Source: a virus (Duplodnaviria; Heunggongvirae; Uroviricota; Caudoviricetes). Taken from it: a stretch of 47,071 nucleotides of DNA. Position 1 is the first letter of the stretch; every line of letters begins with the position of its first letter. Where the stretch lies: positions 1 to 47,071 of IMG/VR virus record IMGVR_UViG_3300030037_000008; one strand, written 5' to 3'. Below, in pieces: positions 1-47,071 of the stretch. Below the pieces are notes generated by a model. It searched no databases, was not told where the DNA came from, and saw nothing but the letters and a program-made list of their open reading frames with translations. The position numbers were made by a program, and so were the translations under genes.

Positions 1-1242
1 CTTACATCATCTCTTATTATTCCTGCTTTCTCTCTATTAACTGAAGTAAAGCAATATATACGTCATGGTATTAGTATGTACAAACCTATCGTACCTGAAA
101 TTACTAATATGTCAGAATCTACTGCACATTTAGAATGGGATGCTATAGGACTTCTTACTGATAATACATTTGACTTAGCTCCCTTTATTGCTGACTTAAG
201 TTCAACTGATACATGTATCTCTGACATTGTTGATAATGTAATTGAATTAGCTCCTATGTTCGGTGACGCAGTACTTAATCCAAACCTAACGTTAGATTAT
301 ACTATCGGTTCTTATATGCCTCAGCTTGATGCTAATGCTATTACAAATTGGAGAAGATTTAAAATTAGTGATGCTAATCAGTATGTTTATAATGCTCCAA
401 TTGATATGGGTAACCCAACTTGGCAAGTAAATAATATTGATAGTACGATAGGAACTGATAATATAATTGTCACTGATAACTCATCTGATCCATTTGTATT
501 ACTGTCTGATCGCTTTACTACAGACTATTTGGTGAATACATATATGTCAAATGGAAGTGCTACTGGTGTATCCGGAGTGATTTTAGGTGTGTACGAAGAT
601 CCTAGCGAGTTAGTATTTGATCCTGATAAAGGAATTACTCATCCTAGAGTTCATACTCTTAGCGTAATAGCAGATTTTTCTATTGCTTCTCCTACTCTAA
701 AGTTTGTATATGATTTAGGACTTAGTACAGAAATTATTATTAAGACTTTACTTCAATCTGAAATTGATGATGTTGCTGCATCCGAAGGAGCTAACCCGTC
801 ATTTGCTACTACTCCTGGATTACTTACTGAAAGACAGTTTGAAGTTCAACGGAGAGGTTGTTCAATTAATGTAAGATTTGGTAAAGGAAGAGATCGTAAC
901 GATTTAATATTCTACTTCAACTTAGATTTAAATGATCATAATATTGATTGGACTGGAATTCCTGTTCAAGAATTCAGTGATTGGAATCATATCGGATACA
1001 TTTCAATTGGTGGAAATAATCCAACATTCGAAGTGGAAAAAGATAAAGTATATGACTCGGTTGGAGTATCAGTTACTGATATTGCTACGGGTATTAGCAT
1101 ATCATCTACTATGATTAATATTACTACTAACATTGATCAATCAGATCCTCTTAACGATCTGTTTAGTCATAACATTACTTCAGATGATCCGTACTTCAAT
1201 ATTACTTCAGATGATTCTGTAACAAATATCGTTGCTGATTAA
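1..1242 (+). CDS. Virion structural protein (probable baseplate/tail), 5'-truncated by the window edge
   Basis: Frame 1 has no stop from base 1 to the ATG at 76, so the gene probably starts upstream. Acidic D/T/N/I-rich composition; lies at the head of a fibre cluster. No specific family recognised. Confidence 0.5.
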   Translation, partial: LTSSLIIPAFSLLTEVKQYIRHGISMYKPIVPEITNMSESTAHLEWDAIGLLTDNTFDLAPFIADLSSTDTCISDIVDNVIELAPMFGDAVLNPNLTLDYTIGSYMPQLDANAITNWRRFKISDANQYVYNAPIDMGNPTWQVNNIDSTIGTDNIIVTDNSSDPFVLLSDRFTTDYLVNTYMSNGSATGVSGVILGVYEDPSELVFDPDKGITHPRVHTLSVIADFSIASPTLKFVYDLGLSTEIIIKTLLQSEIDDVAASEGANPSFATTPGLLTERQFEVQRRGCSINVRFGKGRDRNDLIFYFNLDLNDHNIDWTGIPVQEFSDWNHIGYISIGGNNPTFEVEKDKVYDSVGVSVTDIATGISISSTMINITTNIDQSDPLNDLFSHNITSDDPYFNITSDDSVTNIVAD

Positions 1243-1262
1243 TACTTAAATAGATCTTCTAG

Positions 1263-1282
1263 TTTGATAAATAGTCTAAATA
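1263..1282 (+). promoter_or_regulatory. Putative late promoter TTTGATAAATAGTCTAAATA
   Basis: 19/20 identical to 2718-2737; T4-late-like TAAATA core, intergenic, upstream of a fibre gene. Confidence 0.7.
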
Positions 1283-1308
1283 CTACAAATTAAATTAGGA
1301 GATCTACA

Positions 1309-2355
1309 TTGAAAGTTGATGCAAATATAATCAACGTTGATGACGCGTCTATTACTGCTAATGGGAATGCACTTGAAGTTGGTGTAGATCCTGTTGGACA
1401 ATTAGAAATAGGAGTAAGCGGAGTTAAATTAACAGACGCCTTTCAATCAGCAGCGCTTAGTGCCACTGCACCTACTGGTGCTGGTACTTCAGTAGTGCCA
1501 ACAGGTAATTTATCTAGTTCTAATGTACAAGATGCATTAGAAGAATTACAAGATGACATAGATAATGCGCCAGTAGGAGTTCATAATCACGACGCAGACT
1601 ATTCAGATATATCACATACACATACTGGATTTGCGTTAGATACACATAATCATGATGCAGACTACTCTGATATATCACATAATCATGATGCAGACTACTC
1701 TGATATATCACATAATCATGATGCAGACTACTCTGATATATCACATACACATACTGGATTTGCGTTAGATACACATAATCATGACGCAGACTACTCTGAT
1801 ATATCACATAATCACGATGGTGAAGTAGGTATAGTATTATTTTCTCAACCGTTAAATACGTTACAATTCACTCGAGCTGCGTATCAAGCTGGATGGGACA
1901 CATATACTAAAATAGGATGGCGGATTAGAAATGCTGAATGCGCCACTCCTAATGAAGGTTTCATATCTATCAGTATTGCGCATAATCCTTCTGGAACAGC
2001 AGACTCTGACTATGTAAAGTTACAGAACGGAGCTACTTACACGAGAGTACTACCTACTAATACACAAACAGGAAATTTTCCTACTTCATTTGAATATACT
2101 ATTCCAAACGGTGTCCAGAAACCTCACGGTCACTTTGATTCTTTAAGTGGAATCAATAGATTCGGTTTAATGTATGCGTCTAACCAAGGCGGACCTAATT
2201 TAGGATTCGTTCTCGAGAACGGACATACCGGCATTGCTGCCATGGCAGTATGGGTTCCTTGGGATATTGGTAGCAGCTTAATAGGTAAACACCTTCAGGT
2301 TGAAGCGCAAGTAGTATTTACCGGTGGTACATTTGAAATAATAGGATATAAATAA
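1309..2355 (+). CDS. Tail fibre protein with His-x-His metal-binding repeats
   Basis: TTG start with AGGAG SD; eight HxH motifs in HNHDADYSDIS/HTHTGFALDT repeats; N-terminus and the TGNLxSxNVQxALxELQxDID module resemble the 1424-aa fibre. Confidence 0.8.
   Translation: MKVDANIINVDDASITANGNALEVGVDPVGQLEIGVSGVKLTDAFQSAALSATAPTGAGTSVVPTGNLSSSNVQDALEELQDDIDNAPVGVHNHDADYSDISHTHTGFALDTHNHDADYSDISHNHDADYSDISHNHDADYSDISHTHTGFALDTHNHDADYSDISHNHDGEVGIVLFSQPLNTLQFTRAAYQAGWDTYTKIGWRIRNAECATPNEGFISISIAHNPSGTADSDYVKLQNGATYTRVLPTNTQTGNFPTSFEYTIPNGVQKPHGHFDSLSGINRFGLMYASNQGGPNLGFVLENGHTGIAAMAVWVPWDIGSSLIGKHLQVEAQVVFTGGTFEIIGYK
1582..1818 (+). repeat. Coding tandem repeat array, 33-nt (A) and 30-nt (B) units in order A-B-A-A-A-B-A-partial
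   Basis: A ~ cataatcatgatgcagactactctgatatatca; B = catacacatactggatttgcgttagataca; all in frame. Confidence 0.95.
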
Positions 2356-2356
2356 T

Positions 2357-2683
2357 ATGAGTACGATAGAAGAAAGAATAGTAGCTAGAGATATAGTTGC
2401 TTTAGGTTACCTAACTGAACAACTATATGCCGCGGCAATGCAAAGACAGAATGAAATTTTAGATGCAAATTTCATGCAACTGATAGGCGACGGTAGAGTT
2501 CTAAAGCGAGTACTTACATCTCCAGTAATGCCCATCTTTGATGCATGTCTATTAGCTATAGATGAATTATGGGACGAATATAAAGAAAGAAAAGATAACT
2601 CGATATATGACTTAGATTTTTCTGCGCTAGGATCTATATCTAACACTTATTCAGAACTAAGGACTGAGTTAGAATCTCTATAG
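2357..2683 (+). CDS. Probable tail fibre assembly chaperone
   Basis: Small helical ORF directly after the fibre gene; the same fibre+small-gene pairing recurs at 7066. Call is positional. Confidence 0.5.
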   Translation: MSTIEERIVARDIVALGYLTEQLYAAAMQRQNEILDANFMQLIGDGRVLKRVLTSPVMPIFDACLLAIDELWDEYKERKDNSIYDLDFSALGSISNTYSELRTELESL

Positions 2684-2717
2684 AATATGTTTCAGAAATA
2701 CCACCTTTATCAGATTA

Positions 2718-2737
2718 TTTGATAAATAGTATAAATA
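2718..2737 (+). promoter_or_regulatory. Putative late promoter TTTGATAAATAGTATAAATA
   Basis: Contains GATAAATA and the canonical T4 late TATAAATA (2730-2737); upstream of the long fibre gene. Confidence 0.75.
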
Positions 2738-2762
2738 AAAGTTTAAAAAGGTATCTCTCAAT

Positions 2763-5700
2763 ATGAGCAAAATTGATGCAAATCTCTTAAGCCACGATGA
2801 TGAATCGATTGAAATTATCAATAGTACTGAAGCAGGCTTCAAACTAGATCCAGAAGGTAATCTACTTAAAACTGGTGATGGTGTTGCGGTTGATCTTGAT
2901 GGTTTACTTGGTGGACAAATAGATGTTAATGACTTAGTAACAATGGAAGGTTCAACAATGCAACCTGTCCCTGTAGCTAATCAAGTAGTCTTTAAGAATT
3001 TCAATGCCGGATTAGTGCACGGAGCAATTGATGAACAAACATTAGCACTAACAAACAATCAGAGTTTAAATTTATCTAGCGATATTAGCATCGAAAGTCT
3101 TTTAGTAGATAACAACATACCATCTAATGCTACTCATATTGAAGTATTCGTAACTATAGATTGGTCCAAGACTAATTCAAATTGGAATGGTACTTATAGC
3201 TTTGCTATGACAGATTCTGATGTTACAGATAATGACATAATTACTAATGATAATTATCAGTTCTTGTTTAAAGATATGGAGATAGTTAATCTTAATGATT
3301 CTGGTACTCTCCAAGGATCTTTAATCATTCCTATTAATGCATCTAAAGATATTAAGTTTTATACATTTACCGGATCTGATTATGCATTAGATGATGGTGC
3401 AACTCTCGGTCCGTTTGCAAATTCAAGTGGAGCAGCTACTCTTACTGTTAGACCTAGACTACATATTAAAAATTTCCTTTTAACTGAATCTGCCGCAGTT
3501 CCTATTAAAGGATCTGAACTTGTTGGTTTAACTTACTCGCCATTACCTGAAAGTAAAACAGTTTATAGTGAAGTTCTTGATACATTAGGAGATTATCCTA
3601 ATACAGAATTTTCTAACTTACGTTACGCAGTAAATTCTATAGATGTTCAAACAGTGTTAGACAATGCTAGCATTGATATTCCTGACGGAGTAGTAGGTTT
3701 AAAAATATCTACCACATTGGAGATATCAGGAAGCATTAATGGATATGAATCTTTTAACAACTATGTTCTCTGTAATCCTCCTACTGCGAATACAGATCAC
3801 ATTAGTGATCTTAACGATGCTCTAATAGATCTTGATACTACAGGAAATACAAGTATTGCAAATATTGACGGACTGTCTGATATAGCAAACTTTACTCAGC
3901 ATACTTACATTGGCGGATCATTATCTGACGATATTCTAGAATCATCAATTGAAAACTTTGATGTATTTTATGATACTGAAGGTGTTGATAATATAGAGAT
4001 TACATCTGTAATTGCAAACGGATTTCAACAGCCAACAGTAGATGTTCTATCACAAAGAATAGTAGTTAAGATAGTTGGATTCTACTTATCAGAATCAACA
4101 CGTCTAGTAGAAAACTTTATTAATACTGAGTACGTTGCAGTTATTTCTACAACTGATCCCGATCCACTTACTGTTAGTCAATCAGGAACTAATAACTCAT
4201 CTATTACTTATAACATAGCTAATCTTCAAGGTGCTGCTACGTTACTTAGTGATTACATATCAGAAATACATATCGAATATAGTTTATCTAATGTTTCTCC
4301 TGCTGCATCCGGATCATCTGAACTTATTGTTTCATATCCTGATGGAAGTAATGTTACATATGATTTGAGTGATATCACTAACACCGCAGAAGTAGTTAAA
4401 TCTGATATCATAAGATTACCTGTTAATTATGCTCAGCCTACATTTACTATTCAATTGAATACTACTGACATTGATCCATCTTATAGTGCTTCATATAATA
4501 TCATAGGCGTTACTCAGCAAACAGCGTTAGGAGACATTCTAGAATCTATAGGATTGATAGCTTACTCTGCTGCTAATACTACAGTCGATGTTTCAATTCT
4601 TCCTAATTCATATACAGATGTTCAAGCTGCGTTAGAAGGATTGTTTCTTGATACTACTGTTGCTACTCATGACCATGATGCGGACTATGCTAATATAATT
4701 CACGGACATGCGTCTGATGACATTACTGTTACTCCCACTGGTAACTTAACTTCAACTGATGTTCAATCTGCATTAGTAGAATTACAAACAGATATAGATT
4801 CATTCGTTTCTACTGATGATCAAAATTCAATTGAAGTTTCTACAGTCATACAGAATGGTGTAACTCAAGCAAATGTTCAAGCAGAACTCGAACAGATACA
4901 TACTGACATTGGTGCAATATCAGATACTGACGATCAAACTTCTACTGAAGTTGCAACAACTATTCAGAATGGTGTAACTCAAGCTAATGTTCAAGCAGAA
5001 CTTGAACAGATACACATTGACATTGGTACAGTATCTAATGATGAATTAGTTGGTATCTCTTCAAATGATACTACACCTGGAAATCTAGATGATAAGATAG
5101 TCAATGGATCTGGCATAGTTAAATCTATACTTAATGCTTCTGGCGATGAACAACTTCAAGTAGAATTAGGTCCTCATTATCTGGCTCTTGCTTCAACTGG
5201 TTTAATTAGTGGAGCAATTATGTCTCCAGGTGCAACAACAGGAACTATCGATATAACTATAGGACATGGATTGTATGTTGATTCAACTACTACATATCCA
5301 ACAGTTGAAGCACAAGGTGTAGAGATATCAGCTAGAACTAATTTTGCTATTACTGATATTTTAACCGAAGTTGTAACTTATATATCAGTAGATAAAAATG
5401 ATAATATCATCCAAAATAACGCTATGCCTACTGCATCTGAACGAAGAGATGCTATATTCTTAGGTGTTGTTGGACATGGTGATAATGTAAATGTAGATGT
5501 AAGTAAATCCACTCCTGTAATTGCGTACAATGCTACAGCTCAATTACAAGACTTAATGTCTAGTTTGGGAATATTCAATGTAAGCGGTAACGTCATTGTT
5601 CCAAATGGAGCTAATTTAAGTATCGATAAAACATTAGGACAGCTCTTCAAATCAGGTTCTAATTTTGAAACTGATCCAAAAAACCCACATATATTAACAT

Positions 5701-7037
5701 TGCCAGCTGTTCCTGCATTAGAATTCTCTTACCTAAATCAAAATAGTACTAGTACTATTGGACCAGTAACTGCACTTGATCCTACTGTATGGGATGATGG
5801 AGGTACAACTACTACGATACTAGGTAGTGCCAACCAGGCAACTATACAACAAGTATATATGTTCTCATCTGGAATATTTTTATTACAGCTTGGTCAAGAA
5901 ATATATTCAACTATGTCAGATGCGATGAACGCAATTGGTACTCATCAGTTTATTGTTGAACCTAATATTGAAGCTAACGGACTTCTTATAGCTGAGATTG
6001 TTATACGTACAGGCGCTTTGGATGTATCAGATCCAGGAGATGCACTCATATTTACAGCAAATAGATTTGGTGAAACAGGTTCAGTTGGATCAAGTGCCAT
6101 CGGTACTCTACAAGATGGATATAATAACTCGGTTAATCCAGAAATATTAACAGACGATACATTAGGTCCATTATCTATTAAGCGTGGCTCTACTGGTGGT
6201 GACACTGATACGGTATTTGAAGTTATAAATGGATCTGATGCTACGACCCTTCAAATCTTAGGTGACGGTACCGTTAATGGTAGAGACATTGCAGCAGATG
6301 GTACACAGCTTGATACTAATACAACTGATATATCAAATATAGTTCAAAATGCTACTCACACAGGTGATGCCACAGGTGATACTGTTTTAACACTTGCTAA
6401 TAGTGGAGTTGCAGCAGGATCATATACTAATGCTGACATAACAGTAGATGCTAAAGGTAGAATAACAGTTGCATCAAGTGGTGCAGGTGGCGGAACAGAT
6501 GATCAGACTGCTACTGAGGTTAGTACTACTATTCAGAACGGTGTAATTAGCGCTAACGTGCAACTAGAACTAGAACTCATACACACATTAATTGATCCCA
6601 TTATTGATACTGATGATCAAACTGCTACTGAGGTTCCTACTACAGTACAAAATGGTGTAACTCAGGCTAACGTTCAAGCAGAACTTGAACAGATACATAC
6701 TGATATTGGATTAGTTACTGGAACATCAGCTATTACTTATCTGACTGCAACATCTGGATTTGTACATAATATCACTAATAACGAAGGTGAAGAAATTGTT
6801 ATTGATTTAGATTCATTCGCTGCTACTATTAATCTACCTCTTACACCAATTCTTGGAGCTCGAGTACTTGTCACTGCTGAAGGTGATGCAACTACTAATC
6901 CAGTTTCAGTAATTCCAAACGTAGGTACTCATGATATAGAAGGTGCTAATAATGATGACATTGATTTAGATGGAGGTCGAGTAGAATATGTATTTGACGG
7001 ATCCAATTGGATTATAACTATGTCATTAGTATCATAA
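2763..7037 (+). CDS. Long modular tail fibre / receptor-binding protein (1424 aa)
   Basis: Repeated TDDQ...QNGVTQANVQAELEQIHTDIG shaft modules, HDH/HGH motifs, the common fibre segment LANSGVAAGSYTNADITVDAKGRIT, and a C-terminal TINLP...RVEYVFDGSNWII beta domain. Confidence 0.8.
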   Translation: MSKIDANLLSHDDESIEIINSTEAGFKLDPEGNLLKTGDGVAVDLDGLLGGQIDVNDLVTMEGSTMQPVPVANQVVFKNFNAGLVHGAIDEQTLALTNNQSLNLSSDISIESLLVDNNIPSNATHIEVFVTIDWSKTNSNWNGTYSFAMTDSDVTDNDIITNDNYQFLFKDMEIVNLNDSGTLQGSLIIPINASKDIKFYTFTGSDYALDDGATLGPFANSSGAATLTVRPRLHIKNFLLTESAAVPIKGSELVGLTYSPLPESKTVYSEVLDTLGDYPNTEFSNLRYAVNSIDVQTVLDNASIDIPDGVVGLKISTTLEISGSINGYESFNNYVLCNPPTANTDHISDLNDALIDLDTTGNTSIANIDGLSDIANFTQHTYIGGSLSDDILESSIENFDVFYDTEGVDNIEITSVIANGFQQPTVDVLSQRIVVKIVGFYLSESTRLVENFINTEYVAVISTTDPDPLTVSQSGTNNSSITYNIANLQGAATLLSDYISEIHIEYSLSNVSPAASGSSELIVSYPDGSNVTYDLSDITNTAEVVKSDIIRLPVNYAQPTFTIQLNTTDIDPSYSASYNIIGVTQQTALGDILESIGLIAYSAANTTVDVSILPNSYTDVQAALEGLFLDTTVATHDHDADYANIIHGHASDDITVTPTGNLTSTDVQSALVELQTDIDSFVSTDDQNSIEVSTVIQNGVTQANVQAELEQIHTDIGAISDTDDQTSTEVATTIQNGVTQANVQAELEQIHIDIGTVSNDELVGISSNDTTPGNLDDKIVNGSGIVKSILNASGDEQLQVELGPHYLALASTGLISGAIMSPGATTGTIDITIGHGLYVDSTTTYPTVEAQGVEISARTNFAITDILTEVVTYISVDKNDNIIQNNAMPTASERRDAIFLGVVGHGDNVNVDVSKSTPVIAYNATAQLQDLMSSLGIFNVSGNVIVPNGANLSIDKTLGQLFKSGSNFETDPKNPHILTLPAVPALEFSYLNQNSTSTIGPVTALDPTVWDDGGTTTTILGSANQATIQQVYMFSSGIFLLQLGQEIYSTMSDAMNAIGTHQFIVEPNIEANGLLIAEIVIRTGALDVSDPGDALIFTANRFGETGSVGSSAIGTLQDGYNNSVNPEILTDDTLGPLSIKRGSTGGDTDTVFEVINGSDATTLQILGDGTVNGRDIAADGTQLDTNTTDISNIVQNATHTGDATGDTVLTLANSGVAAGSYTNADITVDAKGRITVASSGAGGGTDDQTATEVSTTIQNGVISANVQLELELIHTLIDPIIDTDDQTATEVPTTVQNGVTQANVQAELEQIHTDIGLVTGTSAITYLTATSGFVHNITNNEGEEIVIDLDSFAATINLPLTPILGARVLVTAEGDATTNPVSVIPNVGTHDIEGANNDDIDLDGGRVEYVFDGSNWIITMSLVS
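4812..5039 (+). repeat. Two tandem 114-nt (38-aa) coding repeats
   Basis: Units start at 4812 and 4926; near-identical aatggtgtaactcaagc...gaacagatacat core. Confidence 0.9.
6495..6722 (+). repeat. Second pair of the same 114-nt repeats
   Basis: Units start at 6495 and 6609 and match 4812/4926. Confidence 0.9.
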
Positions 7038-7065
7038 ATTTAAAGAACTGAAGGTAATAAATATA

Positions 7066-7527
7066 ATGCAATATGTAATAAATAATGATAAATGTCTTGT
7101 TATTTACAAAGACAATGTCAATGTCGACAGCTTTTACAATAGCCATGAAATAATTAGTGGCGATTATAAAAGAGAAGGAGGTAATTATATTGGAGCTGGT
7201 TTATCTAGATCCGATATACTTGCTCAAGTAAATTTATCAGAAGAAGAAGTAAGAGAGCAACAACGTAAAAGACTAGAAGTTGCAGTTAGAAAATATCAAG
7301 AAGATGCTGGAATCGATGCATTTTTCTTAATGATATGCTATCAATTTAAAGATATAAGTGATAAAGCTAACGGCATAGTACAATGGTCTGATGATCTGTG
7401 GCTAAATCAATATCATAATAAAAAGGCTGATATTTTATCAGGTCTTGCAGAAGTTAATTACGATTTTACATCAGAAGATCCAGTGCCTAGCACGTTTTCT
7501 GAAGTACGATCTGAAATAGGAATTTAA
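7066..7527 (+). CDS. Probable tail fibre assembly chaperone
   Basis: Follows the long fibre; the helical C-terminal half with QWSDDLW resembles fibre-associated chaperones. Confidence 0.5.
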   Translation: MQYVINNDKCLVIYKDNVNVDSFYNSHEIISGDYKREGGNYIGAGLSRSDILAQVNLSEEEVREQQRKRLEVAVRKYQEDAGIDAFFLMICYQFKDISDKANGIVQWSDDLWLNQYHNKKADILSGLAEVNYDFTSEDPVPSTFSEVRSEIGI

Positions 7528-7530
7528 ATA

Positions 7531-9534
7531 ATGAGTAAACTTTCAGAGAGAGTTACACCAGGAGCAGGAAATACTATATTGAATGGTGTATCTGATCCGC
7601 TAGTAGGTCAAGGTATTGATGGAGATTTTTTCATTAATACTACTGTTCAAACAATATTCGGACCAAAAACTGCTGGTGTATGGGGATCAGCTACATCTTT
7701 AATAGGTGGTACATCTTTTAATATTCTATCAGGAACTTTAGATCCTCAAGATTCAGAAGGATTTAATGATCAATACTATGTTAATACAACTAACAATACA
7801 ATCTTCGGTCCTAAGACTGGGGGTGCATGGGGAAATGCTCAACCTATATCAGGAATTGGTACTTTAATAACAGGAGTCATTGATCCAGTCAATGGTCTTG
7901 GTAGTGATGGCGACTTCTATACAAACACCGATACTAATACTCTATTTGGTCCTAAGACTGGAGGAGTATGGCCAGCAGGAGTTAATTTGCTAGGACCGTT
8001 TGGTGGATCAGGCGTAGCTGTTACTAACATGCTAAATACAGTATCAGTATTAGAAGGTGACAATACTCCTTCAGTTTCAGAAGGTACTCATATCGCAACA
8101 GCTTATCAAGATTACCCTTCTTATATTAATTTAAATTTAACTAATACTGGACCTGTTAATTTAGGATCAGTATCGATATCTAGTTCTAATCCTGATTTTA
8201 CTGTATCACTACAACCTCTTACAATAATTGGTGGTTTTAGTTCATCAACATTTATAATTACGTTTGACAGTTCAACATTAGGTAGTAACACTTCTACTAT
8301 AACTATTAACAACGACTCAGTAGGATCGCCTGCATATTCATTCGATGTATCAGCAAACAACGTTGTAGTACCTACCGCTATCTTTGTTGAAACTTCTGCT
8401 AATGGTGGTTCTGATGCGAACGATGGTCTTACTCCTATTACTCCTAAAGAAACGATTGCAGCAGCAGAAAGTTTAATGGGATCTATGACACTACCTCCTC
8501 AGCCTGATTTAGAAATTATAATAGGAGTAGGAGACTTTGAAATTACAAATACATTTATTGTTGCTACTAGATGGGACACTGTAAGAATGAAAGGAGTTTC
8601 AGTTGGCACTTTAACTTCGTCAGATGTAACTAGTTCAGTGTTTACCACTGAAACAGAGGTTAGAAATAAACTACAAACAATGTTATACACTAACGGTAAC
8701 GACAATATAGTATCACAAACTAATGATGTTATTCTTAATTTAGAAGATCTTATACTTAAAAATACCAACGAACCTAATTATTCAATGGAGATCAACTTTA
8801 ATACTATTAAAAATTGCGCATTCCTTGAATGTAATATTGATACAGGTACATCCGCATCAGGCCAAGTATTTACAGTAGATGATAGTGTAATGTTTGCTAC
8901 AGATAATAACGAACCTGTGTCATTAGTAGATGCGGATAACACATGTAGTTTTGTATTTACTAACTTCTTCTTTGAAGAAGATACTGGTAATGTCGGTAAT
9001 GATGTTATAGTACAAATACCTGGAACGTTTACAAATTGCGAAATGCATTTTGATCATGCGAATTTTGAAATTGACATTCCAACCGGATCTGTAAATTTTT
9101 CAGGATGTTCACTTAGTGGAGCTAGCGGTGTAACAGTTCTAATGTACGTGGGTATTACTAACCCAGGGGGCATTGTTAATATTACTGATTGTACTATTGA
9201 TAATACTACTTCTGATGTTGCTATATCCGGATCATCTACTGTAATATTGCATGATTCTTCTGTAGTAGGTTACCTCAGTATGTCTAAAACTACTCTTCCT
9301 AATATTAATCTACTTACTATAACCGGTAGTAGTACTGTTACTTCTACATCAGGTCAAGATGTAGTTGCCAATGGTGTAGGAGTATTTTGCGATCTAACTT
9401 CATGGGATACTGATGCTAGTAATTTAACTGCCCAAAATGGTGCTCAGATTGATGTTAGTAATGCTCCCACATCAGGAACGTTTACTCCGGCATACGGATC
9501 AGGTGTTGATGGTAACGGATCTGAAATTTTCTAA
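7531..9534 (+). CDS. Tailspike-like protein: three N-terminal GD(F/Y)..NT...FGPKT.G.W repeats, Ig-like domain, right-handed beta-helix
   Basis: Three ~46-aa repeats; IFVETSANGGSDANDGLTPITPKETIAAA is the typical beta-helix cap motif; the C-terminal region is T/N/S/G-rich. Confidence 0.7.
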   Translation: MSKLSERVTPGAGNTILNGVSDPLVGQGIDGDFFINTTVQTIFGPKTAGVWGSATSLIGGTSFNILSGTLDPQDSEGFNDQYYVNTTNNTIFGPKTGGAWGNAQPISGIGTLITGVIDPVNGLGSDGDFYTNTDTNTLFGPKTGGVWPAGVNLLGPFGGSGVAVTNMLNTVSVLEGDNTPSVSEGTHIATAYQDYPSYINLNLTNTGPVNLGSVSISSSNPDFTVSLQPLTIIGGFSSSTFIITFDSSTLGSNTSTITINNDSVGSPAYSFDVSANNVVVPTAIFVETSANGGSDANDGLTPITPKETIAAAESLMGSMTLPPQPDLEIIIGVGDFEITNTFIVATRWDTVRMKGVSVGTLTSSDVTSSVFTTETEVRNKLQTMLYTNGNDNIVSQTNDVILNLEDLILKNTNEPNYSMEINFNTIKNCAFLECNIDTGTSASGQVFTVDDSVMFATDNNEPVSLVDADNTCSFVFTNFFFEEDTGNVGNDVIVQIPGTFTNCEMHFDHANFEIDIPTGSVNFSGCSLSGASGVTVLMYVGITNPGGIVNITDCTIDNTTSDVAISGSSTVILHDSSVVGYLSMSKTTLPNINLLTITGSSTVTSTSGQDVVANGVGVFCDLTSWDTDASNLTAQNGAQIDVSNAPTSGTFTPAYGSGVDGNGSEIF

Positions 9535-9535
9535 T

Positions 9536-9552
9536 GATAAATAGATATAATT
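9536..9552 (+). promoter_or_regulatory. Putative late promoter GATAAATAGATATAATT
   Basis: Same GATAAATAG core, intergenic, before a structural gene. Confidence 0.6.
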
Positions 9553-9574
9553 ACAATTTAAGGACAATAACAAT

Positions 9575-10243
9575 ATGATTTATCCGGCAGATAAAAAGTT
9601 GTCAGGCCATGAAAGAGAAGCAGGTATTGTTAACGCTGATCTGATTATATATTCTCAACGTCAACTTGATGGATCTTATATATCAAAGAATGCTTCATTA
9701 GAAGAACTAGGAAATGCTCTTGGTGTTTTAACTACTCAGTACTTTGAAGATTTTAGAACTGAGGAATTAACATTTGTAGCAGGTGTTGCAGCTTTAGCAG
9801 AACCACCACGGACTCCAAGTTTAGTGAGTATTTTTTACACAGGAGTTCAACAGACTAACGTTGATGTTAGTGTGACTAATCCAGATTTCAGTGTATCAGC
9901 TGCTGGCATAGTTACATTGGAAGTTGGTTCTGATATTCCTACTACAGGAACTGTTACTGCAGTGTATACTGTAGCAGAGCTAGAATCTCCTTCTAATACA
10001 GAGAGCGCCACTTTGTTTTCAGAGGAGATGACCTTCAGCGGTGGTGATACGATTGTACTCAGTGACACTCCAGTAGACGATGAGAACATACACGTATACT
10101 ACACAGGTATTTTCATGAATAATGGTACAGTTTCAGCAGGTCAAGCTGACTTCACTGTTAATACAAACATTATAACTCGAGATGCTCTTGGTAATATTCC
10201 AGCATTAGCAACAGTAATTATTTCTTACTCTCGCTACCTCTAA
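9575..10243 (+). CDS. Virion structural protein with a duplicated ~80-aa beta domain
   Basis: EELTFVAG...VSIFYTGV...DFSV repeated as EEMTFSGG...HVYYTGI...DFTV; last gene of the late cluster. Confidence 0.55.
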   Translation: MIYPADKKLSGHEREAGIVNADLIIYSQRQLDGSYISKNASLEELGNALGVLTTQYFEDFRTEELTFVAGVAALAEPPRTPSLVSIFYTGVQQTNVDVSVTNPDFSVSAAGIVTLEVGSDIPTTGTVTAVYTVAELESPSNTESATLFSEEMTFSGGDTIVLSDTPVDDENIHVYYTGIFMNNGTVSAGQADFTVNTNIITRDALGNIPALATVIISYSRYL

Positions 10244-10249
10244 ACAAAA

Positions 10250-10279
10250 AAAGGAGTATCAACTTAATGATACTCCTTT
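10250..10279. terminator. Bidirectional rho-independent terminator between convergent operons
   Basis: 12-bp perfect stem aaaggagtatca/tgatactccttt with an A-tract on the left and a T-rich right flank. Confidence 0.85.
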
Positions 10280-10299
10280 GTTATGTATTTTGCTTATGT

Positions 10300-10662
10300 T
10301 TAGGAAGCTAGTACTTCATCTTTGAATTCATTGAAGTTAACTTCAAGAATACTGAATAATGCATCACACACAGTCAGATAGTCATCTTCAGAATAGACAG
10401 TATTCTTATTCATCAAGTTACTAATGACGAGGCCGGTAGCAGGATATGAATCAGAGATGTTATTTAGTTCATAAGCATTTTCTTCAAAGAAGTCAATGAA
10501 GATAGATCCAAAGAGATCTTCATCAATTACAACTTCGTAATCAGAAGCAAATGAATTAACTGTATCGACAATCATCATCATCATTTCATAAGGGTCTTCT
10601 AAAACTGAGCCGAAGATCTCAGTTCCGCGTTCTAGGTTAATTTTTTCAATATCAATTTTCAT
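10300..10662 (-). CDS. Hypothetical acidic protein
   Basis: Tiles with its neighbours on the minus strand. Confidence 0.6.
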   Translation of the reverse strand: MKIDIEKINLERGTEIFGSVLEDPYEMMMMIVDTVNSFASDYEVVIDEDLFGSIFIDFFEENAYELNNISDSYPATGLVISNLMNKNTVYSEDDYLTVCDALFSILEVNFNEFKDEVLAS

Positions 10663-10664
10663 AT

Positions 10665-11921
10665 TTATTTTGTTCCAAATTTATCATTATTAAAGTTATT
10701 TTTACTAAAGACATATCTATCAACTAGTTTAACTAAGTTATCACCTAAGTCTACAACGAATCCTTCTGAGTATTCAGACTCCATCATATGTTCAGAGTTA
10801 TGTAAAGCTTTAATTAAATCAAGTTTATAAGTAGTTATTGCATCATGTAGTGTGACTAAGTTATTAAGATCTCCGCTGTTCTCATTGAGTAAGCTGTCTA
10901 TCTTTTCTTGTATTTTGTCTTTACCTTTCTGAGTTTTTAACTTATCTTTCTTTATTTGGTATTTATCATTAATGTGCTTGATGTATGCAGCATCAAAAGA
11001 AGGTTTAACATCCAATAAAGGAATGTCTTCTCTGATTAGTTTATTAACAAAGATCTTTAGCTCAGCTACAGAATCACTCTTGATGTCACTATTAAGCAAA
11101 CTAATACGATGCTTTATGTAATCATGATTAGGAAGCTTAAGCGTCTTCTGATCAATCGATTGGATCCAGTGAATGAATGCTTTAGGAGGAATGGTAAGAC
11201 CTGATTTAGATAAAGGAACTCTAATCAGATCCATTTTACCAGCATCAGTTTTACCTGCATTTTTATACTCAGTATGAATCATAAATCCCATGTCAGAATT
11301 AAGTACTTGTTGATACTCATCTGATTCACGATTAGTCACACTATACTCAATAGTGTTAGGAGTAAATGAAATTTTATCTTCATCAATTACTAAATCATCA
11401 CGAGTAAATAGCATATCCCCTTGATAAACTTTATCTTTAGGAGGGTCTAATCGTCTCAGACTATCCAATGCTATTAGAAGTTTCTTTTTAAGTTCATCGG
11501 ATGCATCATGATAATGCTTGTCAATACAAGCAGATGACTTAATAAGCTTAGGTACTTTGTTAAGAATTGACTTGGTTCCAATAAAGAATTCTCCATCATC
11601 ATGACCAAAGAACAATGCCGGTGCTCCATCAACTTTCACAGTTATATCACTTGTTTGTTGATCAAGAGAATCGAAGAAGTTATCGAAAAATTCAATACTT
11701 GTATCATCTAAACAGAATTCTTCCAAGTGAGCAATGTGCTTATTAACACTTTTACTATTTTCTGTTTCAGCCAGAGTTCTACGAATAATTCGTTTCTTTT
11801 TAAATTTATCTTTAAGAGTAGGATTCTTTGCACTGAATTTTGGATTATCATGAAAGTTTCCTAACACTCCGTCGGATGTCATTGCTCCTGCTGGTACTTC
11901 TTCTTCGACTTTCTTTTTCAT
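10665..11921 (-). CDS. Ligase/capping-enzyme superfamily nucleotidyltransferase (resembles phage DUF6267)
   Basis: Motif I TVKVDGAP, motif III-like YQGDMLF, motif IV EGFVV, motif V LVKLVDR; HIAHLEE N-terminal motif. Confidence 0.65.
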   Translation of the reverse strand: MKKKVEEEVPAGAMTSDGVLGNFHDNPKFSAKNPTLKDKFKKKRIIRRTLAETENSKSVNKHIAHLEEFCLDDTSIEFFDNFFDSLDQQTSDITVKVDGAPALFFGHDDGEFFIGTKSILNKVPKLIKSSACIDKHYHDASDELKKKLLIALDSLRRLDPPKDKVYQGDMLFTRDDLVIDEDKISFTPNTIEYSVTNRESDEYQQVLNSDMGFMIHTEYKNAGKTDAGKMDLIRVPLSKSGLTIPPKAFIHWIQSIDQKTLKLPNHDYIKHRISLLNSDIKSDSVAELKIFVNKLIREDIPLLDVKPSFDAAYIKHINDKYQIKKDKLKTQKGKDKIQEKIDSLLNENSGDLNNLVTLHDAITTYKLDLIKALHNSEHMMESEYSEGFVVDLGDNLVKLVDRYVFSKNNFNNDKFGTK

Positions 11922-11927
11922 AGGTGT

Positions 11928-12242
11928 TTAGCCTTCGTTTAATGTTGCCATAACTTGAGAATCATTAATGATAAAATACATATCATTCAAGTAGTTAACT
12001 TTAGTATAATCATGGTTTGCAAAAATAACAATCGCTCCAGTATTAATTGTATCATCAGGTACATAATTACCTACAGATACTACTTTACCAAATAGAGCCT
12101 TTGAATCTTGTGTTCTTTCTTTAAGCTCGTCAGGTAGAAACATTTTAACTTCGCCTGCTGCTGCTTCTTGTTCATATTCTTTACCATCAATTTCTTTACA
12201 TACGATAAAGTTGCCGAATGCTTTTGGGTATTGTTCTGACAT
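11928..12242 (-). CDS. groES: GroES-like co-chaperonin
   Basis: PKAFGNFIVCKE...mobile loop...GKVVSVG...GAIVIF...YFIINDSQVMA matches the Cpn10 pattern. Confidence 0.85.
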   Translation of the reverse strand: MSEQYPKAFGNFIVCKEIDGKEYEQEAAAGEVKMFLPDELKERTQDSKALFGKVVSVGNYVPDDTINTGAIVIFANHDYTKVNYLNDMYFIINDSQVMATLNEG

Positions 12243-12256
12243 ATTTTTATTTCCTT

Positions 12257-12577
12257 TTATTTGTAAGTGTAACTTACAGTTTGTATTTGTTTCATTTCAA
12301 AGATATCTTCAGGAGAATCTATACATAGATCTTCAAGAGAATTCTGCTCACTCTTACAATTCCAATGTCCAATGCCAATGTACTTATCTTTAATCTTAAA
12401 TACTTTGACGGATGCTATGTACCAGCGATGTTCATCATAATCAATTTCATCTACTTCTTCACCGGCAATATCTAATGAAGCTTCGACATCCCAGTAATCT
12501 GAAAAATCAATAGTAGCGTTTTGATCTTTTTCGTGATCTTTGTAAGCTTGTAGTAAAAACTCTTGTAGTTCATTCAT
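12257..12577 (-). CDS. Hypothetical phage protein
   Basis: SD AAAGGA; DEHRWY motif typical of small acidic phage proteins. Confidence 0.6.
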   Translation of the reverse strand: MNELQEFLLQAYKDHEKDQNATIDFSDYWDVEASLDIAGEEVDEIDYDEHRWYIASVKVFKIKDKYIGIGHWNCKSEQNSLEDLCIDSPEDIFEMKQIQTVSYTYK

Positions 12578-12593
12578 AATTATAATCCTTTTA

Positions 12594-13481
12594 TTACAAG
12601 AAACTACTAAAATCGGATAATGTAATCTTCATCTTATTAATAGCAGTTCTTTCTGCTTTTGATACTTCAGATGGTTCTTTACCTAATTCAGCAGCAACTT
12701 CATTAACAGTGAGTCGTGAATTTTTACGCTTATTGTAATAGCGAGTTTGAATAACATCTCTTTCTAATTCTTCTAAAGATTCAATAGTTTCTCTGAGAAT
12801 TTTTGTAAATTCAGCAGCATGAGCATTAACATCAGGAGCATTAAAGTGACCTTTACCTTCCAAGTCATATTCTGTCATAAGACTATCTGCAGTGATATCA
12901 TTGTCATTTAATGATTGTTGCTGGCGTTGCATTCCTAATCCAATAAGGAATCTAGCATTTTTAGCAATGATCTTATGATCATAAGATCTTTGTTTTGAAG
13001 CGCCACCTGGTGGCTTCTTAAATTTAATTGCTTCGAGAATATCTGAATCTGACATTGCTTCTACATCTGCTCGTTTTCCTTCAGCTAACATTTTTTCTCT
13101 GAATGCGTTGATATTAACGATTCGAACTGATACAGAATCTGGAATCTTAATAGCAGGACAAATTTTTGCTGCTAATCGTTTGATATAAATTTTAGAGTAG
13201 TTATTCAGATAAAGAACAATTGCACCATCAAATTTATCATCCACATCATGAATTGCTCGTACTGCATTTATCAGAGCACTGATACCTTCAGATTGTAGAT
13301 CTTCGATATGAGAATTACTTCCACCAAAAACTTTCGAGAACAATGCAGATTGCTTATAGATATAACTTCTAAAGCTGTCAATAATTTCAACCAAAGCTTC
13401 GTCTGCTTGGGGCTGAACTTCTGTTTTACAAACTTTAATTAGATCTCTTAGAATACTGCCGTTGCTTTGTTTTCTGGACAT
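12594..13481 (-). CDS. Sigma70-family RNA polymerase sigma factor
   Basis: Region 2 IEDLQSEGISALINAV; region 4 LEELERDVIQTRY...LTVNEVAAELGKEPSEVSKAERTAINKMK. Confidence 0.85.
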   Translation of the reverse strand: MSRKQSNGSILRDLIKVCKTEVQPQADEALVEIIDSFRSYIYKQSALFSKVFGGSNSHIEDLQSEGISALINAVRAIHDVDDKFDGAIVLYLNNYSKIYIKRLAAKICPAIKIPDSVSVRIVNINAFREKMLAEGKRADVEAMSDSDILEAIKFKKPPGGASKQRSYDHKIIAKNARFLIGLGMQRQQQSLNDNDITADSLMTEYDLEGKGHFNAPDVNAHAAEFTKILRETIESLEELERDVIQTRYYNKRKNSRLTVNEVAAELGKEPSEVSKAERTAINKMKITLSDFSSFL

Positions 13482-13522
13482 AGTTAATAACCTTTTTATT
13501 TTTGTCGTAATTTGTGAGTGGA

Positions 13523-13547
13523 AAGGACTATATGAATTATAGTCCTT
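13523..13547. promoter_or_regulatory. Hairpin upstream of the sigma gene (terminator or leader structure)
   Basis: 10-bp stem aaggactata/tatagtcctt; no clear U-tract in the sense direction. Confidence 0.45.
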
Positions 13548-13573
13548 CTTAGTATAATACCTTTATGTTACCT

Positions 13574-14179
13574 TTAAGCCCGATCTGCTATAATTTGTTC
13601 AGTTATTTCAACTGATCTAGCTGCTACGAAGTCATGGGGCTTTACAATATCAAGTTTTGACTTACGTTTACTTAATGGATCGTTATCACCTGTTGATCTT
13701 ACTTTTGACATATTAGCTCTAACAACGTCATTCCATAGAAGACAGAATTCTTCGTTAGTTAGACCCATCATATCAATTGTACCTAATGCTATGTATACAA
13801 TATCTATCAAAGCATCGAAGGCTTCGGGTAGATCATTTGTTTCAATGGCATCTTTAAACTCATCAAACTCTTCTTGAATAAAGTTAGCTCTAAATTGCAT
13901 AGCTTCTTTATCACAGAATCCGGGAGATTCGTTAATAGGAATATCAAATTTACCATGGAAGCCTGATACATCATTTAAAAGTTTAGACCATTTGTATTTG
14001 CTACTATCAACCAGGTTACCTGTTTCTTTTACTTGAGCATCTACTTGTGCTGCAATTTGTTTGCTAACATCTTTAAACATTTCGTCTATTTTAGATGTGA
14101 TTTCTTTTTTAGCAACTTCTTTATATTCAGACTTGAATTTTTCAATTGCTGTGTTGAATTCTTCTTCAGTATATGTCAT
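13574..14179 (-). CDS. MazG-like all-alpha NTP pyrophosphohydrolase (dUTPase/dCTPase candidate)
   Basis: FRANFIQEEFDEF...DALIDIVYIALGT...VVRANMSK...IVKP pattern. Confidence 0.85.
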   Translation of the reverse strand: MTYTEEEFNTAIEKFKSEYKEVAKKEITSKIDEMFKDVSKQIAAQVDAQVKETGNLVDSSKYKWSKLLNDVSGFHGKFDIPINESPGFCDKEAMQFRANFIQEEFDEFKDAIETNDLPEAFDALIDIVYIALGTIDMMGLTNEEFCLLWNDVVRANMSKVRSTGDNDPLSKRKSKLDIVKPHDFVAARSVEITEQIIADRA

Positions 14180-14265
14180 ACTTTTCCTATTTAGTTGTTA
14201 ATAATAGTTGCTATAAAACAACTATTATGAGTTTGAAATTTTATTTGTTAATATTTTTATATTTT

Positions 14266-14550
14266 TTATTCGTACTCTATCCAGCCACTTCCGCCACCGT
14301 CGTCATTATAGACTTCCCATTCACGTTCAACACTTTCTGCAAGTTTAGTTAGAGATGTTATGTCACTACTGAATTCAATTTCACAATCATCTAGATGTTC
14401 TTGAAGAGAGTCAACATCAAAGAACTCTTCCTTTTTTGTTCCATCTCTTGTAAGTTCATAGCCACCAATCCAAAATAGAGTGACTTGCCCAGGTTTTCTT
14501 TTATCTAGCTCTGCTTGTAAATCAGCAGTGGATACTTTACTTAAATTCAT
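14266..14550 (-). CDS. Hypothetical protein
   Basis: Adjacent to the helicase stop; acidic. Confidence 0.55.
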   Translation of the reverse strand: MNLSKVSTADLQAELDKRKPGQVTLFWIGGYELTRDGTKKEEFFDVDSLQEHLDDCEIEFSSDITSLTKLAESVEREWEVYNDDGGGSGWIEYE

Positions 14551-14551
14551 A

Positions 14552-16174
14552 TTACAATTCCTTATATGCTTCGAAGAACCATGGCGGTACGATTCGATGA
14601 TTTCTGGTTAATAGATTAGAGATAGCTGGATCTAATATGTAGGTAACACTCTTATCAGTTTCTGATCTTAATGTTCTGCCATAAGCTTGAATTATTTTTC
14701 TAATAGTTTCAACAGCATACCATCTGCTATTTAATTCCATTCGAGTTTTAACAAAGTTATCTCCTAAGAATCCAAAGGGTGCTTTACAGATTACTGAGAA
14801 TTCTCCGAGATCGCCATGTAAGTCTAAACCTTCAGTCAGACTTGGTGATAGAAGAACTCCGTCGCTATGATTACGATGGAACTTATCAATATCTTGATCT
14901 CTATTTCCACCACGTGGAATCATTAATCGTTTAGCATATTCTTCTGGAACATTCTCAATAATGTACTTAGCTAAGGCATATGATTGCGTATGAATAATAC
15001 CTCTTTGGCCAGCATGTTTCTTGAGTATGTTAGTGACAATCTTTACAATTTTCGGTCTAACTTTTTCCATTGTATTGTAGTTGATCTTACCGATCTTTGA
15101 TGAGAGATCTAAAATTGGTCTATTCTCTTTAGGAAAGAAGTCATCACATACTACATATTCAACGTCTCTGATATCGATATTAAGATCTTTACAGAACTGA
15201 TCAATATCAAGAATAGTAGCTGACATCATAAGAACCTTTTCACTATTAGCAAATAGGAGATCTCTTAGATCATTATCAACTGCTAAAGGTTTGAATTCAA
15301 TTTGCCATTCATCCTTATTGATAACTACTTCATTATCATTTTCTCTTAGAGCTAAGCAGCCTTGAATTTGACCAGTAAGATTATCAAAGAATGATAGTTG
15401 TTTGTTAAGTAATGACATACCTTTAAGTTCTTCTTTATCCATAGTCGCAATCTTAAGTAAGATCTTATCCAGGATATCTTGAGACCAAGGTAGTATTTCT
15501 TCTTCTAACCAGACGAATAGCTTTTCTTTATCATCAAACTTTGGGATTGGTTCGCAATGGTATTTGTATAAAGTTTTAATTTCAATTGGTTTAATTTTGA
15601 AAGCACCTAGATTTAATAGAACACCTTCAGTATTGTGTGCTTCATCAAGAATTAAGAAAGGACGGTAATCAAATTTGAGTGCCTTTTCTGGTATCTTGCC
15701 TGTCTTGAGTATACCTGCCATCGCCATATAGTAAGAATAGTTAAGTACTCCTAAATCAGATCCATATACTTCATCTTTAAGAACATTGTAAGCACAGTGA
15801 CATGTAATTTTCTTATCGAATTTACATGCTCCTACTTTACATGATCTACCTTTAGCAAGATCGCATGGATAATTCTCTGCACCTTTTACAGTAGCAATAG
15901 AAAGTTTAGCTTTATTGAACTCTCTAAATGATTTCATGTATTGTTCTTGTAAGCCTTTCTGACTAGTAAGAACGTAAGAAGTCCAATCATGCAATTCTTT
16001 AAAGTAACCTGAAATTGCATACGCTACTGCGGATTTACCAACACCAGTTGGAGCTTGGAGTACTACATATTTTTTTGTTTCAAATCCCTTTGCAATTTGT
16101 GTACATATTTCTAACTGATTCTTTCTAGCTATGTCGAACGGGAAGTGATGATCGAAATCCGTTTCTGTGAACAT
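14552..16174 (-). CDS. DinG/XPD-family (YoaA-like) Fe-S helicase
   Basis: Walker A APTGVGKS, Cys cluster after motif Ia, DEAH box, MMSAT, EGLDL, QAYGRTLRSETD. Confidence 0.92.
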   Translation of the reverse strand: MFTETDFDHHFPFDIARKNQLEICTQIAKGFETKKYVVLQAPTGVGKSAVAYAISGYFKELHDWTSYVLTSQKGLQEQYMKSFREFNKAKLSIATVKGAENYPCDLAKGRSCKVGACKFDKKITCHCAYNVLKDEVYGSDLGVLNYSYYMAMAGILKTGKIPEKALKFDYRPFLILDEAHNTEGVLLNLGAFKIKPIEIKTLYKYHCEPIPKFDDKEKLFVWLEEEILPWSQDILDKILLKIATMDKEELKGMSLLNKQLSFFDNLTGQIQGCLALRENDNEVVINKDEWQIEFKPLAVDNDLRDLLFANSEKVLMMSATILDIDQFCKDLNIDIRDVEYVVCDDFFPKENRPILDLSSKIGKINYNTMEKVRPKIVKIVTNILKKHAGQRGIIHTQSYALAKYIIENVPEEYAKRLMIPRGGNRDQDIDKFHRNHSDGVLLSPSLTEGLDLHGDLGEFSVICKAPFGFLGDNFVKTRMELNSRWYAVETIRKIIQAYGRTLRSETDKSVTYILDPAISNLLTRNHRIVPPWFFEAYKEL

Positions 16175-16275
16175 TTGTATTTGGTTTCCTTTAGATTGTT
16201 GCGGTTGTAGAGTTGCTAATATATACCATTAAGTATAATATTAACAACTCAGATTGGATTAAACTTACTAATTAA

Positions 16276-17046
16276 TTAGTCGTCTGATCCGCCACCGTCA
16301 CCGCCAGAATCTGAAGAGCCTGAGTCGTATGAAGAACCAGAATCATAAGATGAACTTGAGCTGTAACTTGAAGAACTAGATTCATATGAATGATTTACTT
16401 CGTTGCTATAGGTGGATGGTTCGCGATTTGAATCGTTACCACTAGTCATAGTATTCAAGTTAGACATGTTTGCAACATCATCTAAAATAATATCAGTTAC
16501 TGTAGGCACGTTATTAGCAGTGACTGGATCAATATTTAAAACATTGCCATCAACTCTGTGATCACTGATAACTTCACTTAGAAGATGAGCAGCATCATTG
16601 AATGTTTCGAATACTTCTACTACATCAAGAATATCATCAAGATCATCCAACTCATCATCAATATCAAACGATGTTGACTTAAGTTTCGTTGGCTTTTGTT
16701 TAGCTTGCTTACTTTTAGTCTTACGTTTCTTTGCTGCAGTTTCAGCCTTTTCGATTTTATGGAGCAATTGAGCTTGAACTTTTGTTACAGCATCAGTAAT
16801 TGCGATTGCTGGATTAGTATTCTCTACTGTAGATTCGATATTTTTGCCTTTACCGATTGCTACTACATGGACTACTGCTTCGTTGTGTTCTTCGTTAATT
16901 ACAACATCAAGACGAGTAATTTCTTTCTGAATAAATTCAGGAATTCTAGTTACTGATATTGATACTGCGGTACGGATAGACATCGGTGCTTTTGTGATGT
17001 TTCTGAACCATTTTTTCTTGCCTTTATAACTAATGGTTGTTTCCAT
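16276..17046 (-). CDS. HPF/RaiA-like (ribosome hibernation) N-terminal domain fused to acidic and Ser/Gly-rich tails
   Basis: ITRLDVVINEEHNEAVVHVVAIGKGKNIESTVENTNPAIAITDAVTKVQAQLLHKIEK parallels the HPF beta-beta-beta-alpha segment ending A(I)D..K...QL.K. Confidence 0.6.
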   Translation of the reverse strand: METTISYKGKKKWFRNITKAPMSIRTAVSISVTRIPEFIQKEITRLDVVINEEHNEAVVHVVAIGKGKNIESTVENTNPAIAITDAVTKVQAQLLHKIEKAETAAKKRKTKSKQAKQKPTKLKSTSFDIDDELDDLDDILDVVEVFETFNDAAHLLSEVISDHRVDGNVLNIDPVTANNVPTVTDIILDDVANMSNLNTMTSGNDSNREPSTYSNEVNHSYESSSSSYSSSSSYDSGSSYDSGSSDSGGDGGGSDD

Positions 17047-17087
17047 TATATGTTCCTTTTTGTTTTTGTTGTTGTTTGTTGTTGAAA

Positions 17088-18389
17088 TTAAATATCCATG
17101 ATATCATCTAAAACTTCCACGTATGGATTGAATTCTGGAAAGTTACATATTACAATGAGTCTTTTTAACGCAGCTAAGAAAACTTTATCGAACATCTTAG
17201 GTTGATCTATAATAAACACATCTTTGAATTCTTCGGGGTATTCCGTTCCACCTTGCCATGAAATTACATTAATATTATATTTATTGGTGCTATGAACATA
17301 GATCATACGCGTACGATCACCACCTGGCTTTATCTTTTCGTATTTATTATCAAGGCCCATGTGCTCAATTACATGATTAAAGAACTCACATCCTTTTGCG
17401 CCTGCTTGAGCTCCTTTCTCTACTTCTAAGAATCCTAGGACATCTTTCTTTGTGTTATAGCCGCGCCAAAAAGCCATGTCTTCAGGAGGTAACTCTCTGA
17501 ACTTATCCCAAATTCTCATAATCTCTCCTGCAAATTTCTCTGAGGACCATGGTTCTTCTAATATAGAATAGAAGATGTGTTTAAGTTCATGTTTAATAGC
17601 ATCCGGGTGTTCAGATTTTTTAATCTCTACACCTACAGGTTTAAAGTAAGTATCTACAATATATTTGCCAGTAAGATCTTTATCTCCATCCATATTAAGA
17701 GTTCTAATAATGTACCGTTTCTTAGCAAAGAATAATCCAGAAGAGCATACAGTTTCTCGACCAAACTTAATACATCTATCTCCAGGACCAGCATTGAATT
17801 TCTTTTGCATCATTCTGTCAGAGAATACATTGAGCTTATCACATATATCATCAGCAGCTACACATAGAATTTGAGTATCTTCATATTCAATATCTTTGTC
17901 ATAGACACCATCTATATCTCTACCAATTGCTCTACCTTTTAATAGAACTTCAGTAAGTGGTTTGATGTTAACATATACTGAGTTGTGAACTAGAATGTCA
18001 TTACCGAAGAATATATGAGGATCTTCTTCCATTTGAATATCGTACATGTAGTCTTTTTCAGTAGCTGTATCTACTTCTATGGATTTGATGTCCACTAAAG
18101 TTGCTGAGCCGTTATCATCTAAGAATAACTGATCAGTTTCAGTATTGATCTCATCTGCAGCTACTTTTAATAGTTCTCCATCTCTGAAAACCATAGCACA
18201 ATGATCAGCAGTAATTACGATTGATTTGCCACCTTCTGCGTGAATAGTGTGTCTATCTTTATCAACCTTGTGTCTTATAAGACGCTTGATAGGTCTGTAT
18301 TCGACCTTTCCATTAACTAATGTAGTACAACTTAGGTTGTCTACTTCAATCATTTCATGACCGTCATGTGTCTTAATAATGTTACTCAT
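17088..18389 (-). CDS. polB: Family B DNA polymerase, C-terminal fragment, preceded by a split-intein C-fragment
   Basis: After HN comes SVYV (second half of motif C, YGDTD|SVY), then FFAKKRYI and KPVGVEIKKSEHP; has its own AGGAG SD and ATG. Confidence 0.92.
   Translation of the reverse strand: MSNIIKTHDGHEMIEVDNLSCTTLVNGKVEYRPIKRLIRHKVDKDRHTIHAEGGKSIVITADHCAMVFRDGELLKVAADEINTETDQLFLDDNGSATLVDIKSIEVDTATEKDYMYDIQMEEDPHIFFGNDILVHNSVYVNIKPLTEVLLKGRAIGRDIDGVYDKDIEYEDTQILCVAADDICDKLNVFSDRMMQKKFNAGPGDRCIKFGRETVCSSGLFFAKKRYIIRTLNMDGDKDLTGKYIVDTYFKPVGVEIKKSEHPDAIKHELKHIFYSILEEPWSSEKFAGEIMRIWDKFRELPPEDMAFWRGYNTKKDVLGFLEVEKGAQAGAKGCEFFNHVIEHMGLDNKYEKIKPGGDRTRMIYVHSTNKYNINVISWQGGTEYPEEFKDVFIIDQPKMFDKVFLAALKRLIVICNFPEFNPYVEVLDDIMDI
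17982..18389 (-). mobile_element. Split intein C-fragment (136 aa) containing blocks B, F and G but not block A
   Basis: IVITADH (TxxH), YMYDIQM, HIFFGNDILVHN then Ser+1; no N-terminal C/S nucleophile block. Confidence 0.9.
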
Positions 18390-19245
18390 GTTCTCCTTCT
18401 AATCTTAATTCGTTATTATGTATAGCCTCTTTACAGAGAGTTACAAAATCATGTGATCTATCTAGATCATATAAAACATCTATATTGTTCATTATGAAAA
18501 AAGGAAACCATCCTTTAGTCATTGATGTTACTACTAACTTTAATGCTTTTCTATAAGCTAGCTTACTATTGTAATTAAAGTTAGCAGGAATAATGAATCT
18601 TTCCAATGCTATTACTTTAATTTCTTCTCTAGCTAGTTGAATCTTTTCTTCATACTCCATTAGAAAGAACATCTTCTTTTCAGGCATTACTTTACTTTCA
18701 TCTGATAAAAGTTTATTGTACATAGGCTTTTCGTTATAAGCTATAGCCTTATGTATATCATCATGTACATACTTTCGTTTTACATTTTTATTAAAGAATT
18801 TATCTGGCTCTAAATTTAATTTGATATGATCTTTACTTCCGTGAATCTTTTCCCATCCATCATATAATAGATTGTAAGCTTGTATTTCGCTACCTAGCAT
18901 TAGGTATCTATCAGAGTTAGCAGGTGTATATCTTCCTAATCTTTTTTGCATTATTCTTAGATCATGTACAGTTTTCTCCCATCTAACATTCCAGAATGAG
19001 TGTGATAGTTTGATGATATAAAGATCATTTAAACTTAATACTTTGCTTAATGTATGTTCATAGATATGTTTAAGTCCAAGATTAGAATTAATATCAGTAT
19101 ACTCTAATCTTGTATACCTTCCGTCTGTACATCTTTCAATTTTAGATGGACCATCATGTAGAATATCTAAGTCAGTTTTATATCCTTTCCTTCTAGCATC
19201 TTTTATATGACTAAGTAATGCTTGACTTCCGTATACTTTTGACAT
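18382..19245 (-). CDS. Conserved phage protein, putative nucleotidyltransferase-like N-terminus
   Basis: YGSQAL...TDLDI N-terminus and FFNKNVKRKYVHDDIH motif; stop overlaps the polB-C start. Confidence 0.5.
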   Translation of the reverse strand: MSKVYGSQALLSHIKDARRKGYKTDLDILHDGPSKIERCTDGRYTRLEYTDINSNLGLKHIYEHTLSKVLSLNDLYIIKLSHSFWNVRWEKTVHDLRIMQKRLGRYTPANSDRYLMLGSEIQAYNLLYDGWEKIHGSKDHIKLNLEPDKFFNKNVKRKYVHDDIHKAIAYNEKPMYNKLLSDESKVMPEKKMFFLMEYEEKIQLAREEIKVIALERFIIPANFNYNSKLAYRKALKLVVTSMTKGWFPFFIMNNIDVLYDLDRSHDFVTLCKEAIHNNELRLEGEHE

Positions 19246-19267
19246 TTAGATATTCTCCACTTTTAAG

Positions 19268-19738
19268 TTAGATGTACTCTACCACATCAATAACCTTTTG
19301 TACAATCGTCTTAGTAACAATTTTCATATTTTCCTTTGTCAACACAAGATCAGAAAAAGAATATTGATTATCATCCCAAGATGTACCATGATAGACGTTT
19401 TCAAATCTTAGCAAAACTTCTTCTTCATCGTGTGACTTAATCTCAACTATAGCCGATCCTGTATCACCATAAAATGCTGCAGCATCACAGCTTGTATCTT
19501 CATCTTTAAAAATAAAATCAACGACTCTTACTGTAAAGAATCCTGTCTTATCCTTATAAGAAACTGGACAACAACAATCAAATGAATTTGATATCAGATC
19601 ATTAATGCTATAAAACTCATTATCAGCTGAGCTGTGATTCTTGTTAAATACTAGAGGCTTTGATTTAATAACTAGCTCTTCTTCTTTATTTACCATGAGA
19701 TCTACAACATCGTAGAACTCTTCAATTAATTTACTCAT
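19268..19738 (-). CDS. Hypothetical acidic protein (start moved to ATG 19738)
   Basis: TAATG stop-start overlap with the upstream gene. Confidence 0.55.
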   Translation of the reverse strand: MSKLIEEFYDVVDLMVNKEEELVIKSKPLVFNKNHSSADNEFYSINDLISNSFDCCCPVSYKDKTGFFTVRVVDFIFKDEDTSCDAAAFYGDTGSAIVEIKSHDEEEVLLRFENVYHGTSWDDNQYSFSDLVLTKENMKIVTKTIVQKVIDVVEYI

Positions 19739-20172
19739 TACACACCTACCCAAACTTTAATAGTTCGCTCGACTTCTTTAACTTCGCTGCATTCTTTCAA
19801 GTCATAGTTATCGATATCACTACCTTCCTGAGAATTATAAGAACCTACGAATATTACATGTGTACTTGGACGTCCATCTTGGTAAGATATTTGATACACC
19901 CATTCATACGAATCACAGTCATCATCACGATTACGATCTTCAAAAACCTTTGTATATGACTCACCTAAGTCAGGAAATTGCATCGAGAAGTTATCATCAT
20001 AAGATATGATACCTTTATGCGTAGTACTACATTCATACATAGCATTTCTTAAAATACTAAACAATTCTTTAAACGTTCCGATTGTTTTTGTCTCGGCGGC
20101 CTTTGATACAATATCCAAGCTTAGCTTAGTTTCCATATTGCTTCCTGATTTAAGAAGCTTGATGATTTCCAT
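19738..20172 (-). CDS. Hypothetical acidic protein
   Basis: First gene of the leftward operon, GGAG SD. Confidence 0.55.
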   Translation of the reverse strand: MEIIKLLKSGSNMETKLSLDIVSKAAETKTIGTFKELFSILRNAMYECSTTHKGIISYDDNFSMQFPDLGESYTKVFEDRNRDDDCDSYEWVYQISYQDGRPSTHVIFVGSYNSQEGSDIDNYDLKECSEVKEVERTIKVWVGV

Positions 20173-20227
20173 ATTATGTCTCCATTTTTAAAATTAATAG
20201 ATTATCTATTTAGTAGTAAGAGATACT

Positions 20228-20256
20228 AATCTAATACACCTTAAGTAATTGTACAC
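20228..20256 (-). promoter_or_regulatory. Early-type promoter GTGTAC-17-TAGATT
   Basis: Matches the TGTAC-17-TAxxxT promoters found on the plus strand. Confidence 0.6.
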
Positions 20257-20427
20257 CTCAAATTTGTATTATTTTCACAATATACTAATGTTGTTTCTTT
20301 TACTGCAAAAAGCGCTCGTCATATTATTTATCTCGTTTTTCATAAATGGTTAGTACATATACCCTTAGAACTAAAACTGTAGTTTTTTACTGTAGATTTT
20401 TTTAATGTGTTTCTTATCTAATGACTA

Positions 20428-20446
20428 CCCTCACCCTCCCACTCCC
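20428..20446 (-). other. G-quadruplex motif GGGAGTGGGAGGGTGAGGG
   Basis: Top strand ccctcaccctcccactccc gives four G3 tracts with 3/1/3-nt loops. Confidence 0.7.
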
Positions 20447-20545
20447 AGTACTAGAATAGAAATCAAGACCCTAATACTACCTTAATATTACTAGCTAGAA
20501 TAATACTCTAATAGTACTAGAATACTACTAGCATGTATATACATG
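20447..20545. repeat. Short direct repeats (CTAGAATA x3; AGTACTAGAATA x2) and a 14-bp palindrome CATGTATATACATG
   Basis: CTAGAATA at 20451, 20495 and 20517; palindrome at 20532-20545. Confidence 0.75.
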
Positions 20546-20614
20546 TACTACGCGAGTTATTAAGGTCATGACAAGAATTTTAATCTTTACAGTATTCAAA
20601 TGGAGCATTGTAAT

Positions 20615-20643
20615 TTGTTTGTTTCTTATGTTTCCTCTATAAT
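20615..20643 (+). promoter_or_regulatory. Sigma70-like promoter TTGTTT-17-TATAAT for nrdB
   Basis: Consensus -10 with a 17-bp spacer, ~27 bp before the ATG. Confidence 0.6.
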
Positions 20644-20670
20644 AGAACAATAATTTATAAAGGAAAATAC

Positions 20671-21762
20671 ATGAACCACTTAAAAGAAATCGTAACAATG
20701 TCTAAACCTGACTATAATTCTGAACCATTATTTTTTGGTAAGAACGGCATAGGTCCTCAGCGTTACGATCAGTACAAAGATAAAAAGATTTTTCAGTGCT
20801 ATAAGAATATGTTGGGATTTTTTTGGCGTCCTGAAGAAGTCAGTCTTGGCAATACAGAAAGAAATACATTTGCAAATTTACTACCAGCGGAAAAAGATAT
20901 TTATACAAAGAACTTAAAATTTCAAATTCTATTAGACTCAGTGCAGTCTCGTGGTATTCCTTACTTAATGAAATACTGTACCAATACAGAAATGGAAGCA
21001 TCTATGCAATGGTGGATGGCATTCGAACAACTACATTCATATTCATACAGCTATATTATCTCAGATGTTTATACAGATCCTTCTAAAGTATTTGATTCAA
21101 TCTACGATGATCCTGAAATTGTAGATCGTGCCACATCAGTTACTAAGCAATATAATGATTTACTTGACGAACTTCCAGAAGATACAGAATATGACAAGAA
21201 GAAAAAGTTCTATCTTGCGTGGGTATCAGTAAATATTCTAGAAGGTATTAGATTTTACGTATCATTCGCATGTAACTATGCTTTTGCTGAAACTGGTAAG
21301 ATGATTGGTACTGCATCTATTATCTCGTTAATTAATCGTGATGAGAATCTACATTTAGGTCTTACTCAGCATGTTCTTAAATTATTCAAGAGTGATGAGA
21401 CTGAAGGCTTTGTACAGATTGCTAAAGACTGTGAAGAGATAGTTATCCAAATGTTTAGTGATGCAGCAGATGAAGAAATCAAATGGGCAAAGTATCTATT
21501 CGAAGAATCTTCAATGATCGGTCTTAATGCAGAAATTCTCGCAGAATACATGAAGCATTTGACTAATAAGAGAATGAAAACTCTTGGTCTTGGTCAACTC
21601 TTTCCTACAGTTAAAAAGAATCCTCTTCCATGGATGTCAAGTTGGACAGATTCAGGTGCAGTTCAATTAGCTCCTCAAGAAATGTCAGTTGAATCATATA
21701 AGATTGGTGCTTACAAAAATAACGTAGCTGATGTAGATTGGTCAGATAAATATAGCGTGTAA
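20671..21762 (+). CDS. nrdB: Ribonucleotide reductase class Ia beta subunit
   Basis: FFWRPEEVSL, LLDSVQSRG, EQLHSYSY (Fe ligands and radical Tyr), ILEGIRFYVSFAC, RDENLH, APQE. Confidence 0.97.
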   Translation: MNHLKEIVTMSKPDYNSEPLFFGKNGIGPQRYDQYKDKKIFQCYKNMLGFFWRPEEVSLGNTERNTFANLLPAEKDIYTKNLKFQILLDSVQSRGIPYLMKYCTNTEMEASMQWWMAFEQLHSYSYSYIISDVYTDPSKVFDSIYDDPEIVDRATSVTKQYNDLLDELPEDTEYDKKKKFYLAWVSVNILEGIRFYVSFACNYAFAETGKMIGTASIISLINRDENLHLGLTQHVLKLFKSDETEGFVQIAKDCEEIVIQMFSDAADEEIKWAKYLFEESSMIGLNAEILAEYMKHLTNKRMKTLGLGQLFPTVKKNPLPWMSSWTDSGAVQLAPQEMSVESYKIGAYKNNVADVDWSDKYSV

Positions 21763-21765
21763 CTA

Positions 21766-22203
21766 ATGCACACTCCTGAAGACATAGCAATAAGGAAAAT
21801 TCAAAGTGGTGCTATAGCATGGGCATTTGAAAGATTTGATGCAGCGCTCAGCAACTACACTGGATTAGCTGATCTTATGTTTTCAGAGAGTGATGCTGAA
21901 TCTTTAAAAGAAGAATTCTTAAATGAAGATTATCTAGCAAATAACAAACGAAAACTATTAGATCATTATAGGCAACTTTGTACTCTATTTAAAACGACAG
22001 CTGGTATTTCGTTGTTTCCTGAATTGACAAGAGGATTAGGTGATCCTAATGTACCGAACATGACATTAATAATGTTAGATCAAGCTGCTAAACTTATGCT
22101 CACTAATAGTGTAAGTTATATATTAGAAGATCCTTATCGAGATGTATCTGAAATAATAAAGAATGTTGAACATGAAACTAGTGTAAAGAAAATGTATGGA
22201 TGA
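21766..22203 (+). CDS. Hypothetical protein (ends KMYG)
   Basis: ORF tiling; carries the C-terminal tag. Confidence 0.6.
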   Translation: MHTPEDIAIRKIQSGAIAWAFERFDAALSNYTGLADLMFSESDAESLKEEFLNEDYLANNKRKLLDHYRQLCTLFKTTAGISLFPELTRGLGDPNVPNMTLIMLDQAAKLMLTNSVSYILEDPYRDVSEIIKNVEHETSVKKMYG

Positions 22204-23752
22204 AGATATGAATAGAATTTTAGTGATAGGTGGCTTGACAAATCCAGCAATGGTAAGCTATATGTTTGATCAAATCGAACAAGGCAAAACTGTAATGAAT
22301 GTCGATATGGAATTTAATCATTCAGCTCTACATAAAGAAGATATTCCTAAAAGAGTAATTGAATTACAGAATAACGAATCATACTGTTTTATTCCATTAG
22401 CTAGTGGATCTGCTACTCTTACTCATAATACTGAAAAATTTGATTCAATGTCTGTACATCCTAATACTAATTATCTAGGAACAGCTTATCATACTAGAAA
22501 TGAGTATGCAGATACTAATGATGTATATGATGAGATGTTTAGCTACACTTCTATATTACTTTATTATAGACCTACGTTAGTATTTTTTGCAGACTTTAAT
22601 TTATCTCAGACTCGCATTGCTAAGACAGTTAAATACTATTTTGATTCTCTTAAACTAGCAAAAGATATAAGCAACATCGACAACAAAACATTTAGTAATG
22701 AATCATTATCGATGCATCATCAAATACCAGGTTCAGAAGATCCTCGTAACTATTCATTAAGCCAAATGTTTCCTCTTAGTGCTACTATTCCAGATGATGC
22801 ATCTATAGGTGATTGTTATTTTAGTACAAATTATTATAGTACATTTAATTTAGGAATCCAAAGTACAGCTAACGTCACTATCGATACTTCTGAGTATTTC
22901 GTTGATAAAAATAATTATTATCGCCAGTTCCTAGAGCTTTCTGCTTATCATTGTAGTGATACATATATGCAGTTACATGTTCCTGGAAATTTAATAACTC
23001 ATACTATTATTAATTTTGTAGCTATACATGGATCTAAGTTAATTATATCTGATGCTGAATACATGAAAAAGTATAAAGTAATGGCTGAAGGAGAAGCACT
23101 TGATTCACGAAGACTATCAGTATTTAAATCAAAGATTATTAATCCTAAAGTAGTAGTTATAAGCTCTACTGATGTGTATGGACCTAATGATAAAGTAGAT
23201 GAAAATTCTAAATTAGCTCCTTACAATATGAATGGAATAGTACATATGTCTGCAGAGTTTATTGCTAAAAGTTTAAATGAAGACAAAACTTATATCATCA
23301 GAGCTCCTAAGATTTTAAGTAAAGAGTATGCTCAGTTTTATGAGATAGTACAAGATTTTATGACAGATGATTCTTTACCATGCGTTTACATAAAAAATAA
23401 GAAAGATTCTTACATATCTACTGCTAATTTTATAAAAGCTCTTGAAACTATATTTGACCAAGAACACGAAGTAATTAATCTTTCTAGCAATATTTTTAAG
23501 AATAGAACTGAAATATACCTCGATATATTAAATAAGCTAGAATCTATTGTTTCTGATACTAACAACAGAACATTTAAAGTTAGTCAATTACCAGTAGATG
23601 ATACTGACACTAATATTCGTAATCAAGCCACTAGCATTCATAATGTTATGGTAGATGATTATGAGAAGTGCATAGAATCAATCGTACAGTATAACTATAA
23701 AGAATACAATAACAATCAATCCAGAGCTGCTTCAATGGCTCTGTATAAATAA
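22196..23752 (+). CDS. Degenerate NAD-dependent epimerase/dehydratase (extended SDR) fold protein
   Basis: RILVIGG start, KVVVISSTDVYG, PY..., SAE, YIIRAPKI, VINLSS; the GxxGxxG and YxxxK motifs are not intact. Confidence 0.6.
   Translation: MDEDMNRILVIGGLTNPAMVSYMFDQIEQGKTVMNVDMEFNHSALHKEDIPKRVIELQNNESYCFIPLASGSATLTHNTEKFDSMSVHPNTNYLGTAYHTRNEYADTNDVYDEMFSYTSILLYYRPTLVFFADFNLSQTRIAKTVKYYFDSLKLAKDISNIDNKTFSNESLSMHHQIPGSEDPRNYSLSQMFPLSATIPDDASIGDCYFSTNYYSTFNLGIQSTANVTIDTSEYFVDKNNYYRQFLELSAYHCSDTYMQLHVPGNLITHTIINFVAIHGSKLIISDAEYMKKYKVMAEGEALDSRRLSVFKSKIINPKVVVISSTDVYGPNDKVDENSKLAPYNMNGIVHMSAEFIAKSLNEDKTYIIRAPKILSKEYAQFYEIVQDFMTDDSLPCVYIKNKKDSYISTANFIKALETIFDQEHEVINLSSNIFKNRTEIYLDILNKLESIVSDTNNRTFKVSQLPVDDTDTNIRNQATSIHNVMVDDYEKCIESIVQYNYKEYNNNQSRAASMALYK
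23744..23751 (+). promoter_or_regulatory. Possible late promoter TATAAATA before tmk
   Basis: Exact T4 late consensus overlapping the upstream stop codon. Confidence 0.4.
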
Positions 23753-23761
23753 AAGGAAAAT

Positions 23762-24415
23762 ATGAGCAATACACATTCAATTAAGACTGTACCTAAATTC
23801 ATTGTAGTTGAAGGTATCGATGGTAGTGGAAAGACTACTGCATGTGAAAAGATTAAAGAGATCCTTTTTGAAGAAGGAGTATTCTCTAATATTACAAGAG
23901 AACTTGGTGGCACAGAATTTTCAAGTAAAGTAAGAGATCTATTCTTACATGAAGATACTAACGTTTCAGCAACTACTGAATTGCTTTTAATCTCCGCTGG
24001 TCGTAGAGACCACATTGAGAATGTAGTAGTACCTACAATGGAAAATAATCTTTGGGTTATCTGTGATCGTAGTTATTTTAGTACTATCGCATACCAAGGT
24101 GCTAACGGTGGTGCTTCTCCAGAGGTGCTAAGAACTGTCAATGAAATAGCGATGGGTGGTATCAAACCAGATTTACTAATTTACTTAGATGTTACTAGTG
24201 AAGTTTCTAGTATACGTCGATTAAATAGAACAGATGATAATGATAAGATGGATGCTTTAGATAATGAATACTATGACAATGCTAGATTTTGTCTTAAGTC
24301 TTTAGTCCAAGCAGCTCCGTTTGCTCATGAACTTGATGCAATACAAAATGATCAAGATGAACTTAAAGAGTTGATGAGACCTTTAGTGAAATCTATCATA
24401 GAGCCATGCAATTAA
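23762..24415 (+). CDS. tmk: Thymidylate kinase
   Basis: FIVVEGIDGSGKTT, TRELGG, ELLLISAGRRDH, VICDRSYFSTIAYQG, KPDLLIYLDV. Confidence 0.96.
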   Translation: MSNTHSIKTVPKFIVVEGIDGSGKTTACEKIKEILFEEGVFSNITRELGGTEFSSKVRDLFLHEDTNVSATTELLLISAGRRDHIENVVVPTMENNLWVICDRSYFSTIAYQGANGGASPEVLRTVNEIAMGGIKPDLLIYLDVTSEVSSIRRLNRTDDNDKMDALDNEYYDNARFCLKSLVQAAPFAHELDAIQNDQDELKELMRPLVKSIIEPCN

Positions 24416-24795
24416 ATTACAATGAAGTTCTTGACCGTGTAAAAGAAATACATGGTCAAGAAATACATGACTATTTTGAAAGTAGTATGTACAATATTGT
24501 TAAATCGGATGAATCTCGTAACATACATAATGAAATGGATAACTCTTTCATTAGTATAGTTACAACATTATTAGACCTTGAGATTCCTCTTAAAACTTTG
24601 TATAGCTATGTTGATATGTCTAAACAATTAGGAGCTTATGCTGACAGTATATCTTTATTAAGATGTGTAGGAGTTTATAGCCTAAGCCATGAAAGACTTG
24701 AATTTGAGATAAAAAGTAGAGATGAAGAATGTCTTGTATCACGTATTAGTGGTGCAATGCTAGACATAGACTCAGCGAGTAAATTGTATGAATAA
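24406..24795 (+). CDS. Hypothetical protein (ends KLYE)
   Basis: Overlap-coupled ORF; carries the C-terminal tag. Confidence 0.6.
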   Translation: MQLNYNEVLDRVKEIHGQEIHDYFESSMYNIVKSDESRNIHNEMDNSFISIVTTLLDLEIPLKTLYSYVDMSKQLGAYADSISLLRCVGVYSLSHERLEFEIKSRDEECLVSRISGAMLDIDSASKLYE

Positions 24796-25249
24796 ATTTG
24801 CCAAGTTAGTTAATGCTTCATATAAAGAAACTGAACCAGACATAGTACATGACTATAAAATTAAATGTGTACTTTTAGCGATTACAGAACAAACTAAATA
24901 TGCACTAGGATTATCAGATTATGCTACTAAAACTATGACAGATTCGTTATATACTCTTCATAAAAATCATGATCTTGACCAAGTGTTTGAAGGTGTTAGT
25001 GAAATTTATAGCTATATGTTTTCAAGTATTAGCATAAATTTGATGATGAGTTACACAAATATGTTTCCTGATTTAGTAGATGCCAAATATCTTAACGCTA
25101 TGCTACATAATTTTATTGATTCTCTTGACAAATTAAGTGAAGATAAAAAGTTTACGTACGTAGCTACTATAAGAAAATCATCAGACTTAACTGAATTCAT
25201 TAATGATGAAATAGAAGATAAATTTAAAAAATTGGAGATGTACTCATGA
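24788..25249 (+). CDS. Hypothetical protein (ends EMYS)
   Basis: Overlap-coupled ORF; carries the C-terminal tag. Confidence 0.6.
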   Translation: MNKFAKLVNASYKETEPDIVHDYKIKCVLLAITEQTKYALGLSDYATKTMTDSLYTLHKNHDLDQVFEGVSEIYSYMFSSISINLMMSYTNMFPDLVDAKYLNAMLHNFIDSLDKLSEDKKFTYVATIRKSSDLTEFINDEIEDKFKKLEMYS

Positions 25250-25602
25250 TCACTCATAAAACCGCACTGTTAGTTAAACGTGAGGAGGCATCCGGTAAGT
25301 ATGTAGTTAATAGACTACATTATGGAATTGAACCAGAAGAAGTATTACCTACACTTAACGAATGGTACAATGATCCTGTTTATGTTTCTGATCTTTTAGG
25401 TATGTTTAACGGAGAGCTTAATACTTTATCCGGTAGTCACATATCACCGGAACATAACTATGAAGAATTTCCTAGAGAGTACAATACTAACATGCATATT
25501 GATTCATTTTATCAAGTAATTCTTGGTTCTAATATGGATGTCGAATATGTATATTACTTTGATGATCATGAAAAGGAGTGGATTAGTTGTGTTTCCTATT
25601 AG
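25246..25602 (+). CDS. Hypothetical phage protein
   Basis: ATGA overlap; LHYG..P..V..TLNEWY...EYVYYF pattern common in phage early proteins. Confidence 0.6.
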   Translation: MITHKTALLVKREEASGKYVVNRLHYGIEPEEVLPTLNEWYNDPVYVSDLLGMFNGELNTLSGSHISPEHNYEEFPREYNTNMHIDSFYQVILGSNMDVEYVYYFDDHEKEWISCVSY

Positions 25603-25629
25603 TTAAATACATCTTAATTAGGCAACAAA

Positions 25630-25953
25630 ATGAGTAACATTATAAAGCACTACACTAATCAGAACATGGATAACGCAGAGGACGTCCTCTCAGAAAAAAC
25701 TCTAAAGGAATTCATTAATGATAACTATACAGACTATCTTCCAAAGATTTATGATAAAGTTGGAATGATTGGAGTATTAAAGAAAGTGTTATGTGACAAA
25801 GAAAGCTATTACAAATTTTTAATAAAGAGTGGGTACGAAGATCCAGAAGTTTTAGTAGAAGATCTATTTAAACTTTATGACAAATCTTTATTCACTAGTA
25901 AAGTAAGGAAGTGTATAAAATCTTATTATGAAAAAGAAGACGATAACAGCTGA
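25630..25953 (+). CDS. Hypothetical protein upstream of the gp59-like gene
   Basis: ORF tiling only; sits in the T4 gene 33 position but shows no recognisable gp33 similarity. Confidence 0.55.
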   Translation: MSNIIKHYTNQNMDNAEDVLSEKTLKEFINDNYTDYLPKIYDKVGMIGVLKKVLCDKESYYKFLIKSGYEDPEVLVEDLFKLYDKSLFTSKVRKCIKSYYEKEDDNS

Positions 25954-26557
25954 AGATTGCTATAGACTCTTTCACAAGTATACAAATCTTATTGGTTCGA
26001 ACAGAAGAGTTAGAGCCATTAAGAATTTTGAAAATGCGAAGAGTAAGCCAGCATGGATAGAATTTGAAAAGTTTGCATTTAAATGTACCAGACTTAATGG
26101 TGCTTTAGATCCTGAATTTATGATTGAGCTTCTTGCAAAAGATGCAGAAGGATTCTTTTCACCCAAACTACTTAATACTCAACGCTCCATTCAAAAATAC
26201 AAACTTGCAGTACAGGTCAAGGAATCCAAAGAAACTATTCCAGAAGCTATACAAAGATCACTGTCTTATATTAAATCATTAGGTATTGGTTGGGAAGCTT
26301 ATCTCAATTCTGGATTGTATGCTATTCCAAAGATAATTAAAGATAAGATGGCAGGTAAGATTTCACCTTATCTTATTTATATTGATCCTTCGATAATTGG
26401 TCATATGAAATCAACATACCCCCAAGATACATACATTGAATTTTGCAAATCATTAGAAGAAGACTATGACTCTATGGTAGCTAAAATAAATGCAGAAACT
26501 GATCCAAAATTTAAATTCGTAAAAAATAACATTAAGAAGATTCTAAATAGAATTTAG
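25928..26557 (+). CDS. gp59-like helicase loader
   Basis: Size, ITAEDCYRLF ~ T4 IDGKSVYKLY, KIIKDKMAGKISPYLIYID ~ YIFKLLQSNIISFETFILLD, and position directly before the gp32-like gene. Confidence 0.6.
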   Translation: MKKKTITAEDCYRLFHKYTNLIGSNRRVRAIKNFENAKSKPAWIEFEKFAFKCTRLNGALDPEFMIELLAKDAEGFFSPKLLNTQRSIQKYKLAVQVKESKETIPEAIQRSLSYIKSLGIGWEAYLNSGLYAIPKIIKDKMAGKISPYLIYIDPSIIGHMKSTYPQDTYIEFCKSLEEDYDSMVAKINAETDPKFKFVKNNIKKILNRI

Positions 26558-26588
26558 TTGTTTTTTAACTAACATCTTGTCCAATATG

Positions 26589-26597
26589 GATAAATAC
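26589..26597 (+). promoter_or_regulatory. Putative late promoter GATAAATAC before the gp32-like gene
   Basis: Intergenic GATAAATA core. Confidence 0.5.
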
Positions 26598-26661
26598 CAA
26601 TACCACTGAATGCATGTGGTCTAAAAACAAAATAAAAACAAATAACAAATAGGTAACAACT

Positions 26662-27720
26662 ATGGCTCTATTAGGTGCTAAAAAACTAAAAACTCTGCAA
26701 GACAAACTTACCAAAAAAGCTGAAGCAAATAAAGGTTCTGGTGATTTCGCTAGTTCAGAAGAAAATTTCCTTCAGTTCAAAGGATCATCTAAAGGTACGA
26801 AGTATAAAGTTCGTGTAATGCCTTATGATGTTAAAGATGAAGCAGGTGAATCTACAGGTCTTCCTTTCCTTGAACAGTATCTCCATTATGGCCGAGATGC
26901 TGCTGACAAATTCCGTAAAGTACGGTGCCCTTCCTCAGATAATCCTGATGGCAAATCAATCTACGAAATCTGCCCAATTTGTAAAGCTGGTAAAGCTTAC
27001 TACAAACCTGGCCGTATTGATAAAGAACCCGTAGCAAACGCTCGCTATGGTGAATACAAACGTAAATTCCAAACTTATATGTTGGCTTACGTTGTATCAG
27101 ATCCCATTAATCCTGAGAATAACGAAACATTCAAATCAGTTTTCGTAACTGTCGGTATGCGTAAATTCCTCTACACTCAAATCTTTGGTATTGATCCCGA
27201 TGCTTATGGCAACGACGATGACGAAACAGAGACTACAGAAGATGAAGATGCTGCTGGTTTTGACGGTATTGCTCTCGAAGATGGTATTGATCTTATTATT
27301 ACTGTGGGACTCAAACAAGATGGCGATCGTACTTACAATGATTACTCTTATACATGGGCAAGAAAAGCTTCTACTTTAGATATCAATGAAAAAGATATTA
27401 CTAAAGCTGTAGCAGATCTTAAGTTCCAAGAGAATGCTCACTATTCTTCTTTCGAAGAAGTAGTAAAATGGAATGACGATGTTGTTATTCCTTTTGGTGA
27501 GGATGCTGCTTCAACTATCACTAAAGTATCTGCTGCTGATGTCTCTGATATCACAAGTGGATTAGATGATATGGATGAAGATGTAACAGATGAGCCTGTC
27601 GCTGAAGTTAAACCTAAAGCTAAAGCTAAGACCAAAGTCACTGAAACTGTAGTAGAAGAAACTGCAGCGACTGATGATTTTGATCCTGATGATATCGATG
27701 CATATATTGATGGAATCTAA
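26662..27720 (+). CDS. gp32-like single-stranded DNA-binding protein
   Basis: VRVMP, Zn-type H...C...CPIC, long acidic tail ending DDIDAYIDGI. Confidence 0.88.
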   Translation: MALLGAKKLKTLQDKLTKKAEANKGSGDFASSEENFLQFKGSSKGTKYKVRVMPYDVKDEAGESTGLPFLEQYLHYGRDAADKFRKVRCPSSDNPDGKSIYEICPICKAGKAYYKPGRIDKEPVANARYGEYKRKFQTYMLAYVVSDPINPENNETFKSVFVTVGMRKFLYTQIFGIDPDAYGNDDDETETTEDEDAAGFDGIALEDGIDLIITVGLKQDGDRTYNDYSYTWARKASTLDINEKDITKAVADLKFQENAHYSSFEEVVKWNDDVVIPFGEDAASTITKVSAADVSDITSGLDDMDEDVTDEPVAEVKPKAKAKTKVTETVVEETAATDDFDPDDIDAYIDGI

Positions 27721-27730
27721 GTAACAAATG

Positions 27731-27764
27731 AAGAGGATATAGCAGAAATGTTGTATCCTCTTTT
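27731..27764 (+). terminator. Rho-independent terminator
   Basis: 14-bp stem (2 G-U) with a GAAA tetraloop, ending in a T-run. Confidence 0.85.
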
Positions 27765-27778
27765 ACATACATCAATCA

Positions 27779-27786
27779 TATAAATA
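27779..27786 (+). promoter_or_regulatory. Possible late promoter TATAAATA before the clamp gene
   Basis: Exact T4 late consensus just after a terminator. Confidence 0.5.
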
Positions 27787-27798
27787 AAGGAATTTTAA

Positions 27799-28617
27799 AT
27801 GGATAAGAAAGTCCACATTGAAATTAGTGATTTAATAACATGCATACAAGCTGTTGGACGAATAATCCCAGGTGCAGTGTTCACAATAAGAAAGACCGGT
27901 ACTGAAATAGCATGCCTCAAACCAGGCAATACTCTAAGAGGTTATTTCACAACTACAGCAATGAAGTTGGATGAAGATGCCGTAGAAGATGAGATCGAAC
28001 TCTGTCTTCCAGATGTATACAAATTCTCAAAAATCCTAAACATCGTATATCAAACTGGTGGTCTTAAGACTATCACTGTAAATATCAATGATTCAGGTAA
28101 TCAAATTCATTACAAGAAAAGAGGCTCCTCGTTTAAGATTACAGGTTCTATTAAAGAAACTATCTCACGATACATTGCCCCTCCTATCAGAAACAAACTT
28201 GAGTCTATTAATCAAGTAAAAACTATGAGTTCCAACCTTCAGAAGATTGCCACTATGGGATCGATCTCTGATAACTCAGCAGCTCTTAAAGTTTATATCT
28301 CCAAGTGTCCAGAATCAGGTGTCATTAATGCCATTGTAGAAGATGGTGTAAGTGCATTATCAGACTCTATTGGTATGCCAATCTGTTCAGAACTTAATGA
28401 CATCTCAGGTACATGGAATGACTCCTACTGTATTGACATGGAAACATTCAACTTATTCAACGTATTCCGTAACTCAGATCCAACTATTGAGTTAGTAGGT
28501 CTAGGTAGTAAGCGTATGTTAAGAGTTACATGTAAAGCTAAGTCAACCAATAAAGAATCCGATGAAGAATATTCTACTGAAATGTTAGTTATCGCTGCAT
28601 TAAACAAGAACAAATAA
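27799..28617 (+). CDS. Probable DNA sliding clamp (gp45/PCNA-like)
   Basis: 272 aa with two alpha/beta domains, IELCLPDVYKFSKILN ~ gp45 pattern, replication-cluster context with a clamp loader nearby. Confidence 0.65.
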   Translation: MDKKVHIEISDLITCIQAVGRIIPGAVFTIRKTGTEIACLKPGNTLRGYFTTTAMKLDEDAVEDEIELCLPDVYKFSKILNIVYQTGGLKTITVNINDSGNQIHYKKRGSSFKITGSIKETISRYIAPPIRNKLESINQVKTMSSNLQKIATMGSISDNSAALKVYISKCPESGVINAIVEDGVSALSDSIGMPICSELNDISGTWNDSYCIDMETFNLFNVFRNSDPTIELVGLGSKRMLRVTCKAKSTNKESDEEYSTEMLVIAALNKNK

Positions 28618-29384
28618 TGAAAAAGAAAAATATTTTAATCCCATGGTCTGGTGGTTTTGATTCAACTGCTCTTATTATTAATCAGCTAATTAATACAAAG
28701 AATAAAATCTATTTAGCTAGATGCAATTTCAATAATAACAATGCTCAAACTGAATCAGAACTGAAGGCTATGAAGAAGATGCTCAAGATTTTTAAGAGTT
28801 CTTTAGGTGAAAAGAAATTCAATAAGAGATTCAGAAATCACGAAGAAGCATTAACACCTACATTCGAATGTAAACTTAATGATGATTCTGTATTAGTAAG
28901 AGAGAATTCTTTTAATCTTTTCCAACAGATATTCGTAGCTTCAATGGCACCACGATTTTCTAAAGATATTGATGAGATACAATTAGGCTATGTTAAAGAT
29001 GATTCATTCTGGCATCACTCTACTGAGATACTAGATATCTATAAACGTGTCATGACATGTACTTATGCTGATCATCGATTAGGTATTACTATTCCTTTTG
29101 AATGGTGGAGTAAAACTCAAATGCTTGAACTGTACTCTCGATTTGATGCTGGTAAAGATATTCTGAAGAACATTTCAGTATGCCAATCGGGTAATCATTG
29201 GAGAACTGATAAAACTCATGTTGAATCTATCACAGACATTAATATGGCATCAGTATGTCCTGGAGATAAATGTAGATCTACTGCAGCTCTTTATAAAGAG
29301 TTTAAAGTAATCAAAAAAGAAAAGAAAAATAATGTTGAAGCTATGGATACTATGGAAGCTAAAGGAGTAGACGATGAAAAATAA
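28617..29384 (+). CDS. QueC-like PP-loop ATPase
   Basis: ILIPWSGGFDST, P(F)EWWSKTQM, C-terminal Cys cluster with non-canonical spacing. Confidence 0.75.
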   Translation: MKKKNILIPWSGGFDSTALIINQLINTKNKIYLARCNFNNNNAQTESELKAMKKMLKIFKSSLGEKKFNKRFRNHEEALTPTFECKLNDDSVLVRENSFNLFQQIFVASMAPRFSKDIDEIQLGYVKDDSFWHHSTEILDIYKRVMTCTYADHRLGITIPFEWWSKTQMLELYSRFDAGKDILKNISVCQSGNHWRTDKTHVESITDINMASVCPGDKCRSTAALYKEFKVIKKEKKNNVEAMDTMEAKGVDDEK

Positions 29385-29688
29385 ACTTTATACTTTATCT
29401 TATTTTAAAAAAAGATTAAGAGATGGTAACTATAATTCAATTACGTTGTTTAATAGTTATAGTGAAGACGATCAACGATACTGGACAATTCTAATTGGTG
29501 AAGATAATATCCAATGTACTTGCTTAAAGTTCATGAATGAAATGAGTCAGATTGAATTTAGTTTTCACTTTACTGATAACAAACAAACTCTTAATATGGA
29601 CAAGAAAGTTACTACTCATTCAATGAATGTAATTCTCGAGTTATTAAATAACATTACTAAAAAGGATAATACTGATGCATCAAAATAA
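29374..29688 (+). CDS. Hypothetical phage protein
   Basis: Overlap-coupled; SYFKKRLRD motif. Confidence 0.6.
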   Translation: MKNKLYTLSYFKKRLRDGNYNSITLFNSYSEDDQRYWTILIGEDNIQCTCLKFMNEMSQIEFSFHFTDNKQTLNMDKKVTTHSMNVILELLNNITKKDNTDASK

Positions 29689-30394
29689 TATCTTCAATGA
29701 TAACGTGCCACCCCTCACAGATAGAGAAATTATAGCAGAGATCTTTAGTAATACTGAAGGTCATATCTCTGGATTTTCTTTACCTTATGATTCAGATTCA
29801 ATTCCAGCTCAACCTTGTAATGAAATTGAGTTAGATGATGACTTCAATCCATTGTTCTCTACTATGCCTGTACATAAATCAGTATACGATAGAGAGTTCA
29901 TGGATCTTAATGATGCCTTTAACGAGAATGATGGTTATGCTGGTCTAGAACCTTTAATCAAAATGGGAGATATTTGGGAAATTAACAGAGCTGAAATTGT
30001 ATATGGCCCGCTGCCTGAGCAATATAAAGTTATGATAGTTTTGTCTGACACTGTAGGCGGCGTTCTTTCTAATGACAATGTAGTAGTTGCTATGGTTCAT
30101 GATGATCTTAAACAAAATTATACTTTGATTGAAAGAGAAGGTAAATCTATTATTAAATATATCGATGCTACACAAGAACATGTAATGTCTGAAGTATCTA
30201 TGTATAAGACGGTTATGGATGATGGTAAAACTATTCATACATTTCCTGGTGACGAACATATGTTAGTAGGTATTGAAATGATATCTGATGGTGGTAATTG
30301 TGGAGTAGAATTACCATCATTCAAAGTTTTAAATTTAAACACCTATCATATGAATACATATCAGAACTTAAGTGTTTCTTTAAAGAACAAATAA
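29675..30394 (+). CDS. Hypothetical acidic protein
   Basis: ORF tiling. Confidence 0.55.
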   Translation: MHQNNIFNDNVPPLTDREIIAEIFSNTEGHISGFSLPYDSDSIPAQPCNEIELDDDFNPLFSTMPVHKSVYDREFMDLNDAFNENDGYAGLEPLIKMGDIWEINRAEIVYGPLPEQYKVMIVLSDTVGGVLSNDNVVVAMVHDDLKQNYTLIEREGKSIIKYIDATQEHVMSEVSMYKTVMDDGKTIHTFPGDEHMLVGIEMISDGGNCGVELPSFKVLNLNTYHMNTYQNLSVSLKNK

Positions 30395-30409
30395 ACTAAG
30401 GAGATACTT

Positions 30410-31339
30410 ATGTCAGAATACATTGAACCAGATGCACCGTGGATAGAGAAGTATAAACCTAAAACTATTGATGATCTAGCATTAGATGATAATCTTAAAG
30501 AAATGTTTAACGGATATGTAGCTAATAATAACATTCCTTTCATGACACTTTCTGGATCAGCAGGAATAGGTAAAACTTCTTTAGCTAATATACTTATTGA
30601 TGAGTTAGATGAAGCGACTCCACTGTATATCAATGCCTCTGAGAACAATGGTATTGATATGATTAGATCAGAGCTCAAAGACTTTGTAGAAAAGCAAGGT
30701 TTTGGAGGATTGAAGATAGTAATACTTGATGAAGCTGACGGACTAAGTCCTAATGCTCAAGGTGCTTTAAGACAAATAATGCAAACAAGTTTAGATGATA
30801 CCCGATTTATTCTTACATGCAATTACCCACAGAAAATCATTGATCCTATCTTTTCTCGAGCTCCATTAATTAATATCCCATGTGATAAGAAAGACATCAT
30901 CAAACGCTGTATGTTTATTCTTAAATCAGAAGGTATTAAACTTACTAGAGAAGATGTAGGTAGAGTTTCTGGTATCGTTAATAAATACTTTCCGGATATC
31001 AGAAAGGTAGTACAAATTTTAGAACGCTGTTATATTTCTGGTCAATACAGAGATGTAGCAATGCGAGCTAATAATGGATCAGCACATGATCTTATTCTTG
31101 ATAAGATTCTTGCTGTTAAATCCTTCAAAGATCTTAATATTATTAGAGAGTTCTGGATGACAAATGAAGCTAGTTTTGAAAAGGACTACTCTGCATTAGC
31201 AAGTAGTCTTTATAATCGAATAGTTACTACGTCTGACGATGCTGAATTACTTATAACTTTAAGTTCACATATATATCAATTAGATAATGCTGTAGATCAA
31301 GAACTACAGTTCCATGCTTTAACATTGGAGTTATTATGA
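30410..31339 (+). CDS. Clamp loader AAA+ subunit (gp44/RFC-like)
   Basis: PWIEKYKPKTIDD, GSAGIGKTS, INASENNGIDMIR, ILDEADGL, FILTCNY, FPDIRK. Confidence 0.95.
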   Translation: MSEYIEPDAPWIEKYKPKTIDDLALDDNLKEMFNGYVANNNIPFMTLSGSAGIGKTSLANILIDELDEATPLYINASENNGIDMIRSELKDFVEKQGFGGLKIVILDEADGLSPNAQGALRQIMQTSLDDTRFILTCNYPQKIIDPIFSRAPLINIPCDKKDIIKRCMFILKSEGIKLTREDVGRVSGIVNKYFPDIRKVVQILERCYISGQYRDVAMRANNGSAHDLILDKILAVKSFKDLNIIREFWMTNEASFEKDYSALASSLYNRIVTTSDDAELLITLSSHIYQLDNAVDQELQFHALTLELL

Positions 31340-31740
31340 GCATATTCGATTACTTTAAAAAGAACGATAAACAAGAAGAAGCTCCAACAATACTAGACAA
31401 TACTCATTCAGAAGATCTTAAGATGGAAGATAAGGGTGCTGAAGGTGAAATAATGCCTGAAGATAATAGTAATCAATTGGAGTTTATATCAGCCCCTCCT
31501 GGATACATTCCAGACCTTGATGCAAACTATAGTATCATTAAAAGTGTCATCAAAAATGAATCTATTCATGTAGTAAGATTTAGTTTAGTTCAAGCTAATC
31601 TTATTATCAAGCAATTAGAATTTGGGTTAGGGGATATAGATGATGATCTTTTAGATGGTCATATATATGATGCTGAAACTTCTGCTGTAGGTGATTTACG
31701 ATATTATTGGGCATCTCTTAAGGAGCGCTACACTAAATAA
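31336..31740 (+). CDS. Hypothetical protein
   Basis: ATGA overlap with the clamp loader. Confidence 0.55.
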   Translation: MSIFDYFKKNDKQEEAPTILDNTHSEDLKMEDKGAEGEIMPEDNSNQLEFISAPPGYIPDLDANYSIIKSVIKNESIHVVRFSLVQANLIIKQLEFGLGDIDDDLLDGHIYDAETSAVGDLRYYWASLKERYTK

Positions 31741-31760
31741 TCTCACCTGTAACACATAAC

Positions 31761-31800
31761 AATGGGATAAATACTAAAAACAAAAGGTATTTATCCCATT
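31761..31800 (+). promoter_or_regulatory. 14-bp perfect hairpin abutting the ATG, with late promoter GATAAATAC in the 5' arm
   Basis: aatgggataaatac / gtatttatcccatt. Confidence 0.75.
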
Positions 31801-32316
31801 ATGACGTTAATAGAACAAATAGATTATATTATTATAAAGAATCTTGACGGATCTCTTTCTCTAAGAACTACCAAAACTATATGTACTATGACAGGGATAC
31901 TCGGATACTCATTTGATAATGAGTTATGTTCTATGTCAAAAGCAGGAGCATTAATAATTAAGTCTGGGTTTACATGGAATGGTCCTAATCTTATTAACAA
32001 ACTCCTAAGAAAAAATAATAATTTTAAGATCCTACTTAGAATGATATTCCCGAGCTTAGTCCATGATGCTTTATATACTTTAATAGCAGCAAAGCTTTTT
32101 ACTAGTTGTAATTGTGCTACAGTTGCTCACTCCTTTTATAGCTTACGATTAGCTGCAGATCAATTATTCTTTAGACAATTAAGGTTTGAAGGACTCAGTT
32201 ATTTTAAATCAAAAGTTTCATATTATGCAGTAAGAGTTTTTGGTAAAAAAGGAGCTCAACATAATGACAGATTTAATAAAAGAATTGATAATAAAAAGGA
32301 TAATTGTGTTTTATAA
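31801..32316 (+). CDS. DUF1353-like protein
   Basis: IKSGFTWNG...SLVHDALY...ADQLF...G.....YYAVRVFG matches the family pattern. Confidence 0.7.
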   Translation: MTLIEQIDYIIIKNLDGSLSLRTTKTICTMTGILGYSFDNELCSMSKAGALIIKSGFTWNGPNLINKLLRKNNNFKILLRMIFPSLVHDALYTLIAAKLFTSCNCATVAHSFYSLRLAADQLFFRQLRFEGLSYFKSKVSYYAVRVFGKKGAQHNDRFNKRIDNKKDNCVL

Positions 32317-32347
32317 TCTCTAAGTTAAACTAAACAAGGAGATTAAC

Positions 32348-32593
32348 ATGAAAGACAATGAATACGAACAACTTAAGGTCGATGACAAATTGACTTTTAA
32401 ACAGAGAATGCGATTACTGCAAGATACATGGCAATACAAAAGTTTGGATGCTGTTATTAATATTGCACTAATCGTAATTTTGGCTTGTAACATGCTATCT
32501 AATATCAAAACTTGGGACAAGATTGACGCTTTCAATAAAGCCAATCCTATAGAAGTAACAGCTTCTACTACTGCTCTGAAAAAGGAGTGGTAA
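32348..32593 (+). CDS. Small membrane protein
   Basis: One hydrophobic segment AVINIALIVILACNML; AAGGAG SD. Confidence 0.55.
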   Translation: MKDNEYEQLKVDDKLTFKQRMRLLQDTWQYKSLDAVINIALIVILACNMLSNIKTWDKIDAFNKANPIEVTASTTALKKEW

Positions 32594-32594
32594 C

Positions 32595-32945
32595 ATGTCA
32601 TATGATGGACCCAAACCAAAGTTCTGTGGTGGAGCTTATAAAGTAGATGGACAGTATGGCGAATACTTTACTATCTATTTTTCACAAGCAGATCTTAAAC
32701 TAATGCTCGAAGAATCAGATCATCGTGGTGTTAAAGTATCCATGAATGCTAAACGTACTCAAACTGAAGGTAGTACTACTCATTACCTTAAAGTTCTTGA
32801 ACGTAGAGAAACTTCTACTACTCCAGTTAAACCAGTAGAACAAGAAAGAGATATCTCAAGCTTATACACTCCTCAGTTCCTAGACACTAACGCTGCAGTA
32901 GCATCTAAGATGCTGGATGATATCGACGATGACATCCCCTTTTGA
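32595..32945 (+). CDS. Small SSB-like protein with a bacterial SSB C-terminal tail DDDIPF
   Basis: Beta-rich N-terminal ~70 aa, linker, and terminal DDIDDDIPF. Confidence 0.6.
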   Translation: MSYDGPKPKFCGGAYKVDGQYGEYFTIYFSQADLKLMLEESDHRGVKVSMNAKRTQTEGSTTHYLKVLERRETSTTPVKPVEQERDISSLYTPQFLDTNAAVASKMLDDIDDDIPF

Positions 32946-33318
32946 TATAAGAGAAAGCTGTGAAATTGATAACGGATGTGATCATAAATGGGTCTTAGAT
33001 GTAGATCCATTTGGTTCATTCTTAAAGTGCACTGAATGTCGAGAGTGCCTACCTACCGGCTTTCTTAATTCACCGCTAATCAACAATAAAAAACTATCAG
33101 ATAATGTTTGGCCAGAGGGTATTTGCTTATCTTGTCATTGGCCAGTTTTAATGGCATTAAACAACTCTAATTTTTGTGATAAGATGCCTAAAGAAGATCA
33201 ATGTTTTGATAGATATGTTTACTGTACTAATAAAGGATGTGACAACCATGAAGGTGAAAGTCAACATCAATCAGATATAGATTGGATTATTTATCCAGAA
33301 AAAAGAGGAACTAAATGA
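32917..33318 (+). CDS. Cys-rich zinc-binding protein (start uncertain)
   Basis: CxxC pairs CTEC and CLSC plus C...C..H. Confidence 0.55.
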   Translation: MISTMTSPFDIRESCEIDNGCDHKWVLDVDPFGSFLKCTECRECLPTGFLNSPLINNKKLSDNVWPEGICLSCHWPVLMALNNSNFCDKMPKEDQCFDRYVYCTNKGCDNHEGESQHQSDIDWIIYPEKRGTK

Positions 33319-33854
33319 TATATGTTATCGAAGGTGTAGATTGTAGCGGTAAATCGACAATCATCCAAGGAATTAAGAAAAGATTAAATAACGGATTAGA
33401 TACAGAAGTAATTCACTCTACATTCCCACAAGGTGAAACACTTGAAGAGAAGTATGAGTTTCAAGTTAAGTACTTCACTGATCTTATTAATATGCTAATT
33501 GCTAACCAGCATAAAAAGAATTTCATTCTCGATAGAGCATGGATTCCAGAGAAGTTTTATTCTCCTATGTATCGTAATAGAGAAGCAGAATACATTGATA
33601 ATTTGGAGCAACGCCTTATTGATAATGTAACTCCTAATCTTATTAGAAATGTATTAGTAGAAGCACCAGTAGAAGATATTGAATATCGTTTCAATACTTA
33701 CCGTGGAGAGGATGATCCATGTCCTCCAAGAGAAGATATTGTAGAGTTAATAGGTTTATTTAGAAAAGCTACAAGTAGCGCTCTAAGTCACTACATTACC
33801 GCTCACAATGATAATAGCACAGACGTCGAATTGATTATCGACTCTATAATGTAA
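33315..33854 (+). CDS. dNMP kinase (thymidylate-kinase-like P-loop)
   Basis: IYVIEGVDCSGKST, ILDRAW...YSPMYR. Confidence 0.85.
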   Translation: MIYVIEGVDCSGKSTIIQGIKKRLNNGLDTEVIHSTFPQGETLEEKYEFQVKYFTDLINMLIANQHKKNFILDRAWIPEKFYSPMYRNREAEYIDNLEQRLIDNVTPNLIRNVLVEAPVEDIEYRFNTYRGEDDPCPPREDIVELIGLFRKATSSALSHYITAHNDNSTDVELIIDSIM

Positions 33855-33864
33855 AGGAAAATAT

Positions 33865-34710
33865 ATGATTGCAATCGAAGGAAACTCAGTAGCAGAACTA
33901 CTTACTAAAGTAGTAACGCTCATTATTAAGAAAGAACATAATCCAAAAGTAGTAAATATCTCATCACCTCGAGGTAAAAAGTGTTATGCTATCAATGATA
34001 ATATTGCTCTTAAATTAACCGATCCGATGAACACCGTATTCGAATCAGAAACACGTAGTACTCAATTAGAATATCTATCAGATGAACTTCATCTTTATTT
34101 TAAAGGTACTAACAAAGTTAAAGATTTTGCTAAAGCATCCAAGTTCTGGAATCATCTTACTAATCCTGATGGAACTACTATTAATTCAGCTTACGGTCAT
34201 CTTCTTTTTAAAGATAAGAACGAACATGGTTTTACTGAATTTGGTTGGGCAATGAATTCTCTTATCAAAGATAGAGATACTCGTCAAGCTATTATCAGAT
34301 TCAACAAACCTACTCATTCATTTGAAGGTAACAAAGATTTCGTATGTACTCTTAGTGGTGTATTTGCTATTAGCGATAACAAACTTAATCTTACTATCAA
34401 TATGAGAAGTAATGATATTCAGAGAGGCATTCCATTTGATATTCCTTTCTTCTGTATTCTATTACAACAAGCTCATATGATTCTGGTTAAAGAATATCCT
34501 GAATTGAAGATCGGTACTTATGAACACATCGTTAACAACATGCATATCTATGATACTGAGTATAAATTATACAAAGACATTGTAGATAAAGGTCGTAAGT
34601 TTGTTAATCGTAGATGTCATATTGATACTCAACTTATTGATAAAAACGGTAAGCTTATTGTTGAAAAGTTTAATCGTAAAACTATTGATGAACATTTAGT
34701 AATTACTTAA
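33865..34710 (+). CDS. Thymidylate synthase homologue with Asp at the specificity position (dCMP hydroxymethylase/methylase type)
   Basis: Catalytic FVCT, MRSNDIQRGIPFD (D where ThyA has N), NMHIY, DTRQA. Confidence 0.85.
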   Translation: MIAIEGNSVAELLTKVVTLIIKKEHNPKVVNISSPRGKKCYAINDNIALKLTDPMNTVFESETRSTQLEYLSDELHLYFKGTNKVKDFAKASKFWNHLTNPDGTTINSAYGHLLFKDKNEHGFTEFGWAMNSLIKDRDTRQAIIRFNKPTHSFEGNKDFVCTLSGVFAISDNKLNLTINMRSNDIQRGIPFDIPFFCILLQQAHMILVKEYPELKIGTYEHIVNNMHIYDTEYKLYKDIVDKGRKFVNRRCHIDTQLIDKNGKLIVEKFNRKTIDEHLVIT

Positions 34711-34718
34711 GCTAAAAT

Positions 34719-34744
34719 AAAAGGTCTATTAATTTAGGCCTTTT
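34719..34744 (+). terminator. Rho-independent terminator
   Basis: aaaaggtcta/taggcctttt stem followed by T/G. Confidence 0.75.
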
Positions 34745-34747
34745 GTG

Positions 34748-34776
34748 TTGTACTTATCATATTAGTGGAGTATACT
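34748..34776 (+). promoter_or_regulatory. Early promoter TTGTAC-17-TATACT
   Basis: Recurrent motif with exact 17-bp spacing. Confidence 0.75.
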
Positions 34777-34796
34777 AAATAAAAACTGAGATTTAC

Positions 34797-35225
34797 ATGA
34801 GTATCAATGCACCAAACTGTAATATAAAATCTAAATTCAATGGAGCTAATGTGAACACTAGGCATAAATCTACTATGATTTTAAATCTAGAATATGCAGA
34901 TGCTCATGATCATTTTAACGAGGAATGGCTTCTGATTAAAGAGAAGTTCCAATACACTACAGATAATGTACAAAATCTAATAGAGTTATTTCCACATCAT
35001 TTTTATATGTGGTATAAACCAGATAGAATCGATGCTGACATTATACTAGAAGGAAAACTTGCTCTTGGTTGTCTAAAATATATTGATTTGTGGTACAAAG
35101 ATTATGAAAAATTAGCTGAGCATATAGAAGAATATAATAGTCGTGGATTTTCAAATCTATATCCACATTTCAAATTTAAAACTAAACAAGAATTTATAGT
35201 GGAGTCTATGTATGGGACCAAGTAA
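34797..35225 (+). CDS. Trp/Phe-rich repeat protein (ends MYGTK)
   Basis: FNEEW, FYMWYKPDRID, YIDLWY units resemble the next gene. Confidence 0.6.
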   Translation: MSINAPNCNIKSKFNGANVNTRHKSTMILNLEYADAHDHFNEEWLLIKEKFQYTTDNVQNLIELFPHHFYMWYKPDRIDADIILEGKLALGCLKYIDLWYKDYEKLAEHIEEYNSRGFSNLYPHFKFKTKQEFIVESMYGTK

Positions 35226-35667
35226 CGTACAGTATGATCTAGAATGGTTCATCAGTAATGCACATAAAATAGAACAATGGTTTGATCCTAATTTATTCAA
35301 TGCTAATCAAGGATATGCTTATCTGTTTAGTACATGTATGGATAGCTTTGATTTATGGTGGAAGCATGTATCATCACCTGACGACGACTACGATAATTCT
35401 TATATAAGATGTGCACAAGGTACTGAAAGATTTGATGATTGGTTTATCCCAAATAGATTCGATTGGAAACATGTCTCTGAATTCTTATGTATACATTTAG
35501 CTGACAAGTTTGATAAATGGTTTGATCAAAATACATTCAATACTGAAAATGCTAAAGATGAATTGTTTGAATATTGTTATGAACATATAGACAAATGGTT
35601 TGATCCTATTGAGTTTGATGGTATGAGTAAAGAAGAATATTTAGTCAATAAATTATATGGATATTGA
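35212..35667 (+). CDS. Trp/Phe-rich repeat protein (ends KLYGY)
   Basis: ~26-aa units WFDPNLFN, WFIPNRFDW, WFDQNTFN, WFDPIEFD. Confidence 0.65.
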   Translation: MGPSNVQYDLEWFISNAHKIEQWFDPNLFNANQGYAYLFSTCMDSFDLWWKHVSSPDDDYDNSYIRCAQGTERFDDWFIPNRFDWKHVSEFLCIHLADKFDKWFDQNTFNTENAKDELFEYCYEHIDKWFDPIEFDGMSKEEYLVNKLYGY

Positions 35668-35696
35668 TTGTACATTATCACAAGTGGTTGTATAAT
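35668..35696 (+). promoter_or_regulatory. Early promoter TTGTAC-17-TATAAT
   Basis: Context gattgtacatt; consensus -10. Confidence 0.8.
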
Positions 35697-35727
35697 AAGA
35701 TTATCAAATTAAAAAAAGGACAATACA

Positions 35728-35997
35728 ATGAAAGTACTTATTCTCAACAAACTTACGAAAACTACTCACATTTACAACACAACAATGGAAGTTCCGTTTA
35801 ATGTTAATTACATAGCGGTAGATGGAGATGGTGAGATCAGAGGGTTTGAAGAAGAACCTACACTCACCGGTGGACACTTTGGTTCTAATGCTTATTGGAC
35901 AGCATATACACATGATGCTTACGAAATTAGTATTGGTCAAATGGACATTGATCCTTCAGATGTAGTTAATTCTCTTAGAGATCTAAACAATATTTAA
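35728..35997 (+). CDS. Hypothetical phage protein
   Basis: AAGGA SD; YIAVDGDGEI.GF...P motif. Confidence 0.6.
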   Translation: MKVLILNKLTKTTHIYNTTMEVPFNVNYIAVDGDGEIRGFEEEPTLTGGHFGSNAYWTAYTHDAYEISIGQMDIDPSDVVNSLRDLNNI

Positions 35998-36061
35998 TTC
36001 ATAATTAGTGATTAGTTGTTTCCTATCGATTAACCACCAAAAACAATAAAGGAAACAGCCA

Positions 36062-36379
36062 ATGGCTATCGTGAAACTAGAATATTACAGTACTGAATTC
36101 TGTGGTCCATGCCGGATGCAGAAGAATGTAGTTCAACAATTTATTGACAACCTCCCTTATGTTGTTCCGTTGACTATCAATACTGAAGAGAATACTGTTA
36201 CAGAAGTTAATTCAATTGACGCTGCTACAGGTACTCTCGCCACTGACAACAATGTCACTAACGTTCCTACTATCATTATCAGAGATGTTAACGGTAATGA
36301 ACTTAGTAGATTCGATGGTGTGAAACCTAAGAGCTTTATTGAAGCTGAAATTAATGCAGCAGTTGCTGGAATAGTTTAA
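36062..36379 (+). CDS. Thioredoxin
   Basis: YYSTEFCGPCRM, NVPTIII, RFDGVKP. Confidence 0.92.
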   Translation: MAIVKLEYYSTEFCGPCRMQKNVVQQFIDNLPYVVPLTINTEENTVTEVNSIDAATGTLATDNNVTNVPTIIIRDVNGNELSRFDGVKPKSFIEAEINAAVAGIV

Positions 36380-36401
36380 ACAAAATAAAAAGGAATAAGA
36401 A

Positions 36402-37094
36402 ATGAAAGAAGATATCGATACGTACAACGAAGTATTGGCTGAAGCAGTAACGTTGACTAAAGAAGCTCATGACATTAAGAAAGATATTTTTACAAGTGTC
36501 AATGGTATCTTACGTAATGGATTTGATCGAGCTCCCGGAGAATTTCATCTAGCTAAAAACATGATCAAAGATCTGGATGATAACGATGTTGCAGAAGAAG
36601 ACAAGAAAATGATTAAGCTTCTAAAGAAGTATCATATTCTCAAGAACTACTTTGCTATGATGGGCAAATCTGCTGACTTTGAACACTATGATGATATTGC
36701 TTCATCAGACATCGTTAACGTTAATTATCCACCTTCTGTAACTCCAAAGCAAGAAAAGAAATACAACTCATGTTACATTAGCTTGTTTGATGAAGCCCCT
36801 GATCTTACTGGACCTGATGCATATAATAATAAGTGTGATGTAGTAGAAAAGTTACTAACTATCTCTCAGAAGTTTGATAAGAAACTTGATGACATTAACG
36901 AAGTTATCAACGTTGATCTTGTAGAGAAACTTGCCCCAACTCGTATTGACAAGTCTACTCTCAAAGCTGGTATCTCACTTACTCTTAAAGCAGAGAAAGA
37001 CGTTGAAGCTGCTACTGATAAACTCCACGACGTGACTGAAAGTAATCTCCTTCAGAACGAAGCACTTGGATCAATTGATATTGGTGAGAGCTAA
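36402..37094 (+). CDS. Hypothetical helical protein
   Basis: AAGGA SD; long ORF. Confidence 0.6.
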   Translation: MKEDIDTYNEVLAEAVTLTKEAHDIKKDIFTSVNGILRNGFDRAPGEFHLAKNMIKDLDDNDVAEEDKKMIKLLKKYHILKNYFAMMGKSADFEHYDDIASSDIVNVNYPPSVTPKQEKKYNSCYISLFDEAPDLTGPDAYNNKCDVVEKLLTISQKFDKKLDDINEVINVDLVEKLAPTRIDKSTLKAGISLTLKAEKDVEAATDKLHDVTESNLLQNEALGSIDIGES

Positions 37095-37096
37095 CA

Positions 37097-37414
37097 ATGA
37101 GTTTTGTTACTAGGACACCTAACTTAGATATCATTGATATCTTTAAGGCTATTCAATATATGACTCACTATCGAATGGATGAGCCTCTCCACTGTTTGTT
37201 AGATAAAGATGTTACTGTAGCAGGTAATGCTAAGATTGTAGTATCTCGTACTGATAATCCTGAGTTAAGTGTGGTGTTTTGGTATAAAGGCATTGAATCT
37301 AACTCTAAAGAACCTGTCTATGCACTGCATAAAAACTGGTGGTGTGTTAGAAATCCTAAGCAAATTGACACTGATGCATGCATTACAAATCATATATTAG
37401 AAATCTGTGGATAA
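37097..37414 (+). CDS. Hypothetical protein
   Basis: ORF tiling. Confidence 0.55.
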   Translation: MSFVTRTPNLDIIDIFKAIQYMTHYRMDEPLHCLLDKDVTVAGNAKIVVSRTDNPELSVVFWYKGIESNSKEPVYALHKNWWCVRNPKQIDTDACITNHILEICG

Positions 37415-37442
37415 ATAAGTAAAATTATTTAAGGAACATACC

Positions 37443-37658
37443 ATGGCACAAGTAACCCTACTGAGTGGTGTCTCTGTAGAAGAGCGCGAAACTCCAGTTG
37501 AATTGAAATTCGAAACTACACTACCACAATCTCTTATTATAGTCGATGCTAATTCAGGTGTTGTATACACATTTGATCATGAAGGTGACATAGTAGAAAT
37601 TGATGATGCTAAGTACGAAGCTCTAAATGTTATTTGCGCTGTATATTCTGAAGAGTAA
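37443..37658 (+). CDS. Hypothetical protein
   Basis: AAGGA SD; preceded by GATAAATAA at 37410. Confidence 0.55.
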   Translation: MAQVTLLSGVSVEERETPVELKFETTLPQSLIIVDANSGVVYTFDHEGDIVEIDDAKYEALNVICAVYSEE

Positions 37659-37678
37659 ATTATAATTAAAGTGTTAAA

Positions 37679-37710
37679 AAAGGGACAATGTGATTTTACA
37701 TTGTCCCTTT
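37679..37710. terminator. 13-bp perfect hairpin overlapping the next promoter
   Basis: aaagggacaatgt / acattgtcccttt. Confidence 0.75.
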
Positions 37711-37722
37711 GTATGTTATCTT
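37694..37722 (+). promoter_or_regulatory. Early promoter TTTTAC-17-TATCTT with extended -10 TG
   Basis: Same spacing as the other early promoters; implies the true ATG is at 37729. Confidence 0.6.
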
Positions 37723-37728
37723 AATATT

Positions 37729-38439
37729 ATGAAAAAACTATTAAGCACATTTAGATACTACACAAGATTAACCTCTTATGGTAGGGATCAGTTTGAGAGA
37801 ATACAAGCGATGACTGATATCGAAAAGTACGAGTACAGACACTTAGTAACTAATAAAAAGATAGAAAATACTAATAATGTCATGACTACTGTAAGGATAA
37901 TCATGTCAGATGTCCAGTTTAAGAATTGTTTCAATCTATATGATGGTATGGAAGTACAAACTTCTCCACGTAATGCACCCGCTACATTCTCTTATGGAGA
38001 TCATGATGAAAGAAAGTCATTCAATGGAACGATACTTAAAGCTATAATAAGAAACGATCTATTGTATGAAGATTTCTTATTTGGATTCAGAATGATAACT
38101 TCGAAGGAATACAAAACAAACTTTCCTAACTTTAATAAATGTCTATTTAAAATAACACATGAAAATTTAAACAGATACTTTGATACGATGGGTATAATCG
38201 TAAGAACTAATTACGGAAAGCCTATTGAACAGAATAAGTTAGGTAGATACGTAGACATGGAATTTTGGAAACTTGATAGAATTTCAATGGCATTAGGATT
38301 AGCAATGCTAAGTGGATACGAATTGGATATAGAATTGGATAAAATTCTAACCTTCAATGATCAAGACTTTGAAACAATGTTTTTTGATATCAAAGAGTAC
38401 ATAGAAATTAACTCAGCAATTATAGGAATGTATAATTAA
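37729..38439 (+). CDS. Hypothetical protein (ends GMYN; start moved from GTG 37690)
   Basis: In-frame ATG just downstream of the promoter. Confidence 0.6.
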   Translation: MKKLLSTFRYYTRLTSYGRDQFERIQAMTDIEKYEYRHLVTNKKIENTNNVMTTVRIIMSDVQFKNCFNLYDGMEVQTSPRNAPATFSYGDHDERKSFNGTILKAIIRNDLLYEDFLFGFRMITSKEYKTNFPNFNKCLFKITHENLNRYFDTMGIIVRTNYGKPIEQNKLGRYVDMEFWKLDRISMALGLAMLSGYELDIELDKILTFNDQDFETMFFDIKEYIEINSAIIGMYN

Positions 38440-38440
38440 G

Positions 38441-38584
38441 ATGAAAGAAATAGACGATTTAATGACCGCTCAAGAAGCATACCTTAACCAATTAGAAGCA
38501 ATGATTCTCATGTATGAGAAAGAGATTTTAAAAATCAACATGCGACTTCTTGATATTCAAGCTAAAATAATAATGAACGGATAA
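38441..38584 (+). CDS. Small coiled-coil protein, 47 aa (not in the ORF track)
   Basis: MKEIDDLMTAQEAYLNQLEAMILMYEKEILKINMRLLDIQAKIIMNG fills the gap exactly. Confidence 0.6.
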   Translation: MKEIDDLMTAQEAYLNQLEAMILMYEKEILKINMRLLDIQAKIIMNG

Positions 38585-38588
38585 CTGA

Positions 38589-39188
38589 ATGTTCAAATAT
38601 CTATATAACAAATTCATGTACAGAGGCATTCCTAAGATGGTAGCCAAGGAAGCAATGGAACTTCACTCTGTATACGGAGTACATCCTGACATATTAAGAC
38701 TTCGCATGCATAAGGATTTTTCTGTTCAACAAAATGTAGAGTACTACATCATAATAACAGCACTTGTTAGTAAGATTAAATGTTCTTCACTATTCCAGTC
38801 AGGTATGAAAGATGACAAGGAGATGTGTGAATACATTGAGTTATGTGGAGTCCAAGCAGGAGACTTTATCATAAAACTTTTTAAGTTAAATATTTCAAGT
38901 AAAGATGTAATAGCTCCTATGTATAATTACAGTGGAGCATATAGAACAGATGAGAGTTACCTTGTCCATTTGGAAAGATATATAGAAGCACTTACAACTT
39001 GTATCATTGATGTTACTGTCGACAATCTTAGTTTCTTGAATGCTAAAGCTTATGATGATATTTTTAAAGCTATATGTTCAGGAGTTAAACTTGATTTAGA
39101 AAGAGTTCAGACAGGTGATGCTAAGTATTTGATTGATGTTGTTAAACTACATAACGGGTCTCAGAGTGCAAAACAACTTTATGCTTAA
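38589..39188 (+). CDS. Hypothetical protein (ends QLYA)
   Basis: ORF tiling; carries the C-terminal tag. Confidence 0.6.
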   Translation: MFKYLYNKFMYRGIPKMVAKEAMELHSVYGVHPDILRLRMHKDFSVQQNVEYYIIITALVSKIKCSSLFQSGMKDDKEMCEYIELCGVQAGDFIIKLFKLNISSKDVIAPMYNYSGAYRTDESYLVHLERYIEALTTCIIDVTVDNLSFLNAKAYDDIFKAICSGVKLDLERVQTGDAKYLIDVVKLHNGSQSAKQLYA

Positions 39189-39798
39189 AGGTTACATGGG
39201 AAGCTTCGTCAAATATGTGTATAGACTTAATTTTGAACTCGGTACAAATGTTATATCAGCATTGCATAGATCAAACAGGCCAGGAAATTACATTAATGTT
39301 AAGTATTATTCTGACTCTATATTTTATGCTAGACATGGTGAGTTTATAGATGCTATGTATATGTATGTTACTAACATTAAATGTAAATCAAGTATAAAGA
39401 AAGAGCTTGGAAAATACTTAGTAGATCTTCCTGACGACTACACTCCTGCTTTATTAATGGCTGCTCACTTCATGAAACTATCTAAATTTAAAATTGATAA
39501 AGATATTGAATCTCGTATGGCTATAAAGATATGTCATGCTATTTTAAAACAAGATCCTTATGCTGGTACAAACATGGCGAAATATTATGAGCTTATATGG
39601 TTTCATTATATTGTATGCAATCCTAAGAAGTATGGACGCTACACATTAGTATTCCTAAGTGCTGGAGTATCAATGAATTACTCAGACAATTTAAGTATAT
39701 CAGAAAGTAAAATTATTAAATGCAAGAATAAATTTAATGTAATTAAATATGATAAAGGATGTAAGCCAAATTATTTTAAAGATATTTGTATAATATGA
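39181..39798 (+). CDS. Hypothetical protein (start moved to ATG 39181)
   Basis: 8-nt overlap with the upstream gene end. Confidence 0.55.
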   Translation: MLKGYMGSFVKYVYRLNFELGTNVISALHRSNRPGNYINVKYYSDSIFYARHGEFIDAMYMYVTNIKCKSSIKKELGKYLVDLPDDYTPALLMAAHFMKLSKFKIDKDIESRMAIKICHAILKQDPYAGTNMAKYYELIWFHYIVCNPKKYGRYTLVFLSAGVSMNYSDNLSISESKIIKCKNKFNVIKYDKGCKPNYFKDICII

Positions 39799-39827
39799 TT
39801 GTACATTAAAGAAAAGAAGTTTATCTT
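39799..39827 (+). promoter_or_regulatory. Early promoter TTGTAC-17-TATCTT
   Basis: Context gattgtacatt. Confidence 0.75.
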
Positions 39828-39846
39828 ATATCAATAAGGAGAACGA

Positions 39847-40440
39847 ATGAATATTTTATACATACACGGATTCGCATCATCTGGATCAAACAGTTCTAAA
39901 GTAAAAACAATAAATAAAATTTATCCAGAAGCAAATATATTCGCACCTGATTTAAAACATGATTTAGTGCAAGATGTACAATTTCTCAAAGAGATCTTAG
40001 TTTATCTAGATGTAGATATTATAATCGGAAGTTCGATGGGAGGTTATTTAGCAACAATACTAGCAACAGAGTTCAATGTTCCAACTCTATTAATTAATCC
40101 GTTAGTCGACACTCAGTATTTATTAGACAAAGCAGGCGCAAGGTATAGAAACTATTCTACAGGTAAAGACTTCTACTTCAGTAACGCTAATTATAATACT
40201 GATGTATTAACAAATGATAATGGAAGAAATGGAAGATATTCAAGTGATGTTAATGATATTAATAAGATAACAGTAGCTTTAGGAACAGAAGACAAAGAGT
40301 TAGATCATACTTTAGCATTAGATAAATACAAGCAATGTACCATCCTAAAATATGAAGATGATCATCGTTTCAGTAAATCTTTTTTACCAGCACTACTAAA
40401 ATTTCAACAACAATGTGAAGTAAACAAACTATATAACTAA
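39847..40440 (+). CDS. YqiA/YcfP-family alpha/beta hydrolase (ends KLYN)
   Basis: LYIHGFASS, GSSMGG nucleophile elbow, LINP, DDHRF. Confidence 0.9.
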   Translation: MNILYIHGFASSGSNSSKVKTINKIYPEANIFAPDLKHDLVQDVQFLKEILVYLDVDIIIGSSMGGYLATILATEFNVPTLLINPLVDTQYLLDKAGARYRNYSTGKDFYFSNANYNTDVLTNDNGRNGRYSSDVNDINKITVALGTEDKELDHTLALDKYKQCTILKYEDDHRFSKSFLPALLKFQQQCEVNKLYN

Positions 40441-40452
40441 AAGGAAAATAAC

Positions 40453-40767
40453 ATGTCAGAAGAAAAGTACGAGATTTTTATTAAAGCAGATTATAATGAT
40501 GCAGATTATGTAAGTTCAACTCACAAAATGAGTGAAGAAGAAATCGATCTCATCAAACCTTTAGTCGCAGCAATCAAAGCAAACGGAGGTGATTGGCCAG
40601 CTCATGAATATGCTTCAGGTGATAATGATATTCGAGTTAAATATAAAGAATTTAGTGAAGAAGCAATCGACCTATTCAATGATATATGTCCATGTGGTGA
40701 GTATGGCATTCATTCAATTGAATCTGTTGAGTACTACCCACTGCCAGTTAAAGTAACTCTTCTGTAA
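40453..40767 (+). CDS. Hypothetical phage protein
   Basis: AAGGA SD; IKADYNDADY...GIHSIESV pattern. Confidence 0.6.
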   Translation: MSEEKYEIFIKADYNDADYVSSTHKMSEEEIDLIKPLVAAIKANGGDWPAHEYASGDNDIRVKYKEFSEEAIDLFNDICPCGEYGIHSIESVEYYPLPVKVTLL

Positions 40768-40934
40768 TGCTTGATCAATCTGATGCTCCTGCTGGATTCC
40801 TTGCAGTAGAAGCTACTATGTTATGTGGAGGATGTAAACTATTTAGAAAAAATAAGTGTTTAACAATGCCTGAAGCTAAGTGTACTAGATCAGAAAGAGA
40901 AGACGGAAAGTTGGTGATATTCAAGAAGGCTTAA
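40767..40934 (+). CDS. Small Cys-rich protein, 55 aa (not in the ORF track)
   Basis: TAATG overlap; MLDQSDAPAGFLAVEATMLCGGCKLFRKNKCLTMPEAKCTRSEREDGKLVIFKKA. Confidence 0.65.
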   Translation: MLDQSDAPAGFLAVEATMLCGGCKLFRKNKCLTMPEAKCTRSEREDGKLVIFKKA

Positions 40935-40941
40935 TAATTTA

Positions 40942-40982
40942 GATAAATAGTACTAATTAATAATAAAATTGGTTAGTACTAT
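40942..40982 (+). promoter_or_regulatory. Late promoter GATAAATAG overlapping a 15-bp hairpin that covers the nuclease start codon
   Basis: atagtactaattaat / attggttagtactat, 2 G-U pairs, 6-nt loop. Confidence 0.75.
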
Positions 40983-41349
40983 GAATGAAGCAGAACGATT
41001 AGAAATATACTCGTATAACGCTACTGTTATATCTATATATGATGCTGATACTGTAAGAGCAGACATATCATTAGGTTTTGGATTAAAATTAGAGAATCAA
41101 TCTCTTAGACTATTTGGAATAGATGCGCCTGAAGTTAGAGGTGAGGAAAGACCAGAAGGACTATTAGCTCGTGACTTTTTAAGATCACTGATGCCTGAAG
41201 GAACTAGATTTACTCTTCTTACAGTTAAAGATAAGAAAGGTAAGTATGGAAGACTTCTGTCTACAATATATCTCCCACAAGAAGATGGTAGCTTGTTGAA
41301 CGTTAACAATTTACTGTTAGAGCAGGGCTTTGCTGAAATTTATGTATAA
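40981..41349 (+). CDS. Thermonuclease (staphylococcal nuclease family)
   Basis: IYDADT, LRLFGIDAPE, DKKGKYGRLL, NNLLLEQGFA. Confidence 0.92.
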   Translation: MNEAERLEIYSYNATVISIYDADTVRADISLGFGLKLENQSLRLFGIDAPEVRGEERPEGLLARDFLRSLMPEGTRFTLLTVKDKKGKYGRLLSTIYLPQEDGSLLNVNNLLLEQGFAEIYV

Positions 41350-41354
41350 AGTGA

Positions 41355-41383
41355 TTGTACATTCACGTAATGTGATATATACT
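41355..41383 (+). promoter_or_regulatory. Early promoter TTGTAC-17-TATACT
   Basis: Context gattgtacatt. Confidence 0.8.
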
Positions 41384-41413
41384 ATCTATACAAACTAAAT
41401 AAGGAGATACAAC

Positions 41414-42496
41414 ATGAACAACATCAACATTAACAAACTCTTTCTTTCTGATCGCTTAGTAACAATGTTCCGTAAAGAAAAGATTAGTGCTAAAGATGCT
41501 CTACAACATCTTATGGATGCTAGAAAGAAAGAGCATATCTACAAATCAGATTTCAATCAATTACTCTCACCGCTTAAACGTGGAATGGACTATGCATCAA
41601 CCATTGCTGATAAAGCAGTTACATCTTCTTCAGTAGATCCTGAAAATAGTAGATCACTTTGGACAGCTGGTTTAAGATTCCCTTATCAATTGAATCATGT
41701 CAATAAGTATTTAAAGACTACACTTCCTAAATTTAAAGATCAACTTCCTGAAGAAGAATACACAATCGCTTTGGAATGGGGACAAGCATGGCAAGCTGTA
41801 GGAGAATTAGTAAAGGAATTGAAACCCTTTATAGAAAACAGCAGACCTCCTACCGAAAAGCAATTGGCAAGACAAGCTGAGCAAGCAGAACTTGATACTC
41901 TTAAAGCATCTAATCATAGTGGTGCAGTTCTTAAAGTGTTAGCAGAAAAGTTAGATGCAATTGCTAAAGGATATAAGAAACAGATTATCGAAAGTCTAAT
42001 TCTTGATATTACAAGAGCAGCTTATGATAACTTGGCATTCCTCCAAAATCCTGATAATGCAAAGCAGATTAGACGATACAGTTACGACTACAACTTGATC
42101 AACCAAACATCTCATAGAGTTTATGCTTTAGCTGATCAGTTTGAAGATAAAGTTAAGAAGATGGCTCAAAACAAATACGACACTATCAGTATTCAGTTTA
42201 TTGCTAAAGCTCTTAGTAAAGTTGAATCAATCATTGTTAGAAAAGGACTTGATGCTGAAATTGAAGTAGTAGCCAAAACATCAAGTAACAACGCTGCAAT
42301 CGAAGCAATTCTAAAATTTGTCTTTACTGATAAATCTGAGTTCAATCTAAACTCTAAGTTGAAGATCAATTGGAGATGGGGAACCGGTCACTTCTATCAG
42401 TACCCTTCACTCTTCCAAAACATCGTAATGCCAGATGGTACAAAGATTAAAAGATTCAATGAGTTGGAAATGAATAAAAACTTCGCAACAGTTTAA
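41414..42496 (+). CDS. Hypothetical protein (360 aa)
   Basis: AAGGAG SD; long ORF; no motif recognised. Confidence 0.65.
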   Translation: MNNININKLFLSDRLVTMFRKEKISAKDALQHLMDARKKEHIYKSDFNQLLSPLKRGMDYASTIADKAVTSSSVDPENSRSLWTAGLRFPYQLNHVNKYLKTTLPKFKDQLPEEEYTIALEWGQAWQAVGELVKELKPFIENSRPPTEKQLARQAEQAELDTLKASNHSGAVLKVLAEKLDAIAKGYKKQIIESLILDITRAAYDNLAFLQNPDNAKQIRRYSYDYNLINQTSHRVYALADQFEDKVKKMAQNKYDTISIQFIAKALSKVESIIVRKGLDAEIEVVAKTSSNNAAIEAILKFVFTDKSEFNLNSKLKINWRWGTGHFYQYPSLFQNIVMPDGTKIKRFNELEMNKNFATV

Positions 42497-42505
42497 GTTA
42501 AAACT

Positions 42506-42537
42506 AAATAGATCAAATTTAAATATTTGGTCTATTT
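42506..42537 (+). terminator. Rho-independent terminator
   Basis: aaatagatcaaat / atttggtctattt followed by a T-rich run. Confidence 0.75.
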
Positions 42538-42541
42538 GTTT

Positions 42542-42570
42542 GTTTACTTATTGTATAGGTGTAGTATATT
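42542..42570 (+). promoter_or_regulatory. Early promoter GTTTAC-17-TATATT
   Basis: GTTTAC is the T4 early -35; 17-bp spacer. Confidence 0.65.
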
Positions 42571-42590
42571 AAAAATAAAAAGGAAGTGTA

Positions 42591-43022
42591 ATGAAAATGT
42601 TCAATGGCGAAGAAGTACCGGTTACTACAGAAGAACATATCGAGCTATGTAGAAAGAAAGGTTTAGATATTGACAAATATACAAACAGTCATTACTCTGA
42701 AGCAAAGGTTCGTAACTATGCAAAATCATTACTGCTTGGTATCGATACATCCAAGTATGATAAGTATGATCTGCCTGCTATTGTTCTTATTGTTCTATGC
42801 ACTATTGTAAAAGAAGGACAAGACATTCCATCTGAAAAAACTCTTGCAATGCTAGCTACATGTGAAACTGGAGTTCTTATGTCAGTAATGGAATTACTTC
42901 AAGCTGGATTACATGTCTCACATGATTCAATTATTTTTGATCCTACTCTGTCAGATGTTCAACGTAAGAAAGAAGTAGTACTTATTCTAGATTCTTTCAA
43001 ATCTTTAACCACTTATAACTAA
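42591..43022 (+). CDS. Hypothetical helical-repeat protein
   Basis: KGLDIDKY / LGIDTSKY / EGQDI / AGLHVS repeats. Confidence 0.6.
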   Translation: MKMFNGEEVPVTTEEHIELCRKKGLDIDKYTNSHYSEAKVRNYAKSLLLGIDTSKYDKYDLPAIVLIVLCTIVKEGQDIPSEKTLAMLATCETGVLMSVMELLQAGLHVSHDSIIFDPTLSDVQRKKEVVLILDSFKSLTTYN

Positions 43023-43023
43023 T

Positions 43024-43704
43024 ATGAAACTGATAGACTTTCCAAGTAGAGATGAAGCTATTATTAAAGCTATTAAAGATTACAACCCTGTGTATGAATA
43101 CTTTTCTAAAGAGCCTCGAGGTAAAACTTCATCATACAATCTTCCTGATCCAGCAAACAATACTGATCATACACTATTAAAGATTAACTACAAAGATTAT
43201 AACAACACTAAGTATCTAGAATCTCATGGACTTCAGACATTTGTTATTAACACTGAATATGTAGCTCCTTCACCAGAACAACAAGAAAAGATTGATATGA
43301 TACGTACTACTTATGCAATGTATGGTGATGATCAAATGGAAGGAGCGGATGGTAATCTATCTACTGGATATTACATAACAAGTATTTTCAATATGAGAAG
43401 TAATGGATATGTTGAAATGCCTAAAGCTCTACACGATGAAAGATTTACTAGACATGATACACCGGATGAAGACGAGTATATTGACGATACTGAACTTATT
43501 TTCTATCATACTAATGGAGTGTCTGAACCTATAGATTTTTATATGGGGTGCACATATAAAGATACACATGGAGAAAGAGTAACAGCCGGATTCGATACTG
43601 CTCACTATAATGATAATGCTTCTACTCAATGTACATCATTCTCTTCAAAGGAAATAGATAAAACATTGTTACAAATTGTTAGATTATTGGGTGTACAGTC
43701 TTAA
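43024..43704 (+). CDS. Hypothetical protein
   Basis: ORF tiling; GFDTAH motif. Confidence 0.55.
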   Translation: MKLIDFPSRDEAIIKAIKDYNPVYEYFSKEPRGKTSSYNLPDPANNTDHTLLKINYKDYNNTKYLESHGLQTFVINTEYVAPSPEQQEKIDMIRTTYAMYGDDQMEGADGNLSTGYYITSIFNMRSNGYVEMPKALHDERFTRHDTPDEDEYIDDTELIFYHTNGVSEPIDFYMGCTYKDTHGERVTAGFDTAHYNDNASTQCTSFSSKEIDKTLLQIVRLLGVQS

Positions 43705-43719
43705 AATGTGTGGTATCTT
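43691..43719 (+). promoter_or_regulatory. Early promoter GTGTAC-17-TATCTT with extended -10
   Basis: 17-bp spacer, TGn before the -10. Confidence 0.65.
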
Positions 43720-43746
43720 AATTAAAACAAATATAAGGAATACCTA

Positions 43747-44865
43747 ATGAGTATAGAGTTAATTGAAAAATACAACGAAGCATACCGCAACGGAGAAGTT
43801 CTAGTAAGTGATGCAGAGTACGACGCATTATGTGAAGAGTTTAATTACGAACCTGGAGTTGGAGCTGAAATTTCAACTGGTGATAAAGTAACTCTTCCTA
43901 TTCCAATGGGTTCACTTAACAAAGTTAAATCTCTTGAAGATCTTATCAAATGGTCAGCTCCTCATCCAAACGAGACCTTAGCTGCTACACCAAAATATGA
44001 TGGTTGTTCAGTTCTTCTTAAAGCTGTAGGCAGAACTATTAAAGCAGTGTATACTAGAGGAGATGGCAAAGAAGGTAGAAACATTCTTCCATTACTTGAT
44101 AATCACAAACAGATCCAAGCGCTCAATGAAATGATGCAAATGGCTAATCCTGAAGAAAGATACATTCCTTCAATGGATGAGTTCTATATCATTGGTGAGA
44201 TCATTATTCCAGAAGATCTATTCAAATCAAAATACTCTTCAACCATGAAAAACTCTCGTAACATGGTAGCTGGTCTTATTAATAGATCAGAAGCTCAAGC
44301 TCCTATTCATGATTGTATGATTATGTTATTTGATATCAAAGGCGATACAAAACAAGCATATCTAAACAAAACCAATAAGATTGAAATTCTTAACTTTTGG
44401 AACCATGAATACATTCAAACACCAATCCTGGTAAGTTGTGTAGCAGATCATCACATGGAAGATAAGATGATGAAGATGTGGCAAAACATGGACACTAAAG
44501 TTAAATGTGATGGCATCGTAGTAGAATTCAATAGCTCATTATTAAGAGATGAACTTGGATTAGAAACTGGTAAATTGAATCCTGCTTTTGCCCGAGCGTT
44601 TAAGCCACCAGTTGAAGAACAAAAAACTACAACAGTTGATAAGATTGATTGGCGAGTTAGTAAAGATGGTAAGTGCATTCCAGTTATCAATCTTGTTCCA
44701 ATAGATCTTGATGGAGTAACAATCAGTAACGTAACGGCCCATAACGCTTCCTTTGTACAAGATAACGAGATTAGAGTTGGATCTCTAATAACTATCAAAC
44801 GATCCGGTGGAGTTATACCCACCATTGTTAAAGTAACCAATAACGATGATGTAACGGAGTTTTAA
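43747..44865 (+). CDS. ligA: NAD+-dependent DNA ligase, short form (domain Ia, adenylation and OB only)
   Basis: YNEAYRNG...SDAEYDAL, PMGSLNK, PKYDG, TRGDG, DGIVV, ARAFK, VTAHNA, RSGGVIP, then stop. Confidence 0.9.
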   Translation: MSIELIEKYNEAYRNGEVLVSDAEYDALCEEFNYEPGVGAEISTGDKVTLPIPMGSLNKVKSLEDLIKWSAPHPNETLAATPKYDGCSVLLKAVGRTIKAVYTRGDGKEGRNILPLLDNHKQIQALNEMMQMANPEERYIPSMDEFYIIGEIIIPEDLFKSKYSSTMKNSRNMVAGLINRSEAQAPIHDCMIMLFDIKGDTKQAYLNKTNKIEILNFWNHEYIQTPILVSCVADHHMEDKMMKMWQNMDTKVKCDGIVVEFNSSLLRDELGLETGKLNPAFARAFKPPVEEQKTTTVDKIDWRVSKDGKCIPVINLVPIDLDGVTISNVTAHNASFVQDNEIRVGSLITIKRSGGVIPTIVKVTNNDDVTEF

Positions 44866-44866
44866 G

Positions 44867-45250
44867 ATGAGTTTAGGTTTAGGTAGATTAGAACAATCAT
44901 TAGCTGATTTAGAAAATCATGACAATACGGCTCATGCTCAGACAATGGCTAATCTATCTAATATAGAGACCATGGTGAAAGTGATGGCATCTAAATTAGA
45001 ACAAACTAATGAAACATTAGATGCCACTGCAAACAAACTTACTAGTGTTTCGGAAGAAAACAAGAAGCTTAGAGATATTCTTAAAATGTTGTACTTTGAT
45101 TACGATGGTGTTTATTATAAAGGAGACGATTACGATGTCTATGATTCAGCATCAAGTGATTACTATACAAAAATGGTAATTTGGAAAGATTTTCCTGAAA
45201 TCAAAGCTCTTAACTTTGTAGAAGAAACTTGTAAGGAGATGTACAACTAA
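44867..45250 (+). CDS. Coiled-coil hypothetical protein (ends KEMYN)
   Basis: Heptad-rich N-terminal half; carries the C-terminal tag. Confidence 0.6.
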   Translation: MSLGLGRLEQSLADLENHDNTAHAQTMANLSNIETMVKVMASKLEQTNETLDATANKLTSVSEENKKLRDILKMLYFDYDGVYYKGDDYDVYDSASSDYYTKMVIWKDFPEIKALNFVEETCKEMYN

Positions 45251-45669
45251 TGGATACTGACAATATGACTCGTGAAGAGTTAGTCAAAGCTCTAATAGAT
45301 GTTACATCAAGTAGAGATGTATTCTTTAAAAGAATTACTCAAATTGAATTTGACCAGCGTATGAGAGCTGAACAATCAAAAGTTAAAACCTACGACCTTG
45401 AAGATGTAGGTAGTCCCTATGAATCATATAGAGAAATGGTTGAACAGAAAGACGATGCTTCAGGTGCAGGTGATTGGGTAGAAATTGAAGATTTAAGAGA
45501 TGCTGAATTTAGATATGATGAACTTAAGAAATTTCTAATTGATTTACAATCAGATTCAGAAGGTGTAGCTGGTTATCATTTGAATGGTGATGTAGCTCCA
45601 TGGTGTGAGTTTGAAGAGATAGTTAATTTAGGCTATGTAGAAAATATATGTAAGGAGCTATACACATGA
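45250..45669 (+). CDS. Hypothetical protein (ends KELYT)
   Basis: TAATG overlap; GVAGYHLNGDVAPW motif. Confidence 0.65.
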   Translation: MDTDNMTREELVKALIDVTSSRDVFFKRITQIEFDQRMRAEQSKVKTYDLEDVGSPYESYREMVEQKDDASGAGDWVEIEDLRDAEFRYDELKKFLIDLQSDSEGVAGYHLNGDVAPWCEFEEIVNLGYVENICKELYT

Positions 45670-46229
45670 AAAAACTTAAAGATGATGCTCATAAATCATT
45701 CTCTTCATTTAGAAAAGTAGATCCATGTATTTTGCATCTTGCTACTGTTGATAAATGCAGTGATTGGTTTTTTAAATATCAATATGAACTACGTGGAAAA
45801 GATTTAAGAGCAATTGCTACATGCTACTGGTATCCTGAGAAGTATAAGTGGGATGAAGATGTAATTACATATAACGGTACTGAACACATGCCTACGATTC
45901 ATGATAGTATAAGTAACAGAATTACATTTACATCTAATGAATTAAGATCAGTGAAGAAAGCTCTTAAGTATGATCACAGTAGAACGGGATTAATAGAAAC
46001 TTCTATAATAAGAGTAACACCCAATGGATCGAGTTGTTGGACAAGAGATGTATTCGAATGTGAATTTCAAACTCCACAAGATGCATACATTTCTACTATC
46101 ACTAGTATAGCAAATGGAATACCTCACTATAGAGACATGCTTACAACTATTATTGAAGAAGTGTGGACACTAGAAAAAATACTCAACTTTACAAGAAACT
46201 ATGCAATGACAAGGAAACTATACGCATGA
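45666..46229 (+). CDS. Hypothetical protein (ends KLYA)
   Basis: ATGA overlap; carries the C-terminal tag. Confidence 0.6.
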   Translation: MKKLKDDAHKSFSSFRKVDPCILHLATVDKCSDWFFKYQYELRGKDLRAIATCYWYPEKYKWDEDVITYNGTEHMPTIHDSISNRITFTSNELRSVKKALKYDHSRTGLIETSIIRVTPNGSSCWTRDVFECEFQTPQDAYISTITSIANGIPHYRDMLTTIIEEVWTLEKILNFTRNYAMTRKLYA

Positions 46230-46459
46230 GAAAAGAATACGAATTAGTACATACTAACAACAGTTATGTGAAACAAACATCAGATGAGTCAGGAAATCCT
46301 TTACCTCTTATGCAAGGGGATAAAGAAGATCATACTCATGTAGTTAACACTGAAGTTTATGCTTCAGAAACATCACAGCATCAAGTAAGCTATTATAAAG
46401 AAGATGGAATTATTAGTCTATTAGCTCCTATTATCCATGTACAAAAGCCTAGTGAGTAG
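46226..46459 (+). CDS. Hypothetical protein (start moved to ATG 46226)
   Basis: ATGA overlap with the upstream stop. Confidence 0.5.
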   Translation: MRKEYELVHTNNSYVKQTSDESGNPLPLMQGDKEDHTHVVNTEVYASETSQHQVSYYKEDGIISLLAPIIHVQKPSE

Positions 46460-46482
46460 TATATTGATCTAACAACAAAGGA

Positions 46483-46947
46483 TTGATTATGGGATCAAGT
46501 AACTTAGTAATACGATACAACAGCGACATAGAGAACACTTACTACTATGATCATTCAGATGATACGATTGTCCAGATCATAGGATTCTCTCATCATGGCA
46601 ATTTAAAGTACAACAAGTATAAGTATGATACTTTATATAGGAAAGTGATATTGTCTGATACAGTATCAAACATGATAAGACTGACCGCTGCTTATGGTGA
46701 ATGGACAAATACAGTAGTTGATGAAATGCGGTCTATGATAAAGTACCATGAGAAAGCAGACTCTGAACATTACAATTGTCTTAAAGAAGTATTCATCGAG
46801 AAAGGATCCAAATTTGAAAAGGAAATAACTCAAGCTACTAATCATCATATAGGTGACTTAGATCCAAGTGTTATGTTCTTAGGAAAATCTGAAGATATTA
46901 CTGGACCCTTTATATACATGCACAAAATAAGGAATCTGTATGCATAA
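46483..46947 (+). CDS. Hypothetical protein (ends NLYA)
   Basis: ORF tiling; carries the C-terminal tag. Confidence 0.6.
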   Translation: MIMGSSNLVIRYNSDIENTYYYDHSDDTIVQIIGFSHHGNLKYNKYKYDTLYRKVILSDTVSNMIRLTAAYGEWTNTVVDEMRSMIKYHEKADSEHYNCLKEVFIEKGSKFEKEITQATNHHIGDLDPSVMFLGKSEDITGPFIYMHKIRNLYA

Positions 46948-47071
46948 ATTATTTCCTGTATATGAAAGATCTTGGATCAACTTACATTCTCGAGATATGC
47001 ACACGTGGTTTAGACCTGATGAATTTGACTGGTCTTACATAAAGTTGCTAATTCAATTCTGTGGAAAACAA
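46940..47071 (+). CDS. Trp/Phe-rich repeat protein, 3'-truncated by the window edge
   Basis: MHKLFPVYERSWINLHSRDMHTWFRPDEFDWSYIKLLIQFCGKQ shares the WFxPxxFDW unit with the gene at 35212. Confidence 0.6.
   Translation, partial: MHKLFPVYERSWINLHSRDMHTWFRPDEFDWSYIKLLIQFCGKQ

Follow-up and report, generated by a model that had tools for sequence, protein, structure and literature searches.

The HbYX motif is carried by the proteasome activators PAN, Rpt2/3/5, Blm10/PA200 and archaeal Cdc48, and the ...DDLYG tail of p97 is read by PUB/PUL domains. The ...DDDIPF tip of bacterial SSB is a hub-docking C-terminal tail. The capsid targeting sequence of the T4 internal proteins (IPs) is N-terminal, cleaved and found on late-expressed proteins, whose locus is polymorphic. 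Poxvirus ankyrin-repeat proteins have a C-terminal PRANC/F-box-like helix that docks the family on one cellular hub. The clamp epitopes of T4 gp43, gp55 and gp33 are hub-docking C-terminal tails (PMC2988020), and the ends ...HSNLYH of SulA and ...GLYH of Smg are C-terminal His-degrons of Lon (PMC8087443, PMC11986505).

A C-terminal tag on about a quarter of the proteins

A preliminary description of the 47,071-nt stretch of viral DNA analysed here (the window) had listed 11 rightward genes after position 20671 ending in [LM]-Y-x-stop. All 11 exist with the ends described, and the total was recounted as 45 genes (11/45; binomial P 1.3e-15). Amino acid composition predicted 0.0055 such ends per protein, which corresponds to 0.25 in the 45 genes and 1.1 in the 197 ORFs of the 119.6-kb record. 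The claimed excess over chance was therefore confirmed in the window (11 vs 0.25 expected) and was larger still across the record, where 39/197 ORFs carried the motif (binomial P 1e-47). A further nine ORFs of the record ended in LY[G/A] followed by a short, mostly acidic extension, giving 48 tag carriers, about a quarter of its proteins. Two near variants noted earlier, ESMYGTK (35225) and NKLYGY (35667), are real and both belong to a Trp-repeat family; a third, LTTYN (43022), is not [LM]Y and was left out of the count. The carrier genes in the window are as follows.

21766..22203, + strand: 145-aa ORFan, end ...TSVKKMYG; the following gene, overlapping by 8 nt, takes its ATG from the TAT-G of this tag
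22196..23752, + strand: 518-aa candidate extended-SDR-like protein (ESM Atlas features and structure), end ...SMALYK
24406..24795, + strand: 129-aa ORFan, end ...SASKLYE
24788..25249, + strand: 153-aa ORFan, end ...KKLEMYS, Tyr codon TAC
34797..35225, + strand: 142-aa Trp-repeat family member, extended tag ...TKQEFIVESMYGTK
35212..35667, + strand: 151-aa Trp-repeat family member, extended tag ...SKEEYLVNKLYGY
37690..38439, + strand: 249-aa ORFan, end ...SAIIGMYN
38589..39188, + strand: 199-aa ORFan, end ...QSAKQLYA
39847..40440, + strand: 197-aa YqiA/UPF0227 esterase, tail QQQCEVNKLYN
44867..45250, + strand: 127-aa ORFan, end ...WKDFPEIKALNFVEETCKEMYN
45250..45669, + strand: 139-aa ORFan, end ...WCEFEEIVNLGYVENICKELYT
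45666..46229, + strand: 187-aa ORFan, end ...AMTRKLYA
46483..46947, + strand: 154-aa ORFan, end ...HKIRNLYA; the TAT-G of its tag likewise opens the next gene
46940..47071, + strand: 5' part of a Trp-repeat family gene, which continues to genome position 47323, end ...TKSELIVSMLYE

The tag extends beyond three residues: an amphipathic helix of 10-16 residues, often beginning with an S/T/D-x-x-E cap, leads into [LM]-Y, and the chain closes with one small, polar or acidic residue. This last residue was S, A, N, G, E or D in 36/39 tags; K, I and L were the commonest at the ends of untagged proteins. The register of [LM]Y was strict, with 39 cases having exactly one residue after Tyr and 0-4 cases at each other C-terminal distance. 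A position matrix covering the 20 residues before LY, trained leave-one-out on non-paralogous carriers only, sorted tagged from untagged C-termini (AUC 0.85, P 5e-11) and picked out the Trp-repeat family, which was absent from the training (P 8e-4). In nine carriers the motif lies 2-10 residues from the chain end, and in six of these nine extended variants LY[G/A] or its equivalent is directly followed by Asp or Glu (LYGDE, LYGED, LYADD, MYGD, LYGDHDEEPPF and LYGETDDRPSY), an arrangement that can mimic the carboxylate of the chain end.

The preliminary description had compared the tail with the docking motif of proteasome activators. Hydrophobic-Tyr-X does fit the last three residues exactly in 39 proteins, as would be expected if they docked into 20S, HslV or a related proteasome-like ring, but the analogy goes no further than this three-residue pattern. 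The carriers are neither ring ATPases nor activators, the motif is off the chain end in nine of them, the phage falls in the T4-like group of bacterial viruses, and no proteasome-family gene is present in the 119.6 kb searched. A literature search found no link between HbYX and phages, and true HbYX docking appears extremely improbable.

Selection acts on the peptide

The layout of the genes could in principle generate such ends at the nucleotide level, as a side effect of overlapping genes or of ribosome-binding sites and promoters located where genes end. In 11 of the 8-nt overlaps the following gene takes its ATG from the TAT-G of the tag. A preceding AAGGAG or AGGAG accounts for some Lys-Glu and Arg-Ser pairs at -3 and -2, and TATAAT or late-type motifs overlap three tags. 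Counting terminal motifs by overlap class nevertheless showed that enrichment was kept in every class: tags were found in 11/16 genes with 8-nt overlaps, 6/16 with 4-nt overlaps, and 7/61 and 4/35 genes with gaps, and genes without a neighbouring start were still enriched (7/61, 4/35 and 4/17). The background of the motif over all six frames was about 0.8%, and only 2/607 non-chosen ORFs had it. The Leu and Tyr codons inside the tag matched genome usage (chi-square p 0.90 and 0.65). Ile, Val and Phe, whose codons have the same middle T as those of Leu and Met, were nearly missing before Tyr, and no tag encoded the TTGTACA -35 box. Genome-like codons, tag-poor spurious ORFs and enrichment in every overlap class together indicate selection on the peptide, in agreement with the preliminary description. 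The [LM]-Y-x tail is thus a protein-level tag and no by-product of gene overlap or promoters; as a sufficient cause, the nucleotide explanation is refuted by the overlap-stratified counts, and its probability is negligible.

The tail is an add-on to unrelated proteins of one phage lineage

When the tails were removed, iterative HMM searches grouped the 13 Trp-repeat paralogues but none of the remaining 35 carriers, which stayed singletons unrelated to each other, so that the tag is found on 36 separate families. Their bodies include a YqiA esterase, an extended-SDR-like enzyme (as a lead), Trp-rich helical repeats and many ORFans, which bears out the earlier view that carriers have different folds. 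Membrane-like segments occurred in 2/48 carriers vs 15/149 untagged proteins, and the carriers are soluble. Core replication and virion genes had no tag, as had been reported.

The esterase (39847..40440) has GSSMGG, Asp and His all intact. Comparison with its closest YqiA homologues showed that these lack the tail and stop about 10 residues before the end of the phage protein, and in the predicted structure the tail lengthens the last helix by about 10 residues, at lower confidence. The product of 22196..23752 had no match in Pfam or PHROG. Its model suggests an epimerase/dehydratase fold with insertions (ESM Atlas features 0.94; structure TM 0.72-0.79 depending on the target), in an SDR-like alignment spanning residues 5-511 of 518, and an extended-SDR-like enzyme is our lead for this protein. 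In both proteins the fold is complete without the tail, which is an add-on.

The closest relatives of the phage found by topoisomerase II (50% identity) were three phage loci. These loci encode homologues of gp32, UvsX, gp41 and gp44, and the phage is a large, uncultured T4-like bacterial virus. The motif was present in 0/82 ORFs of the three related loci and in 3/233 ORFs of 24 unrelated metagenome loci. All 13 Trp-repeat paralogues of the phage were tagged, vs 1/138 family representatives from elsewhere, the others of which keep a homologous last helix but end in ...ESYDELLIESIK or ...IIYKL.... The tag is therefore confined to this phage lineage.

The Trp-repeat proteins raise the question of whether any reader is needed. 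The tail might act in cis, as a cap formed by half a Trp-repeat helix and inherited or copied from this family; alternatively, the carriers might belong to one undetected superfamily of very high divergence or be fused to a Trp-repeat module. In the model of a Trp-repeat protein the tail helix is placed against its own body with high confidence (last block pLDDT 89), and there it may be a structural cap with no free handle; the conservation of this helix in other phages fits such a role. A Trp was found 16-28 residues upstream in 9/35 non-family tails vs 12/149 untagged C-termini (P 0.007), which suggests that a subset of carriers may share a cryptic half-repeat by descent. The adjacent genes at 44867-45669 also have a 21-residue module in common: as the preliminary description had noticed, the unrelated proteins 44867-45250 and 45250-45669 share a longer tail, and their BLASTP alignment is confined to the last 21 residues. 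However, the HMM searches found the bodies unrelated, the tag DNA shows no conservation, and the two enzymes have complete folds without the tail. Packing within 36 different bodies would require neither a fixed spacing of Leu-Tyr from the chain end nor a last residue that is small or acidic. Since the homologous cap helix elsewhere has Leu-Tyr in only the one case in 138, folding does not depend on the dipeptide. We consider a purely cis-acting cap quite unlikely.

A putative common partner and comparison with known systems

We slightly favour the explanation that the tail is a portable C-terminal tag by which about 48 soluble accessory proteins all dock on the same partner. This putative partner would have a pocket for the side chains of Leu/Met and Tyr and a basic group that recognises the carboxylate close by, either that of the chain end itself or, in the extended variants, that of the Asp/Glu just after the motif. 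The trans-acting reader and its reading of a carboxylate are what we infer. The partner may be encoded by the host or in the 255.6-kb contig beyond the 119.6 kb searched, in which no proteasome, Lon N-domain, ClpP, PDZ, gp45 or chaperonin family was detectable among reader candidates.

Docking could also serve timed removal, with the tail acting as a SulA-Lon-like degradation tag by which a host or phage AAA+ protease clears accessory proteins. The Sul20 degron ends in Leu-Tyr-x and its Y19/H20 touch the Lon N-domain (PMC8087443), the Yersinia Smg and SulA degrons end in GLYH and YLYH (PMC11986505), and LarA combines a helix with a short, transferable C-terminal degron (PMC10665427). Terminal His is however the main determinant of this class of Lon degron, Asp is among the worst last residues (PMC11986505), and acidic ends are disfavoured by Lon and ClpXP alike (PMC11986505; PMC10665427). 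Among the phage tags, 0/39 end in His and 8/39 in Asp/Glu, and acidic residues are what most of the extended forms add; this tolerance speaks against degrons of the types known for Lon and ClpXP. A search of the 119.6 kb revealed no protease family. Later removal would make sense for early proteins, and 8/9 carrier genes for which an own promoter could be recognised, the esterase gene among them, have the early type TTGTACA-N17-TATAAT (sigma70-like), although the promoter classes are loose patterns that genome-wide are not enriched over shuffled sequence. Of the earlier description of the carriers as early/accessory proteins, the early part is thus faintly hinted at by these promoters. The tag is missing from about 35 small genes between 108.5 and 119.6 kb, some of which follow early-type promoters, and it is therefore no general early-gene feature. 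Overall, a degradation tag is unlikely.

The tail might instead be a capsid-targeting or injection signal, by which tagged proteins would be packed into the head and, like the internal proteins of T4, injected along with the DNA. Fourteen tagged genes, small and mostly acidic, form a hypervariable array at 103885-108541 and share one short conserved signal, a parallel to the polymorphic internal-protein locus of T-even phages. Against this, the late-type motif found at virion genes precedes no tagged gene, 21766 possibly excepted, and the promoters of carriers are mostly early type. The T4 signal is N-terminal and cleaved, 48 different cargo proteins, some of them enzymes of 380-518 residues, would be a very large number, and no prohead protease or scaffold with the tag was seen in the 119.6 kb. 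Capsid targeting is therefore very unlikely.

A sliding-clamp-binding tail of the T4 gp43/gp55/gp33 type would suit a T4-like phage, which has a gp44-type clamp loader at 30410-31339, and T4 docks several proteins on gp45 via interchangeable C-terminal epitopes (PMC2988020). Those epitopes are hydrophobic and acidic, however, and the classical clients in this phage share another tail, the DNA polymerase ending in ...VLDDIMDI and the LigB ligase subunit in ...EGGIMDI; the DNA polymerase of a relative ends in ...VLCELDDL. Forty-eight clamp clients without known DNA function are implausible, and the clamp gene itself was not identifiable in the 119.6 kb searched, making clamp binding highly improbable.

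Compared with known systems, the tag resembles the HbYX and p97 tails in its hydrophobic-Tyr-X at the chain end, its small last residue and the probable role of the terminal carboxylate. It differs in being carried by about 48 non-ATPase proteins of a bacterial virus with no proteasome in the 119.6 kb, in the conserved amphipathic helix that precedes the motif, and in tolerating acidic extensions after it. Like the T4 IP locus, it puts one short, conserved address on small proteins that evolve fast, are otherwise unrelated and lie in arrays, but the phage tag is C-terminal and the carriers with recognisable promoters are mostly early type. As in poxvirus PRANC proteins, an expanded viral helical-repeat family ends in a short conserved helical module; here the sequence is unrelated, the module is also present on many non-repeat proteins and the hub is putative. 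Like the Sul20 and LarA degrons, which are read by one bacterial hub, the Lon N-domain, the tag is a transferable C-terminal peptide with a Leu-Tyr-x end, preceded by a helix as in LarA (PMC10665427); unlike the Lon His-degron, it lacks a terminal His and accepts the Asp/Glu that are worst for Lon, both as last residue and in extensions. The same phage has ...IMDI tails on the polymerase and LigB, and ...DDIPF tails on a primase-like Zn-ribbon protein and a 116-aa protein. With the clamp epitopes and the SSB tip the tag shares the principle of short interchangeable C-terminal peptides bringing several unrelated proteins to one partner. It is nevertheless Leu-Tyr-x rather than hydrophobic/acidic, its carriers are ORFans and metabolic-type enzymes rather than replication proteins, and they are about ten times more numerous than clients of the clamp/SSB type.

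Frequency and shape of the C-terminal tag

The preliminary description had proposed that eleven rightward genes after position 20671 share an HbYX-like ending. ORF translation returned all eleven gene ends as described, and [LM]-Y-x-stop closes 11 of the 45 rightward genes that lie after 20671 (binomial P 1.3e-15). For the whole record, 197 ORFs with a minimum length of 40 residues were selected by greedy choice, longest first, with limited overlap. The motif terminates 39 of these ORFs, against a rate of 0.0055 per protein expected from composition (binomial P 1e-47). In nine further ORFs, 1-9 residues come after [LM]Y[G/A], the motif lying 2-10 residues from the end; these extended variants and the 39 exact tags make up the 48 proteins referred to here as carriers. 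The distance to the stop is strict: [LM]Y is followed by exactly one residue in 39 cases, and any other distance up to 14 residues occurs 0 to 4 times. The motif was present in 2 of 607 discarded ORFs, in 0 of 82 ORFs from three related loci and in 3 of 233 ORFs from 24 unrelated metagenome loci, and it precedes about 0.8% of all stops in the six-frame background. We regard the observation of a C-terminal tag as solid.

The tag is more than its last three residues. Of the 39 tags, 36 close with S, A, N, G, E or D; untagged proteins most often end in K, I or L. Upstream, a periodic pattern was apparent, with a small or aliphatic residue (V/A/C/S/T) at -4 and hydrophobic residues near -7/-8, -10/-11 and -14. 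Lys, Arg, Ser or Glu occupy positions -2 and -3, acidic or capping residues occupy -12, -15 and -16, and a basic or polar stretch stands before Leu-Tyr. A leave-one-out matrix was built for the 20 positions upstream of LY, with only the 35 non-paralogous carriers as input. It separated these carriers from untagged C-termini (AUC 0.85, P 5e-11) and also from internal [LM]Y sites; the family of Trp-repeat paralogues, which lay outside the training set, was recognised too (P 8e-4). Longer tails shared by adjacent unrelated proteins had been noted earlier, and in the pair encoded at 44867-45250 and 45250-45669 the last 21 residues indeed proved to be the only shared part. Asp or Glu follows LY[G/A] directly in six of the nine extended variants, and its side chain may stand in for the carboxylate of the chain end.

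One of the extended variants, a 380-aa protein (L003:4609-5751, +; genome 90708-91850), ends ...LYGDHDEEPPF, which combines a Leu-Tyr tag with an acidic-Pro-Phe tip resembling DDIPF. A four-member paralogous family of 80-120 aa (L001; genome 57415-58591, - strand) has an ...AVxxLYD / MYG motif near the N-terminus, not at the end; the HMM matches are weak (E 0.3-10) and may be due to chance.

Selection on the peptide and its carriers

Counts stratified by gene overlap, as suggested in the preliminary description, revealed enrichment in every stop/start class. Tagged genes accounted for 7 of 61 and 4 of 35 in the two classes with gaps, 4 of 17 with no near neighbour and 6 of 16 with a 4-nt overlap. 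The unusual 8-nt overlap (ATGnnTRR) is formed by 16 gene pairs in the record, 11 of which are tagged because the TAT-G of Tyr-[G/A/E/D/V] is taken over as the next ATG; such start overlaps result from the tag and did not give rise to it. The Leu of the tag uses all six codons and the Tyr both, in proportions that match the genome (chi-square p 0.90 and 0.65). The residue before the penultimate Tyr is L in 29 cases, M in 10, I in one and V in one, Ile, Val and Phe being nearly absent despite the shared middle T. The phage -35 box TTGTACA is encoded by no tag, and overlap with TATAAT or a late-type motif was seen in three tags only. On the basis of counts by overlap class, codon choice and direct motif matching, overlapping starts, Shine-Dalgarno sequences, TTGTACA and TATAAT/late motifs were ruled out as causes, leaving a DNA-level by-product a negligible chance of explaining the tag. 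The data point to selection acting on the peptide. Among non-overlapping genes, the stop codon TAA was rarer in tagged (6/15) than in untagged genes (78/98; Fisher p 0.003).

By BLAST, 13 carriers form a single family with Trp-rich repeats; iterative HMM searches with the tails removed joined the same 13 and left the other 35 carriers as singletons. A hidden common body fold was ruled out for 35 of 48 carriers by these searches. Comparison of 20 tagged proteins with Pfam and PHROGs gave no family except UPF0227 and three sub-threshold matches, and PDB sequence searches gave no match for three carriers. The UPF0227/YqiA esterase (39847-40440) retains its catalytic residues. Its homologues had been put forward earlier as a comparison; the closest of them end about ten residues sooner and without the tail, indicating that QQQCEVNKLYN is an add-on. 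The AlphaFold model shows this tail as an extension of the last helix (177-195), at lower confidence. For the 518-residue protein encoded at 22196-23752, on which Pfam is silent, we treat an SDR-like identity as a lead: its features and structure in the ESM Atlas comparison are like those of extended SDR epimerases/dehydratases, with an alignment that reaches about residue 511. A structure model of the Trp-repeat protein 67884-68324 consists of stacked helical hairpins (pLDDT 91.5) with a confidently placed tail helix (136-145). Foldseek comparison of this model with the PDB gave no solved fold, the helical-repeat matches being at chance level only. Membrane-like segments were found in 2 of 48 carriers and 15 of 149 non-carriers, and the carriers are predicted to be soluble.

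Inspection of ORF ends bore out the earlier claim that core replication and virion proteins lack the tag. Untagged proteins include the RNR small subunit, thymidylate kinase, clamp loader, ThyA-like enzyme, thioredoxin, nuclease, LigA, helicase, PolB, sigma-like protein, MazG and topoisomerase II, together with the virion block at 1-10 kb.

Lineage, promoters and a candidate function

The virus record is 119,584 bases long (completeness estimate 59%, GC about 33%), and the window covers its first 47,071 bases; a 255,591-base metagenome contig bears the same genes. Megablast against phages found no near relative in the phage collection, and the helicase as query found no close viral contig. Relatives identified by topoisomerase II (about 50% identity) are contigs of marine origin, 57-324 kb in length, that encode gp32, UvsX, a gp41-type helicase, a gp44-type clamp loader and PolB, and judged by these genes the phage is a large T4-like bacterial virus. 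A DNA pattern for TKQE[LI]I-x3-[LM]Y-x-stop had 0 matches in viral contigs and only chance-level matches in metagenome contigs. Also found were a 295-aa protein with a Sigma70 region 4 domain and strong DUF6267 and DUF7275 matches, with coordinates listed jointly as 12594-13481 (-), 10665-11921 (-) and 18382-19245 (-); the two DUF matches flank the polymerase/helicase block.

A profile of the Trp-repeat family retrieved 354 cluster representatives among 1.84 billion proteins. Among the best 150, 138 were not the phage's own; one of these is tagged, on a 700-base contig, ending ...SSKQDLICRAMYR, and the others end ...IIYKLxxE... or ...ESYDELLIESIK. A Tara Oceans contig (L009:803-7582) encodes 14 tandem Trp-repeat paralogues, each 59-165 aa long, whose 24-residue tails are almost the same (YIDIWYDSSKFxxSYDELLIESIK). 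On the same contig, two 68-aa neighbours have the similar ending ...EDE[YF]LLxSIQ/KID. Ten outside members had no match in Pfam, and the family is without a Pfam model. Judging from these endings, the last helix is ancestral to the Trp-repeat family and Leu-Tyr-x is peculiar to this phage. A cis-acting cap that spread from this family, in which the modelled tail helix is confidently placed, is an improbable explanation. The same ending has been imposed on 35 proteins with no relation found to the family or to each other, as would be expected if it were matched to something else in the phage or its host.

Intergenic regions contained two motif types, sigma70-like (GTGA)TTGTACA-N~17-TATAAT and GATAAATAG/CTAAATA. 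The latter precedes large rightward genes at 1-10 kb (1243-1308, 2684-2762 and 9535-9574). The recurrent sigma70-like promoter has the form (A)GTGATTGTACA, about 17 nt, then TATAAT/TATCTT, and upstream gaps contain 13 copies of TTGTACA where 1.5 would be expected.

Sites of the recurrent sigma70-like promoter
window 35668-35727
window 39799-39846
window 41350-41413
genome 62598-62658
genome 88120-88256
genome 109497-109568

Where a carrier gene had a recognisable promoter of its own, it was of the sigma70-like type in 8 of 9 cases, by loose patterns, which weakly points to early expression of the tagged genes. Early expression counts against a signal for packaging into the head. The T4 capsid targeting sequence is N-terminal, is removed by the prohead protease and is found on late proteins, whereas this tag is C-terminal and its genes lie behind early-type promoters. 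A packaging signal is therefore very unlikely.

We lean towards a lineage-specific docking tag read in trans. One reader protein would bind the Leu/Met and Tyr side chains in a pocket, and a carboxylate-binding group of the reader would contact the chain end. Of the candidate reader families Proteasome, LON_substr_bdg, CLP_protease, PDZ_2, gp45-slide_C and Cpn60, none was found in the 119.6-kb record, which is about half of the genome. A broader and distinctly more tentative proposal is that large phages run private 'address-tag' systems, in which one phage- or host-encoded reader recognises a C-terminal peptide peculiar to the lineage (here helix-[LM]-Y-x-COOH) and so plugs new or fast-evolving accessory proteins into a common machine. 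Such a machine would serve their localisation, activation or timed handling, and the Trp-repeat paralogues would be exchangeable target-binding adaptors with a handle. If one reader handled a quarter of the phage's proteins, its discovery would open dozens of functionally uncharacterised proteins, the class about which least is understood in phage genomes, to experiment from one starting point. At about 15-20 residues the tail is short, and the sequence evidence indicates that it is portable; it could be used as bait for its partner and could mark unknown phage genes as one functional class.

Comparison with known C-terminal systems

The HbYX reading in the preliminary description held for the last three residues: 39 of 197 ORFs match a hydrophobic residue, Tyr and any residue at the end. 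It did not extend to the proteins themselves. HbYX tails sit on ring ATPases/activators that dock the 20S alpha ring, whereas the carriers are ORFans, an esterase, an SDR-like enzyme and helical-repeat proteins, and none contains an AAA+ domain. No match to the proteasome family PF00227 was found in the 119.6-kb record (part of the 255.6-kb contig), and nothing relevant was found in the literature on HbYX in phages or on a phage-wide C-terminal motif. A true HbYX function is scarcely credible.

The nearest bacterial precedent is the SulA/Lon degron. SulA ends ...NLYH, and Tyr19/His20 of the degron contact the Lon N-domain (PMC8087443). Recognition of the C-terminal His-degron by Lon depends mainly on the terminal His, and Asp ranks with the least suitable last residues (PMC11986505); acidic ends are disfavoured by ClpXP too (PMC11986505; PMC10665427). 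Unlike this Sul20 type, the tags end in His in 0 of 39 cases and in Asp/Glu in 8 of 39. The ssrA-type C-motif 1 of ClpXP is a non-polar ...LAA-type end with a free carboxylate, and an acidic end prevents its recognition (PMC11986505); it is not matched by tags that end in S/A/N/G/E/D after Tyr. A degron of unknown type is an unlikely reading, the classical Lon class needing the terminal His that is absent here, with Asp/Glu frequent in its place.

The epitopes recognised by the T4 clamp are hydrophobic and acidic (PMC2988020), whereas a basic or polar stretch precedes Leu-Tyr here. Two replication proteins of the phage, PolB and a LigB-like ligase subunit, end in IMDI, and the alignment of the PolB fragment with a relative's polymerase runs right to the C-terminus of the latter. 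The shared IMDI tail, a predicted epitope, is probably the one that binds the phage's clamp, so the likely clamp tail differs from Leu-Tyr-x; sliding-clamp binding by the tag itself is highly improbable. Pfam gave no gp45 match in the 119.6-kb record. The ORF that immediately precedes the gp44-like clamp loader, at a place taken by a ClpP-like gene in relatives, had no match to ClpP, gp45 or any solved (PDB) or Atlas family. A third tail type, ...DDIPF, which is the tip typical of bacterial SSB, ends two further proteins.

Proteins compared for C-terminal tails and the clamp region
window 17088-18389 (-), PolB C-terminal fragment, ends ...VLDDIMDI
genome 47729-48538 (L001:830-1639, +), LigB-like ligase subunit (HhH + BRCT), ends ...EGGIMDI
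window 29675-30394 (+), 239-aa ORF upstream of the clamp loader
window 32595-32945 (+), 116-aa protein, ends ...DDIPF
genome 84619-85119 (L002:18330-18830, -), 166-aa primase-like protein with DnaG-type CHC2 zinc ribbon, ends ...DDIPF

Taken with the IMDI and DDIPF tails, Leu-Tyr-x seems to be one of several C-terminal codes in use by the phage, and by far the largest of them.

Follow-up and report, generated by a model that had tools for sequence, protein, structure and literature searches.

A predicted 5-hydroxymethyl-dCMP synthase and an adjoining thymidylate-kinase-like gene in an uncultured large phage

Gene content around the synthase

The window, i.e., the whole 47,071-nucleotide stretch of Caudoviricetes DNA that was analyzed, carries an open reading frame (ORF) of the thymidylate synthase (TS) superfamily, called here the synthase, in a context of DNA replication and dNTP supply genes (Table 1). 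Broader searches were conducted on the 119.6-kb record, about half of the 255,591-bp (255.6-kb) contig that holds the identical synthase protein.

Table 1. Features of the window discussed in the text
Feature	Positions	Strand	Basis
MazG/PRA-PH-type all-alpha nucleotide pyrophosphohydrolase; candidate dCTPase	13574..14179	-	PF01503 5.7e-13; phrog_671 9e-24
DNA polymerase piece	17088-18389		
Ribonucleotide reductase small subunit; deoxynucleotide supply upstream of the pathway	20671..21762	+	phrog_86 2e-121
Canonical thymidylate kinase (TMK)	23762..24415	+	PF02223 5.8e-37, 127.6 bits
ORF with phage zinc-binding domain	32917..33318	+	PF23895 at 7.3e-13
Divergent nucleotide kinase, thymidylate-kinase fold, 179 aa, Walker A GVDCSGKST; candidate 5hm-dCMP kinase	33315..33854	+	profiles, AF2, gene adjacency
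Predicted 5-hydroxymethyl-dCMP synthase (dCMP hydroxymethylase), TS superfamily	33865..34710	+	PF00303, PDB matches, residue mapping, AF2/Foldseek
Terminator-like hairpin	34717..34746	+	consensus scan, 12-pair stem; pattern match only

The TGA codon of the zinc-binding ORF overlaps the ATG of the kinase ORF (ATGA), and this ORF is probably just a co-transcribed neighbor. The kinase and synthase ORFs are separated by a gap of 10 nt with an AGGAAA Shine-Dalgarno sequence. An earlier note on this DNA had described a second dNMP kinase overlap-coupled to the synthase: the P-loop ORF is real and thymidylate-kinase-like, but the two genes do not overlap. The hairpin starts 7 nt past the stop codon of the synthase and possibly marks the end of the transcription unit.

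The canonical tmk, the MazG-type gene and a phage polymerase, all reported in the earlier note, were borne out. A search for a separate thyA or thyX, which the note had suggested, yielded no ThyX and no second PF00303 gene in the 119.6-kb record, nor was a dCMP deaminase gene detected there. A QueC-like match (28617-29384) was considered as an indication of deazaguanine modification and rejected, as it is weak and shows just a PP-loop ATPase.

Sequence determinants of the synthase

The synthase (281 residues) contains the segments ...NMRSNDIQRGIPFD... and ...NNMHIYD... and matches PF00303 with an E value of 1.1e-16. Its best PDB sequence matches were T4 dCMP hydroxymethylase (1b49, 5e-14) and MilA (7e-14), with ThyA at 3e-7 or weaker. 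Foldseek searches with the AF2 model (pLDDT 90.8) placed MilA on top (1.2e-18) and also retrieved T4 dCMP hydroxymethylase and ThyA.

We mapped the residues of the synthase against ThyA, T4 gp42 and RB69 gp48. In the alignment with T4 dCMP hydroxymethylase and Escherichia coli ThyA, the catalytic residue C161 corresponds to T4 C148 and ThyA C146, D192 to T4 D179 and ThyA N177, and H227/Y229 to ThyA H207/Y209. The earlier note was thus right that Asp occupies the Asn site of ThyA and that the catalytic Cys and the HIY motif are intact. D158, in the sequence NKDFVC, is located three residues before the catalytic Cys and aligns with ThyA L143 and T4 D145. An Asp or Glu at this position activates the substrate water, and the D145N substitution abolished 5hm-dCMP production by the T4 enzyme (PMC6400193, PMC13326640). 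The INSAYG sequence aligns with INSNYG of T4, giving a Ser-x-Tyr motif (S108 and Y110, equivalent to T4 S94 and Y96) whose two residues are invariant in alignment A4, and D184 is an Asp at the position of ThyA D169. Altogether, the key residues E74, S108-x-Y110, R140, D158, C161, R181, S182, D184, D192, H227 and Y229 accompany a match to T4 gp42 (PDB 1B49, 1B5D, 6A9A) in fold and in E60, S94-x-Y96, D145, C148, R168, S169, D171, D179, H216 and Y218.

The positions of D158, D184 and D192 are Asp in 120/120 of the best metagenomic homologues, which thus all have the D/D/D signature, so that the Asp at the Asn site of ThyA does not reflect chance. As controls, the alignment recovered the published residues of T4 gp42 (D/D/D), RB69 gp48 (E/N/D) and phage Ag3 (D/D/N), the ViI-type dUMP hydroxymethylase of Ag3 having Asn in the D192 column.

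MilA, the CMP hydroxymethylase of mildiomycin biosynthesis (PDB 5JNH, 5B6D), also has Asp at the N177 and L143 positions, although it comes from a bacterial antibiotic cluster rather than a phage. Its Lys133 and Ala176 confer a preference for ribo-CMP (PMC5175136); they align with R140 and S182 of the synthase, an Arg/Ser pair of the deoxyribose type. The synthase also differs from T4 gp42. It belongs to a separate clade, has an extra C-terminal extension (T4 gp42 is 246 aa long), and, like its family, has Gln where the RR phosphate pair has its second Arg (ThyA R127).

The synthase carries every sequence determinant published for dCMP hydroxymethylases (PMC13326640, PMC6400193, PMC5175136). 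Because this signature is complete and goes beyond the Asp at N177 alone, the reading can be narrowed to a T4-type 5-hydroxymethyl-dCMP synthase, which we consider very likely. The assignment leans on the signature residues and the context, as the identity is only 26% with T4 gp42 and approximately 25% with MilA.

The divergent kinase upstream of the synthase

The kinase scored 21.8 bits against PF02223 (cut-off 27) and 31.7 bits against TIGR00041 (cut-off 83.25), and its match to the TMK model was confined to the P-loop region. Its identification as a Tmk was thus rejected on both cut-offs, although the fold is that of a TMK. The AF2 model (pLDDT 69.6) matched thymidylate kinases and YorR of Bacillus subtilis SPbeta with TMq values up to 0.72. 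The kinase shares with Tmk and YorR the Walker A motif EGxDxxGK and a D/N-R motif after strand 3, but identity in the structural alignments is only about 17 to 20%. Its conserved motifs, D/N-R and Y-S-P-x-Y-R, are characteristic of NMP kinases.

A word-based homologue search returned just the kinase itself, and homologues were therefore gathered from the flanks of related loci and by a profile search, which revealed a large unnamed family of 1777 clusters. Of 75 related viral loci, 38 encode a family member immediately upstream of the synthase homologue, whereas 32 had none within 6 kb of the synthase. With the gene adjacency conserved in many phages, the idea of a dedicated kinase put forward in the earlier note gains support. 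In hhalign comparisons, the kinase profile matched gp056 of Enterococcus phage vipetofem and RB69 gp45 with a probability of 91% and an E value of 1e-6 over 106 and 113 columns, respectively. The vipetofem protein is encoded directly upstream of the synthase, and RB69 gp45 is part of the RB69 cytosine-modification cluster. In contrast, the P-loop alone matched when the profile was compared with the canonical TMK of the window and with T4 gp1 (28 columns and 45% probability for gp1). The kinase was thus also rejected as a gp1-type dNMP kinase, and a tblastn search of the 119.6-kb record with gp1 yielded no match.

Judging from the fold, the adjacency, the relatedness to RB69 gp45 and the presence of a canonical TMK, which makes a second kinase dispensable for dTMP, we lean towards an hm-dCMP kinase. 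In published in vivo assays, a dNMP kinase was co-expressed with the TS homologue, and a clear peak of modified nucleoside was obtained only then, although mass detection still found the modified nucleoside with the TS homologue alone (PMC13326640).

It may instead be that the synthase assignment is right and the kinase is not dedicated to it but has a broad dNMP or dTMP activity, serves nucleotide-sugar supply or phosphorylates hydroxymethyl groups, a reading that we regard as rather unlikely. For RB69 and DLP3, action on modified dCMP has been shown for a dNMP kinase of the gp1 type and not for the TMK-like one, whose gene is labelled just 'nucleotide kinase' in their clusters (PMC13326640); the TMK-like family may thus have another duty. 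Furthermore, 23 related records have no TMK-like gene other than the divergent kinase, no canonical TMK scoring above the cut-off, and the kinase gene there adjoins that of a guanylate kinase, which suggests a general dNMP duty and confines the argument from two kinases to the phage of the window. The 32 loci without a kinase near the synthase also fit a non-dedicated enzyme. Arguing against it are the canonical TMK that this phage already has, the lack of a gp1 homologue in the 119.6-kb record, the recurrence of the kinase-synthase pair across unrelated phage lineages, and a fold and motifs typical of NMP kinases.

5-hmdU DNA kinases create leaving groups for thymidine hypermodifications, and to our knowledge a cytosine branch of such chemistry has not been described. 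That the TMK-like family phosphorylates, either at the nucleotide level or in DNA, a 5-hydroxymethyl (or 5-hydroxyl) group to generate a leaving group for cytosine hypermodification is a speculation to which we give little credence; if true, it would represent this branch. In any case, the family is widespread, travels with cytosine-modifying TS homologues and has no assigned function, even in RB69, and specificity for 5-substituted dCMP, if confirmed, would make it a useful reagent.

Glycosylation and the predicted pathway

The earlier note had seen no glycosyltransferase gene, and none turned up in the window in searches that covered selected ORFs and, across the record, three families of glycosyltransferases. 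The record nevertheless has one outside the window, as a homologue of T4 alpha-glucosyltransferase is encoded at 68903-70114, approximately 35 kb downstream of the synthase (PF11440, 3e-32; PDB 1y6f, 3.7e-40 over residues 7-393, i.e., end to end). The genome search for glycosyltransferases that the note had suggested was thus fruitful. Next to this gene lies a sugar-nucleotide unit with an NTP-transferase (sugar-1-phosphate nucleotidyltransferase), and an adjoining 482-aa ORF shows no BLAST similarity to the homologue. T4 beta-glucosyltransferase gave no tblastn match in the 119.6-kb record. There were no matches to PF00534 or PF09198 in the record either, the blank for PF09198 being weak as that search was positive in no control genome. 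None of 23 related records, of which two are nearly complete, contained PF11440 in the same search that detects it in the phage's own record, so alpha-glucosyltransferase is not a family-wide partner of the synthase. Because of the alpha-glucosyltransferase homologue and the sugar-nucleotide unit, glycosylated hydroxymethylcytosine (hmC) is expected in the DNA of this phage.

In the proposed mechanism, Cys161 would attack C6 of dCMP, Asp192 would read and protonate the N3/N4 face of cytosine, and methylene-tetrahydrofolate would be the one-carbon donor. Asp158 together with Ser108 and Tyr110 would place the water that hydrates the exocyclic methylene, such that no hydride transfer takes place and 5-hydroxymethyl-dCMP is released. 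The upstream kinase most likely turns the latter into the diphosphate, as hm-dCMP is not an expected substrate of host CMP/dCMP kinases. Host NDP kinase would yield hm-dCTP for incorporation by the phage polymerase. The alpha-glucosyltransferase homologue would glycosylate the hydroxymethyl groups after replication, with a sugar donor that may be provided by the adjoining nucleotidyltransferase. The MazG/PRA-PH pyrophosphatase may cleave dCTP to dCMP, both feeding the synthase and excluding plain C.

Its role as a dCTPase is tentative, plausible by analogy and from the published co-occurrence of PF01503 with PF00303 on contigs of cytosine-modified phages (PMC8670742). The gene is the sole one of its kind in the 119.6-kb record, located 20 kb from the synthase on the opposite strand, and the closest PDB similarity of its product is weak (DR2231, E value 0.023). 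Since the 23 related records gave a single weak PRA-PH/MazG match, indicating that the co-occurrence with the synthase is not conserved, genomic support for this link is limited to the genome of the window and to the literature.

The fold, the sequence determinants, the conserved adjacency of the genes and the glucosyltransferase homologue are observed. We infer the activities, the substrate of the kinase, the dCTPase function and the full replacement of C, and the whole pathway, from hydroxymethylase, kinase and dCTPase to glucosyltransferase, is likely to replace C by glycosylated hmC. The logic matches that of T4, in that a synthase is combined with a kinase, a pyrophosphatase and a homologue of alpha-glucosyltransferase. 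However, the kinase linked to the synthase is TMK-like in fold whereas that of T4 is gp1, the pyrophosphatase has no BLAST similarity to T4 gp56, for which tblastn found no match in the 119.6-kb record, and unlike T4 the phage's own record has a sugar-nucleotide unit and no beta-glucosyltransferase.

The proposal of the earlier note that dC is replaced by a C5 derivative is thereby supported and can be narrowed to 5hmC. The 5-methylcytosine that it had also considered is unlikely, given the hydroxymethylase signature and the T4 alpha-glucosyltransferase homologue. A dCMP methyltransferase, as in Xanthomonas phage XP-12, would account for the Asp at N177, which fits any cytosine-specific TS homologue. 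By the published rule, to which this comparison was made rather than to the XP-12 sequence itself, the position of ThyA L143 remains bulky and hydrophobic in methyl-forming TS homologues, which permits hydride transfer (PMC13326640). An Asp is present there in the synthase and all 120 homologues, the corresponding D145N change abolishes the product of the T4 enzyme, the Ser-x-Tyr water-holding motif is present, and the glucosyltransferase whose homologue is encoded requires a hydroxyl acceptor, which makes a methylase very improbable.

We give equally little weight to a 5-hydroxy-dCMP synthase that, like RB69 gp48 / DLP3 gp80, depends on flavin and O2, with sugars attached directly to the C5 oxygen. 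N177D and the acidic residue at L143 are common to those enzymes and the synthase, and their clusters likewise hold a TMK-like kinase gene (RB69 gp45, the profile relative of our kinase), glycosyltransferases and sugar-nucleotide enzymes, the phage's own sugar-nucleotide unit being reminiscent of arabinosylating phages. However, Asn at ThyA D169 marks the 5-hydroxy-dCMP synthases (PMC13326640), and RB69 gp48 has it, whereas in the same alignment D184 is Asp in the synthase and 120/120 homologues. Y229 is also kept where RB69 has Phe, and T4 alpha-glucosyltransferase, to which the glycosyltransferase is homologous from end to end, acts on hmC.

Finally, although the homologues are publicly annotated as 'thymidylate synthase' and MilA is the best structural match, an ordinary thymidylate synthase or a CMP hydroxymethylase for RNA or small-molecule chemistry is extremely improbable, as Asn177 and Leu143 are both replaced, scores against ThyA equivalog models were at most about 47 bits for cut-offs of 108 to 427 (best NCBIfam score 47.3 bits, cut-off 327), Arg140/Ser182 agree with T4 dCMP hydroxymethylase and ThyA rather than MilA, and the neighboring genes serve DNA replication and dNTP supply.

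On the 5-hydroxymethyl-dCMP synthase reading, a hydroxymethylcytosine pathway in the style of T4 is present in an uncultured phage of approximately 256 kb that is distant from Straboviridae. The synthase is a further case of known T4-type chemistry in a new lineage, and it is very probable that the phage substitutes sugar-coated hydroxymethylcytosine for cytosine, an established means of evading restriction. As the synthase clade, several hundred metagenomic proteins, carries the hydroxymethylase signature throughout, many large environmental phages likely have fully modified cytosines, which matter for sequencing bias, escape from restriction and CRISPR, and studies of host defense.

The closest cultured relatives of the synthase are found in Enterococcus phages VPE25, VFW and vipetofem (34.6 to 35% identity; 34.6% for VPE25/VFW), 85-kb siphophages of a Gram-positive host. 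They have a member of the kinase family directly upstream of the synthase (in vipetofem, a 171-aa P-loop protein) and a DNA glucosyltransferase gene two genes downstream, of the beta rather than the alpha type. The chemistry of the VPE25/VFW modification is inferred rather than determined. Both phages encode a T4-like beta-glucosyltransferase, and their DNA resists bisulfite conversion, which was read by the authors as confirming cytosine modification (PMC4999554).

Gene layout of the synthase locus

The IMG/VR viral record comprises 119,584 bases, of which the window forms the first 47 kb, and its completeness was ~59% according to CheckV. A database search identified a protein identical to the synthase from a 255,591-base contig. 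The synthase residues and the upstream P-loop ORF described in the earlier note were all found, both as ORFs and at the level of the NMRSNDIQRGIPFD and NNMHIYD motifs. That note had also proposed that the kinase and synthase genes are coupled by overlap. Such an overlap exists between the Zn-binding-domain ORF and the kinase gene, but kinase and synthase do not overlap, being separated by a 10-nt gap occupied by an AGGAAA ribosome-binding site. The QueC-like protein matched its families too weakly to support a 7-deazaguanine pathway.

Features of the synthase locus and of the wider record (record coordinates where indicated)
Feature	Position	Strand	Remarks
MazG/PRA-PH-type pyrophosphohydrolase	13574-14179	-	PF01503 5.7e-13; phage nucleotide pyrophosphohydrolase family 9e-24
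DNA polymerase piece, 433-aa ORF	17088-18389	-	phrog_262 match spans residues 136-414 only
Canonical TMK	23762-24415	+	PF02223, 127.6 bits
QueC-like PP-loop ATPase	28617-29384	+	PF06508 1.2e-5; phrog_1550 2.9e-10; weak TilS-N
Zn-binding-domain ORF	32917-33318	+	TGA overlaps kinase ATG
Kinase, P-loop ORF, 179 aa	33315-33854	+	ends 10 nt upstream of synthase
Synthase ORF, 281 aa	33865-34710	+	contains NMRSNDIQRGIPFD and NNMHIYD
Terminator-like hairpin	34717-34746	+	3' of synthase gene
UPF0227 esterase-family protein	39847-40440	+	1.4e-20; early region
NAD-dependent DNA ligase	43747-44865	+	PF01653/PF03120; early region
Alpha-glucosyltransferase homologue, 403 aa	record 68903-70114	-	PF11440 3e-32; outside window
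482-aa ORF	record (G000:C1) 70162-71610 = locus L006:4165-5610	-	between alpha-glucosyltransferase homologue and nucleotidyltransferase
Sugar-1-phosphate nucleotidyltransferase	record 72352-74190	-	weak kinase-like tail

Family and diagnostic residues of the synthase

The synthase is a member of the thymidylate synthase superfamily (PF00303, 1.1e-16). Its nearest solved structures by sequence are the cytosine hydroxymethylases T4 dCH (5e-14) and MilA (7e-14), and ThyA chains matched at 3e-7 or worse. Foldseek searches with an AlphaFold model built from 42 homologues (pLDDT 90.8) returned MilA (1.2e-18) and T4 dCH as the best hits, amid many ThyA structures. The database search retrieved 693 homologues with E ≤ 1e-5, many of them on contigs of 100-330 kb.

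We aligned the synthase with E. coli ThyA, T4 gp42, RB69 gp48 and the phage Ag3 dUMP hydroxymethylase, using sequences from annotated records. Synthase residues E74, Y110, R140, C161, R181/S182 and H227/Y229 correspond to ThyA E58, Y94, R126, C146, R166/S167 and H207/Y209, and D158, D184 and D192 to ThyA L143, D169 and N177. At the N177 position Asn reads uracil and Asp cytosine, and a hydrophobic residue at L143 accompanies methyl products (PMC13326640). Asp or Glu at L143 (T4 D145, Cys-3) activates the water forming the hydroxymethyl group, and D145N in T4 dCH abolishes 5hm-dCMP production (PMC6400193, PMC13326640); the last element of the hydroxymethylase signature is a Ser/Thr-x-Tyr motif (T4 S94, Y96; PMC6400193). 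Besides Asp at all three positions, the synthase has the Arg/Ser deoxyribose pair and Ser-x-Tyr (INSAYG vs INSNYG in T4). The controls matched their published L143/D169/N177 residues in the same alignment (T4 gp42 D/D/D, RB69 gp48 E/N/D, Ag3 D/D/N, ThyA L/D/N). D/D/D was found in each of the best 120 of the 693 homologues, the set covered by this check, with all catalytic residues kept. The full 5hm-dCMP synthase signature points to a predicted hydroxymethylase acting on dCMP.

Other activities were considered. A 5mC product was judged unlikely, as the L143 position is Asp (D158) and not hydrophobic, and the alpha-glucosyltransferase homologue discussed below also argues for hydroxymethyl. Flavin-dependent 5-hydroxy-dCMP synthases are marked by D169N (PMC13326640); D184 of the synthase is Asp and lacks this mark, and a 5hoC product was likewise judged unlikely. 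The ribo-CMP preference of MilA results from Lys133 and Ala176 in place of the Arg and Ser of deoxy enzymes (PMC5175136), which the synthase has. A thymidylate synthase proper is ruled out because NCBIfam ThyA equivalog models, whose cut-offs lie at 108-427 bits, scored the protein no higher than 47.

Gln replaces ThyA R127, the second of two phosphate-binding Arg residues contributed by the partner subunit, throughout the synthase family (DTRQA in the window protein vs DSRR in T4 and ThyA), and the ViI-type dUMP hydroxymethylase of Ag3 shares RQ. In addition, an Agathobaculum phage AB434P2 gene (locus L004:2860-3519) annotated 'deoxyuridylate hydroxymethyltransferase' has Asp at N177 (PYD, alignment A1). 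It more likely encodes an enzyme for dCMP, and the annotation in the public record is therefore probably mistaken.

Divergent kinase and candidate dCTPase

The kinase scored 21.8 against PF02223 (cut-off 27) and 31.7 against TIGR00041 (cut-off 83), matching at the P-loop only, and a word-based homologue search found no match except itself. By tblastn against 80 related viral loci, homologues with 23-31% identity were detected directly upstream of a synthase homologue. A profile search placed a family member at most 300 nt upstream on the same strand in 38 of 75 loci and found none within 6 kb in 32 with sufficient upstream sequence; five were truncated. Two contexts were seen among loci L009-L088: topoisomerase II subunits, guanylate kinase and TMK-like kinase preceding the synthase homologue, and SbcD and SbcC preceding it, a T4 gene 47/46-like arrangement.

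At E ≤ 1e-3 the kinase profile collected 1777 clusters from 1.84 billion representatives, and 181 clusters at E ≤ 1e-30. Structural matches of the kinase model, which has a pLDDT of 69.6, were thymidylate kinases and YorR. The profile also aligned over >100 columns with vipetofem gp056, a 171-aa gene immediately upstream of the TS homologue of that phage, and with RB69 gp45, labelled 'nucleotide kinase' within the cytosine-modification cluster of that phage, but only at the P-loop with the canonical TMK of the window and T4 gp1. In several phage groups unrelated to one another, members of this family sit next to TS homologues that modify cytosine. Among the kinase homologues in loci L009-L074, located some 200-750 nt 5' of the synthase match, most carry an atypical Walker A motif, G-x-D-x-x-G-K-D-T, with Asp after Lys like T4 gp1; the window kinase, unlike them, has the usual GKST.

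The canonical tmk reported in the earlier note was confirmed, and tblastn detected no gp1 homologue in the 119,584-base record. From this we infer 5hm-dCMP to be the substrate of the divergent kinase. The RB69 enzyme proven on modified dCMP is a gp1-type kinase (PMC13326640), which calls for caution about this role for a TMK-like protein. A broader dNMP role is possible, because the divergent kinase is the sole TMK-like gene in 23 related records.

The MazG-type pyrophosphatase gene noted previously is indeed present, the only PF01503-type gene of the record, and it is a plausible candidate dCTPase. PF01503 and PF00303 co-occur on cytosine-modified phage contigs in a metagenomic association study (PMC8670742). 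The protein resembles solved enzymes weakly, and its gene was not conserved alongside the synthase in related records.

Putative glucosylation genes and comparison with known phages

No glycosyltransferase had been visible in the window, but this does not hold for the whole record, whose 403-aa homologue aligns across its residues 7-393 with T4 DNA alpha-glucosyltransferase (1y6f; E 3.7e-40). The T4 enzyme acts on the hydroxyl of hmC in DNA. Since it needs this hydroxyl, the presence of a homologue argues for hydroxymethyl over methyl. Pfam and NCBIfam searches with the neighbouring 482-aa ORF were blank, and it has no BLAST similarity to the adjacent glucosyltransferase. A PF11440 glucosyltransferase was found in none of 23 larger related records. 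The search for a separate thyA or thyX suggested earlier yielded no ThyX and no second PF00303 gene in the 119,584-base record, nor a dCMP deaminase.

Judged from its genes, the system would work like the T4 hmC pathway with a different accessory set. The pathway logic is shared, and the window protein has every sequence feature defining dCMP hydroxymethylase. It departs from T4 in several respects, however. The host genome of the synthase is that of an uncultured jumbo phage, and at 26% identity to gp42 the enzyme falls in a separate clade. Where T4 has gp1 and gp56, this phage has a TMK-like kinase and a pyrophosphatase of PRA-PH type, and its glucosyltransferase is alpha-type only, with a phage-encoded sugar-nucleotide unit.

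Among cultured phages, the nearest relatives of the synthase (~35% identity) come from the Enterococcus phages VPE25, VFW and vipetofem. The DNA of VPE25 and VFW is resistant to bisulfite conversion, and both phages encode a T4-like beta-glucosyltransferase (PMC4999554). The vipetofem beta-glucosyltransferase is encoded two genes downstream of its TS homologue.
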